Shown here: piece by piece, positions 1 to 46,991 of the stretch
How the letters are laid out: each line of letters starts with the position of its first letter
Numbering within the stretch: position 1 is the stretch's first letter
Virus record (IMG/VR): IMGVR_UViG_3300005662_000071
Location: 1 to 46,991 of that record
Direction: 5' to 3' (one strand)
Source of the DNA: a virus
Lineage: Duplodnaviria; Caudoviricetes
DNA length: 46,991 nucleotides
The notes under the pieces: model-generated
Databases searched by the model: none
Seen by the model: the letters and a program-made list of their open reading frames with translations, nothing else
Told to the model about the DNA's origin: nothing
Position numbers and translations under genes: made by a program

Positions 1-20
1 GGTGAACTTAGTTGAGCCAT
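1..20 (-). CDS. 5' end of probable tail sheath protein (T4 gp18-like), running off the window
   Basis: Reverse complement reads ATG GCT CAA CTA AGT TCA CC (MAQLSSP..), resembling the 'xxSPG' N-terminus of T4-like sheaths. There is an upstream GGAG RBS (29-32), a CATAAATA motif (53-60), and neck genes nearby. Only about 7 codons are visible. Confidence 0.5.
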
Positions 21-52
21 ATTATAATCTCCATGAATACATGTTCTAATTG

Positions 53-60
53 TATTTATG
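53..60 (-). promoter_or_regulatory. T4-type late promoter-like motif CATAAATA
   Basis: One mismatch to the gp55-dependent consensus TATAAATA; intergenic, upstream of the putative sheath start. Confidence 0.55.
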
Positions 61-112
61 GTGAAAGCTCTTTTTGAGCTGGTTATAACTATTGAAAAAG
101 GGGGTAAAAAGG

Positions 113-120
113 TGTAAATA
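113..120 (+). promoter_or_regulatory. Late promoter-like motif TGTAAATA
   Basis: TAAATA core at 115-120, 5 nt before ATG 126, with no Shine-Dalgarno sequence in between. Confidence 0.5.
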
Positions 121-125
121 ACTGC

Positions 126-461
126 ATGAGACCACTTTGTTCATGCGGATTACGACCTTGTGCAGTAAATTATCGCAAAGGAAAGAAGACCTACTATCGT
201 AAGTTATGTGAGGCGTGCCTGTACAACGGAACTAACGCAGGATCACCTAAGTGGTTTCGTTCAGGCTACAAATTAAAAAACACCTGCGACAAGTGCGGAT
301 TTAAAAGTCCACACAAGGAGGTGTTTAATGTGTTTCACGTAGACGGCGATTTAAACAACTGCCGCCCTACAAATCTCAAGACAGTATGTGCGAACTGTCA
401 GAGAGTCCTGCATAAAGAGGGCGTTCGCTGGAAGCAAGGGGACCTTGTACCAGACCTTTAA
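126..461 (+). CDS. Zn-binding HNH-endonuclease-like protein
   Basis: Cys pairs (CSC, CEAC, CDKC, CANC) and HNH-like core HVDGDLNNCRPTNLKTVCANCQRVLH. Confidence 0.7.
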   Translation: MRPLCSCGLRPCAVNYRKGKKTYYRKLCEACLYNGTNAGSPKWFRSGYKLKNTCDKCGFKSPHKEVFNVFHVDGDLNNCRPTNLKTVCANCQRVLHKEGVRWKQGDLVPDL

Positions 462-1056
462 CCTGTGCAAACAAATCTTCAATACTTCCATTATTATCAA
501 AGACATGATCAAAGTTAGTGCCCACCCAAGCAGTTTCGCTGGCGTGAATCTTTTGTTCATCTAACCAGGTTTTAGCGTTACTTTTTCCACGGTTAGCCTG
601 CAGGGCAATATCGTACCAATGAGGGCGGATGCCTCGCTCAACGCAGACAATTTTGCCACCAGCTTCTTTAATTGACTTAATTTCGTTAGGGAATCGGCAG
701 TCTGAAATGACGATGTCGTCTCGGCTGTTACGTAGCTTATTTTCTAAGGCAGCAATCCAGATATCATCGTGGAAGCCCTTTCTGCATACTTCTGTGCCCC
801 AGTATTGTAGAACCCAACGCGGAGTTAAGTTAGGCATATTTAGGCGCTCTGACCACCACGGATCTACTTGTTCTCGCCATTCACGGGCTGATGTAGTGCG
901 GCCCTCTAGCATTGTTCTGTCCCACCCAAATACTTGGGCAACTGCATCTTTTAAACTGTTGGCAAAACTTTCACGCCTAAAACCATGAAAATTAGTAAGG
1001 TAATCTGCAACTGTATCTTTACCACTACCAATAAACCCGCACACACCTATGATCAT
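376..1056 (-). CDS. Deoxynucleoside monophosphate kinase (T4 gp1-like)
   Basis: N-terminal P-loop GFIGSGKDT, plus FANSLKD, PRWVLQYWGTEVCR, ISDCRFPNE and HASE motifs typical of phage dNMP kinases. Confidence 0.9.
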   Translation of the reverse strand: MIIGVCGFIGSGKDTVADYLTNFHGFRRESFANSLKDAVAQVFGWDRTMLEGRTTSAREWREQVDPWWSERLNMPNLTPRWVLQYWGTEVCRKGFHDDIWIAALENKLRNSRDDIVISDCRFPNEIKSIKEAGGKIVCVERGIRPHWYDIALQANRGKSNAKTWLDEQKIHASETAWVGTNFDHVFDNNGSIEDLFAQVKGLVQGPLASSERPLYAGLSDSSHILS

Positions 1057-1078
1057 AAGAACCCCCGTAATTTCTGCT

Positions 1079-1108
1079 ATTATATAACAGATTCGTTACA
1101 GGGGTCAA
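1079..1108 (-). promoter_or_regulatory. Sigma70-like promoter for the dNMP kinase
   Basis: Minus strand TTGACC (1103-1108), 18-nt spacer, TATAAT (1079-1084), in the intergenic gap upstream of 1056. Confidence 0.6.
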
Positions 1109-1115
1109 TAATTTA

Positions 1116-1892
1116 TTAGCCAATTACGAAAGTTAGAGGTGTTCCGCCTGGTACCATTTCGTTAATTTCTTTTTCTAATTTTTCAACTTCTTCTTTACCA
1201 GCTGCCTGCAATGCTGTACCGTTTAATGTAATTGCACTGCCCGGGCCTGCGATGCTGCCAAACTTTGAACGTGCTTCTCCCAACATTAGTTTACAAACTG
1301 CTAGACTGTAATCATACAACCACTGTTTGGCGTATATATCTTGCAATAACACAAAATCTGGTCTAAAATTGTGTGTTCTTAACATAATTTGCTCTTGGGT
1401 GGCAAAGGGTCTTTGTAGGATTGTGAGTATGTGGCTGGTAGGCTTCCACTTGAATTCTATGTAGCTACCAAACATTTTCCCCACTAATTTTTGATATCCA
1501 GAGTACAACTCATAAGTTGCAAGGCCGCCCATCATACTTGAACTTAGTAAGTAGGTGTTAGTGTAGGCCAAATTAAAAGGCTCAAACAGCGATCCGCCAG
1601 CACCCATACCGCTTCTACTACCAATTGCTCTACGGAAGACACTTTGTACTTCAATTACTTCGTCAGGGAGTCTGTATTCGTTAACATCTTGCTGGAGTTC
1701 TAAGAACATATAGCTTTCTTCAACGGCATTACTGCTTCTCTGTCTAAGTTTACTAAGCGCCCGGTTTAGTGCAGTTTCGTAATGAATTGGATCTAGTTCA
1801 ACTTCGACCATTCCGTCACCGAGCATTGCTCGGACATAATCAAAGACTTTTTGGCGTTCTTGTTGGCTAGTTGTAGCGTTAGTATCAGGCAT
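1116..1892 (-). CDS. Neck/head-completion protein, T4 gp13-like
   Basis: LGDGMVEVELD near the N-terminus; WLYDYSLAVCKLMLGEARSKF..GPGSAITLNG and a C-terminal FVIG; size and context fit. Confidence 0.8.
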   Translation of the reverse strand: MPDTNATTSQQERQKVFDYVRAMLGDGMVEVELDPIHYETALNRALSKLRQRSSNAVEESYMFLELQQDVNEYRLPDEVIEVQSVFRRAIGSRSGMGAGGSLFEPFNLAYTNTYLLSSSMMGGLATYELYSGYQKLVGKMFGSYIEFKWKPTSHILTILQRPFATQEQIMLRTHNFRPDFVLLQDIYAKQWLYDYSLAVCKLMLGEARSKFGSIAGPGSAITLNGTALQAAGKEEVEKLEKEINEMVPGGTPLTFVIG

Positions 1893-1907
1893 ATTTGCTC
1901 TCCCTAC

Positions 1908-1928
1908 ATATTTAGCTGGCGATAAATA
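1908..1928. promoter_or_regulatory. Back-to-back late promoter-like motifs
   Basis: CTAAATA on minus (1909-1915) faces the gp13-like gene; GATAAATA on plus (1921-1928) faces the gp14-like gene. Confidence 0.6.
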
Positions 1929-1933
1929 TGATT

Positions 1934-3268
1934 ATGCCACGATTATCTCTATACAAACCCGAACGAGGGCAAGACTATAAATTCATAGATCGCCAGATAT
2001 CTGAAATGTTTCAGGTTGGCGGTACTGATGTGCATCTGCACAAATACTTAGGTCCTGCAAACCCTACTGAACAATCTGCAACAGCGGATCAGCCCCATTA
2101 CGTTGACGGGGTTAAAGAAACAAATATTCAGGATCTATTACTATTAGAAAATAGAGATAGAAAGTATGATCCTAGTATATACAAAATTAGAGGACTATAC
2201 AATGTACAAAATATTGACTTTAACCTAAGTCAGTTTGGTCTGTTTATCGACAACGACACATTGTTTATGACCGTGCATATTAATGACTTTATCAAGTACA
2301 TCGGACGTAAACCTCTCAGCGGTGACGTTATAGAATTACCGCACCTACGAGACGAGTTCGCCTTAAACGATTTTGATATTAGCTTGCCAAGATACTATGT
2401 TATTGAAGACGTAGGTCGTGCAAGTGAAGGATTTTCAGCAACTTGGTATCCACACTTGTATAGATTGAAATGCAAAAAGATCACTGACAACCAGCAGTTC
2501 TCTGATATACTTGATCAGCCTGCTAAAGAAGGTAGTGATCAAACTCTACGTGACTTGTTAAGTACCGCGGCAAAAGAATTAGAAATCAACGACAGTGTGC
2601 TGTCACAGGCAGAAGCCGATGTTCCTCAAAGTGGATTTGAAACTAGACAGTACTACACTCTAGCAGTTGATCCAACAAACGGTCAACCTATCTTAGAAAC
2701 AACCTCGGGGGATCCCCAACCTGGCGTTCCGAGTCGTGCTGGCTATAGCGGATATTTGTTAGGCGATGGTTATCCTCCTAATGGTCATAGTTTTGGTCAC
2801 GGTATTCAATTTCCACAAGCACCTCAAGACAATGACTTTTTCCTAAGGACTGACCTATTACCAAATAGACTGTTTAAGTATGACGGAAATCGTTGGGTGA
2901 AGATTGAAGATAAAGTTAGACACACATTAACTAACACTGATACTAGACAAACTCTCAAGACTAGTTTTATTAATAATAAAAACATTACAGGAACAACTGT
3001 GGTCCAAGAAGGAGTTGAGATTCCAACAGCCAATACTATGACGATTCAAACAGCAATACCTTATACCGCTGGCATGGGCGGCAAGGTGTTTATCGATGAT
3101 TCAAAAGTACAATCGGTAGTTGTTACATCCGGTACTGGCGGCAATGCACTGATTACTATGGGCGAAACTGCACCTGTTAGTAGTAATGTTCAATGGACAT
3201 TGTTTAAGTCATTTATTGACGAACGTAGTTCCGTTAGCAAGGCAGTTAAACCTAAGGCAGATTTATAA
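1934..3268 (+). CDS. Neck protein, T4 gp14-like, with C-terminal extension
   Basis: LSQFGLFIDNDTLFMTVH..KPLSGDVIELPHL resembles the gp14 core; lies between gp13-like and gp15-like genes. Start moved from 1928 to 1934 (MPRLSLY) because ATG 1928 overlaps the promoter motif. Confidence 0.65.
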   Translation: MPRLSLYKPERGQDYKFIDRQISEMFQVGGTDVHLHKYLGPANPTEQSATADQPHYVDGVKETNIQDLLLLENRDRKYDPSIYKIRGLYNVQNIDFNLSQFGLFIDNDTLFMTVHINDFIKYIGRKPLSGDVIELPHLRDEFALNDFDISLPRYYVIEDVGRASEGFSATWYPHLYRLKCKKITDNQQFSDILDQPAKEGSDQTLRDLLSTAAKELEINDSVLSQAEADVPQSGFETRQYYTLAVDPTNGQPILETTSGDPQPGVPSRAGYSGYLLGDGYPPNGHSFGHGIQFPQAPQDNDFFLRTDLLPNRLFKYDGNRWVKIEDKVRHTLTNTDTRQTLKTSFINNKNITGTTVVQEGVEIPTANTMTIQTAIPYTAGMGGKVFIDDSKVQSVVVTSGTGGNALITMGETAPVSSNVQWTLFKSFIDERSSVSKAVKPKADL

Positions 3269-4716
3269 TGCAACATTTTTATGACGGTCAGATACGCAGA
3301 TATCTGTTACAGACTATTAGAGTCTTGAGTAATTTTACAGTCAAGTACGGCGACGGACGATTGGTTAGAATTCCAGTAGTCTACGGCGACGCAGACAGAC
3401 AGGCCGCATCAATTATGCGACAAAACAGTGAGAATAAAATTAACAGTGCTCCTAGGATTGCTGTCTATATTACTGGTCTTTCTTTAGATCCTAGCAGACT
3501 ATCTGACTCAACATTTGTAGGTAAGGTGCATGTGAGAGAACGAGCAGTTGACGAAGAGACTGGCGACTACACTACCGGTGAAGGTGCTAACTACACCATT
3601 GAACGCCTAATGCCAACTCCCTTTAAGTTAGACATCAAGGCCGACATTTGGGCGGCCAACACTGACCAAAAATTACAGATATTAGAACAAATCCTAGTGC
3701 TGTTTAATCCAACACTAGAACTACAAACAACTGACAACTACGTTGACTGGTCAAGTTTAAGCGTACTGGAAATTAAAGATCTAGCTTGGAGTTCTCGTAG
3801 TGTTCCTGTTGGAGCCGACAGTCCTATTGACATTGCTACTATAACATTTACTACTCCAATATGGATTAATCCTCCTGTAAAAATCAAACAACTTGGTATT
3901 ATTACACAAATCATTACCAGCTTGCACGAAGGTATTAGTACGCCAGAGGCGTCTTACATTGACGGGTTAGGAACTGATCCAATTGCTGACGGTGCACAAA
4001 CTGGTATTAATCTTGTAACTAGAATTGCTGTAACTTTAAGTAATTATGGAGTACAAGTTTATAATGGTCAAGCTAAATTGCTGGCAAAAAATGAAAATGT
4101 TATTGCAGATGACCCTTATGCGATTCCGATAAAGCAAGGCAATGACATCAGCTGGTACACCTTACTAAATCAGCATCCTGGACAATATAAGGCCGGGTAT
4201 AGTCAAATATATCTTAAACAACCGATGGGCAATGAGGTTATCGGAACCATTGCTATTAATCCAGCAGATGACTCTGTATTGACAATAAATTGGGACAGTG
4301 ACACTTACCCTAGTAATACAGACTTAGATCCAACTGGTCCTCGAAGCTCAAGTCCAGGTACCTTCGATGCTATTGTTAATCCGTTAACTTTTAATCCCAA
4401 AGGGCAAGACGGCCTCGGGTCTGTAGTAGCTGGCGCTCGATACCTAATAGTAGAAAACATCGGCGATATAGACAATGAAGACGGCCCAGATGCATGGAAA
4501 TCTACTAATGATGTCGACTTTGTAGCAAAAGAAAATGACATTATACAATGGGACGGCACACAGTGGCAGGTTATTTTTGAAGCCGCTCAGAGTGAAGACA
4601 CCTTAGTCTATCAAACAAATATATACACTGGAGTTCAGTATAAGTGGGATGGAATTAGCTGGACTAAATCGTTTGAAGGCGAATATGAAGAGGGTTCATG
4701 GAGACTAAGACTATAA
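3268..4716 (+). CDS. Tail sheath stabiliser/terminator, T4 gp15-like, with C-terminal extension
   Basis: MQHFYDGQIRRY..SNF, IPVVYG, MPTPFKL, QILEQILVLFNP match the gp15 family pattern; coupled to the upstream gene by TAATG. Confidence 0.8.
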   Translation: MQHFYDGQIRRYLLQTIRVLSNFTVKYGDGRLVRIPVVYGDADRQAASIMRQNSENKINSAPRIAVYITGLSLDPSRLSDSTFVGKVHVRERAVDEETGDYTTGEGANYTIERLMPTPFKLDIKADIWAANTDQKLQILEQILVLFNPTLELQTTDNYVDWSSLSVLEIKDLAWSSRSVPVGADSPIDIATITFTTPIWINPPVKIKQLGIITQIITSLHEGISTPEASYIDGLGTDPIADGAQTGINLVTRIAVTLSNYGVQVYNGQAKLLAKNENVIADDPYAIPIKQGNDISWYTLLNQHPGQYKAGYSQIYLKQPMGNEVIGTIAINPADDSVLTINWDSDTYPSNTDLDPTGPRSSSPGTFDAIVNPLTFNPKGQDGLGSVVAGARYLIVENIGDIDNEDGPDAWKSTNDVDFVAKENDIIQWDGTQWQVIFEAAQSEDTLVYQTNIYTGVQYKWDGISWTKSFEGEYEEGSWRLRL

Positions 4717-5144
4717 CAGAAATTGTCTGTAGTGGCGCATTAATTTACGCCAAAAAAAGTCACAGGTTTTTACTCTTACAAAAAGCTGAAGGCAAACATG
4801 CTGGTACATGGGGTTTAGTAGGCGGCACAAATCTTGAAGGCGAAACTGCGTGGCAGGGTCTCCAGCGTGAAATTGCAGAAGAAATTGGCAGTAATTTTAA
4901 AATAATTAAAACAATACCCATTGAAACATTTGTCAGCAATGACAATGTTTTTAATTTCCATACCTACCTTTGTTTAGTAGACGATGAGTTTGTTCCTGCA
5001 CTCAGTGAGGAACATAGCGGGTGGGCTTGGGTCACCATTGATCGTGCGCCAAAGCCACTGCATCAAGGACTTAGAAACAGTTTTAGCAACAAAACTGTAC
5101 GTACTAAATTACAAACAATCTTTGACCTAGTTGGTCTAATCTAA
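4698..5144 (+). CDS. NUDIX hydrolase
   Basis: Nudix box GGTNLEGETAWQGLQREIAEEIG; LSEEHSGWAW. Confidence 0.9.
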   Translation: METKTITEIVCSGALIYAKKSHRFLLLQKAEGKHAGTWGLVGGTNLEGETAWQGLQREIAEEIGSNFKIIKTIPIETFVSNDNVFNFHTYLCLVDDEFVPALSEEHSGWAWVTIDRAPKPLHQGLRNSFSNKTVRTKLQTIFDLVGLI

Positions 5145-5145
5145 T

Positions 5146-5976
5146 ATGTTTAATTGGTTTAAGAAAACAAAAAGTTGGGTGCGATTCTATTCTATGGATC
5201 AAAATGTAGCCATCATGTACCCAGTAGTTGACAATCGCCTAACTGATCGCGACTGGAACAACGTAGGTGATATCTCAAGAAATAGACCTGAACAGGGCAA
5301 ACAGACTGTTTTAAATTGCCCAGCGATTAAACAAATTACCAGTGTTGGCTATGTACTGCGGGCGCCTGCTGATTTTATAATCAAGACAGGACCAAGTATT
5401 CAACATTTATCGTGGGAAACTCCATTTGTGTTTAAAAGACACAGCGACAAATATACATTCGGTGGTAGTGAATACTACATTAGTTGGCATAGTCCGGCAC
5501 AAACTGAACCGTTGATTCCAAAAGAAATTCCCAGTACTGATAAAAAGTATTTGCATTCAGCAGTAAAAGTTGAGACTCCTTGGCGAGTCAAAGCCAGTGA
5601 CGACATTGTCTTGTTACAGTTGCCTGTGACGTATAATAATGAAGCTAGGTTTACTGCTGCCATTGGCGTACTTGATCCAAAATACATGCATTCTGTCAGT
5701 GTACAACTATTTTGGCATGTGCTCGAAGGCGAAACTTTGGTAAAGGCAGGAACTCCGCTGGTACAGTATGTGCCCGTACAAAGAAGTTTATTTCAAAAAA
5801 ATTCAGTAGACTTTATTGTCGATACTGCTACAGATGTAGAAAAAGAAATTGAAGAAGCTTATGCATTTGCCAACCACAGTCGCTTCCCTAAAACTGATTC
5901 TGCTGGTAACAAGGTGCGAGTAATCACTCAGCTGTTTGAATACTTTAGAAAAAAGTATCCCAAATCTAAAATTTAA
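5146..5976 (+). CDS. Uncharacterised protein (possibly DUF6065/dUTPase-like beta fold), paralog of 19157-19954
   Basis: Shares VRFY, CP.I..I..G.V..APADF.IKT, VKVETPWR..ASDD, DPKYMH and QLFWHVLEGETLV.AGTPL.Q with 19157-19954. The family name is tentative. Confidence 0.6.
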   Translation: MFNWFKKTKSWVRFYSMDQNVAIMYPVVDNRLTDRDWNNVGDISRNRPEQGKQTVLNCPAIKQITSVGYVLRAPADFIIKTGPSIQHLSWETPFVFKRHSDKYTFGGSEYYISWHSPAQTEPLIPKEIPSTDKKYLHSAVKVETPWRVKASDDIVLLQLPVTYNNEARFTAAIGVLDPKYMHSVSVQLFWHVLEGETLVKAGTPLVQYVPVQRSLFQKNSVDFIVDTATDVEKEIEEAYAFANHSRFPKTDSAGNKVRVITQLFEYFRKKYPKSKI

Positions 5977-6560
5977 ATTTTAAGTTTAGTTAGAGGATGC
6001 TTGTTGATAGTTCCTCTAAGAAATGTATTAAAGCTCAATGTAATGCGAGGAGAGTCTCCTTGGTATTCCTCTACCAAATGTTCAACAGAACTGGGAAAAA
6101 TTAACATTTCTCCAGGCGCTAGATTGATACCCCAACGCTTAGAATTATACAAATTTGACTCAATGATATCGTACTCTAGTGTGTCAAATGCACTGGTTAT
6201 AAACACTGTTGCACCTCCTTGATTGTCAGTGGCTAGTGAAACGATACCACTTAAAATAGAATTTGGATGCCAGTGTCTATGATGACTTTGCCCTTTTTCT
6301 GTTTTGTTAACCCATGACTCGGTGATATAAATTTCACATTCCGGTGACGCATTTATAATTCCGTAAAAGTAGGACTGTACTTTTTCCATAATTGCTTGTT
6401 TAACTTGAGCAAATTCTTCTGTGTCTAATACCTGCTGACTACTACTGATACTGTTATTATAATTTTCAAGCCATTCAATGTTAGACATGTCTAAATTTAA
6501 ATCAATACCAGTTTTAAACATTGGCTTGGCAAACAAAGGGATCAGCTGTTCATTAATCAT
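5973..6560 (-). CDS. Putative Fe(II)/2OG oxygenase, TIGR02466/2OG-FeII_Oxy_5-like
   Basis: SWVN..HRHWHPNSILSG..GEMLIFPSSVEHLV..RITLSFN. Start set at MINEQLIPLF (6560) after an AGGTG RBS; the ORF track begins at 6599. Confidence 0.85.
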   Translation of the reverse strand: MINEQLIPLFAKPMFKTGIDLNLDMSNIEWLENYNNSISSSQQVLDTEEFAQVKQAIMEKVQSYFYGIINASPECEIYITESWVNKTEKGQSHHRHWHPNSILSGIVSLATDNQGGATVFITSAFDTLEYDIIESNLYNSKRWGINLAPGEMLIFPSSVEHLVEEYQGDSPRITLSFNTFLRGTINKHPLTKLKI

Positions 6561-6619
6561 TAAAGGGCACCTGTAAGTATGATATATATAGTACTTCACA
6601 CCTGGTTAACAAACAATTT

Positions 6620-7198
6620 ATGAAATTAGAAAAAGACATTGGCATTTGGGAAGGGCTTATTAGAGCAGAAGACTGCCAAGCCCTGATTGATTATTTTCAC
6701 AAAATCAAAGAATCTAAACTAAGCTACACACGATTGGACCTTAGAGAAGCACCCAGTCACAAAAAGAATGACGAGGCGGTGTTTGTCTTAGACCCAGAAA
6801 CTATGCGTGTCATGCCTAATGAAAAACTAGTAGTTCCGTTTATGCAAAAATTTTGGAACTGCTACCGACAGTACATGGAACACTACAGTGTGCTTCTTGA
6901 AACAGGAGACCACCAAGTTAGAGCAATGAAGGTTCAAAAAACTCTGCCCGGTCAAGGATACCACATGTGGCATTTTGAATCAGACAGTCTAGATCGCAGT
7001 GCTAGAATTTGTTCTTGGGCTGTATTTTTAAACGATGTTGAACAGGGTGGCGAGACAGAATTCTTATATCAAAGTACTAGAGTACCTGCAACACAGGGCA
7101 CACTAATGATTTGGCCTGCTGGTTTTCCTCACACACATCGCGGAAATCCTCCGTTAAGTGGAGAAAAATTTATCCTAACAGGTTGGATTGAATTCTAA
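6620..7198 (+). CDS. Fe(II)/2OG oxygenase, prolyl-4-hydroxylase-like
   Basis: GYHMWHFE (HxE), LNDVEQGGETEF, WPAGFPHTHRGNPPLSGEKFILTGW. Confidence 0.9.
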   Translation: MKLEKDIGIWEGLIRAEDCQALIDYFHKIKESKLSYTRLDLREAPSHKKNDEAVFVLDPETMRVMPNEKLVVPFMQKFWNCYRQYMEHYSVLLETGDHQVRAMKVQKTLPGQGYHMWHFESDSLDRSARICSWAVFLNDVEQGGETEFLYQSTRVPATQGTLMIWPAGFPHTHRGNPPLSGEKFILTGWIEF

Positions 7199-7803
7199 TG
7201 GAAGTTTTAAATTTGTTTCCTGTTGAATTTTTTGTTTTTAAAAACAATGCAATTGACAACACTAAACTTATTGCAGAGCTCGAAGCGTTAGATGGCATTG
7301 AAATTAAAAAATCAACAACTATGAGTCTTCTTGTTGATCTAAGAAAAAATGAAAAATTTAAAGAACTGTTCTCTTGGTTTGATCAGTGTCTTGAAGAAAT
7401 TAGACAGACTATGAAATACGATTGCGATCAATTTGAAATTACTAACAGTTGGGTAAATGTAGCCTTGCCTAAGTATAACATGCATCAAAATTATCACAAG
7501 CACTCTATGAGTTTTTATAGTGCTGTCTATTACTTTACAGAAGGCTCTGCTACAGAGTTTGAAGATACAGTAGTTGATCGATCAAGAGCACAGTTAGAAG
7601 TATTACGACACGATTATCAACCGTGGGAAACTGTAGTGCCAGAGCCGGGTAAACTAGTTATTTTTCCTAGCTATGTTTATCATCGAAGCCATGCTCACAT
7701 GGGCGATAAGGCTCGGTATATTTTAAGTTTTAATACATTACCGGCTGGTAAAGTAAACTATCAGTTAGCCACTGATTCAAAAGTACATATTAAGGTTGAG
7801 TAA
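7198..7803 (+). CDS. Putative Fe(II)/2OG oxygenase, TIGR02466-like
   Basis: LFP at the N-terminus, ITNSWVN, YHKHSMSFYSAVYY, PGKLVIFPSYVYH, RYILSFN. Confidence 0.85.
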   Translation: MEVLNLFPVEFFVFKNNAIDNTKLIAELEALDGIEIKKSTTMSLLVDLRKNEKFKELFSWFDQCLEEIRQTMKYDCDQFEITNSWVNVALPKYNMHQNYHKHSMSFYSAVYYFTEGSATEFEDTVVDRSRAQLEVLRHDYQPWETVVPEPGKLVIFPSYVYHRSHAHMGDKARYILSFNTLPAGKVNYQLATDSKVHIKVE

Positions 7804-9302
7804 TGATTAAAAAACTTATAGTCTTAGGTGGTGGTAATGCAGGACTAATGTCTGCGTTGTATCTTAAAAAATCTATTCCGGATTTAGAAATAGCACTGAT
7901 AAAATCTAAAAAGATAGGCACTATTGGTGTTGGTGAAGGGTCAACTGAACATTGGACTATGTTTGCTACCGCAGTAGGTATTAACATCATAGACCTTATC
8001 AATCACTGCGGCGCCACTATTAAAATTGGTGTTAAATTTGAAGACTGGCACGGTGACGGTACTAGTTACTTTCATAGCTTACCAGCACATCTTGTGTCGT
8101 TAGATTCATATACTGGCGCCGCAACTACCATGATGCGCCTAATAGGTGACGGTGTTAGTACCGAAGGACTACACTGGCAGTTACCTATGGACGGCTATGT
8201 CCGTGAACCCCTTACTGACTATTTTCAATTCCATTTTGACAGTGAAAAATTAAACAGTTTCTTAGAAAAGAAATGTGTGTCGTTGGGCATAACAGTAACT
8301 GAAGCAGAAGTAGTCGGGCCTATACTAGACGATCAGGGATTTGTTTCTCAAGTTATTGATGATCAAGGACAGTCTTATTCTGCAGACTTTTTTATAGACA
8401 GTAGCGGATTCAATCGAGTGATTGCTTCTAAGTTAGGAGCAGAATGGGTCAACTGGTCAAAGTATCTACCACTAAACAGTGCTGTAGCATTCCAGACTGC
8501 ATATGAAGAAAAGATTCCGCCATATACTTTGGCCAAGGCAATGTCTAGTGGTTGGCACTGGCGTAGTCCAGTTCAAGATCGTTTTGGTAACGGTTATGTG
8601 TTTAGTGATCAATTTATCAGTGAAGATCAAGCCATAGGCGAAATACAAAAACATTTTAAAGATACAATAAAAGTTGGACGTAAGATTAATTTTGTGTCAG
8701 GCAAAGTTAATCAGGCATGGATTAAAAATTGTGTATCTATTGGTCTTAGCAGTAACTTTGTAGAACCACTGGAAGCCAGTAGTATTTCAACTACTATACA
8801 GCAACTTCGATTGCTATCAGCTTCTATTTGGAACTGGGGTCGAGATGACACTAGTACTATTAAAAAGTATAATAACGTAGTTGACGATATGATGTCAAAC
8901 GTTTTAGACTTTATTCAATTGCATTATTTTACTCAGCGAACTGATACAGAGTTTTGGCGGTGGTGTAAAAATGAAATTACTGTTACAGATTTTAATAAAG
9001 AAAACATAGAAGTGTTTAAAAAGAATTTCGTTAATCAAACAGTCTTACCAGAAGATGGTACTATGCGTAACTTTAGAATCTACGACTGTTTGAATTGGAT
9101 ACAGGTCATGCACGGGTTAAGAATGTTTGATCAATCTAGCATAAAAAAATTATACGAAACTCGGTATGGGAAATACAGAACTGCAGATATGGAATACTTG
9201 TCTAACTTACAGCACGAACCAACAAATGGTTGGATACCTTGTCGACAAGCAGTTAACATGGTTAAACAATTATCAACTACTAACATGGAATATAAATTAT
9301 GA
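7803..9302 (+). CDS. Flavin-dependent tryptophan halogenase family protein
   Basis: GGGNAG FAD motif, IGVGEGS, ATIKIG (catalytic Lys position), GWHWRSP, FVEPLEASS, LHY..R.DTEFW. Confidence 0.9.
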   Translation: MIKKLIVLGGGNAGLMSALYLKKSIPDLEIALIKSKKIGTIGVGEGSTEHWTMFATAVGINIIDLINHCGATIKIGVKFEDWHGDGTSYFHSLPAHLVSLDSYTGAATTMMRLIGDGVSTEGLHWQLPMDGYVREPLTDYFQFHFDSEKLNSFLEKKCVSLGITVTEAEVVGPILDDQGFVSQVIDDQGQSYSADFFIDSSGFNRVIASKLGAEWVNWSKYLPLNSAVAFQTAYEEKIPPYTLAKAMSSGWHWRSPVQDRFGNGYVFSDQFISEDQAIGEIQKHFKDTIKVGRKINFVSGKVNQAWIKNCVSIGLSSNFVEPLEASSISTTIQQLRLLSASIWNWGRDDTSTIKKYNNVVDDMMSNVLDFIQLHYFTQRTDTEFWRWCKNEITVTDFNKENIEVFKKNFVNQTVLPEDGTMRNFRIYDCLNWIQVMHGLRMFDQSSIKKLYETRYGKYRTADMEYLSNLQHEPTNGWIPCRQAVNMVKQLSTTNMEYKL

Positions 9303-10795
9303 TTAACTCGCTATGCATAGTTGGCGGCGGCACCAGCGGCCTAATCACAGCTTTGATGATGAAACAAGGTTGGCCAAACTTAAAAATTACAATGATTGAA
9401 TCTAGTCAGATTGGCATTATTGGAGTAGGCGAAGGGTCTACTGAACATTGGAAGAAATTTATCAATCATATAGGCGTAAGTGTTTCTGAATTAGTTAGAG
9501 AAACCGGTGCTACATTTAAGGTCGGTATTAAATTTACCAACTGGCACGGGGACGGAACTCATTATTTTCATAGCCTAAGTGAACAGTACGGTGGCATGGC
9601 AACTGAAAACGGCTTACCATTTACCTGGATTAGAGCAGTTGGGGAAAACTGGGATCCGTTAGACACTGTGTGGAAACTAAGCCGAGACAGCAGACATGTT
9701 GAACCATTACATGAAATTTTAAGTCAATATCATTTTGATACACATAAATTAAATGATTTCCTACATAGGCTGTGTAGAGAACGTGGTGTAGAAATCATTG
9801 ATGCTGAAATCAATAATGTTGTTTTAGATCAACAAGGCGATGTTGAAAAATTAATTGATGCACAAGGTATAGAACATGCTTACGAGTTCTATGTAGACTG
9901 TAGCGGGTTTAAAAGAATTATTGGATCTAAATTAAATGCAAAATGGATCGATCGCACTAGTCAGTTGCCAATGAATAGTGCTATTGCATTTCAAACAGGC
10001 TACACTGAAGACATCCCTAGTTACACCGAGGCAACTGCACTGAGCAGTGGCTGGTGCTGGAGGATCCCAACACAGGAGCGATATGGTAACGGATATGTGT
10101 TTTGTGATCAATTTATTAACGAAACTAAAGCCTACGACGAAGTTAGCGAACACTATAAAAAATTAGATATCACCGACAATATTCAAGTAGGTAAAAAGAT
10201 TAAATTTGGTGCAGGGCATGTTGAAGAATTCTGGATGAAGAACTGTGTTATGATAGGCCTTAGTGGAATATTTGTTGAGCCACTAGAAGCTAGTAGCATA
10301 GGGACAACAATTCAACAATGCTTCTTATTACTGCCGGCAATAGCATTTTGGGAGAAGGGTGACACTAAAACCGCCCAGGGCTACAATAAGCACATGTCCA
10401 CGATTAGCAATAACATAGTAGACTTTATCCAACTACATTATTTTAGCCAGCGACAAGATTCAGAATTTTGGAAGTGGTGCCAACATAGTCTAGAGTGGAC
10501 CGACTTTAACAAAGAAAATATAGAATATTTTAAAAAACATTTTGTAAATCCTCATTACTTTAATGCACCGCTGATCATGTTTAGTTACTTAAATTACACT
10601 CAAGTCATGCACGGTCTTCGAATGTTTGATCGTAGTCGCATCAATGCATTATATAACGAACACTTTTTAAAGTATAAACCTAGTATAGATAGAGTGCTCT
10701 TAATTAATGAACATGATAACATTGAATCGTTCAGTCATAGAGAATCACTTAACAGATTAAAAGAAAGATATGACACAATTGAAATCAAAATTTGA
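9299..10795 (+). CDS. Flavin-dependent tryptophan halogenase family protein
   Basis: GGGTSG, IGVGEGS, ATFKVG, GWCWRIP, FVEPLEASS; close paralog of the preceding gene. Confidence 0.92.
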   Translation: MINSLCIVGGGTSGLITALMMKQGWPNLKITMIESSQIGIIGVGEGSTEHWKKFINHIGVSVSELVRETGATFKVGIKFTNWHGDGTHYFHSLSEQYGGMATENGLPFTWIRAVGENWDPLDTVWKLSRDSRHVEPLHEILSQYHFDTHKLNDFLHRLCRERGVEIIDAEINNVVLDQQGDVEKLIDAQGIEHAYEFYVDCSGFKRIIGSKLNAKWIDRTSQLPMNSAIAFQTGYTEDIPSYTEATALSSGWCWRIPTQERYGNGYVFCDQFINETKAYDEVSEHYKKLDITDNIQVGKKIKFGAGHVEEFWMKNCVMIGLSGIFVEPLEASSIGTTIQQCFLLLPAIAFWEKGDTKTAQGYNKHMSTISNNIVDFIQLHYFSQRQDSEFWKWCQHSLEWTDFNKENIEYFKKHFVNPHYFNAPLIMFSYLNYTQVMHGLRMFDRSRINALYNEHFLKYKPSIDRVLLINEHDNIESFSHRESLNRLKERYDTIEIKI

Positions 10796-12326
10796 TGCTG
10801 TAGTATTAGGCGGCGGCAGCGCCGGTTGGCTTACAGCATTGTTCTTACAACGTAGTTGGCCATCTTTAAAAATAGCAGTAGTTGAGGATCCTAAACGTCC
10901 ACCTATTATTGCAGGTGAAAGTGGTACTACTACTTTTGTTAGTCTCATGCGATATCTTAAGATTGATGTTGATGATTTTATAAAAGAAGTAAATGCTACT
11001 CCTAAGCTAGGTGGCAAGTTTACAGATTGGAACGGTGTAGGAACAGAGTTTATTCATTGTCTTCAAACTGATCACGCACCTTGGCTCGACGGGTGGACTG
11101 ATTTTGCCGATTCAGAATTAAGTAAACAAGATCTTAAATTAGGGTCGCTCGTTAATATAATGACTGCAGAGCGTCACAAGGATGTATACCTAAGAACGCT
11201 GATTGCCAACGAGATTCCCTTAGCCGATGCATTCTTAGCATCGATGTTTATTAAAGAAAATAAAGTTCCGTTTGGTTCAACTAGCGAAATTCCTTGTATC
11301 CCAATGTGGCATTTTGAAAGTAGATCTGCGGCAGCATACTTTAAGAAGTTAGCACTATCAAGAGAAATAACGCATATTGAAGGTGAATACTTGTCAAGTG
11401 TGCAACAGAGTGACGGTAATATTGAACATATCAAAATAGACTCAAACCGTGAAGTGTACGCTAATTGGTTTTTTGATTGTTCTGGGTTTGCTAGATTATT
11501 ACTAGGCAAAGTTTTAAATGAAGAATTCATTGATTATACAAACTACTTTCCAGCTAGAGCAGTAGTAGCATGGTGGGATGACCCGTGCTATTGTACAACT
11601 ACAAATGCAACTGCAATGCAATACGGTTGGTCATGGAATATTAATTTGCGTCATCGATCTGGCAATGGCTACATCTACGACCCGGATCATATAAATTTAG
11701 ATCAAGCTATCGGCGAAGCAGAAAAAAGATTTAATAAAAAAATAGAACCTATTGCTAATTTTCAGTTTACTCCTGGAATTATGAAACGTGCATGGTCAAA
11801 GAATGTTATAGGTGTTGGCCTTAGTACTGGATTCTTAGAACCGCTAGAAGCAAATGGAGTTGCAGTGATTATTGAAACACTTTATGCACTACAAGATCAT
11901 TGGAAGCCTACCTCCGAGAATAATGTTAGATCTATAGAACATTTTAACAGTAGAGTATTTGCAATAACTGAAGATATTCGAGACTTTCTAGCATTGCATT
12001 ATAGAGGTCAGCGTCGAGATACTGAATTCTGGCGCAGTCATGCTTTTGATAAGCAACGGACTCCAGAAACTCTATCTAAGATCTTAGACAATTGGGGCAA
12101 TTTTTTTAACAATAACGGGCCGGAGCCGTTTGTACATGGGTATAGTCCAACTGCATGGTTAATGGTTTTACAGGCATTAAAGGTGTTTCCTGCTAGTTAT
12201 TTGGCAAAAGTCCATGCAAGAAACTTATCTACCGGAAAAGCTGTACTAGATATCAATCAAAATAAATATAAAACTATTGTTAATCCATTCTGGACAATAG
12301 AGCAGTGGATTGAAAAGACTGCATAA
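10770..12326 (+). CDS. Flavin-dependent tryptophan halogenase family protein (divergent)
   Basis: GGGSAG, IIAGES, ATPKLG, GWSWNINL, FLEPLEANG, LHY..RRDTEFW. Confidence 0.9.
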   Translation: MTQLKSKFDAVVLGGGSAGWLTALFLQRSWPSLKIAVVEDPKRPPIIAGESGTTTFVSLMRYLKIDVDDFIKEVNATPKLGGKFTDWNGVGTEFIHCLQTDHAPWLDGWTDFADSELSKQDLKLGSLVNIMTAERHKDVYLRTLIANEIPLADAFLASMFIKENKVPFGSTSEIPCIPMWHFESRSAAAYFKKLALSREITHIEGEYLSSVQQSDGNIEHIKIDSNREVYANWFFDCSGFARLLLGKVLNEEFIDYTNYFPARAVVAWWDDPCYCTTTNATAMQYGWSWNINLRHRSGNGYIYDPDHINLDQAIGEAEKRFNKKIEPIANFQFTPGIMKRAWSKNVIGVGLSTGFLEPLEANGVAVIIETLYALQDHWKPTSENNVRSIEHFNSRVFAITEDIRDFLALHYRGQRRDTEFWRSHAFDKQRTPETLSKILDNWGNFFNNNGPEPFVHGYSPTAWLMVLQALKVFPASYLAKVHARNLSTGKAVLDINQNKYKTIVNPFWTIEQWIEKTA

Positions 12327-12329
12327 ATA
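12322..12329 (+). promoter_or_regulatory. Late promoter-like motif CATAAATA
   Basis: Overlaps the stop codon of the third halogenase and is followed by GAGGAG and ATG 12350. Confidence 0.55.
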
Positions 12330-12349
12330 CACTGTTAGAGGAGATTTAC

Positions 12350-12520
12350 ATGGCTACATACAAAATGATCCTAAGAGACGCGGATAATCCGGATACATCG
12401 GACCTACACGTTTTCGAAGTTCTTATCACAGCAGATAACAGGCAACAGGCTCAAGCACTCTGTGAACAGCAACACGGATTTAAAAACATTGTTGCAGGCC
12501 CAATTAAAGTTGAAGATTAA
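12350..12520 (+). CDS. Small 56-aa hypothetical protein missing from the ORF track
   Basis: MATYKMILRDADNPDTSDLHVFEVLITADNRQQAQALCEQQHGFKNIVAGPIKVED*. Strong GAGGAG RBS, own promoter motif, and it fills the gap exactly. Confidence 0.8.
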   Translation: MATYKMILRDADNPDTSDLHVFEVLITADNRQQAQALCEQQHGFKNIVAGPIKVED

Positions 12521-13131
12521 TTATTGCGTAGAATGTAGTGCTCTAGCTCGCCTATTCTACGCAATTCAGGACTAGCATATTCAAAGGGCAGTCCTAGGCA
12601 AGACCTAGTATCCCATTTTAAACACGCATCAGCTCCGTTAATATCGACATACTGCAAAAAGCATTGAACTTGGCGGGATCCTTTAAATGGCTCCCGCCAA
12701 TGTTCATTTTTACGTCCGCTATAAATTACCAAATCTCCAACATCTAACAAAACTTCCAGTACTGTGCCGTCATCTTGTTTGATAAACAGCGGCCAGTCGA
12801 CTGCGTCTTTTTCAACACAAACACTAATAGTTACTTCGCTACTTTGTCGATCCTTATGCACTGATAAATCTGAACCTGTATAATAAATTCTAGCATACGA
12901 ATATGTAGGTGCTAGTTTCTTTGATGTTTCTTTTTCAATCAATGGTAGTAATTTAACACTTAATGCTTCAAACATTAAAGGACTATACCTAGCAAAACTG
13001 TTAGAACATAAATCTGCAAAATCTTGGTTAGGATATAACACTTTACAAACGTCTTCCATCATAGAAAATTCTAAAGAAAGAAATTCGCACATTTCTAATG
13101 ATACAGCATTTTTTACAATTATTGGTGTCAT
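12517..13131 (-). CDS. Fe(II)/2OG oxygenase (phage type)
   Basis: PTYSYARIY..LSVHKDR (HxD)..GDLVIYSG..EHWREPF..QCFLQYVD. Confidence 0.85.
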   Translation of the reverse strand: MTPIIVKNAVSLEMCEFLSLEFSMMEDVCKVLYPNQDFADLCSNSFARYSPLMFEALSVKLLPLIEKETSKKLAPTYSYARIYYTGSDLSVHKDRQSSEVTISVCVEKDAVDWPLFIKQDDGTVLEVLLDVGDLVIYSGRKNEHWREPFKGSRQVQCFLQYVDINGADACLKWDTRSCLGLPFEYASPELRRIGELEHYILRNN

Positions 13132-13739
13132 AGCAGTGGCATTAAACTCATGTTAACAAACGGACGTTCTACGTAATCTCTTATCATAGGATGTTCTGGC
13201 AGTACATGCACATCAAAACCGATGGTAGTCCTAAAACCGTCATACGGCTCTAACACTTCTACTTTGTGTAATCTGTTTCCAGGACCAAAATAGATCTGGC
13301 CAGGTTTATTGTCAATTGCATAATTTTCAAAAACAGTTCTAGTGTTTTTTGGATCTATTGCAATATATCCGTGATAGTCAAAGTCATGATGATGCCAGTC
13401 TAACACCTCGTCAGGTCTATGATAATTTACCCATGCTTCAAACCACAACGGTCGAGTGTCACCCAGATCGTTTCGTATTACGCTTCTTAGTTCTTTATAG
13501 ATCTGATAAAACGTGCTCGACGGAGCAGTTAATGCAAATATGTTGTATTTGGTATAAGCCCATGTTGACGATTCTTCTGGAAATAATTTCTTAAAATTAT
13601 TATGGGCAACTCTTAGATCTTCTTGAATGTTATCGAGATTGTTGGCTATAAAGTCTGACTGATGGACAGAATACTTGTCTGAAGTTGTATCAAACACATG
13701 AGTGCTGGGCATTTGATAATTTAGTTTAATATCTGTCAT
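13128..13739 (-). CDS. Putative Fe(II)/2OG oxygenase-like protein
   Basis: AWVNYH..LDWHHHD..HGY..GNRLHKV..RTTIGFD has the DSBH His..His..Arg layout. Confidence 0.7.
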   Translation of the reverse strand: MTDIKLNYQMPSTHVFDTTSDKYSVHQSDFIANNLDNIQEDLRVAHNNFKKLFPEESSTWAYTKYNIFALTAPSSTFYQIYKELRSVIRNDLGDTRPLWFEAWVNYHRPDEVLDWHHHDFDYHGYIAIDPKNTRTVFENYAIDNKPGQIYFGPGNRLHKVEVLEPYDGFRTTIGFDVHVLPEHPMIRDYVERPFVNMSLMPLL

Positions 13740-14356
13740 AGTATCTTTTCTAGGTTAATATTTAATACGCATCTAAATTTAGAATTTTTAGCAATTGACG
13801 ATGAATGATAGTATTTGCCGGGAAATATTAGTATCTTACCTTGTTTAGGAGTTACTCTCTTTTTTATTGTAAATTTATCAGATTGTATGCGCATGATATC
13901 ATCTTGGCCACTGCTATAGTTGTCATTAGTTTCGTTGAAAATTACAGTGTCACCGTCGCTGTCATTTACATAATAAATTGCGTTCATATGCGGGAAAAAA
14001 CTATCAATGTGAGGCATATGATAATCTTCAATTGCCGATGAATTAGGCAATGTTAAGTTAGCTCTCATTCTTACTAGTCTGTTAAACTGCAATTTAGTTT
14101 GACTAGTAATAGATAGCACTAGAGGATAAAACAAGTTAAACCATTGACTTGAGTATTTTCCCTGTTCATAAAAATAGTGATTAAACCCTACATGATTTTG
14201 AGGGTTGTCCGCTGCCCATTGGTCACCGGATACCATGTTGGTATTAAGTATCCAAGGAAATTCTTGGCTAGTCATAGTTTGCAATAGATGTCGTTGATAG
14301 TCTACTGGTATAACATTTTCAATTTCTATAATATCTAAATCAGTATTCATTGCCAT
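13736..14356 (-). CDS. Fe(II)/2OG oxygenase
   Basis: FPW, MPHID (HxD), IYYVNDSDGDT, IFPGKYYHSSS, RCVLNIN; paralog of 15656-16231. Confidence 0.85.
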   Translation of the reverse strand: MAMNTDLDIIEIENVIPVDYQRHLLQTMTSQEFPWILNTNMVSGDQWAADNPQNHVGFNHYFYEQGKYSSQWFNLFYPLVLSITSQTKLQFNRLVRMRANLTLPNSSAIEDYHMPHIDSFFPHMNAIYYVNDSDGDTVIFNETNDNYSSGQDDIMRIQSDKFTIKKRVTPKQGKILIFPGKYYHSSSIAKNSKFRCVLNINLEKIL

Positions 14357-14958
14357 GTGCCAAAAAAGTTAATTGTTAATCTTGTGTTTTCTTTAGAGTT
14401 GCCAAAGAATCTATCAGCACTGTGCCAATGATTGGGGTGAAACATTACGCATCTATTAAATTCGTTCTCAACAGTCATTGTCTTGTTAAAAAAGGATTGC
14501 TGTCGTTGTTTTGCAGTTTCAAACTTTGTTCGATCTGCCGGTTCTGAATTATATTCATCTAGTGCCAAATGCATAAACGTTTCTTCGGTAAAGTTGGCAT
14601 AGTTATAAAACCCAGTTCCGGTGCCCCTAGGAGCAATAGGGTTTAGATAAATCATCCCTGCAATGTTGTAGTGTGGCTCATCTTGATGTATCCAGCCTGT
14701 TCCAAACGTTTCATCTACTAGAGCAAATGTAATTTCTAGATGCGGGAAATCTTTAGCACCGTGGCAGTGTTTAATTAACTTTCTAGCTAGACCGGCAAAC
14801 AAATCAGGATTAAGTTTGTTTAATGGTTTAGTACGTAGACCTGGATAAGGTGCAAGTTCATCTCGATAGTATTCCTGTTTTAATGCATACTCTCTCCACA
14901 AGTCCGGAGACTCAAGAAATGTATCAATAACCTTAATTGGAGTGTAGGGGATCTTCAT
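14347..14958 (-). CDS. Fe(II)/2OG oxygenase-like protein (DUF6445-like)
   Basis: IDTFLESPD..REYAL, YPGLRT, WIHQD, GMIYL, NRCVMF..WHS, RLT..FF. Confidence 0.8.
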   Translation of the reverse strand: MKIPYTPIKVIDTFLESPDLWREYALKQEYYRDELAPYPGLRTKPLNKLNPDLFAGLARKLIKHCHGAKDFPHLEITFALVDETFGTGWIHQDEPHYNIAGMIYLNPIAPRGTGTGFYNYANFTEETFMHLALDEYNSEPADRTKFETAKQRQQSFFNKTMTVENEFNRCVMFHPNHWHSADRFFGNSKENTRLTINFFGTWQ

Positions 14959-15659
14959 GATGCTTTAATAAAAAATACCTGTGTTAATCTGCTGTCTTCT
15001 ATAGTTTTTCCAAAGAACTCCTCTGCACTATGCCAACATCTTGGATCAAAAATTATACATCTATTATAGACACTTTCGATATTAACACTAGGAGTAAAAT
15101 GACTTACCTGCTCTTCTCTATACTTTGCATAATTATAACGCTCTTCAGTTGATGCTGTCAATACATCTTCCATAAAGATACTTGAGTATTTTTCTCCGTC
15201 AAAATCATTTTGATCTTGGTATATAGTGGTGCCAGAACCTAATATTGTACCTTTGTTTAGGTATATTACTCCTGCAATGTTTAGTTTAGGGTCATCGTCG
15301 TGTACCCATCCTCTTCCATAGCTCTCGTCTATATACTGGAACGTAGTTTGTAATTCTTCAAATCGTGTAAATCCGTATTGGTGTACTACGGTTAACAATT
15401 TTCGCATAGTTATTCGAAAAATATCTTGGTTTAATTCATGTAAGAATTTTGTACGCAATCCAGGCCAGCTGCCTCGATCACCTTTAAAAAACTCTTGGCT
15501 CAGGGCATATTCTCTCCATAGATCCGGATCTTCATAAAAGTTGTCAATGGCCATAGTAGGCAAGTAAGGGTTAAGAAATCTGTTTTTAATTCCAGATTGC
15601 TTAATAAAGGCCTTGCTCTGTTCGCCCATCTGTAATAAATGATTTACGTGGTCTGTCAT
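14955..15659 (-). CDS. Fe(II)/2OG oxygenase-like protein (DUF6445-like), tandem paralog
   Basis: IDNFYEDPD..REYAL, WPGLRT, WVHDD, GVIYL, NRCIIF..WHS, RLTQVFF. Confidence 0.8.
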   Translation of the reverse strand: MTDHVNHLLQMGEQSKAFIKQSGIKNRFLNPYLPTMAIDNFYEDPDLWREYALSQEFFKGDRGSWPGLRTKFLHELNQDIFRITMRKLLTVVHQYGFTRFEELQTTFQYIDESYGRGWVHDDDPKLNIAGVIYLNKGTILGSGTTIYQDQNDFDGEKYSSIFMEDVLTASTEERYNYAKYREEQVSHFTPSVNIESVYNRCIIFDPRCWHSAEEFFGKTIEDSRLTQVFFIKAS

Positions 15660-16231
15660 TTTTTATTTGCTGTAAAATTAATAGTTAGTGCAATGCGTTT
15701 AGCAAACATCTTAGGACAGCTACTAGCATGATAGTGCCATCCGTTAAACATTAATAGTTTACCTTTCTCAGGTGTACTTTTATGCATAGGACGATATTTT
15801 TCAGCTTGTTCAATCTCGTGAAATATTACAGTATCCCCATCTGCTTGATTTACATAATAAATTGCAGTCCAGTGCTCTTGTTCAAAATCTCTGTGCGGAG
15901 TATTATGTTTATACTGTAACTGAGGCAAGGCATATTTTGTATTCATTAAAAATCCTAGTCTCATTCTCAATAACGATTGTAGTTCATAACCTGTTTTTTC
16001 TAATACGTTATCTAATAAGGGTTTAAAGAAATCATAATAAGGATTAGACTCGTTATTAGGATGATATATTAAATTAACAAAACTAGGTGTTGATACATTT
16101 GGATCGTTTGATCGCTCAAAGGTAGTGTCTTCTAAAAAATGCCAAGGAAACTTAATGTCTGTTACTGTCTTATAAATTTCGTCTTGATACGATGTGTCAA
16201 TTACATTTAATAATTCTATGGGTTTAAACAT
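15656..16231 (-). CDS. Fe(II)/2OG oxygenase
   Basis: FPW, TPHRD (HxD), IYYVNQADGDT, FNGWHYHASS, RIALTINF. Probable start at MFKPIE (16231); the track begins at 16261. Confidence 0.85.
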   Translation of the reverse strand: MFKPIELLNVIDTSYQDEIYKTVTDIKFPWHFLEDTTFERSNDPNVSTPSFVNLIYHPNNESNPYYDFFKPLLDNVLEKTGYELQSLLRMRLGFLMNTKYALPQLQYKHNTPHRDFEQEHWTAIYYVNQADGDTVIFHEIEQAEKYRPMHKSTPEKGKLLMFNGWHYHASSCPKMFAKRIALTINFTANKK

Positions 16232-16943
16232 TGGGATTAATCCTATACATATTTCTATCAATTCTATTTTCTTCTGGATCTGTAGGGAATCTATTCCAGC
16301 AAGGAATGCTCATACTTAATCTCTTGCCTGTTGGATATGCGCAATGATACATTCTTGATGGGATATACAGTGCGTCACCGGGTGATAATTCTACATCAAT
16401 TGCAACATCTAGGTCGTTGGCACTTAGTCGATTATTCATAGTGCCAACTTTATACATATAAGAAATTCTGTTATTGAATACTTTCCATCTAGTAGTACCT
16501 TCAACTTGAATAATAAAGTTACAAGGATAATCATCGTGAATTGTAAAAGATTTAGAATCAGTTAGGCCACAATAAACATGTATTGCTGAATTAACATCAA
16601 ACATCCTTTCAAATATGTCTAACAAATGATTAGTTTTTTCGTTATAAAATCCGTAATTCATTATTATTAGACTGTGTCCTTGATGAAACTTTTCAAATAA
16701 GAACTTTTTATTTTGTGCAGTTTTTCCGTACATCCAGGCTTTTGTTGATCTTGGTATGTCAACTTTAAGACCGGTGTTATCAATCATCTCAAAATCGTAG
16801 AGGTACGGATTGTTCATACAATTTTCAACGTCTTGCCAGGACAATAATTCTCCAGGATTAGCTAATAATTGTTTGAAAAAATGAGGCTTGTCGTCTACTA
16901 ACAAATTAGTTTCGTTGAGTATGCGTTGACCTATAGTATTCAT
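16224..16943 (-). CDS. JmjC/Cupin_4 oxygenase (ROX: YcfD/NO66-like)
   Basis: SFTIHDDYPCNFIIQVEGTTRWKV and LSPGDALYIPSRMYHCA..LSMS match the JmjC ribosomal-oxygenase signature. Confidence 0.85.
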   Translation of the reverse strand: MNTIGQRILNETNLLVDDKPHFFKQLLANPGELLSWQDVENCMNNPYLYDFEMIDNTGLKVDIPRSTKAWMYGKTAQNKKFLFEKFHQGHSLIIMNYGFYNEKTNHLLDIFERMFDVNSAIHVYCGLTDSKSFTIHDDYPCNFIIQVEGTTRWKVFNNRISYMYKVGTMNNRLSANDLDVAIDVELSPGDALYIPSRMYHCAYPTGKRLSMSIPCWNRFPTDPEENRIDRNMYRINPNV

Positions 16944-17538
16944 CGTCTGTCCTTATTATTTTTGTGTTGAATGATATTGATATCCTATCGTTGTCGGTTT
17001 CATTTTGATCAACACCGTGCGGAAGCCACCCGGGAAACATTATTAATTTTCCAGTCTCTGGTGTAAATGCTATTGCACTATTATTAATTTGTGTGTATTT
17101 TGCAATCCGTGCGGCACTTGCAATGGCAAAATCTTGGCTATAAGATTTATAAAAATTTATGTTGCCCTGGCCCGGGCCAGCTTTTAAATAAAATGCACCT
17201 GACATAAAACTATTATCATGTATATGTACAGAATTTGAGTGATACCTACGATTAACATTTATCCATAAATTTTCTAAAACAGTAAAACAACTAGCAGGAT
17301 CATACCCAAAATCTAATACACATTGTTCAGTTTGTTTTATAATTTTTTGTTCAATATCTGCAAACTCTGCATATACTCCGGGTCTAAAATCATGACTTTG
17401 CCAACCGCCTTGATTGCTCAGTCGGCGCCCTTGCGGATCTTTTTGCATTAATCGATATGTTAGATCGATCATGGGGTTGGTGTCAATACCAGTATGTTCC
17501 CACCAAATTGGCGTTGGAAAATAAAAGTCTAAGTTCAT
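16906..17538 (-). CDS. Putative Fe(II)/2OG oxygenase, TIGR02466-like
   Basis: FPTPIW, SNQGGWQS, WINVN, VHIHDNSFMSGAFYL, FPGWLPHGV, RISISFN. Start at MNLDFY (17538, ATGA overlap); the track begins at 17604. Confidence 0.9.
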   Translation of the reverse strand: MNLDFYFPTPIWWEHTGIDTNPMIDLTYRLMQKDPQGRRLSNQGGWQSHDFRPGVYAEFADIEQKIIKQTEQCVLDFGYDPASCFTVLENLWINVNRRYHSNSVHIHDNSFMSGAFYLKAGPGQGNINFYKSYSQDFAIASAARIAKYTQINNSAIAFTPETGKLIMFPGWLPHGVDQNETDNDRISISFNTKIIRTDDEYYRSTHTQRN

Positions 17539-18341
17539 TTTAAAATATCCCTCATAGTCATTGATTGACGCTGAAGATGGCTGAACGCAAATGCATGACT
17601 CCATCTAAAATCTACATCGGATGTGATATGCGGATTATGACACACACCTGATGGATATATTGTCATGGTGCGTTCTTTGGTAGGGATACTACCTAGTAAT
17701 TCAAACCCCCATCTAGCTAACTCGCTGTCTGATAGGTTGAACCAACTATCGGCGCGATGCGGAATTTCGCTTTTACTTTTCCACTCTTCGTGTAGTGGAT
17801 GCTGTGTATCTATCTGGAAGTCGTATAATTCGTTGCTCATGATCCCGTGATACTTGTAGAGCTTTGTTGAGCTCGTTGACACAGCATGGTCTGTAAACCA
17901 TAAATTCCCTACTATACCGTGAACATAATCAATGTGTGGAATTCTCCAACATTTTATAGGTTTAGCTTTTTCTTTAAAGTAAACGTTTCCCCATTCGTGA
18001 ATTTGAGGATCAACAATATCTGCACTATTAAATGTTTTTAGATATAGCTCTCGTAATAAGAAACAAATATCCTTACTGATCCACTCGGGAACATGAATCG
18101 TATCGAACGGGTTTGGATCAAAATTACTAGGGTGATTATTATCTTTTTGTATAGGAAAACTTGCAATTAAATTTTTAAATAGGTCGAACATTTCGTCTGT
18201 CTCAAACGGATGTTCAGCTTCCCAATATCCTATTCCGTAGTCTAGCTCTATGTAATTACGTTGCCAACTATCAAGAGTCTTTAACTTTATTACTTCGTTA
18301 AAGTGATTAGCATCCGGGTAGCATATTTTAAAATCAATCAT
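17535..18341 (-). CDS. Putative Fe(II)/2OG oxygenase-like protein
   Basis: RIPHID (HxD), VGNLWF, IYPSGVCHNP, FRWS; divergent. Confidence 0.6.
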   Translation of the reverse strand: MIDFKICYPDANHFNEVIKLKTLDSWQRNYIELDYGIGYWEAEHPFETDEMFDLFKNLIASFPIQKDNNHPSNFDPNPFDTIHVPEWISKDICFLLRELYLKTFNSADIVDPQIHEWGNVYFKEKAKPIKCWRIPHIDYVHGIVGNLWFTDHAVSTSSTKLYKYHGIMSNELYDFQIDTQHPLHEEWKSKSEIPHRADSWFNLSDSELARWGFELLGSIPTKERTMTIYPSGVCHNPHITSDVDFRWSHAFAFSHLQRQSMTMRDILK

Positions 18342-18940
18342 TTTATGTTAAAGGTCATTACTATGCGTTCTTCATCGGTTAGATTAGGTTGTACTCTATG
18401 CTTTAGCCACCCTGGGAATATCAGTACATCGTTAGTAGCAACTTCAACTTGGGAATATAAAGTAGTTTCAGGTATAATTGGAAACGTACTCTTATGATAC
18501 TCTAACGGATCTTTAAATTCGATATTTCCAGAATTAGGCGGAGCTTTGAGGTAACAACTGGCAACAAACGTTCCAAAATTATGTATATGTTCATCTGTGT
18601 AACCGCCACGATGGTGACGATTACACCAAGAATTTATAACTTCGGAATAGTTATGAACAAATTTGTAACAGTTGCGAATTTCTGCAACCTTTGTCCCTAG
18701 CCACATTTGAAACTTTTCTAATTCTAACCATGTGTGAGGTTGATAGCTGTTATCAACTGATACTGTTGAGATTGCATCTCCTTTTTCTAAGGCAGAATTT
18801 ATCTCTACTTTGGAAAATAAATCTTCTAATTTAGGTCGAAGTTCATCTAAATTAAAAGTGTAATTATATTTCCAAATTAAAGGCGGAAACGTGTATAGTC
18901 CGCCATCAGGCCGCAGTACTTGCTGACTCATAGGTCTCAA
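18338..18940 (-). CDS. Putative Fe(II)/2OG oxygenase, TIGR02466-like
   Basis: SWCN..DEHIH..YLKAPPNSGNIEFKDP..IFPGWLKHRV..RIVMTFNI. Confidence 0.9.
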   Translation of the reverse strand: MRPMSQQVLRPDGGLYTFPPLIWKYNYTFNLDELRPKLEDLFSKVEINSALEKGDAISTVSVDNSYQPHTWLELEKFQMWLGTKVAEIRNCYKFVHNYSEVINSWCNRHHRGGYTDEHIHNFGTFVASCYLKAPPNSGNIEFKDPLEYHKSTFPIIPETTLYSQVEVATNDVLIFPGWLKHRVQPNLTDEERIVMTFNIK

Positions 18941-19151
18941 TAGCTAACTGTAGTCCCATCAGTACTCCTTCCATTTTGAGTACGTCGGTTGCCAAATCTT
19001 GACGTTTGCTAAAATCAATAGAGGTGATGCCATACGGATTTAATTTGACGTTGGCAAAATCTTCCTCCATCTTTGCAAGCTCTTGTTCGTTTTGTTCTTT
19101 TTGTAAAGAAACATTTTTCATAGTTTCTTCTAAAATAGATTTAAATGTCAT
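18906..19151 (-). CDS. Small helical/coiled-coil hypothetical protein
   Basis: 81 aa, E/K/Q/L-rich, GGAG RBS upstream, in line with the operon. Confidence 0.7.
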   Translation of the reverse strand: MTFKSILEETMKNVSLQKEQNEQELAKMEEDFANVKLNPYGITSIDFSKRQDLATDVLKMEGVLMGLQLAIETYESASTAA

Positions 19152-19156
19152 AGTAA

Positions 19157-19954
19157 TTACTCCTTAGTTTTATACTTATTTAGAACCAAGCTGGTTCTGG
19201 CCAAACGTGACTTGAGACTGTCGTGAGGCAATAGTGTGCAATTAGCGGCAAAATTAAAACTTCGCTCTCTTTCAAAATCTTTTTCGGTTGCTTTAACGAT
19301 TTCTACATTTAATTTCGACATTGATAGTGTTGATTTCTCGATTGGAATAATCTGACACAAAGGAGTTCCTGCCCTGACCAATGTTTCGCCTTCAAGTACA
19401 TGCCAAAATAATTGCACGTTTATGGCATGCATATACTTTGGATCAAGAAATCCGTGTGCGGCTGTAAAGCGAGGTTCTTTGTTATAGCTAATTGGGATTT
19501 GTAAGAAAATTAAATCGTCACTGGCATCTAGTCGCCATGGCGTTTCAACTTTTATTACACTCTTAAGTGTCGTGCTTGCATCATCTAATAACGGCTCAAC
19601 TTGCGATGGTGTATGAGATGCTATGTAGTTAGCAGTACCCGGAGTACCTTTACTAAACTTAATAGGTTCAGCCCACTCAAAAAATGTACCATCTCCCGAT
19701 GTCTTAATTACAAAATCAGCAGGTGCAGTAACGACCCATCCTGTAGTAATCAGTTTTCTAATGCCTGGGCAGTGTTTAGAACTTAATTCAGTAGTATTAG
19801 TTTGCTCTTCAAATTCAAATGGGCGGCGGACTGCCGTTGCTCTGACAATAGGAAATAGATCATATACCCCTGACTCAAGGGTATAAAATCTCACATACGA
19901 TTTCTTTTTAAAAAATGATAGTAGTTTATTAAACAGCGTGATCATCTTTTCCAC
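19157..19954 (-). CDS. Uncharacterised protein, paralog of 5146-5976
   Basis: CPGIRKLITTGWVVTAPADF, VIKVETPWR, QLFWHVLEGETLVRAGTPLCQ. Confidence 0.6.
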   Translation of the reverse strand: MEKMITLFNKLLSFFKKKSYVRFYTLESGVYDLFPIVRATAVRRPFEFEEQTNTTELSSKHCPGIRKLITTGWVVTAPADFVIKTSGDGTFFEWAEPIKFSKGTPGTANYIASHTPSQVEPLLDDASTTLKSVIKVETPWRLDASDDLIFLQIPISYNKEPRFTAAHGFLDPKYMHAINVQLFWHVLEGETLVRAGTPLCQIIPIEKSTLSMSKLNVEIVKATEKDFERERSFNFAANCTLLPHDSLKSRLARTSLVLNKYKTKE

Positions 19955-21545
19955 CGTAGATATTTTGTTTTAAAAATTCATAGTGGCTAGGTAGTGTCTT
20001 AACATGGTCTACAACAAAATCTCTGTAGTTTTCATAACTGCGCTTAGTAAAGCCAATTTCTTGTTCCTTAACTAAAGGATCCATTCTATTACCACCGTAG
20101 AAAATTAATTCTTTTGTAGATATAGATTTAACTCCCATGCCTGCGGCAATAAAAATTGAGCCTGTCAAATCTTGCTGATATGTTTGGCCTCCTACAATGT
20201 TTCCTAATAAGTTTGGAAACATTGCATTCATTAGCATAAATTCACCCATTTGATCAGGACAGTATTCATTTAATTCTGTGCACCAGCGCCAGTATGGTGT
20301 ATCTGTCCTGTTTGACAGCGCATAGTGTAATGCTATAAAATCTCTAAATTTGCACACTTCATTTTCAACAGACAGATTAAACCCTTCTATCTCTGATCGA
20401 GTAATAAACCCTTGTCTACGATTTAGAGATTCTACTAGTTTAATAATGTTCTCATGTGTTGTCAATAATCCTGTTGATTCTAAAGGTTCTACAAATCCAT
20501 AACTTAGGCCAACACCTACAACGTTAGCGACCCATGCACGGCGACGTCTACCGTGCTTAATATCAATATGAATCATTTCTGCATTTTCTGCTCGTTCTTT
20601 AGATCCGGTAGTGGCAAGATGTTGTCTAAATTCTTTTTCTGCTTCTTCTTGGGTGCAGAATCTTGATGAATATACATAGCCTGTTCCAATTCTGTTCCAC
20701 AACGGAATGTTCCAAACCCATCCGTTGCCGAGCGCATGACAGTCTGTTACGTTGTGCATCTCTTTTTCACGATCTTCGTACGGGATACGGCAAGCCATGG
20801 CTTTATTATTGGCTAACATCTTTTCAAAAGGTCTAAATTCTGATCCCATCCATCCTTCTAACAGAATAGATCTAAAACCAGTACAGTCGATCCAGAGATC
20901 TGATTTAAGTACAGTTGCATCAGTTAGCATTATATCAGTTATGTTGCCTAAGTGATCTTTCTTATGTGAGTGTACATCACCTATAATATGTGTAACACCA
21001 TTGGGAATTGCTATGGTTTCTTTTAAATATTTTCCAAGTAGCTGAGCATCCATGTGATATGCAGTATCGTACTTAAAGTCAAAGTTTCTTAAAAGATGTT
21101 GTTCATCTTTTGTTTGCTTGTTATACTTGGCTAGCATGGTATTGCCAGTGCATACAAACTCTGCAAAGGTACTAGGACCGTACTCGTCGGGGTACAGAGT
21201 CGATAGCTCAGACCAGCTTTGAATTCCATTTGGCTTATCGGTAAAATCAAATCCTGCACTAAAAGGATATTCAAAGAATGTGCCGTCATTTTGTCTAAAA
21301 TTAGTAAAACGAATAGAATTTTTATAGGTAGCATTACATGCCGCCATCCAATCTTCATCTTTAAGACCTAGTAGTCCAAAAAACTTGTTAATATGTCCCA
21401 GTGTGCTTTCGCCCACGCCAATAGTACCTACTTTTGAAGATTCTACTAGGGTAACATCTAGATGTGGGCAAAGTTTTGATAGCGCGGCTGCTGTCATCCA
21501 GCCTGAACTGCCACCGCCAATAATTGTAACCTTTTTGATCTGCAT
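19929..21545 (-). CDS. Flavin-dependent tryptophan halogenase family protein (canonical motifs)
   Basis: GGGSSG, IGVGEST, ATYKNS, GWVWNIPL, FVEPLESTG, LHY..RTDTPYW. Confidence 0.93.
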   Translation of the reverse strand: MQIKKVTIIGGGSSGWMTAAALSKLCPHLDVTLVESSKVGTIGVGESTLGHINKFFGLLGLKDEDWMAACNATYKNSIRFTNFRQNDGTFFEYPFSAGFDFTDKPNGIQSWSELSTLYPDEYGPSTFAEFVCTGNTMLAKYNKQTKDEQHLLRNFDFKYDTAYHMDAQLLGKYLKETIAIPNGVTHIIGDVHSHKKDHLGNITDIMLTDATVLKSDLWIDCTGFRSILLEGWMGSEFRPFEKMLANNKAMACRIPYEDREKEMHNVTDCHALGNGWVWNIPLWNRIGTGYVYSSRFCTQEEAEKEFRQHLATTGSKERAENAEMIHIDIKHGRRRRAWVANVVGVGLSYGFVEPLESTGLLTTHENIIKLVESLNRRQGFITRSEIEGFNLSVENEVCKFRDFIALHYALSNRTDTPYWRWCTELNEYCPDQMGEFMLMNAMFPNLLGNIVGGQTYQQDLTGSIFIAAGMGVKSISTKELIFYGGNRMDPLVKEQEIGFTKRSYENYRDFVVDHVKTLPSHYEFLKQNIYGGKDDHAV

Positions 21546-21570
21546 TGAAATTCCTTAATTTTAGATGAAA

Positions 21571-21578
21571 TATTTATA
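21571..21578 (-). promoter_or_regulatory. Perfect T4 late promoter TATAAATA heading the halogenase/oxygenase operon
   Basis: Plus strand tatttata at 21571-21578; followed on the minus strand by an AAGGAA RBS and ATG 21545. Confidence 0.75.
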
Positions 21579-21597
21579 CTGCTATCGAGCACTGGTG

Positions 21598-21625
21598 AAT
21601 AAAAAAGGCACCCTAAAGTGCCTTT
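21598..21625 (-). terminator. Rho-independent terminator of the tail fibre block
   Basis: On minus: AAAGGCAC-TTTAGG-GTGCCTTT hairpin with a T-run (TTTTTTATT) after the GC stem, about 20 nt after the stop of 21647-22138. Confidence 0.8.
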
Positions 21626-21646
21626 GTTTGTTCTAGAGCAAACTTA

Positions 21647-22138
21647 TTAGTTACTGCTCCAACCAGAATAACGTTTCCACGCTGGCAACTCAGCAGTAGA
21701 AGGTCTAGGTTCTTTATCTGCGCCTGGCTCACTTACAATAGATTCCGCCATCATTTCTTCTAATGTTTTTGGAACTACTGGTGTTGGCTTAGGGATAATA
21801 GACTTAACGTTGGTGATGTGTTGATACCAGTCACCTTCTGTACTAATGGTTCCATTAGTTCTTAGTTCATGATATAACATGTCTAGTTGTTGGCCAATTT
21901 GTCCATAGGCTACAGATCTAGCAACACCGTTGTTAGTAAACGGGCCGTCTCTTTCAATCCATACCATTTCTTGAGCAGATGGACTCCACTCTAGTGTCCA
22001 ATCTAATGTAATCTCGTCAGGTGCGTTGACCCATTGAATAGTTGCATCAGGGCCGCAGTAAATCTCATAGTCTTCACCTGGATCTACAATTTGTTGTACC
22101 CAACCTTGATAACCTATTAATGCTTTTTTCATAATCAA
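21647..22138 (-). CDS. Tail-fibre-associated (assembly chaperone-like) protein
   Basis: YGQIGQQLDMLYH..W...I..VK..IPKP pattern seen in small genes that follow phage fibre genes; position supports this. Confidence 0.5.
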   Translation of the reverse strand: MIMKKALIGYQGWVQQIVDPGEDYEIYCGPDATIQWVNAPDEITLDWTLEWSPSAQEMVWIERDGPFTNNGVARSVAYGQIGQQLDMLYHELRTNGTISTEGDWYQHITNVKSIIPKPTPVVPKTLEEMMAESIVSEPGADKEPRPSTAELPAWKRYSGWSSN

Positions 22139-22143
22139 ATTCC

Positions 22144-22998
22144 TTATTTGTATTCTTCAATAACAACAATTCCAGGGCGACCATCTGATCCCCTATGTCC
22201 GTGAAAGTGTCCGCCGGTGCCTCCAGTGCCTGGTGCTGAATGCCCTTGGTGGTTATGTGCAAAATGTCCACCTTGCGGGTGACCACTTGGAGCAGCCCCG
22301 CCAAAATACGTTGTGCCGCCTGGGCCAAAGCTGTGGTGGTGATCACCACCACTGCCTTGATGTAAGTTTAAGTCACCGCCAGAACCGTTTCCACTTACGC
22401 CGCCAGAGTGTTGATTTTGTCTATTGGCTCCGTGTCCGCCACCTGCTGACATATACGGGCCAAAGCTAGTAGTATTGCCGTTGCCGCCTGCACCTGAATA
22501 ATAAGTGCCGCCGCCACCGCCGCCAATAGTAACATTTACTGAGCTTATTCCAGTTACATCCATAACTCTCTCAGAATAGCCGCCTGCGGCACCTGATTCA
22601 CCATGTCCGCTGGCACCGCCACCGCCACCTACTAATTTTACTCTAATGTATCTAACGCCGCCTGGTCTATTCCAAGTGCCGTTACTGGTGAATACTTGCA
22701 TACCGCTAAAGCCAAGAGTTGAATATTCATACCCGTTAGCTGAACCGTTCATTCTTAACACAGTATTAGCACTGCCAACACTAGATAACCCAGTACCGCC
22801 TCTGCTAACTGCAAGACTGCCAGTAACTACACTTGAATTTAAATTTACTGCGCTAGCCGCAAATTTTCCAGAAGTTACTGCACCGTCTTGTATGTTACTT
22901 GCAGATACAGTAGTAGATGCAATTTTTGCTCCGGTAATAGTACCGTCAGCAAACGAGGTATCAATTAAATTTTTTAACGTTTGATAATTAAATGGCAT
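22144..22998 (-). CDS. Gly/His-rich tail fibre/adhesin-like protein (paralog 3)
   Basis: MPFNYQTLKN start, about 10-residue periodic shaft, FTSNGTW.RP.GV..I.V..VGGGGG glycine-rich domain, 15 His in the C-terminal domain. Confidence 0.7.
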   Translation of the reverse strand: MPFNYQTLKNLIDTSFADGTITGAKIASTTVSASNIQDGAVTSGKFAASAVNLNSSVVTGSLAVSRGGTGLSSVGSANTVLRMNGSANGYEYSTLGFSGMQVFTSNGTWNRPGGVRYIRVKLVGGGGGASGHGESGAAGGYSERVMDVTGISSVNVTIGGGGGGTYYSGAGGNGNTTSFGPYMSAGGGHGANRQNQHSGGVSGNGSGGDLNLHQGSGGDHHHSFGPGGTTYFGGAAPSGHPQGGHFAHNHQGHSAPGTGGTGGHFHGHRGSDGRPGIVVIEEYK

Positions 22999-23010
22999 CC
23001 TAAATCTCTC

Positions 23011-23874
23011 TTAAAAGAACTCTGTAATAACAACTAACCCTGGACGACCATCAGAGCCTCTATGTCCGCTAAAGTAGCCACTTGTGCCACCTGTTCCCGG
23101 AGCTGAATGTCCTTGGTGGTTATGTGCAAAGTGGCCTCCTTGTGGATGTCCTGCAGGTGCAGGTCCTCCCCAAAAACTTGATCCGCCCATACCCGATGAT
23201 CGCTGTTCATGACTGCCACCACCGCCACCGTAGACATTCAAGTCTCCGCCTGATCCAACACCAGGTAATCCACCATTGTGTTGATTATGTCTGTTGGCTC
23301 CATGACCACCACCTGCTGAAACATATGGTCCAAAACTAGTAGAGTTTCCGTTGCCACCTGCGTTTGAGTAGTATGTTCCGCCACCTCCACCGCCGATGGT
23401 AATATTAACGTTATTAATGCTGGTTACATCTAACATTCTTTCTGCGTAGCCGCCTGCGGCACCTGACTCTCCGTGGCCGCTACCGCCGCCACCTGCACCT
23501 TGAACTTGAATTTGTATATATCTAACTCTACTGTCGCCCTTTGACCAAGTACCGTTACCAGTAAAGACGACCATGCGATAAATTCCAGAAGGTTTAAATT
23601 CTGTTGCGTTATTAGATGAGTTAGTTGTTAGCACATGATACGCAGATCCAAATCCAGTTTGTCCTGTACCGCCTCTACTAAACGGAAGTGTACCGGAAAC
23701 TGTCGCAGAGCCTAAGTTTACAGATCCCACGCCCATTTGAGTTGATGTGATTGTTCCGTTAGCTATTTTTGAATTAGTCACCGCGTTGGCAGCTAAGTCT
23801 GATCCTGTTACTGTAGAATCAACTAGTGCTTGACTTCCTGTTAAATTCTTTAATACTTGATAATTAAATGGCAT
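23011..23874 (-). CDS. Gly/His-rich tail fibre/adhesin-like protein (paralog 2)
   Basis: Same architecture; GHPQGGHFAHNHQGHSAPGTGG..GHRGSDGRPG. Confidence 0.7.
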   Translation of the reverse strand: MPFNYQVLKNLTGSQALVDSTVTGSDLAANAVTNSKIANGTITSTQMGVGSVNLGSATVSGTLPFSRGGTGQTGFGSAYHVLTTNSSNNATEFKPSGIYRMVVFTGNGTWSKGDSRVRYIQIQVQGAGGGGSGHGESGAAGGYAERMLDVTSINNVNITIGGGGGGTYYSNAGGNGNSTSFGPYVSAGGGHGANRHNQHNGGLPGVGSGGDLNVYGGGGGSHEQRSSGMGGSSFWGGPAPAGHPQGGHFAHNHQGHSAPGTGGTSGYFSGHRGSDGRPGLVVITEFF

Positions 23875-23885
23875 GTCTACTTCTC

Positions 23886-24737
23886 TTAATAAAAGTTAGT
23901 TACAACAACTATACCTGGACGGCCATCTGACCCTCTATGCCCGTGAAAGTGGGCGCCTGCTCCACCTGTTCCCGGAGCTGTATGTGTTTGATGATTATGT
24001 GCAAAGTGTCCGCCTTGTGGATGATTACCCGGGGCGCCGCCACCAAAGAATGTATTTGCACAACTTTGAGCACTATAAGCATGATGGCTAAAGCCGCCGC
24101 CGCTGTGAATATTTAAGTTTCCACCTGATCCTACACCACTAACGCCACCCGAATGTTGGTTCTGTCTATTGGCTCCGTGTCCACCACCTGCTGACACATA
24201 TGGGCCAAAACTGGTGCCGTCGCCGTTTCCGCCTGCACTTGCGTAGTATGTGCCGCTGCCGCCACCTCCTACAGAAATATTAACTGAACTAATTCCGGTT
24301 ACATCTAAGAATCTTTCAGCATATCCACCAGCACCACCGCCTTCGCCGTGGCCGCTGCCACCGCCAGCGCCTGCTTGTACTTGTACTTTGATGTACTTAA
24401 CACCTGCAGGTCGTGTCCAGGTTCCGCCACCGGTCCAAACTTGCATACTTTGAACACCGTGATTTTCCCAGCTTAGGCCAGAACCGTTACTTTGTAGTGC
24501 TCTATTAGCACCTCCAAAACTTCCTAGATTTAAGCCGCCTGCGGCAACAGTTAGAGTGCCTGTTACAGTTGAAGTACTAACATCAACTGCATTAGTTGCA
24601 AGCTCTGCTGAACCAATAACACCTGATTGAATTTTAGATGCGTCAATTGAACTATCAGCTAGGTCAGCCGCTGTTAGTGTACCGTCAATAATTGACGCAT
24701 TTGTAATGTTCTTAAGTGTTTGATAATTAAACGGCAT
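23886..24737 (-). CDS. Gly/His-rich tail fibre/adhesin-like protein (paralog 1)
   Basis: Same architecture; NHPQGGHFAHNHQTHTAPGTGG..GHRGSDGRPG. Confidence 0.7.
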   Translation of the reverse strand: MPFNYQTLKNITNASIIDGTLTAADLADSSIDASKIQSGVIGSAELATNAVDVSTSTVTGTLTVAAGGLNLGSFGGANRALQSNGSGLSWENHGVQSMQVWTGGGTWTRPAGVKYIKVQVQAGAGGGSGHGEGGGAGGYAERFLDVTGISSVNISVGGGGSGTYYASAGGNGDGTSFGPYVSAGGGHGANRQNQHSGGVSGVGSGGNLNIHSGGGFSHHAYSAQSCANTFFGGGAPGNHPQGGHFAHNHQTHTAPGTGGAGAHFHGHRGSDGRPGIVVVTNFY

Positions 24738-24749
24738 AATCTTCCTCTA

Positions 24750-25520
24750 TTAGATACCTGAATCTACTAACCATCCGTTAGTTGCTCCTGACCAAACTAG
24801 ACCAAAAGCCGCACCGCTAGTTGATACAGTCATGCTGTCTAGTTGACCCATGATCCTGTTACCATTATTACCAATAGTTAAATTTCGTACACTGAATGTT
24901 CTTGCAAAATCAATAAATCTCACAGTATCACCTAGCGTTGGGCTTGCTGGTAGGGTAATTGTAATAGGTGCAGAGCCAGTATCAGCAAATAACCTATCAC
25001 CTGCAGATGCAGTAGTACTACTACTTTGTACTACCCAAGGCTTGCCATATTTTGATTCAACAAATGTCTTAGTCATCAAGTCATAAGTATTTGTTGGTGT
25101 AAAGCTAGAACTAGCTGTTACACTACTACCGCTAACTGTTAATGTTCCAGAAATACCAACGTTGTTGGTAAATGTTCCTGAGCTACGGTTATCTGGACCG
25201 TTAGTAGTGCCCATCACTAGCCAGTTAGTACCGTCTGAATATAAGTTAATAGATCCATTTTGAACTAGTGTTTGGGTAGCGCCGCCCGACGCAACGTTAG
25301 GTGCGCCTTGGAAAATTCCACTAGGTGTTGATAGTGTTACAGTACCTGTACTTGCATTAAAAAAGTGAGCGCCGGCACCAAGGTACATCATTGGGTTCGG
25401 AACTGTAACAGTATACGGTGCCGTTCCTGTTAATTTAGTAACAATACTTTCGTTAGGAGCTGTAAGAGTTACGGCTCCAGTCGCAGTTGTAACTAGGTTT
25501 GTTGTGTTATATCGTGCCAT
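24750..25520 (-). CDS. Virion structural/fibre-associated protein
   Basis: T/G/S-rich; DTGSAPITITLPASPTLGDTVRFID..NLTIGNNGNRIMG..GW module common in T4-like fibre proteins. Confidence 0.65.
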   Translation of the reverse strand: MARYNTTNLVTTATGAVTLTAPNESIVTKLTGTAPYTVTVPNPMMYLGAGAHFFNASTGTVTLSTPSGIFQGAPNVASGGATQTLVQNGSINLYSDGTNWLVMGTTNGPDNRSSGTFTNNVGISGTLTVSGSSVTASSSFTPTNTYDLMTKTFVESKYGKPWVVQSSSTTASAGDRLFADTGSAPITITLPASPTLGDTVRFIDFARTFSVRNLTIGNNGNRIMGQLDSMTVSTSGAAFGLVWSGATNGWLVDSGI

Positions 25521-25534
25521 TTTATCCCGCCCTA

Positions 25535-25855
25535 TTATGTTGTTGAAGTTTCAATGCCGTATACAGTTGCATATACACCTGAGGCATTGCTACTAACACC
25601 AACAATATTTAATCCTGCATTCAAGACCAAACCAGTTCTTTCAAAAACACCGTTACCTGGGATAACGGTATTCCACTCAATCCACTCGCTAGCAGTTGGC
25701 GTTGTTGTAGACGCCATTGATAGTTTTAATGTAATTGAACTTGCGTTCTGATTTGTAATAGAAACGTTTGCAATAGCATAGTATCCGGTTGGTACCGTAT
25801 ACAATGTTGTATTACTGCTTCCTACTTGAAAAGTTGCTAATCTTCCTGTTGCCAT
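25535..25855 (-). CDS. Small beta-rich virion protein
   Basis: TLYTVP..VSITN..IPGNGVFERTGLVL..VYGIE; similar in pattern to 43082-43414. Confidence 0.6.
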   Translation of the reverse strand: MATGRLATFQVGSSNTTLYTVPTGYYAIANVSITNQNASSITLKLSMASTTTPTASEWIEWNTVIPGNGVFERTGLVLNAGLNIVGVSSNASGVYATVYGIETSTT

Positions 25856-25870
25856 GTTTTATTTCTCCAT

Positions 25871-28800
25871 TTATCGTTGCATAAAGAATCCAAGGGCAAC
25901 GGGTGCTCCGTCTATGCCGCCTGTAAAATTCATCTTAGCGTTTATATTAATTTGTACGCCAGTAGTAGTACTTATCGAATTACCAGCAATGTAAACTACA
26001 CCAGATGTTAGTGTATTTACGTTCAGTGAGCTTTGACCGCCACCAATTTGGGCTGTAATATAGCTTCTAATTGCTCTCTGTGTAGGAACAACGTTGTCGC
26101 TGTTAGCTGTAAAATACGGGTCTGTTGAGAACTGCGTAATAATCGCACTACCAACACCTAATTCTACTGCACCTAACTGCAAACTGTTCAATCCGCTCAG
26201 GTTAAATGCTGACGCATTCAATGTAGCAGTACCAGTTGCCTGTTGCACTCCAAACAAGCCACCAACGTTGAAGTTACCATCTTGGTCAGTACTTGTAAAG
26301 AATACTCGTCCGCCGCCACTAGCCAACTGTTGATTAGCTGTTACTGGCTGATTATAAGGAATACCTGGGTAGTTTGTGCTGGCAAAGTTACCAGTACCAA
26401 TGTACAAGTAGTCATGTCCAGTTAAACGAACCTGTGAATACTTGAGTCTTGTAGTGATCACATCACCGTGATTTGGTGCTTGATAGACTGTAACTGCTGG
26501 GTTAACTTGAAGCTGTGCAGTATAATTGCCTGCTTCGCCTAACACGTTAGTTACTGTAACTAGCTTGAACCATATACCAGGAATACTTGCAAATTCTACG
26601 TTAGCACCAGGTTGAGGTAGTGCGTACAATCCTGCAACATTAATGAAAGTACTTGGTTGATACAAGTTTGAACGACCGTCACCTTGAATGTCAGCACTAG
26701 CGGTTGTGTTAGCAAGACCTCTGTTAGTGAAACTTGGGTTACCTAAAGCACCATCACCTTGACGAACACGAACTGCTACAACTTTAATCTTGTTAGGATC
26801 TGTAATAGTTGCTGTAGAACTTGCTCTATAAATCAAGTTGTTGGCCGTTGCAGTATTTAATGTCACTGGTGTTGCTGATCCAGGTGTAGCACTAACTTTA
26901 AATTGTGTGCTGGTAATAGTTGAACCAATTACATAGTATGTTCTTTCAATTACTAAACCGCCTGCGCTTGTTCCAAAGAATTCAATTGGTTGAGAATCTA
27001 CTAAGTTTGTAGTATTGTCAACTGTAATTAAATTAGTTGAAGTGGTTGTTGCAGTTACGTTACCTTTGGCAAATCCAGAACCTGGTTCGATCATACGGAT
27101 CTCAGTTACTACACCGCTGGCAGTTCTTACTCTACCTAGGGGTCTTGCACCAGTTTTAATACTGGCTCCCACTGTACCGCTTGAGCTTGATGCCGCAATC
27201 CAAATTGGATTGTTGCCTAGTGAACCGTTAATTGGATTACCAAATGCCAGAGCCGACCAGTTAGTGCTAGAAGTCATTGCTCTTTGAGTCCAAGTTACAC
27301 CGTCTGGGCTAGTTGCACAGATTGTTGTTCCGCTAGCAATAGCAAAGAATAAACCTTGACCGTAGGAAACATGTGTCCAGTTAACTGCACTAGGTAAGCC
27401 AGCTGGGCTTGCATTCCAAGTTACTCCGCTGTCATAGCTATAAGCTGCCGATCTTGAGTTACTTGCAATTGCTACGAAACGTCCGTTACCGTAGGCAACG
27501 CTGGTCCATGAGCTTAGTGCTCCTGGTAAGTTGCCGCCGGCAGTCCATGAACTACCATTTGAACTGTGTGCAGTACCGTTGTTTGAACTAATTGCAAGGA
27601 ATTTGTTGTTACCATAAGTAACTGCAACGTATGTTCCTGCACCTAGTGTAGGTATAGTTCTTGCTGTCCAGTTTTGACCGTTAACGCTTGATACGCATCC
27701 GTTGGTCCCGCCAACTGCAACAAACACTCCGCTACCATATGTAACGCCTGCCATGGCAGTTGAGAAAGCATTTCCAGCTGTCCATGCAGTGCCTAGGCCT
27801 GCTGGTGTTTGGTAAGCATTGTTTGTGCCAGCGATTGCAATATATTTGGCGTTGCTGTCAACAATTGATACTGTTGGTGTAGAAGTGTAACCACTACCAC
27901 CGTCATTACCAACTGCAATTGAACTTACACCTGTGTTTGACAATGTTGCCGTGGCAGTAGCTTGATTGCTTGAACCACCGCCACTTAGTGTAACTGTTGG
28001 TGCAGATGTATAACCTCTACCCCATGAATTAACAACAATTCTTGTAACTCTATCAGTTGCCGCTGTTACTGTTGGTGCTACTGTGTATCCAGATCCTGGA
28101 ATTGATACTGTTACTGTAGCAACTGCACCATTTAGCACTGTACAAGTAGCAGTTGCTCCTGTACCTGGGCCACCAAACAAGATAGTTGGAGGTGTAGTAT
28201 AACCAACACCACCGTTGATAACTCTTACAGTTGCAACTTGATCTTCTGTGGCTGCGCCTGTTGTGTTAGGTACACCTAACACAGCTTCTAATACTGCGCC
28301 TTGTCCACCTAAACCTCCAACTACGGCTGTAGCAACTGCATCCTGTCCACCGCCATAAACAACATCATTCCATGTTGAGCTAGTTGGTAGGGCTCCAGCA
28401 TTTGTCCATGTTATTCCATCGTTAGAATAAGATGTTGCTGTGCCGCCAGTTGCTACTGCTACAAATTTTTCACTACCATATGTGGCAGCTGACCATTGAG
28501 CTGTTGCACTCATAGTTCTTGCAGTGCCAGTAAATCCTGGAGCTGTGTAACTAATACGCGGCTCAACAATGTATGCTGTTGTTAAGTCTAGTGCGTTTAC
28601 AATAGGTGTTCCTGGAACAATGTGATCCCAACCACTTTCGTACATGGTTACAGTCTGACCAGTAGTAGTACCAACTGATAGCGCGGCTCCGCTTGGTGCA
28701 GACGACACTCTAAACTGTGTGCCGTTAGTGACACTCTGTACATAATACACAGTGTTAGCTGATAATGAACCTATTGCGGCTGTAAACACTACTGGCTGAT

Positions 28801-31800
28801 TTACATACAAGTTTACAGTTGTGGAAGTTGTAATATCACTACCACTAGATGCTGTTAGTGTTAATGGAGTAAAGCTGTCTTTCCACACTAGAGCTTCTTT
28901 GCTACCGTTGCTGAAAATTAATACGTTAGCGTACTGGCCTACACCTGTACCGCCTGTGATTTGTATTCTCATGCCTACGTATGCACCGCTTAGTGCAGTG
29001 TCAGTAGCTGCCAATGTAATTGTTGTCTTAGTACCGCTTTGAGCTGCATTGGCTGCGCCTGCATAGTTAGTACCACCGTATCCATTGCCATCATTTAGGT
29101 CAATAATACGTGTTTCAAATATAGCAGTATCACGGAATTCATCACCGATTGCAGTAGCATTGTAACCTGCACCGTTAATAGTAGGTGCATAGTTGGTGTA
29201 ATTTTCGCCAGCATTGCCGAATTCAAATCTTAGAACACCGTCAACACCGTCAGTTACTACGTTACTAACTTGTGCTTGGAATCCTTTGTTATCTAATGTT
29301 CCAAAAATAGGAACTTCATAACTGTCAACACCCTCAGCAATAACACCGTAAGTACCATATGAACTGTTACCGTTAGTAGCACGGATACGTCCGCCTAGTT
29401 CTGCAACATAACCAGCGTACCCGTAGTATGAGAACACTGAAACAAGTTCTGTTAAAGCGTTGTTACCTGTACACCATACCCCAATACCGTCACTTAGAAC
29501 TTGTGTAAAGTCGTTTGACACGATAGAGCGGTTGCCGCCTGCGTGTAGGGCACCGTCAATCTTACAACCTACACAGGCAGTACCAAAGTTTGTTACGTTT
29601 TGTACATAGCATGATCTGCTTGTAACCCATGCACGGCTGTCATTTGGACCAAAACCTGGGTCAAGCGATACATATGCGCCGGCTGTTGGACGTTTGGTAC
29701 CAAAATCGTTAGCTTCTGTTAGTTCGCCAGTTAATCCGCTCAATGTCATGTTACGAACACCTGTTGAGTTTCTAACATAGAACATGTCTGATTTAATAGA
29801 ACCGCCTACTGCATTATTATACAAGTTGGCCGCAAACAATGACTTATAGTTGCCTGTGTATTCCAAATCATAGATCAATGCATCAACATATGCTCGCATG
29901 TCTCTACGGCATGCGGCAGGCTCAAAGCCGTATGTTGCTTTTGCAACTCCAAATCCTGCAGATACAGCTAATGTAGATCCAGCAAGTGTTGGGTTTTCTA
30001 CTGTAAAAGTTGTTGTGCTAGGAACAGTTAAGATCTTATAAGTTTGACCAGCTGTTACTCCGCCAATTACTCCGCCAATTACAGTTGCTAGTGTTCCAGT
30101 ACCGTCAATTAGGTCAAATGTTGCTCCACCGTAGGTTTCGCTAATTGTGATCTGTGTTCCTGTTTCAACAGTCTTTACATAGTAGGTTACGCCTGATACA
30201 AGATTACCAAATCCTGTACCTGTAAACACCACGGGCATATTAGCTACAATACCAGCAGTATTACCAATAGTCACGCGATCATTTGTACCAGTAGTTGCCA
30301 CAGCAATAGTATTAACAGTTGTTGCTGTAAACACTACCGGGTCACCAGCTACTAAATTATGTGCAGAACTTGTTGTAAATGTATTAGTTGGATTGCTCTG
30401 TGCTGAAATCACAGTACCGCCAAAATTAGCACTAATCCAAGCAGTTGCTTCATTCTCTAAGAATGTTCTGTTAGCACGTAGAACTTCTGCGCCTTTGATA
30501 GTTGCTAGAGTATTGTTGTAGGTCACAGTACCAACATATTCTGGAGTTTCGCCAATACCTTTATCAAGAATATTGATGATTAAATCCATTGCTGCTCTTG
30601 CTCTTGATCTAGCAGTGGCGTTATTAGCAACTGTGGTAGTAATCTGTGTCTTTAAGAATCGTAAAGCACCGATTGTGGCAGATTTTTGAGATGCTAGTAC
30701 AATTAATGCACTGGCAACTGCTCTATGATAGGCCATTCCGGCTTTTACGGATCTGTAGTTCGAATCAAACATCATATCATAACCAACAGCATCAATAATT
30801 AGACCAATGTCTCTTGAGCAAGTTGCGCTGTTATAATCCAATGTTGGATAGTTAGTGTTGATATGTGCAATTACGGCTGCTTGAATTGTTGCTCTTGCAG
30901 TTTGTAGGCCAGTGTTCTGTGCAACTAGTGTTGCATCTACCCATCCTGTGCTTGCCAATGTAACTGTAGGAGATACACCAGTGTCAATAATTGTTGTAAT
31001 TGCATCAACTAATGCACCAACAGTGTTGGCTTCTGTGCTGGTTCCTGTTGGTCCAGTTACTCTAGCAACATCTACCTGTAGTGCAGTGTAGGCGGCATTT
31101 TGTGCAACTGCTTGAACAATTGATTTTAACACTCCGTAGGCCGCTAATGTTGCTGCCTTGTCGTTAGCATCAATTTGTAATACTGCGTTTGAATAGTATG
31201 CTTCACCTGCTTGTACACTGGCAAAGTTTCCACCGTAGGTTAAGTCGTATCTTAGTGCATCTAAAATATAGCCAATATCTTGTCTGCAACTTGTTTGACT
31301 ATAAGTAATGCCTGGATAGTTTGTTGTCAAGTATTGAATTAATTCAGCTTGTATAAATGCCTTGTTAGCCCATACTAAGTTCTTGGCATTCGCCGAGTTA
31401 GTTGTTATTGTAGAAGGATTTGGCCAAGTTAATCTTGGTACAGCACCGCCTGTGATATATGTTGTGATATCGTCGATGGTAGTCTTAACTTTAACTACTG
31501 AACCAGATGCAACAACACTCTTAACTTTATATTTTAAGAATTTTAATAATCCTAGTGTTGCAGACTTTTGACTAGATATAACAGTCTGTGCTGAACTAAT
31601 ACCTCTATAGTAAGATTTGCCTGCAACTGTTGAAGCAAAGTTAGATCCAAATAGCATGTCATAGCCAAGTGCATCAACAATTAGCCCCACATCTCTTGAG
31701 CAGGTTGACTCATTGAATGTTAAGTTTTGATTAAACTTCTTAACCCAACCTACTGCATCGCTTTGAATTTCAGCTTTTGCTGCCTGCAGGGCAGTGTTGG

Positions 31801-34800
31801 CAGCAACAATGTCACTAGCAACCCACGCAGTTGAAGGAGCAATCACTGCTGGAGATGTACCATTGGTTATCCAGTCAATAACATCTTGCATACGGTCTTG
31901 CGCGAATGTGGCTGCTGACGCATTGCCGCCTGTACCAGTTACTACTTGCGGAGTACTATTTCCAGCTTGAGGAGTAACCGCTAATTTTTGTGCAACATCA
32001 TCGATAATGCTCTTCATGTGAGTGTAGGCTGCAATAGTTGCGGCTTTGCTGTATGAAGGAATTGTTAACAAGGTGTAACTAAAATATGCACTACCTGTGA
32101 TTAGTGTTTGTGTATTTCCACCATAGGTAATGTCATAACGAATAGCATCTAAGATGTATTCAACATCTCGTTGGCACTTAGCTTGACCTGTTGCACCAAG
32201 CTGTACCCATACGCTGTTGAAGTTGTTAGAAATATACTGACTAACATCTGCTTTAATAAAGGCATAGTTTTGTGCCAACTGTGTTCTAGCATTGGCAAAA
32301 TTTGAATCGTAGCCTGTTGGATCTGGCATTACTTCTATTGGGGCTCCGCCTAATCCGTTGGCTAAAATATCATACATGACGTCTACGTTAACTACTGATC
32401 TATCGATAGCAGTTTGGCTACCTACATTGCCTGCAGGCAAAGTAGTAACTTGAGTCTCGGTATTGCCCGTAGTTGGTGTTACTGCAATATTTTGCATAAC
32501 ATCGCTGGCAATATTTTTAATTCTAGTAAGTGCTGAAATAGTCTTTGACTTGTCATTAACTAGGCTAGCAATAGCTGGTTGAGGCTGTACTACTGAACCA
32601 CGAAGTTCATCGCCTACAATTGCCACGTTCTTTGGCACAACAATTGGAAGAATCTCAAAGAATGTACCTGTCTTAACACTAATTGTTGTATTAGCCTGTG
32701 CACCTACTGGTATTGCTGTTGCACTACCTGCTTGTATACCTTTTACAACGATATCTACTAGACTTACTGCAACATCGTCAATATCCGGTTCTGCAGTTAA
32801 GGTCAAGTCAATGTTTTGAATTGCTTGATCACCAACAGACACGCTGTTTAGAGTTTGATAGTTATTTGCTGGGGCAGTATTGTTTAATACTGCTGCCACT
32901 AACACTTTTAAGTAATTATAGGCAGCAACAGTCTGTGTTGCTTGTTGGCCAAAATTGCTGGTAATATAAGCATTACCTAGTGTAGTATAGTATGATCTTG
33001 CGCACTTAACTGAATCGTCTGTACCACCGTGTCCAATATCATATACTAATGCATCTACAATATAACCAACATCGCGTTGGCACTTGTTATAATCGTATGC
33101 TAATGAACCGGTCATAGCGGCGGTCTGTGTGCCCAATGCCTTTACCAGGCCGCCTTGTGTGTCGCTAATAGTAAAGTGTGTCTCATCAATTACTTGTTTG
33201 ACAAAATATTTTGTTCCAGCAGTTACGCCGCCAACTGTTCCACTGAACTGTATTGGCATATTAGCAGTTAATGCACTTGTTGACCCTGCTGTAAATTCGT
33301 TAGTTGCGGCACTAGAACCAGTAATGCTAACACTGTAAGTATAGGTGATCCAATTACTTACTTCTTTCATTAAGAACTGTTTGTTCTTAGCCAGCAATGC
33401 TGTTGAGTGTCTATATAGGTAACCGTCTTCAATCTGCTTACATGCATATCGAATAGTTTTCCAAGGCTTGTCTAATGTTAGACCGTAGCCACCTTCGAGA
33501 CTGTCTACACCATTAGGTGCAACATATACTAGGTTATTAATAACACCATAGTAGGCCCACTTTGGATATGACCCTGAAACACGTAACAATTGGCCGTCTT
33601 GGCCTAATGGCAAGCGTGTAGGACCTGTGTCACCGTAGTAAAATATGTCACCCTTGGTTGTTAACGAAGCAGATTCTGCACCAGCAGTTAACAAGTTCCA
33701 ATAGTCAGCTGAAATATCGTTATCTGGTCTGTTAGGTGTTGCGCCAATATGTGCGGCTACACAGATGTAGCTGTTGGCACCAAAGAATACAACATCGCCT
33801 AGTACATAGGCTGTACCAACTTCCCAAGTAGTTGAAATACCCGCTACTGTAATATCTGTAATTGTACCGCTACTTACACCGGTAACAGTTATAGTAATGT
33901 CGTTTACCGGAGTAATACCGCCAACTGCTGTACCTAAAATCTTAATTTGGTTAGTAGTAGCGTAGCCGCTTCCTACGTTGTTAACTGTAACTACGTAAGT
34001 TGTGTTCTGTCTAGTTACATCAAATGTTGCACTTGTTCCAGTGCCAGACAAGTTAGTTCCTACGACACCTGTATATGTACCGTTAGAAGGTGCCCACTTT
34101 AATCCAGAATTTAATTTTGCCCAAAATGCACTAATAGGGGCAGGTTCTTCATCTGTACTGTCTGCTGTGGCTAGGTAAGTGTAGCCTCCTAGGCGTACTA
34201 CGTCACCTACTTTATAATCAGTGGCGCTGTCCCAATCGTTACGGAAATTAAAACCAGTAGTGAATACATCCCAGTCTAGCGGGCTTGATGTTGGAATAGC
34301 ATCAGTGTTGTTTCGCTTGGCAATATAAGAGTATCCACCATAGGTAACAGTGTCACCTATTTGATATACTGTTTCACTATCCCAAGAATTTTCAAATTCA
34401 AAGCCGTTTAAGAAAACACTCCACTTATCTGTTGGGAATGGACTATCATCGGAAGTGTGGTGTGCTGTACAGATCCAAAGGTCAGCACCGTATTTGACAA
34501 TATCGTTAATACGATAACGAGTTGCATCGGCTACCCATGTGCTTCTATAAACAATACCTTGATTAAATATGTCCCATTTGCTGAGATCAGCTTCTAAACC
34601 AACGCTGGCAGAAGCGTTGGATATATGAGCTTGATTACACACATAGGTTGTACCACCGTATGTTACAAAGTCGTTGACCTTGTATCTAGTAGCTTCAGCC
34701 CATGCACCTTTCCAATCAAAGCTTTCTGCAAACAAGTCCCAGTTGGCTAGGTTTTGTTCAAGCCCTAAAAAGTTAGGCGATGCGTAGGTAGCAGACGTGT

Positions 34801-35086
34801 GTATTTGTTTACAGATGTAAATCATACCACCATACTTAACTATGTCGCCTAGATTATAGTATGTAGATGGAGTCCATTCGTTTCTCCATGTCTGACCGTC
34901 GGAAACTAAATCCCATTTTCTAGGAATAGCGCCAACATCAGTAGCCCAATCATTTGACGAGTGATTTAATACGCAGATATAGCTCTTGCCACCTCTGCTG
35001 ATTACATCGTCTACGACGTAGTTAGTAGCTGTGGACCAATCACCTTGCCACACAAATCGTATTCTACCAAGTTTAAATTCTGCCAT
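25871..35086 (-). CDS. Giant modular virion/tail fibre protein (3071 aa)
   Basis: Seven N-terminal W-x5-Y-x2-GD-x-V-x-YGG repeats, a beta-helix-like segment, six CxRD helical repeats, YGxGxFVA..SxDG..W propeller-like repeats, and a conserved C-terminal GRVFFTSTDQDGNF.VG. Confidence 0.8.
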   Translation of the reverse strand: MAEFKLGRIRFVWQGDWSTATNYVVDDVISRGGKSYICVLNHSSNDWATDVGAIPRKWDLVSDGQTWRNEWTPSTYYNLGDIVKYGGMIYICKQIHTSATYASPNFLGLEQNLANWDLFAESFDWKGAWAEATRYKVNDFVTYGGTTYVCNQAHISNASASVGLEADLSKWDIFNQGIVYRSTWVADATRYRINDIVKYGADLWICTAHHTSDDSPFPTDKWSVFLNGFEFENSWDSETVYQIGDTVTYGGYSYIAKRNNTDAIPTSSPLDWDVFTTGFNFRNDWDSATDYKVGDVVRLGGYTYLATADSTDEEPAPISAFWAKLNSGLKWAPSNGTYTGVVGTNLSGTGTSATFDVTRQNTTYVVTVNNVGSGYATTNQIKILGTAVGGITPVNDITITVTGVSSGTITDITVAGISTTWEVGTAYVLGDVVFFGANSYICVAAHIGATPNRPDNDISADYWNLLTAGAESASLTTKGDIFYYGDTGPTRLPLGQDGQLLRVSGSYPKWAYYGVINNLVYVAPNGVDSLEGGYGLTLDKPWKTIRYACKQIEDGYLYRHSTALLAKNKQFLMKEVSNWITYTYSVSITGSSAATNEFTAGSTSALTANMPIQFSGTVGGVTAGTKYFVKQVIDETHFTISDTQGGLVKALGTQTAAMTGSLAYDYNKCQRDVGYIVDALVYDIGHGGTDDSVKCARSYYTTLGNAYITSNFGQQATQTVAAYNYLKVLVAAVLNNTAPANNYQTLNSVSVGDQAIQNIDLTLTAEPDIDDVAVSLVDIVVKGIQAGSATAIPVGAQANTTISVKTGTFFEILPIVVPKNVAIVGDELRGSVVQPQPAIASLVNDKSKTISALTRIKNIASDVMQNIAVTPTTGNTETQVTTLPAGNVGSQTAIDRSVVNVDVMYDILANGLGGAPIEVMPDPTGYDSNFANARTQLAQNYAFIKADVSQYISNNFNSVWVQLGATGQAKCQRDVEYILDAIRYDITYGGNTQTLITGSAYFSYTLLTIPSYSKAATIAAYTHMKSIIDDVAQKLAVTPQAGNSTPQVVTGTGGNASAATFAQDRMQDVIDWITNGTSPAVIAPSTAWVASDIVAANTALQAAKAEIQSDAVGWVKKFNQNLTFNESTCSRDVGLIVDALGYDMLFGSNFASTVAGKSYYRGISSAQTVISSQKSATLGLLKFLKYKVKSVVASGSVVKVKTTIDDITTYITGGAVPRLTWPNPSTITTNSANAKNLVWANKAFIQAELIQYLTTNYPGITYSQTSCRQDIGYILDALRYDLTYGGNFASVQAGEAYYSNAVLQIDANDKAATLAAYGVLKSIVQAVAQNAAYTALQVDVARVTGPTGTSTEANTVGALVDAITTIIDTGVSPTVTLASTGWVDATLVAQNTGLQTARATIQAAVIAHINTNYPTLDYNSATCSRDIGLIIDAVGYDMMFDSNYRSVKAGMAYHRAVASALIVLASQKSATIGALRFLKTQITTTVANNATARSRARAAMDLIINILDKGIGETPEYVGTVTYNNTLATIKGAEVLRANRTFLENEATAWISANFGGTVISAQSNPTNTFTTSSAHNLVAGDPVVFTATTVNTIAVATTGTNDRVTIGNTAGIVANMPVVFTGTGFGNLVSGVTYYVKTVETGTQITISETYGGATFDLIDGTGTLATVIGGVIGGVTAGQTYKILTVPSTTTFTVENPTLAGSTLAVSAGFGVAKATYGFEPAACRRDMRAYVDALIYDLEYTGNYKSLFAANLYNNAVGGSIKSDMFYVRNSTGVRNMTLSGLTGELTEANDFGTKRPTAGAYVSLDPGFGPNDSRAWVTSRSCYVQNVTNFGTACVGCKIDGALHAGGNRSIVSNDFTQVLSDGIGVWCTGNNALTELVSVFSYYGYAGYVAELGGRIRATNGNSSYGTYGVIAEGVDSYEVPIFGTLDNKGFQAQVSNVVTDGVDGVLRFEFGNAGENYTNYAPTINGAGYNATAIGDEFRDTAIFETRIIDLNDGNGYGGTNYAGAANAAQSGTKTTITLAATDTALSGAYVGMRIQITGGTGVGQYANVLIFSNGSKEALVWKDSFTPLTLTASSGSDITTSTTVNLYVNQPVVFTAAIGSLSANTVYYVQSVTNGTQFRVSSAPSGAALSVGTTTGQTVTMYESGWDHIVPGTPIVNALDLTTAYIVEPRISYTAPGFTGTARTMSATAQWSAATYGSEKFVAVATGGTATSYSNDGITWTNAGALPTSSTWNDVVYGGGQDAVATAVVGGLGGQGAVLEAVLGVPNTTGAATEDQVATVRVINGGVGYTTPPTILFGGPGTGATATCTVLNGAVATVTVSIPGSGYTVAPTVTAATDRVTRIVVNSWGRGYTSAPTVTLSGGGSSNQATATATLSNTGVSSIAVGNDGGSGYTSTPTVSIVDSNAKYIAIAGTNNAYQTPAGLGTAWTAGNAFSTAMAGVTYGSGVFVAVGGTNGCVSSVNGQNWTARTIPTLGAGTYVAVTYGNNKFLAISSNNGTAHSSNGSSWTAGGNLPGALSSWTSVAYGNGRFVAIASNSRSAAYSYDSGVTWNASPAGLPSAVNWTHVSYGQGLFFAIASGTTICATSPDGVTWTQRAMTSSTNWSALAFGNPINGSLGNNPIWIAASSSSGTVGASIKTGARPLGRVRTASGVVTEIRMIEPGSGFAKGNVTATTTSTNLITVDNTTNLVDSQPIEFFGTSAGGLVIERTYYVIGSTITSTQFKVSATPGSATPVTLNTATANNLIYRASSTATITDPNKIKVVAVRVRQGDGALGNPSFTNRGLANTTASADIQGDGRSNLYQPSTFINVAGLYALPQPGANVEFASIPGIWFKLVTVTNVLGEAGNYTAQLQVNPAVTVYQAPNHGDVITTRLKYSQVRLTGHDYLYIGTGNFASTNYPGIPYNQPVTANQQLASGGGRVFFTSTDQDGNFNVGGLFGVQQATGTATLNASAFNLSGLNSLQLGAVELGVGSAIITQFSTDPYFTANSDNVVPTQRAIRSYITAQIGGGQSSLNVNTLTSGVVYIAGNSISTTTGVQININAKMNFTGGIDGAPVALGFFMQR

Positions 35087-35104
35087 TTTTTTATCCTCTG
35101 ATAA

Positions 35105-35112
35105 TATTTATC
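35105..35112 (-). promoter_or_regulatory. Late promoter-like motif GATAAATA
   Basis: Intergenic, followed by an AGAGGA RBS and ATG 35086. Confidence 0.6.
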
Positions 35113-35125
35113 TTTTCTGTTTTTC

Positions 35126-38100
35126 TTATCTACGCCACCACGTTTTAATGAAGTATTGCAGGGCTAAACCATCCCCTGCCCAGGCTGCTGAGTCTCCAGC
35201 AACTACTACTTTATTAATCATCTTAATCGAAGAACCATTTTGTCCTTCTGGAATAGTGTTTTCTATCTTGTCAGGGCCACCGATTCTAATAACACCAGCA
35301 GTTGTTTGTCCTGTAAATGTGTTAGAACCACCCTGGCTCAATCTTCCTGTTAGGTATGCTTTAATAGCTTTCTGTGTTGGAACTGTATTATTACTGTTTG
35401 CAACAAAAGTACTATCTGTTGAGAACTGTCTAATTACAACTCCAGCACCGCCTACAGCAATACCGCCCAAACTCAACTGATCTAGTCCTTCTAATCCAAA
35501 CTGTGTTGCACTAATTGTAATAATACCAGTTGCCTGTTCAACGTTAAACAACCCACCAACTCGGAAGTTACCATCTTGGTCGGTTGATGTATAAAACACG
35601 CGGCCGTTATTAGATTCAATAACTTGGTCTTGAGGTGCTAATTCAGTATCTTGTGGGAATCCTGGATAGTTTGACTGCTCTTTATTACCATAACCAATGT
35701 TTAAGAAGTCATGTCCTGTTAAACGTACTTGACTATACTGTGTTCTAATAGTCACATCGTCTAGATGATCAGGACTTCTTGCTCTTGAAATATCTGGGGC
35801 AACATCTAGTGTAGCCATAATGTTTGGAGCAACTGTTCCAAACATTGCAGTTGCATTGGTAATTTTGTAAGATACTGTTTCTGAGCCGATAATCAAGTTA
35901 TCACCTGGGCGTGGTAATCTAGTTAATTCTGTACAAACTAGTTTAAATCCTGTTTGATATGCGTCAGCAAAACCATTACCGCTAACTGTAATACTAGTAG
36001 AGTTAGTGTTGTAACCTGTTCCTCTATTTACAAATGTTGGATTTGCCAAGACACCATTTGCGGATCTAACTAGTACTCCAGCTAAATGACTAGCATTTGG
36101 ATCTGTTACAGTTAACTCAGGAGTACTACTATAGTTAGACCCTGGCTCCCATATTGCCATAGAAATAACTTCCCCTGACACTACTGTAAGTCTGCCTTTG
36201 GTAGTAGTTCCTGCAAACATAGTCGACCCTACGCTTTGACCAGCGGCACTAACAAATGTTCCAATGTAGTTTGCGCCCATGAATCCAAATGCTGTAGCAC
36301 CGTATGCATCAGCTGTTACAGATCTAGTTTTCCATCTAATACCGTCTTCGCTGGTATATGCAGTTGTTCCCGAAGCAGGTGTTGCTAAAAACACACCTTG
36401 ACCATAGACTATTTTTGATGCCGTAATTGGTAAGTTGCTTTGTCTCCAATTTATGCCGTCAGTTGTCACTGCTGTATTTGCACCATCGCTTGATACTGCT
36501 ACGAATATTCCATTACCAAATGCAATATCACTCCAATTAGTATTACTTGGTAGAGTTGACGCTGCCCACGATGTGCCATTTGTACTGTAGGCAGCGGTTG
36601 TTCCGCTGCCTGCTACTGCTACAAATTTTCCTGCGCCGTAGGCTAGGCCGCTCCAGGCTGCATTTGGGAGTCCCGATCCTGCAGACCATGTTGCACCGTA
36701 GGTATTTGAATAGGCACTAGATGCTGTGCCTGTTGCAATAGCAACAAATTTACCATCACCGTAGGCTAGTCTGTTCCAAGTAGTCTTAGAAGGTAACGCA
36801 CCGACTTTCCAAGTTGCGCCGTTTGATGCAGAATATATAACTTTTGAATTACTCTCAGTCATTCCACCGTTTTGAGATATTACAACATAGTAGCTGTTAC
36901 CGTAGGCACCTGCAGTCCATTCAGCTTGTGTTGGTACTCCTAATGCTGTCCAAGTTGCGCCATCTGTTGATCTTGCAAATATTGAATTCGCACTAGGTAT
37001 GGCAATAAATTGTCCCGGACCGTGCATGATATCTACATAGGTAGTTCCTGTGGCCAGTGTTGGCAATGTAGCAGAAGTTTGACTAAATTCCGGAGATAGA
37101 AACTGTGTTCTTGGTTCAATAAAATAAACTGTTGAACTGTCTAGAGCTGATTCAATTTCGCTTCCTGGATTGATGTGATCCCAACCGACTTCAGCTACGT
37201 TCATAGACCCAGTTGCTGCCGTTAATGCTACATCTGAATTCCCACCTGGAATTGTTGTAACGGTAAACGACGAGGCTGTAATTGTTCTTACATAATATGT
37301 TACGCCTTTGCTGATTCCTCCAAATAGTGAAGTACTAAATGAAGCATTCATTGCGCCGTAATCGGCAGTTAGTGTTTCTATAGCATTAGTAAATGATGCA
37401 GTAACAGACCCACCAGTTTCTGTTGTCACTTCTACCGGAGCTGGTGCTGTCTGTGCTGTCATGTAACCAGTTGCATTAATTTGATTTACTGCGCCTCCAC
37501 CGGGTGTACCACTAACTGTAAATGATACACCATCGTTAACCGCTAGGATGTAATAGATATTGCCTGGCACTAGATTACCAAATTGATTACCTATAAATCT
37601 AATTGGGTTGTTGGCAACAAATCCTGCTGTTGAATCTACAAAGATCAAGTTAGTTGTTGTTTGTGTTTCTGATGCAACGGCATTGATTACCTGACTGGCC
37701 ACTGTAAAAGTTGTGCCGCCAAGGATTTTACTTACATAATATTTGGTGTCTTTGGTTAATCCGCCAAAGGCTGTGTCAAATACTATTGGATCTAACAAGT
37801 TTAAATCTGCGGTTGACCCTGCTGTAATAGCACTACCTGTAGCATTAGTCGCTGTAACTGTGGTAGTTAACAGTGTATCTGCAATGGTAAATGTAGTTGC
37901 ATCGATGATATCTTTAATGTAATATCTAACCGCAGTTGTTATACCGCCTGTACTTTCTCCTGTAAAGTTAACCGGCATGTGTAACAACATATTGTCGGTT
38001 GATCCTGCTGTGATATAGTTGGTATTAGATGGAAAATTAATATCCATTTCACTACCTGATGCAGAAACTAGCAACCATTCGTTACCAAATTGTTCGTTTG

Positions 38101-41100
38101 ATATTCTAAAAGTAGTTTCACTTACAATTTCAATTACATAGTAGGTAAAATCAACAGCAATATTACCAAAAGTAATTCCTGTAAAGATTACAGGCATGTT
38201 GACTCTTAGTTTTTCTGTGCTTGAAACTGTTATGATGTTCTCAACTCCGCCGACGGTGCTGATAACAGGCAAACTATCAATAGAAGTTGCTGTAACAGTT
38301 GTTGAATAATAGGTAGGTATAAATTGTACTGGCATGTCTACATATAGACTGCTAGTATTAGGTGTACTAAATGCATCAGTATCTGCCGCAGATGACCCGA
38401 TTGCTAGTGGAGTAAACGACTCTTTTAACACGTATAGGTACTTAAATGTACTTTCATATGAACTAACATAACCGTATTGTCCTGCACCAGTGCCGCTGTT
38501 AATGAAACAACGCATACCGATTAGTTGGCTTTCTGTGTTAACGTTAGATCCTGCTAAAATTACATATTGAGCTGTGCCGCCCTGACTGTTATTACTAGCA
38601 GTCAAGTACCCACTACCGTTTTCAATTATCCTAGCTTGTGTTACTGCTCTAGATCTAGTCTCGCCACCAACAAGGACTGCGCCAGTACCTGCTCCTACAA
38701 CTGCAAAATCTGCATAACTTGTGTAGACGTTGGCATCTGTCTTAAGATAGAAAGACATTTGATTTGCAATTTCAGTTTGGAAACCATAGACTAATGTGTC
38801 AGCAGTCGAACCTGTTTTTCCTCTTGGGTAAACTCTAAATTGTAAGCTGGTATTGAGACCGGTTAAATCTCGAACTGTGAAATACAGTCTATACCAGCCA
38901 TCTGTTAATACTACTTTACCGTAGTTGATAGGCAAGTAGCCGCTGCCTTCTTGACTAGCCGGAGTTAATGTTTGATCAACAAAGTTAAATGTTAGGCTAC
39001 TACCTTTAGTACTAAAACCTGTAAACAATGCCCAAAGATCAACCGTTGGACTTGTACGCTGTTTAACGTGTACACTTAATGTGTAGTCAGTAACAGAACC
39101 TGCCGGAACTGTTCCAGTTGCAGTAATAGTCAATACTGAGCTTCCTGAAAGACTCTGCACTGTAATAGTAATATCGTTAATACCATCGATACCACCAACT
39201 TGGCTACCTGAAATTAACAACTGGTTTCCAACAACGTATCCAGTACTGCCGTAGTTAACACTAACTACGTAGGCTGTTGCGCCAACAACTACATCAAAGG
39301 AAGCAGGACCATTTAGGTCACCGGTACCTCCTGATCCAGTAATATTAGTAGTTGGCACTGCGGTAAATGACTGACCAGTTTGTTGTATTGCAACTGTTTG
39401 GTGAATAAAACTATTATCAGTGCCCGATGTAGTACCGCTAAGTGTCCATGCATCACTTAGGCCGGTTGGGCCTAATGAGTTTTGTGTAATATTAAGGCTA
39501 TCTGCTGTCCAAACTCCATTTAATAAACTATTACTGTGTTTGATAATGTTGGTTGTTGTTGTAAAATACTCTTGACCAGCATTTGTATAAGATAGTGCCA
39601 GCAACTGTGCTTCTGAACCAAAGCTACTTTGCACTGTGGCTGCGGCTTGGGTTGCTCTGTTAAAGACTCTACCAGTAATAGGATCTTCTGACAGATCGTA
39701 GCCTTCAGCAACTACACCATACGTACCGTATGAAGTATTTCCGTTGGTCGCACGTAACTTGCCACCATCTTCTGCAAAGTATCCAGCATAGCCAAAGTAT
39801 GAGAATACTGAAACTGCTTCGCAAACTGCGCCAGGTCCTTTGACCCATATACCAATACCGTCTGATAAAATTTGTGTATAATCGTTACAAACAATAGACT
39901 TATTGCCACCGTTGTGTAGATCGCCGTCAATCTTTAGACCTACGCAACCAACACCAAACGTACTAACGTTTTGAATGTATGGACTCTTTCTGCTGATCCA
40001 TGCTTCTGTATCATCGGGACCGGTGCCTGGATCTAAACTAACGTATGCGCCACCAGTTGGTCGACGTGTTAAGTATTGATTAATTGGTCCTAGTGTGCCT
40101 GCAAGACCAGTTAAAGTCATGTTACGAATGCCACTACCGTTTCTAACATAGAACATATCTTTGATTGCATCACCGCCGTAGATAGTCATTTCGCCGGTGC
40201 CCTGTGACAAGAATACTTCATTGCCAGGTCCTGACGGAGTTGAACGAATACTGAATTCAGTGGCTGTCACTGAAGTGCCAATTACATAATATCTTTGTCC
40301 TAATTGAACTCCACCGATCGCAGTTGTTCCTGCAAACATTACAGGAGTTCCGTCAACCATTCCTTCAGTTGTTAAAACTTTAAATTTGTTAGAGTTTGCG
40401 TTTGCTGATGTTATTAAACTATAGATACTAACTTTAGGTTGTACTACTGCACCTCTTAATTCGTCACCGTTTAGTGCAACGTTAGCTGGAACTATAATAG
40501 GAAGTGTTTCCTTGTATGTGCCAGTTTTAATCATAATAGTTGCAGTCAATCCTTGATTAGGTGCTGGTATTGCTTCTGTACTTTGTGTTTGAAGAGCTGT
40601 TAACAGTATGTCAAACAAATCGTTAATTTTTGCAGAAGCTCCTGGTTCTAAAACTTTGCTAGGATCAATAATTTGATCTACATAGTCCTCTTCGTCAACT
40701 TCATTCTGCTCTTGGAAGTCTATCTGAGGAGCTGTATTGATCAATACACTGCCTAACAACAATTGAGCACGTTGTAGGCCTGCAATAAAGTATGGAATAC
40801 GTGCGGCAGTGGTTGCATTAATAAATGTGTTAGGAAACTCTGGTGCAAAATATGCTAGAGTAGCTGCCACTGTTTGACTGTTTCCGCCACGAGAGATGTC
40901 ATAGATAATAGCATCTAAAACTAGTTTTGTATCTCGCTTAGTTTTTTCATTGTCGAACAATGTAGTATCGTTATCGTTTTCAAATAATAGATATTGTAGT
41001 ACATCGGCTGCAATAAACTCTTCGTTTAAGTCAATCAATGCTCTAGCATTTGGAAAGTTTGGTCCGTTTTTCACCTGTTGGCAAGCATAGGCAATACTTC

Positions 41101-42670
41101 TCCAAGGTTTATCAATAGAGAATCCGTAGCCAATTTGATCTGTACCAGTCGGACTTACGTAGTAAACTGCTGGTACAACGTTAATATTTCTCCAAGAAAT
41201 ATGTCCGTCTGACGATCTTAAAATAAAATCCTGTTCACCAACAGGGAACGCAACGGTCTTTTCACCGTCGTGGCTGGTAATATCTCCAATAGTGTTACCT
41301 GCGTTTTGTCTTGCGTGTAGTAAGAAGTCAATCCAATAGACGTGATCTGTGTCTAGATCCGGACGTAGCATAGATGCTGATGTATGATTTCTTACACAAC
41401 GATAGGTTGCATTGGACCAAATAGCAAGGTCGCCGACAATATAGTCAGTTTCATTAGTCCAAAATTTTCTCCAAGTAGCGCCAGGTGTAACCATTTTCCA
41501 GTAGGCATAGTTTACACCAACAAAGTCTACAGTAGCTTCGTCTGCTATAACTCCGTCTGGGCCTGCATCGAGTACTATTGTTGTGTTGTTGGTAACAGTT
41601 ACTACACTTTGAAATCTAGAAAATGCAGGATGATTAACCATCATACCAACTACAACACCTGTAGTGTTATCAACTTTGAATGTTTTTCCTGAACTACCTG
41701 TGGCAGTGTATACTTTTTGTACAATAAATGCTGTAGGATCTTGCCCTTGATTGTCAGAAACGGCTTCGTAAAGTCGGCCGCTTCGTCTTACAATATCGCC
41801 AACGCGGTAGCCAACTCCGGAACTCCAGTCACCTTGCATTTTATAACCAGTGGTTAGTAACGCCCAGTCGTTTGAATCTGTTGAAGGAATTTGATTTACG
41901 TTGTTAACGGTCTTGCTAACATAAGAATATCCACCATAGATAATAGCATCACCAGGCTGATACACTGTTGTTTCGGACCAGGTTGTTCCAAATTCAAAAC
42001 CTGGTAACCATTCTATAAACTTAGTCGGGTCGATGTTTCCTGAACTAGTATGGCCTTCTGTGCAAATATAAAGACCTGGACCGTTCTTAACAATGTCGTT
42101 CTTTCTATAACGACGAGCAGTGATATAGTCACCTTTGTAGTCAATACCATCATTGACGATTTCCCACTTGGCTTGATCTACTTCAAGACCTAGTGCAGTA
42201 GTTGCAGATGATAAGTGATTTACAATACAACGATACACAATGCCGCCGTAGCGAACAAGGTCTCCCACACCGTAGGCATAGTTAGGATTCCACTGGATGT
42301 TCCAGTTATCAAATTTAGAAAATGTAGTAAATTTAGTTAGGTCAATAGCATTGCCGGTGCTAGTATGTGCTGTTGTACAAACATACACAATACCACCAAA
42401 CTTTACAATGTTGCCTAAACTATAAAGTTCAGCTGTTTGCCAATCACCCTGCCATACACGGCCATCGAGCATCAAGCTCCAGAATGGTGTAGGACCTTGT
42501 ATAGGATCTGAAGCGTATAGAGCTGAATAAAAATCAGTAGATGTATGTGGCTCTAAGCACACAAACGTTTTACCGTTATACTGGATTACCGCGTCTCTAT
42601 TGTAAAATGTTGCAGTTGCCCACTGGCCACGCCAGGTGTAACGCAATCTACCAATTTTAAATTCTGCCAT
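35126..42670 (-). CDS. Giant modular virion/tail fibre protein (2514 aa), paralog of 25871-35086
   Basis: MAEFKIGRLRYTWRGQW vs MAEFKLGRIRFVWQGDW; shared DMFYVRN..G.RNMTL, GAYVSLDPG.GP.D, RATNGN.SYGTYG and YSQVRLTGHD blocks. Confidence 0.8.
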   Translation of the reverse strand: MAEFKIGRLRYTWRGQWATATFYNRDAVIQYNGKTFVCLEPHTSTDFYSALYASDPIQGPTPFWSLMLDGRVWQGDWQTAELYSLGNIVKFGGIVYVCTTAHTSTGNAIDLTKFTTFSKFDNWNIQWNPNYAYGVGDLVRYGGIVYRCIVNHLSSATTALGLEVDQAKWEIVNDGIDYKGDYITARRYRKNDIVKNGPGLYICTEGHTSSGNIDPTKFIEWLPGFEFGTTWSETTVYQPGDAIIYGGYSYVSKTVNNVNQIPSTDSNDWALLTTGYKMQGDWSSGVGYRVGDIVRRSGRLYEAVSDNQGQDPTAFIVQKVYTATGSSGKTFKVDNTTGVVVGMMVNHPAFSRFQSVVTVTNNTTIVLDAGPDGVIADEATVDFVGVNYAYWKMVTPGATWRKFWTNETDYIVGDLAIWSNATYRCVRNHTSASMLRPDLDTDHVYWIDFLLHARQNAGNTIGDITSHDGEKTVAFPVGEQDFILRSSDGHISWRNINVVPAVYYVSPTGTDQIGYGFSIDKPWRSIAYACQQVKNGPNFPNARALIDLNEEFIAADVLQYLLFENDNDTTLFDNEKTKRDTKLVLDAIIYDISRGGNSQTVAATLAYFAPEFPNTFINATTAARIPYFIAGLQRAQLLLGSVLINTAPQIDFQEQNEVDEEDYVDQIIDPSKVLEPGASAKINDLFDILLTALQTQSTEAIPAPNQGLTATIMIKTGTYKETLPIIVPANVALNGDELRGAVVQPKVSIYSLITSANANSNKFKVLTTEGMVDGTPVMFAGTTAIGGVQLGQRYYVIGTSVTATEFSIRSTPSGPGNEVFLSQGTGEMTIYGGDAIKDMFYVRNGSGIRNMTLTGLAGTLGPINQYLTRRPTGGAYVSLDPGTGPDDTEAWISRKSPYIQNVSTFGVGCVGLKIDGDLHNGGNKSIVCNDYTQILSDGIGIWVKGPGAVCEAVSVFSYFGYAGYFAEDGGKLRATNGNTSYGTYGVVAEGYDLSEDPITGRVFNRATQAAATVQSSFGSEAQLLALSYTNAGQEYFTTTTNIIKHSNSLLNGVWTADSLNITQNSLGPTGLSDAWTLSGTTSGTDNSFIHQTVAIQQTGQSFTAVPTTNITGSGGTGDLNGPASFDVVVGATAYVVSVNYGSTGYVVGNQLLISGSQVGGIDGINDITITVQSLSGSSVLTITATGTVPAGSVTDYTLSVHVKQRTSPTVDLWALFTGFSTKGSSLTFNFVDQTLTPASQEGSGYLPINYGKVVLTDGWYRLYFTVRDLTGLNTSLQFRVYPRGKTGSTADTLVYGFQTEIANQMSFYLKTDANVYTSYADFAVVGAGTGAVLVGGETRSRAVTQARIIENGSGYLTASNNSQGGTAQYVILAGSNVNTESQLIGMRCFINSGTGAGQYGYVSSYESTFKYLYVLKESFTPLAIGSSAADTDAFSTPNTSSLYVDMPVQFIPTYYSTTVTATSIDSLPVISTVGGVENIITVSSTEKLRVNMPVIFTGITFGNIAVDFTYYVIEIVSETTFRISNEQFGNEWLLVSASGSEMDINFPSNTNYITAGSTDNMLLHMPVNFTGESTGGITTAVRYYIKDIIDATTFTIADTLLTTTVTATNATGSAITAGSTADLNLLDPIVFDTAFGGLTKDTKYYVSKILGGTTFTVASQVINAVASETQTTTNLIFVDSTAGFVANNPIRFIGNQFGNLVPGNIYYILAVNDGVSFTVSGTPGGGAVNQINATGYMTAQTAPAPVEVTTETGGSVTASFTNAIETLTADYGAMNASFSTSLFGGISKGVTYYVRTITASSFTVTTIPGGNSDVALTAATGSMNVAEVGWDHINPGSEIESALDSSTVYFIEPRTQFLSPEFSQTSATLPTLATGTTYVDIMHGPGQFIAIPSANSIFARSTDGATWTALGVPTQAEWTAGAYGNSYYVVISQNGGMTESNSKVIYSASNGATWKVGALPSKTTWNRLAYGDGKFVAIATGTASSAYSNTYGATWSAGSGLPNAAWSGLAYGAGKFVAVAGSGTTAAYSTNGTSWAASTLPSNTNWSDIAFGNGIFVAVSSDGANTAVTTDGINWRQSNLPITASKIVYGQGVFLATPASGTTAYTSEDGIRWKTRSVTADAYGATAFGFMGANYIGTFVSAAGQSVGSTMFAGTTTKGRLTVVSGEVISMAIWEPGSNYSSTPELTVTDPNASHLAGVLVRSANGVLANPTFVNRGTGYNTNSTSITVSGNGFADAYQTGFKLVCTELTRLPRPGDNLIIGSETVSYKITNATAMFGTVAPNIMATLDVAPDISRARSPDHLDDVTIRTQYSQVRLTGHDFLNIGYGNKEQSNYPGFPQDTELAPQDQVIESNNGRVFYTSTDQDGNFRVGGLFNVEQATGIITISATQFGLEGLDQLSLGGIAVGGAGVVIRQFSTDSTFVANSNNTVPTQKAIKAYLTGRLSQGGSNTFTGQTTAGVIRIGGPDKIENTIPEGQNGSSIKMINKVVVAGDSAAWAGDGLALQYFIKTWWRR

Positions 42671-42698
42671 TTTCTAAATTCCTTATCTATTCTATTAC

Positions 42699-43070
42699 TT
42701 ATGAAATCTGTGAGTCAGGTTGGTACGGATATGTTTCATTAACTCGCACTACGAATTCGCCATTATCATTGATGTAATAGAAAATATTTTTGTTGTCCCA
42801 ACGATATTGATCAAAGTATAAATTCTCATATGGTCGACTGTGATCTTCATCCAATCTTCCGTCAAAGAAATCAACACCGTATTCAAAATCGCTAAAATCA
42901 TTTTGATTTAAACCTGGATTATTAATAACAATAGTTCCGGTATCTTTCAATTGATCTATTTTTGCAAAGTATAATAGACCTTGTTCGTCTCTACGAAGTG
43001 CGTAGAAATATCTAGGATTGTCTGATCCTAAAATATCTGCAATATTGGTTTGACCTGCATAATATGACAT
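42699..43070 (-). CDS. Hypothetical protein (acidic, Tyr-rich) in the structural block
   Basis: 123-aa ORF with AGGA RBS, collinear with its neighbours. Confidence 0.7.
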   Translation of the reverse strand: MSYYAGQTNIADILGSDNPRYFYALRRDEQGLLYFAKIDQLKDTGTIVINNPGLNQNDFSDFEYGVDFFDGRLDEDHSRPYENLYFDQYRWDNKNIFYYINDNGEFVVRVNETYPYQPDSQIS

Positions 43071-43081
43071 AATAGTATTCC

Positions 43082-43414
43082 TTAGATTATTTCAACGTAG
43101 CTTAGAACACAGTCTAAACTTTCTTCTGCACTTGATGCAATTTTAACACTGGTTGATGGTCCTAGAACTAGTCTTTCACCGCCATTGATAACTCTTAAAC
43201 TTTGGTTAGGTGGAACTACTGTTTCTTTTAAGAAGAATGCAGTATCGTTTGTTACACCGTCAACTAGTTTAACGCTGGCTAGCACAATACTACTGCCTAG
43301 GTTAGTTAAACTTAGACCTACTACAGTAGTCTTAGCGTTTGCTTCTGTGGTCAATACAGTTTCTTCTGTAATGCCAATTTCTGATTTTAATTTGTTTTTA
43401 AATAGGGTTGCCAT
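43082..43414 (-). CDS. Small beta-rich virion protein
   Basis: MATLFKNK..TTVVGLSLTN..VPPNQSL....GERLVL..SYVEI; typical small structural gene of T4-like phages. Confidence 0.65.
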   Translation of the reverse strand: MATLFKNKLKSEIGITEETVLTTEANAKTTVVGLSLTNLGSSIVLASVKLVDGVTNDTAFFLKETVVPPNQSLRVINGGERLVLGPSTSVKIASSAEESLDCVLSYVEII

Positions 43415-43420
43415 ATCTTA

Positions 43421-46400
43421 TTATCCTAGTGACAGTGCAAGAGCAATGCCAATGTCTGTTGCATCATTAAATGTTACACCTGAACTTGTACCTGCTACCG
43501 AAGTCCAAAGCTGACCGTTATATACTTCAACTAACTCAAAATCTGAGTTATATCGCATCATACCTTCTATCGGGTTTGCTGGTCTTTCTGTTGTAGAATT
43601 TCCTACAGGAATTCCAAACCCGCCGGTGCCAGCAAATTTTACATATCCTGTACCCTGCTGAACTATTTCTGTAACTGCATTAGGCACAACGTTAGTAATA
43701 GCATTATTTCTAAACTTTAAGTTACCTAATCTAACGCCGCCAGTACCGGATGTTAAAAATCTTATATCCTGATTAGCACTTAACGAGCTAATAGTGTTGT
43801 CAACTATGTCTAAACTATCAGTTTGGAATCTAGTTGCTTCCAACTGTGTCTGATTGATTGTAGCAGTTAGTGTACTGTTTGCATAGAAATACAAAGTATT
43901 ATCATTAGCACCTGGAGTTGCCTCAGGTTTAATATATGTATTACCGCTGATGTCTTGTACACCGCCTAACTGAATCCAATATGTACCGTTCCAACCTTCA
44001 AATCTAGACATGGTAGAATTAAATCTAATCATACCATTAGTCGGTGTAATTGGACGATCTCCGCTAGCACCTACTGGAATTTGTAAACTAGTAGCACTGT
44101 TTACAATTACACTGCCAGTTCCCTGCGGAGTTAAGGTAATGTCTGTATTAGCACTTACGCTTTGAATGTTGTTGTTGTTAAACTGAATACCTTCTGCAAC
44201 AACATTACCAGTACCATTGGCTTGTAATACTAAATCTAAGTCGGTAGTAGTAGTTTGGATAATGTTATTAGAGAATCTAACATCTTGAACATTAATCTGT
44301 CCGTTTGCACTGACTACATTAATCTCACCTGATAAACTTTCAATGGTATTGCCACTGATTTTAATGTTGCCGGTTGATACTTCTTGTGCATTAACAGTTG
44401 TAGTGTTAACACCATCTGTGAATACAAAGCCGTCGGTTGATGTGACATTGATTGTTTGGTTGTTAAACAATACTTCACCAGTTTTTTGATTAACATAAAA
44501 ACTGTCACCAACTTTAAAGTTACCTTCGTTGTCAACACTGGTATAATAAACCTTAGCGCCATTAAGTTCAACAACTTCGTTGGCAGGAATTCTATCTGTA
44601 GGGTCGTTATTTGATTTCTTGCCTGCACCAATATAGGCTAGGTTCTCAGAAATCAAATATAAAATACATCCTACGCCATCAGCATAGATACCATAGTTTC
44701 CGTAGACTGCCGCAGAGCCAATTGATCTTACTTCTGCGCCAAAGTCGTTATAGTCTGCAAAATTAATTGCAGTAGATGTTCCACCTGCACTGGTTCTCAA
44801 ATCTTGTGTGGTTAATCCGTCATCAACAAACAGTGTTGAATTATTTGATCCGTTAAAGTGTAATAGTAAAAATGTACTAGCATCACTGGTAAATGCCGCA
44901 GTGGGTGCAACAAATGTAGAAGTGTATCTTGGAACATCTCTACTGATTCTTACCTCATCAACATAGCCAGTAAATGTGTACAATCCGTTTGGATCTGCGC
45001 CTACTCTCAGTGGTCTTGCTGGATAGATATTGCCGTCAGTGTAGTTTGAACCAACTTGTGTTCCATTGATAAATGCTCGTGTAACTCCTGCACTTCTAGT
45101 TAGCGCAATATGAGTCCATGTGTTAATAGGAACTGATCCAACTGGGCCAATTCTATAATTGCCGTTGTAATAAAAATACAATGCATTAGTGTCTGTTAGA
45201 CCTAATATGATTCCGCTAGTGTCGGCACTGCCTGTTCTAAAATCAAATACTGTTCTATAAGTTCCTGTTGCAGTAGGATAAACCTGTGCTTCAACACAGA
45301 AGTCGCCAGTGCCAAATCCAAAATCTGGTTGCTCTGCTATGTTGATAAAATCGCCAGTACCGTCTAGTACTAAGCTAGCGGTACCAAATTTTTTCACTGA
45401 TTGACTTAACTTGGCATTGCCGTTTGCGTAGACAAGTTTACCAGTTCTATCCTGTAGTGTTTCAAACCCTAGAGACTTTCCGCTAATATTAACAAAGTTG
45501 TCTGTGATACTTTCAATAACCCCAGACGCTAAAACTGTTGTGCCGTCTGTATCGTAATATGATAAAGTGTTACCTACTGCCCAAGTACCTACACGATTGT
45601 TGATTCTTAAACGTGTCTTACCAGCGCCTGCAATACCAGCACTGCCAGAAATTACCTGCATACTCTTATCAGCAAAGTAGGTAAATGAATTTAACCATTC
45701 AATTCTAGCACCGTTAATAGCATTAATTCCAAGAGCGCCTGGCACAATAAAAGTCACACTGTGGAATAACATTGCGGCTTCATTGGATGCAACTGTAGCG
45801 GCTGAGCCGTCAATATAAGCGCCATGGCCTGCGTCACCTTGATCAAATCCCAAAGGATCTGCTAGAGTTGTTACTGATCCTCTAGTTATAACTGTCGTGT
45901 TTCTAACGTATGGACTGCGGCTTGTTACTGTAAAGTTTGTTGCAAATTTAAAAGCATATCCTGGACTAAAGAAATCAGCAACAGTTAGTTCTTCAACTAG
46001 TGTTTCACCGTTGAGTAAAAATGCATCGTTGTTTTTTGTAGCAACTGTTGGTTTAATTTTTGTTGCACGGATTCCTGCACCTTTAACGCTAACACCAACT
46101 GGCACTGTTAAGGGGAATATTTCTTCATAATCGCCTGGATAAATGTAAACTGTTGTGCCAGTTGTTGCCTGACTTAAGGCATGCTTAACTGTTAAAAACG
46201 GATCCGATTCTCTTGTACCGCTGTTGCCGTTACTACCGTTTTTACTAACATATAAGATATTGCCTTGAGGTAAAATTAAATTTATACCATCCACTACAAT
46301 ATCGTCTGTAGTGATAGACTGTGCAATAATATTTTCAACATAGATGTCGGCCCATTTTTTAGTTGGGCTACCTAACATGTAGGTGTTATGTACATCTGGA

Positions 46401-46921
46401 ACTATGTCGCTGATAATTTCAGCATTAAAACTAACGCTATCTGTATCAGCATTACCAATAATAATATTGCCGTCTGCGGTAATAGTTCCAGTAGCGTGGA
46501 CATTACCATCTACTTCAACATTGCTATGAATATTAACAACACCTGTACCGTTAGTACGAATAGTGATGTCGTCAAGACTTTCAATAGTATTACCAGTTAT
46601 GGTTAAATCGTCAACTTGAATCTTACCTTGATACACTACAGGGTTTGCACCTGTAGGCTCAAGATTAATAGTTGTTGACGAACTTGAAATTGTGTTGCCT
46701 GAAATAGTAAATGTTGCTAGATCAGCTTGATCATCTACTATGAGGTCTGTTGTACGGCTAGTACCGTTTACAGTTAAGTGGTCGCTAGGAGTAGTTGTCT
46801 TGATACCAATACGGCCGTTATTTACATCTAGGTATAATAGGTCGTTCTCAAAGGCTAAATCAACTCCATCGCGAAGCAGATTTGCTTTTAAGAGCGGCCC
46901 GGAAATTCGACCAACAGCCAT
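43421..46921 (-). CDS. Tail fibre-like protein with beta-helix and LamG/ConA-like domain (1166 aa)
   Basis: YVSKNGSN..PFLTVKHAL beta-helix start; DFGFGTGDFCVE..WTHIALTR..FING..GYVDEVRIS LamG-like segment; two GM.R(F/Y)N..(F/V)E.(W/Y)NG..W modules; AAGGAG RBS. Confidence 0.8.
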   Translation of the reverse strand: MAVGRISGPLLKANLLRDGVDLAFENDLLYLDVNNGRIGIKTTTPSDHLTVNGTSRTTDLIVDDQADLATFTISGNTISSSSTTINLEPTGANPVVYQGKIQVDDLTITGNTIESLDDITIRTNGTGVVNIHSNVEVDGNVHATGTITADGNIIIGNADTDSVSFNAEIISDIVPDVHNTYMLGSPTKKWADIYVENIIAQSITTDDIVVDGINLILPQGNILYVSKNGSNGNSGTRESDPFLTVKHALSQATTGTTVYIYPGDYEEIFPLTVPVGVSVKGAGIRATKIKPTVATKNNDAFLLNGETLVEELTVADFFSPGYAFKFATNFTVTSRSPYVRNTTVITRGSVTTLADPLGFDQGDAGHGAYIDGSAATVASNEAAMLFHSVTFIVPGALGINAINGARIEWLNSFTYFADKSMQVISGSAGIAGAGKTRLRINNRVGTWAVGNTLSYYDTDGTTVLASGVIESITDNFVNISGKSLGFETLQDRTGKLVYANGNAKLSQSVKKFGTASLVLDGTGDFINIAEQPDFGFGTGDFCVEAQVYPTATGTYRTVFDFRTGSADTSGIILGLTDTNALYFYYNGNYRIGPVGSVPINTWTHIALTRSAGVTRAFINGTQVGSNYTDGNIYPARPLRVGADPNGLYTFTGYVDEVRISRDVPRYTSTFVAPTAAFTSDASTFLLLHFNGSNNSTLFVDDGLTTQDLRTSAGGTSTAINFADYNDFGAEVRSIGSAAVYGNYGIYADGVGCILYLISENLAYIGAGKKSNNDPTDRIPANEVVELNGAKVYYTSVDNEGNFKVGDSFYVNQKTGEVLFNNQTINVTSTDGFVFTDGVNTTTVNAQEVSTGNIKISGNTIESLSGEINVVSANGQINVQDVRFSNNIIQTTTTDLDLVLQANGTGNVVAEGIQFNNNNIQSVSANTDITLTPQGTGSVIVNSATSLQIPVGASGDRPITPTNGMIRFNSTMSRFEGWNGTYWIQLGGVQDISGNTYIKPEATPGANDNTLYFYANSTLTATINQTQLEATRFQTDSLDIVDNTISSLSANQDIRFLTSGTGGVRLGNLKFRNNAITNVVPNAVTEIVQQGTGYVKFAGTGGFGIPVGNSTTERPANPIEGMMRYNSDFELVEVYNGQLWTSVAGTSSGVTFNDATDIGIALALSLG

Positions 46922-46991
46922 ATGCGCTCCTTTTGACCCCGTGTTTCACGGTTAACCACCTTACATTGCGGGTTTACCACAGTTGAACCAT

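Follow-up and report, generated by a model that had tools for sequence, protein, structure and literature searches.

What do seventeen oxidative enzymes act on when a phage encodes them together, between its neck and its fibre genes? The question is raised by a 46,991-nucleotide stretch (IMG/VR record IMGVR_UViG_3300005662_000071; hereafter the window) from a large uncultured aquatic phage, whose backbone is PA5oct/Atu_ph07-like and lies outside the Kyanoviridae. When halogenases or 2OG oxygenases are found in viruses, the routine label is auxiliary metabolic gene, with antibiotic protection and DNA repair as guessed roles.

Organization of the enzyme island

The enzyme island (5146-21545, 16.4 kb) contains four PF04820 genes and 13 genes with an oxygenase fold, arranged as two convergent gene runs and one divergent gene (Table 1). 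The 13 oxygenases, four flavin halogenases and three Gly/His-rich genes counted in a preliminary description were all recovered by family scans, and its placement of the island was likewise confirmed, with neck and tail-completion genes on the left and giant fibre genes on the right. The island was described as consisting almost entirely of oxygenase and halogenase genes; two DUF6065-like genes, ORFs of 81 and 56 residues and a helper of ~160 residues are present as well. The window was said to lack NRPS and PKS genes, and indeed these families gave no match among the 30 + 8 window proteins scanned; nor did family scans of the window detect genes for a scaffold-building enzyme, a ligase or a transferase.

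The DUF6065-like proteins dUa and dUb are 40% identical, and a weak match to DUF6065 itself is seen in 4 of 32 dUb homologues. The gene keeps a G-x-L-D-x-x-Y stretch, which we take to resemble dUTPase motif 3. Profile searches with dUa and dUb gave no significant PDB match to solved dUTPases; a dUTPase fold is asserted for the Syn9 homologue in the available text of Iyer et al. 2010 (PMC2938197). The 56-aa ORF, preceded by an ATAAATA box at 12323-12329, has no Pfam match, and the 81-aa ORF matches no Pfam or PHROG family. Contigs from freshwater RNA libraries match the island; in run X3 they cover 29 of 30 bins, for the most part at 90-95% similarity. They were set aside as expression evidence, because contigs cannot show transcription.

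Table 1. Features of the enzyme island and the neighbouring tip genes, in window coordinates.
Feature	Position	Strand	Basis
dUa, DUF6065-like, invariant Cys-Pro; accessory	5146..5976	+	phrog_7084 E 1e-46; paralogue of 19157-19954
O1, 2OG-Fe(II) oxygenase, HxH type (TIGR02466)	5973..6599	-	PF13759 E 2e-18
O2, prolyl-4-hydroxylase-like 2OG oxygenase	6620..7198	+	PF13640 E 8e-9; H118/E120/H173
O3, 2OG oxygenase, HxH type	7198..7803	+	PF13759 E 1.5e-14
H1, flavin-dependent halogenase family, WHWRSP variant	7803..9302	+	PF04820; outside VirX1 clade
H2, flavin-dependent halogenase family	9299..10795	+	PF04820; outside VirX1 clade
H3, flavin-dependent halogenase family, WSWNIN variant	10770..12326	+	PF04820; outside VirX1 clade
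Conserved 56-aa ORF	12350..12520	+	74 tblastn matches among fetched loci; ATAAATA box upstream
O4, 2OG oxygenase (PHROG label 'ferrochelatase')	12517..13131	-	phrog_2954 E 6e-44; H92/D94/H144 conserved
O5, 2OG oxygenase, HxH type	13128..13739	-	phrog_2696, phrog_81; H116/H118/H158/R170
O6, 2OG oxygenase	13736..14356	-	PF13759 below cut-off; H116/D118/H184/R195
O7, DUF6445 oxygenase	14347..14958	-	PF20043 E 2e-20
O8, DUF6445 oxygenase	14955..15659	-	PF20043 E 1.5e-13; H120/D122/H210/R224
O9, 2OG oxygenase	15656..16261	-	Pfam scan, conserved motif
J10, JmjC oxygenase, NO66/MINA/ycfD group	16224..16943	-	PF08007 E 5e-16
O11, 2OG oxygenase, HxH type (TIGR02466)	16906..17604	-	Pfam scan, conserved motif
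O12, DUF6445-related oxygenase	17535..18341	-	phrog_1644 E 4e-19; H136/D138/H235/R246
O13, 2OG oxygenase, HxH type	18338..18940	-	PF13759 E 3e-17
81-aa conserved ORF, Syn9 gp44-like position	18906..19151	-	Synteny
dUb, DUF6065-like Cys-Pro protein	19157..19954	-	phrog_7084
HX, VirX1-orthologous flavin-dependent halogenase; core gene	19929..21545	-	6QGM E 9e-194
TATAAATA late-promoter-type box	21571..21578	-	Upstream of HX
Intrinsic-terminator-like hairpin	21604..21625	-	Between helper gene and box
Helper T163, ~160 aa, Syn9 gp40-like; core gene	21647..22138	-	phrog_1787; likely ATG start 22132
GH3, Gly/His-rich tip protein; core gene	22144..22998	-	PF21722; TNF-like + polyglycine-II domain, C-terminus
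GH2 paralogue	23011..23874	-	PF21722
GH1 paralogue	23886..24737	-	PF21722

The halogenases

The four halogenases match PF04820 with E values of 1e-85 to 1e-105, and all keep GxGxxG and the lysine of A-T-x-K. The WxWxIP motif is present in H2 (WCWRIP), while H1 and H3 deviate from it. HX carries GGGSSG, WVWNIP and ATYK, scores over the PF04820 cut-off and is a full-length orthologue of VirX1 of Syn10 (PDB 6QGM), whose gene lies in the same cassette (53% by tblastn). In a quick tree HX clusters with its Syn10 and S-CREM1 counterparts (SH-aLRT 100); by sequence it is classed as a VirX1-clade flavin-dependent halogenase. According to the available text on VirX1 (PMC8407142), the enzyme forms trimers, its open site takes large phenols, and it is active on free small arenes; no natural pathway or substrate is listed there. 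PF01613, the sole flavin reductase family tried, was found in none of five related virus records, one of which is complete.

A core module of putative tip genes, helper and halogenase

The core module, which is smaller than the island, consists of the GH genes, the ~160-aa helper and the VirX1-orthologue halogenase. After dereplication, 103 GH loci had sufficient flanking sequence, 22 others being too short to judge, and in all 103 HX lies within 3.5 kb of GH; in the reverse direction the linkage holds at 41 of 41 loci, and in cultured records at 19 of 19. The co-occurrence that had been proposed as a test is therefore found as far as presence is concerned, but copy numbers do not co-vary, three GH genes being accompanied by 0 to 13 oxygenases. 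Linkage is strict for the VirX1-clade halogenase only; relatives of H1-H3 are found, too, where no GH gene can be seen. S-MbCM6 and one further locus (L237) have VirX1-clade halogenases and no GH match. Four S-RIM44 isolates contain GH, helper and HX together, and four others, one of them checked directly, have no such matches. The GH-helper-HX core is inherited as a unit.

The window GH, HX and helper proteins are 65, 64 and 53% identical to those of cyanophage S-CREM1, but only 43-49, 45-46 and 30-42% identical to those of the window phage's backbone relatives. Judged from these identities and from the nesting of HX with Syn10 and S-CREM1, the module has crossed phage families. Its gene order is kept at two genome positions in the Kyanoviridae and in two other lineages. 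The link can persist without adjacency: in S-H35 a divergent GH gene is located 85 kb from a sister-clade halogenase, in Sf-CH11 the halogenase is flanked by two other PF21722 genes, and a 95%-complete provirus has a PF21722-like gene without the Glu/His positions and no halogenase. In the 45 pairs for which a backbone gene was available, distances of HX correlate with those of gp15 (rho 0.82) and of GH (rho 0.71); since HX tracks gp15 as well as GH, this overall correlation is not specific. The presence of one halogenase beside one tip family across unrelated phages suggests that the enzymes decorate the tip protein.

All 36 relatives have TAAATA upstream of the halogenase, versus 4.3 expected, and a terminator-like pattern is found in 32 of the 36. 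The helper occurs in 20 cultured-phage records, namely the 19 GH records and Sf-FR1. A lead to XkdW scored 0.87 only, and a profile search detected no similarity to any PDB chain; from its position and size, the helper may be a fibre chaperone.

Predicted structure of the Gly/His-rich tip proteins

The three GH paralogues contain 15, 12 and 15 His residues. The peptide quoted in the preliminary description is found in two of them, and the third carries HNHQTH instead. The GH3 model (pLDDT 90.8; 41.7 only when folded without alignment) matches Pam3 gp24 (7YPX) with a Foldseek E value of 1.2e-7, and superimposes on it with Z 20.5 and an rmsd of 2.5 for 176 of 188 residues. For the GH domain, a TNF-like/polyglycine-II tip of the Pam3 type is predicted, in which the His residues sit on six loops. 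Both proteins have six glycine-rich loops, and in both cases a ~160-aa helper gene comes next. However, the Pam3 tip is described as hypervariable in the available text (PMC9608196), whereas GH loops are conserved and His-rich and occur in 1-4 paralogues. Contrary to the expectation of a hypervariable tip, conservation in GH2 and GH3 is higher in the loops (0.85-0.87) than in the shaft (0.67-0.68), and Glu134, Tyr167, Asn192, His197 and His220 (GH3 numbering) are near-invariant. The Bxb1 tail tip and the glycine-rich domain of ALK are also among the closest known systems; Pam3 is absent among the 60 of 65 halogenase-match records listed. In the virion proteome of S-SZBM1, a shallow set of 30 tabulated proteins with standard modifications only, gp51-54 are present (gp51 by one peptide) and the GH proteins gp48/49 are absent. 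A complex prediction for GH domain, helper and HX scored 0.00, which counts neither way.

The oxygenases and the tip residues

Eight oxygenases score above the Pfam cut-off, two below it, and three are assigned by PHROG matches only. A metal-triad pattern, HxD/E or HxH, is present in all 13 (HxH in five) and conserved across homologues in 11; the exceptions are O3, for which no homologue passed the cut, and O7, whose motif was not returned by the alignment. The oxygenases are accessory (0-13 per cassette), the O9 family being the commonest survivor in reduced cassettes. In a second lineage they are replaced by a putative U32-like Fe-S protein (ESM Atlas feature match 0.95; PF01136 on 20% of members) with E-x-C-x3-C and further conserved cysteines, for which profile searches gave no Pfam or PDB match. 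RNA bases and quinone rings are the substrates of the U32 relatives RlhA, TrhP and UbiUV.

J10 (239 aa) matches only the catalytic part of NO66/MINA/ycfD. Its best PDB match is NO66 (E 3e-6), followed only by ycfD and one cupin-4 protein, which makes it a candidate His (or Gln/Asn) hydroxylase. NO66, MINA53 and ycfD hydroxylate His or Arg in proteins, and the NO66 target site comes after a Gly run, as stated in the available text of PMC4556315. The NHxH motif of NO66 substrates is missing from the three GH proteins of the window, which contain NHQxH and NQH. The residue preceding His197 is Gln or Asn in 185 of 185 resolved GH domains of J10-bearing cassettes, compared with 4 of 50 domains from 17 cassettes without J10. 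This association corresponds to ~2 independent events (independent-pairs sign test p 0.5, not significant) and is inseparable from O11. There are exceptions in both directions: one locus (L317) keeps the Gln although its contig of 86 kb has no J10, and another (L313) is without the Gln but encodes a weaker member of the J10 family elsewhere. Among other pairings tried, a link of O12 with HPQ failed on three loci (L106, L340 and L343), and one of O4 with HP[QN]GG fits the cultured set, but probably reflects a single phylogenetic event.

Possible substrates of the enzymes

We consider it rather probable that the locus acts as a mobile module for the fibre tip, with enzymes made late that modify conserved loops of the Gly/His-rich tip proteins. 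The helper would hold the nascent tip in the manner of Pam3 gp25. Supplied by a flavin reductase from the host, the halogenase would iodinate, brominate or chlorinate the invariant Tyr or a His, while each oxygenase would hydroxylate one loop residue (His, Gln/Asn, Pro or Arg). Accessory hydroxylases come and go around the fixed core. This would yield an adhesin surface that is chemically decorated and probably binds metal. A second, separately promoted unit is formed by H1-H3, O1-O3 and dUa; its target may be another structural protein. The earlier proposal of a phage-protein substrate is in part supported, being in line with the predicted fold, the promoter of late type and the JmjC gene related to NO66.

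Linkage by itself fits a protein substrate and ligand synthesis alike. The enzymes might convert an amino acid, nucleotide or pigment of the host into a small molecule bearing halogen and hydroxyl groups, either bound by the conserved Glu/Tyr/Asn/His pocket of the tip (e.g. as a siderophore or metabolite mimic) or released. This reading, which extends that of Iyer et al. 2010, we regard as rather doubtful. Seventeen enzymes are many for three 28-kDa proteins, and the DUF6065-like stretch, with its resemblance to dUTPase motif 3, points to a nucleotide-like substrate; the substrates of the U32 relatives, RNA bases and quinone rings, would also fit. Free arenes are halogenated by VirX1, and the same enzyme families adjoin TonB receptors in bacteria, according to the portions available of PMC8407142 and PMC2938197, respectively. 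Against a small molecule stand the lack of a scaffold, ligase or transferase gene in the window and the position of J10 in a protein-hydroxylase group. Moreover, the cassette varies from a halogenase with one U32-like gene to 17 enzymes while the tip fold is constant, so that a single product is hard to fit.

Modification of a tip-linked host target, i.e. a receptor or envelope precursor, resulting in superinfection exclusion or in progeny that do not re-adsorb, seems quite improbable. In phage T5 a receptor-blocking gene travels with the adhesin gene, and such a target would explain why the enzymes are strictly inherited, and exchanged, along with the tip gene, with no need for virion modification. 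Yet cyanophages and the PA5oct/Atu_ph07-like lineage, whose hosts probably differ, have this tip and these enzymes in common, and the enzymes lie behind a late-type box or directly behind fibre genes. Hitchhiking, in which auxiliary metabolic genes pile up behind fibre genes in a recombination hotspot with no functional tie, would explain the oxygenases and halogenases in other cyanophage islands and the H1-H3 relatives away from GH, as neighbouring genes travel jointly. It is nevertheless improbable in view of the zero exceptions in 103 informative loci, the order kept across genome positions and lineages, and the retention of both genes by S-H35 at such a distance.

Modification of the tip proteins may, more tentatively, amount to a programmable post-translational code of aquatic phages, in which a tip Tyr or His is halogenated by a VirX1-type enzyme and swappable, site-specific hydroxylases (2OG, JmjC or oxygen-independent U32) build hydroxy-His/Gln/Asn metal ligands, giving a halogenated, iron-binding, siderophore-mimicking adhesin. 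If true, VirX1 would have its natural substrate, and a halogenated virion protein would be known for the first time. Tip modification would add virion-protein halogenation and hydroxylation to phage biology, assign to virion assembly a class of abundant genes now placed in host metabolism, and offer site-specific protein halogenases as tools. The module supplies a concrete candidate substrate, which can be tested in cultured phages, namely Syn9/Syn10, the S-RIM44 isolates that have or lack the cassette, and Sf-FP1 as against Sf-FR1.

Relation to the Syn9 array

Tandem arrays of this kind had been treated as undescribed in the preliminary description, but the Syn9 gp38-gp54 dioxygenase/halogenase array has been in print since 2010, when it was read by Iyer et al. 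as small-molecule biosynthesis. In the available text of that paper (PMC2938197), secondary metabolites are proposed and no link is drawn to the adjacent Gly/His genes, while collagen-like and tail-collar proteins are proposed as substrates of a different, bacterial hydroxylase/sulfotransferase operon. A literature search, with subscription papers mostly outside its coverage, found no paper linking such enzymes to fibre modification. The Syn9 array has the gene order and families of the island, comprising halogenase(s), a Cys-bearing dUTPase-fold gene, a small ORF and ~10 oxygenases, and likewise includes a JmjC protein of the MINA/NO66 clade. With Syn10 and S-CREM1, the island is syntenic orthologue by orthologue. 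Unlike Syn9, the window phage has a PA5oct/Atu_ph07-like backbone and a second convergent unit of three halogenases and three oxygenases.

Organization of the enzyme island

In the ~47 kb virus record the island holds four PF04820 genes (the flavin-dependent halogenases HX and H1–H3), 13 oxygenase-fold genes and the three Gly/His-rich PF21722 genes GH1–GH3, which bears out the gene inventory of the preliminary description. These genes are arranged in two converging runs, listed in the table. A conserved 56-aa ORF at the point of convergence has no family match. The tail-completion gene is nearest to those of Sinorhizobium phage Phosso, Pseudomonas PA5oct-like phages and Agrobacterium Atu_ph07 (33–34%), and the phage is therefore not a Kyanoviridae cyanophage. 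Three PHROG names carried by proteins with 2OG-oxygenase triads ('ferrochelatase', 'DNA endonuclease V' and 'minor coat protein') look wrong, and have spread into RefSeq.

Location of features in the window and in related loci
Feature	Position	Strand	Description
dUa and O1	left edge of island		DUF6065-like Cys-Pro gene; iron oxygenase
Plus-strand run		+	O2-O3-H1-H2-H3
H1–H3	7803–12326	+	halogenases
56-aa ORF	12350–12520	+	where the enzyme runs converge; own ATAAATA box; 74 matches among fetched loci
2OG-triad proteins	12517–18341		doubtful PHROG names
J10	16224–16943	-	JmjC oxygenase
HX	19929–21545	-	VirX1-clade halogenase
Minus-strand run		-	GH1-GH2-GH3-helper-HX-dUb-81aa-O13...O4
Giant fibre-like proteins	25871–35086; 35126–42670		3071 and 2514 aa; repeated CBM5/12-like modules
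Second-lineage cassette	L128–L136, L177–L193, L313, L318–L322		GH x3, helper, 410-aa U32-like Cys-rich protein, 0–1 oxygenase, HX
Apparently split GH gene of S-CREM1	L002:9191–9998
GH with extra domains	L137:4694–6283; L128:2372–3547
4Fe-4S gene	L080:12027–12896
Subtilisin-like and fibre-like genes	L203:3888–5492; L217:1–1265

The minus-strand run matches those of Syn10 and S-CREM1 gene for gene, and in Syn9 ten dioxygenase genes have been described in an array together with two halogenase genes and a Cys-bearing gene of dUTPase fold (Iyer et al. 2010, PMC2938197). The island is an array of a known type, here enlarged and in another phage lineage.

Linkage of the GH, helper and HX genes

In each of the 19 records from cultured phages that match GH (10 phage names, duplicates included), an HX-type gene lies 0.6–3.3 kb downstream on the same strand, and the helper, a gene of ~160 aa, has matches in the same 19 records and in Sf-FR1. 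Among 268 GH-anchored loci the domain scored above 100 bits in 266, leaving 125 after dereplication; HX lies within 3.5 kb of GH in 103 of these, the other 22 end too soon, and there are no exceptions. The two loci dropped were L324, with no GH, and L323, whose divergent domain lacks the invariant Glu and His and whose 95%-complete provirus contains no halogenase. Conversely, GH lies upstream in 41 of 45 distinct HX-anchored loci, the remaining four being too short. Of the S-RIM44 isolates, four carry the complete set of three core genes and four others have none of these matches; in one of the latter, inspected directly, the distal fibre region differs. In the annotation of the cultured phage S-CREM1 the first GH gene is a 122-aa fragment with a gap after it, so that the gene looks split, with the cassette intact. 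Some GH paralogues elsewhere carry additional domains of ~180–260 aa, either fused to them or interrupting them.

The window resembles cyanophage S-CREM1 in GH (65%), HX (64%) and helper (53%) more than the second lineage, a group of other large phages (43–49%, 45–46% and 30–42%, respectively), whereas its gp15 is 47–54% alike to the second lineage and 24–29% to the three Kyanoviridae measured. In a quick tree HX nests with Syn10 and S-CREM1 (SH-aLRT 100), and therefore the block has moved between families. GH and HX distances correlate overall (rho 0.69), but not specifically, because HX tracks gp15 equally on the 45 pairs that have gp15. In the wider phage-only clade, S-H35 retains a GH gene, divergent in sequence, at a distance of 85 kb from the halogenase, the halogenase of Sf-CH11 is flanked by two other PF21722 genes, and S-MbCM6 and L237 have no GH match, although upstream in L237 there is a long protein whose end is Gly-rich. 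H1–H3 form a separate clade, members of which are also found with no GH in view.

Predicted structure of the GH domain

The GH domain is predicted with confidence (pLDDT 90.8, 81-sequence alignment) to adopt the fold of the Pam3 fibre protein gp24 (Z 20.5, 176 residues, rmsd 2.5 Å), with further matches to the Bxb1 tail tip and ALK. In Pam3 the corresponding tip is a trimer; it bears six glycine-rich loops, its end is hypervariable, and it has a chaperone of 162 aa (PMC9608196). Read onto this plan, all 15 of 15 His residues of GH3 fall in loops, which would lie at the tip of a virion fibre, with the helper as its putative chaperone. Over 487 distinct GH domains, conservation reaches 99–100% at five positions (one Glu, one Tyr, one Phe, two His) and 95% at one Asn. 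Whereas the Pam3 tip end is hypervariable, the GH loops in the window's lineage are better conserved than the shaft, which is atypical of a protein that sets host range and is in keeping with sites retained for enzymes or a metal.

Timing of expression

Between helper and HX lie a terminator-like hairpin and a TATAAATA box, which matches the T4/cyanophage late promoter (PMC2984593). All 36 of 36 distinct relatives have TAAATA in the 60-base stretch that precedes HX, where 4.3 would be expected. The helper is followed within 6–40 bases by the first enzyme gene in most loci of the second lineage and in cultured cyanophages. The enzyme genes would accordingly be expressed late.

J10 and the residue preceding the loop-3 His

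In the PDB, J10 matches NO66, ycfD and one cupin-4 protein; NO66 hydroxylates a His within a Gly-Gly-Gly-Asn-His-Gln-His stretch (PMC4556315). Gln or Asn precedes the invariant loop-3 His in 185 of 185 resolved domains where J10 is present (65 dereplicated cassettes), and in 4 of 50 where it is absent (17 cassettes). Arg-His stands at this place in all three paralogues of Sf-FR1, a phage with no J10 genome-wide and no O11 or O12 in its cassette, while its relative Sf-FP1 shows Gln-His. In five further cassettes Gln is present although J10 is not in view: in one of them J10 lies just beyond the locus end, another has none anywhere on its 86-kb contig, and three were judged from the locus only. 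The pattern amounts to about two independent events (p 0.5), inseparable from O11, and may hint at an enzyme-to-site pairing, a lead rather than a result.

Possible substrates of the enzymes

VirX1, to which HX is orthologous (E 9e-194), is an iodinase that forms a trimer and has an open active site; the relevant part of a review lists no natural pathway for it (PMC8407142). The preliminary description had proposed phage fibre protein as the substrate, and modification of the tip protein is, on balance, the reading towards which we lean slightly. HX, presumably using a host flavin reductase, would halogenate Tyr or His, and the oxygenases may hydroxylate loop sites; the loops might also bind metal (compare the Ferrojan idea). 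Possible further targets of the H1–H3 unit are the giant fibre-like proteins. Counting against GH as substrate, the two GH proteins of S-SZBM1 are absent from its virion proteome.

Halogenated secondary metabolites were suggested as the product of the Syn9 array (PMC2938197), and genome papers label such genes auxiliary metabolic genes (PMC9964418, PMC9146016, PMC2984593); a small-molecule product appears rather unlikely. That the GH–HX linkage reflects hitchhiking we hold to be improbable, and action on a host target is a shade less probable still. A literature search found no publication tying these enzyme genes to fibre modification, and no precedent for the constant association of the array with a conserved family of tip proteins, for its reduced core or for the U32-like exchange. 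The module makes the natural substrate of VirX1 directly testable in cultured phages.

Accessory enzymes and the second lineage

Oxygenases number 13 in the window, ~3–10 in cultured cyanophages and 0–1 in the second lineage, which instead carries a Cys-rich protein of 410 aa, with U32 as its sole family lead. Relatives of this protein were found in 126 records from cultured phages, among them Ralstonia phage RP12 and P-SSM4, in which the gene follows fibre genes. A halogenase at 41% or more is present on five contigs from prokaryote genomes, all of which resemble phage DNA. A 188-kb contig of the Nonlabens xiamenensis assembly (NZ_RMVE01000006.1, L239), is probably a contaminant; 17.6 kb of it reads almost gene for gene as a P-TIM40-like cyanophage. 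In the variant cassettes L308–L311, H2- and H3-type halogenases adjoin HX behind three GH genes, loop 3 is His-poor (ARRVGGH), and J10 and O11 are not in view. One cassette has a QueG/reductive-dehalogenase-like 4Fe-4S gene just before the halogenase (TIGR02486, E 6e-7, below cut-off). In relatives a subtilisin-like gene, recognized by eye, and fibre-like genes lie between a Nudix gene and the H1–H3 unit.
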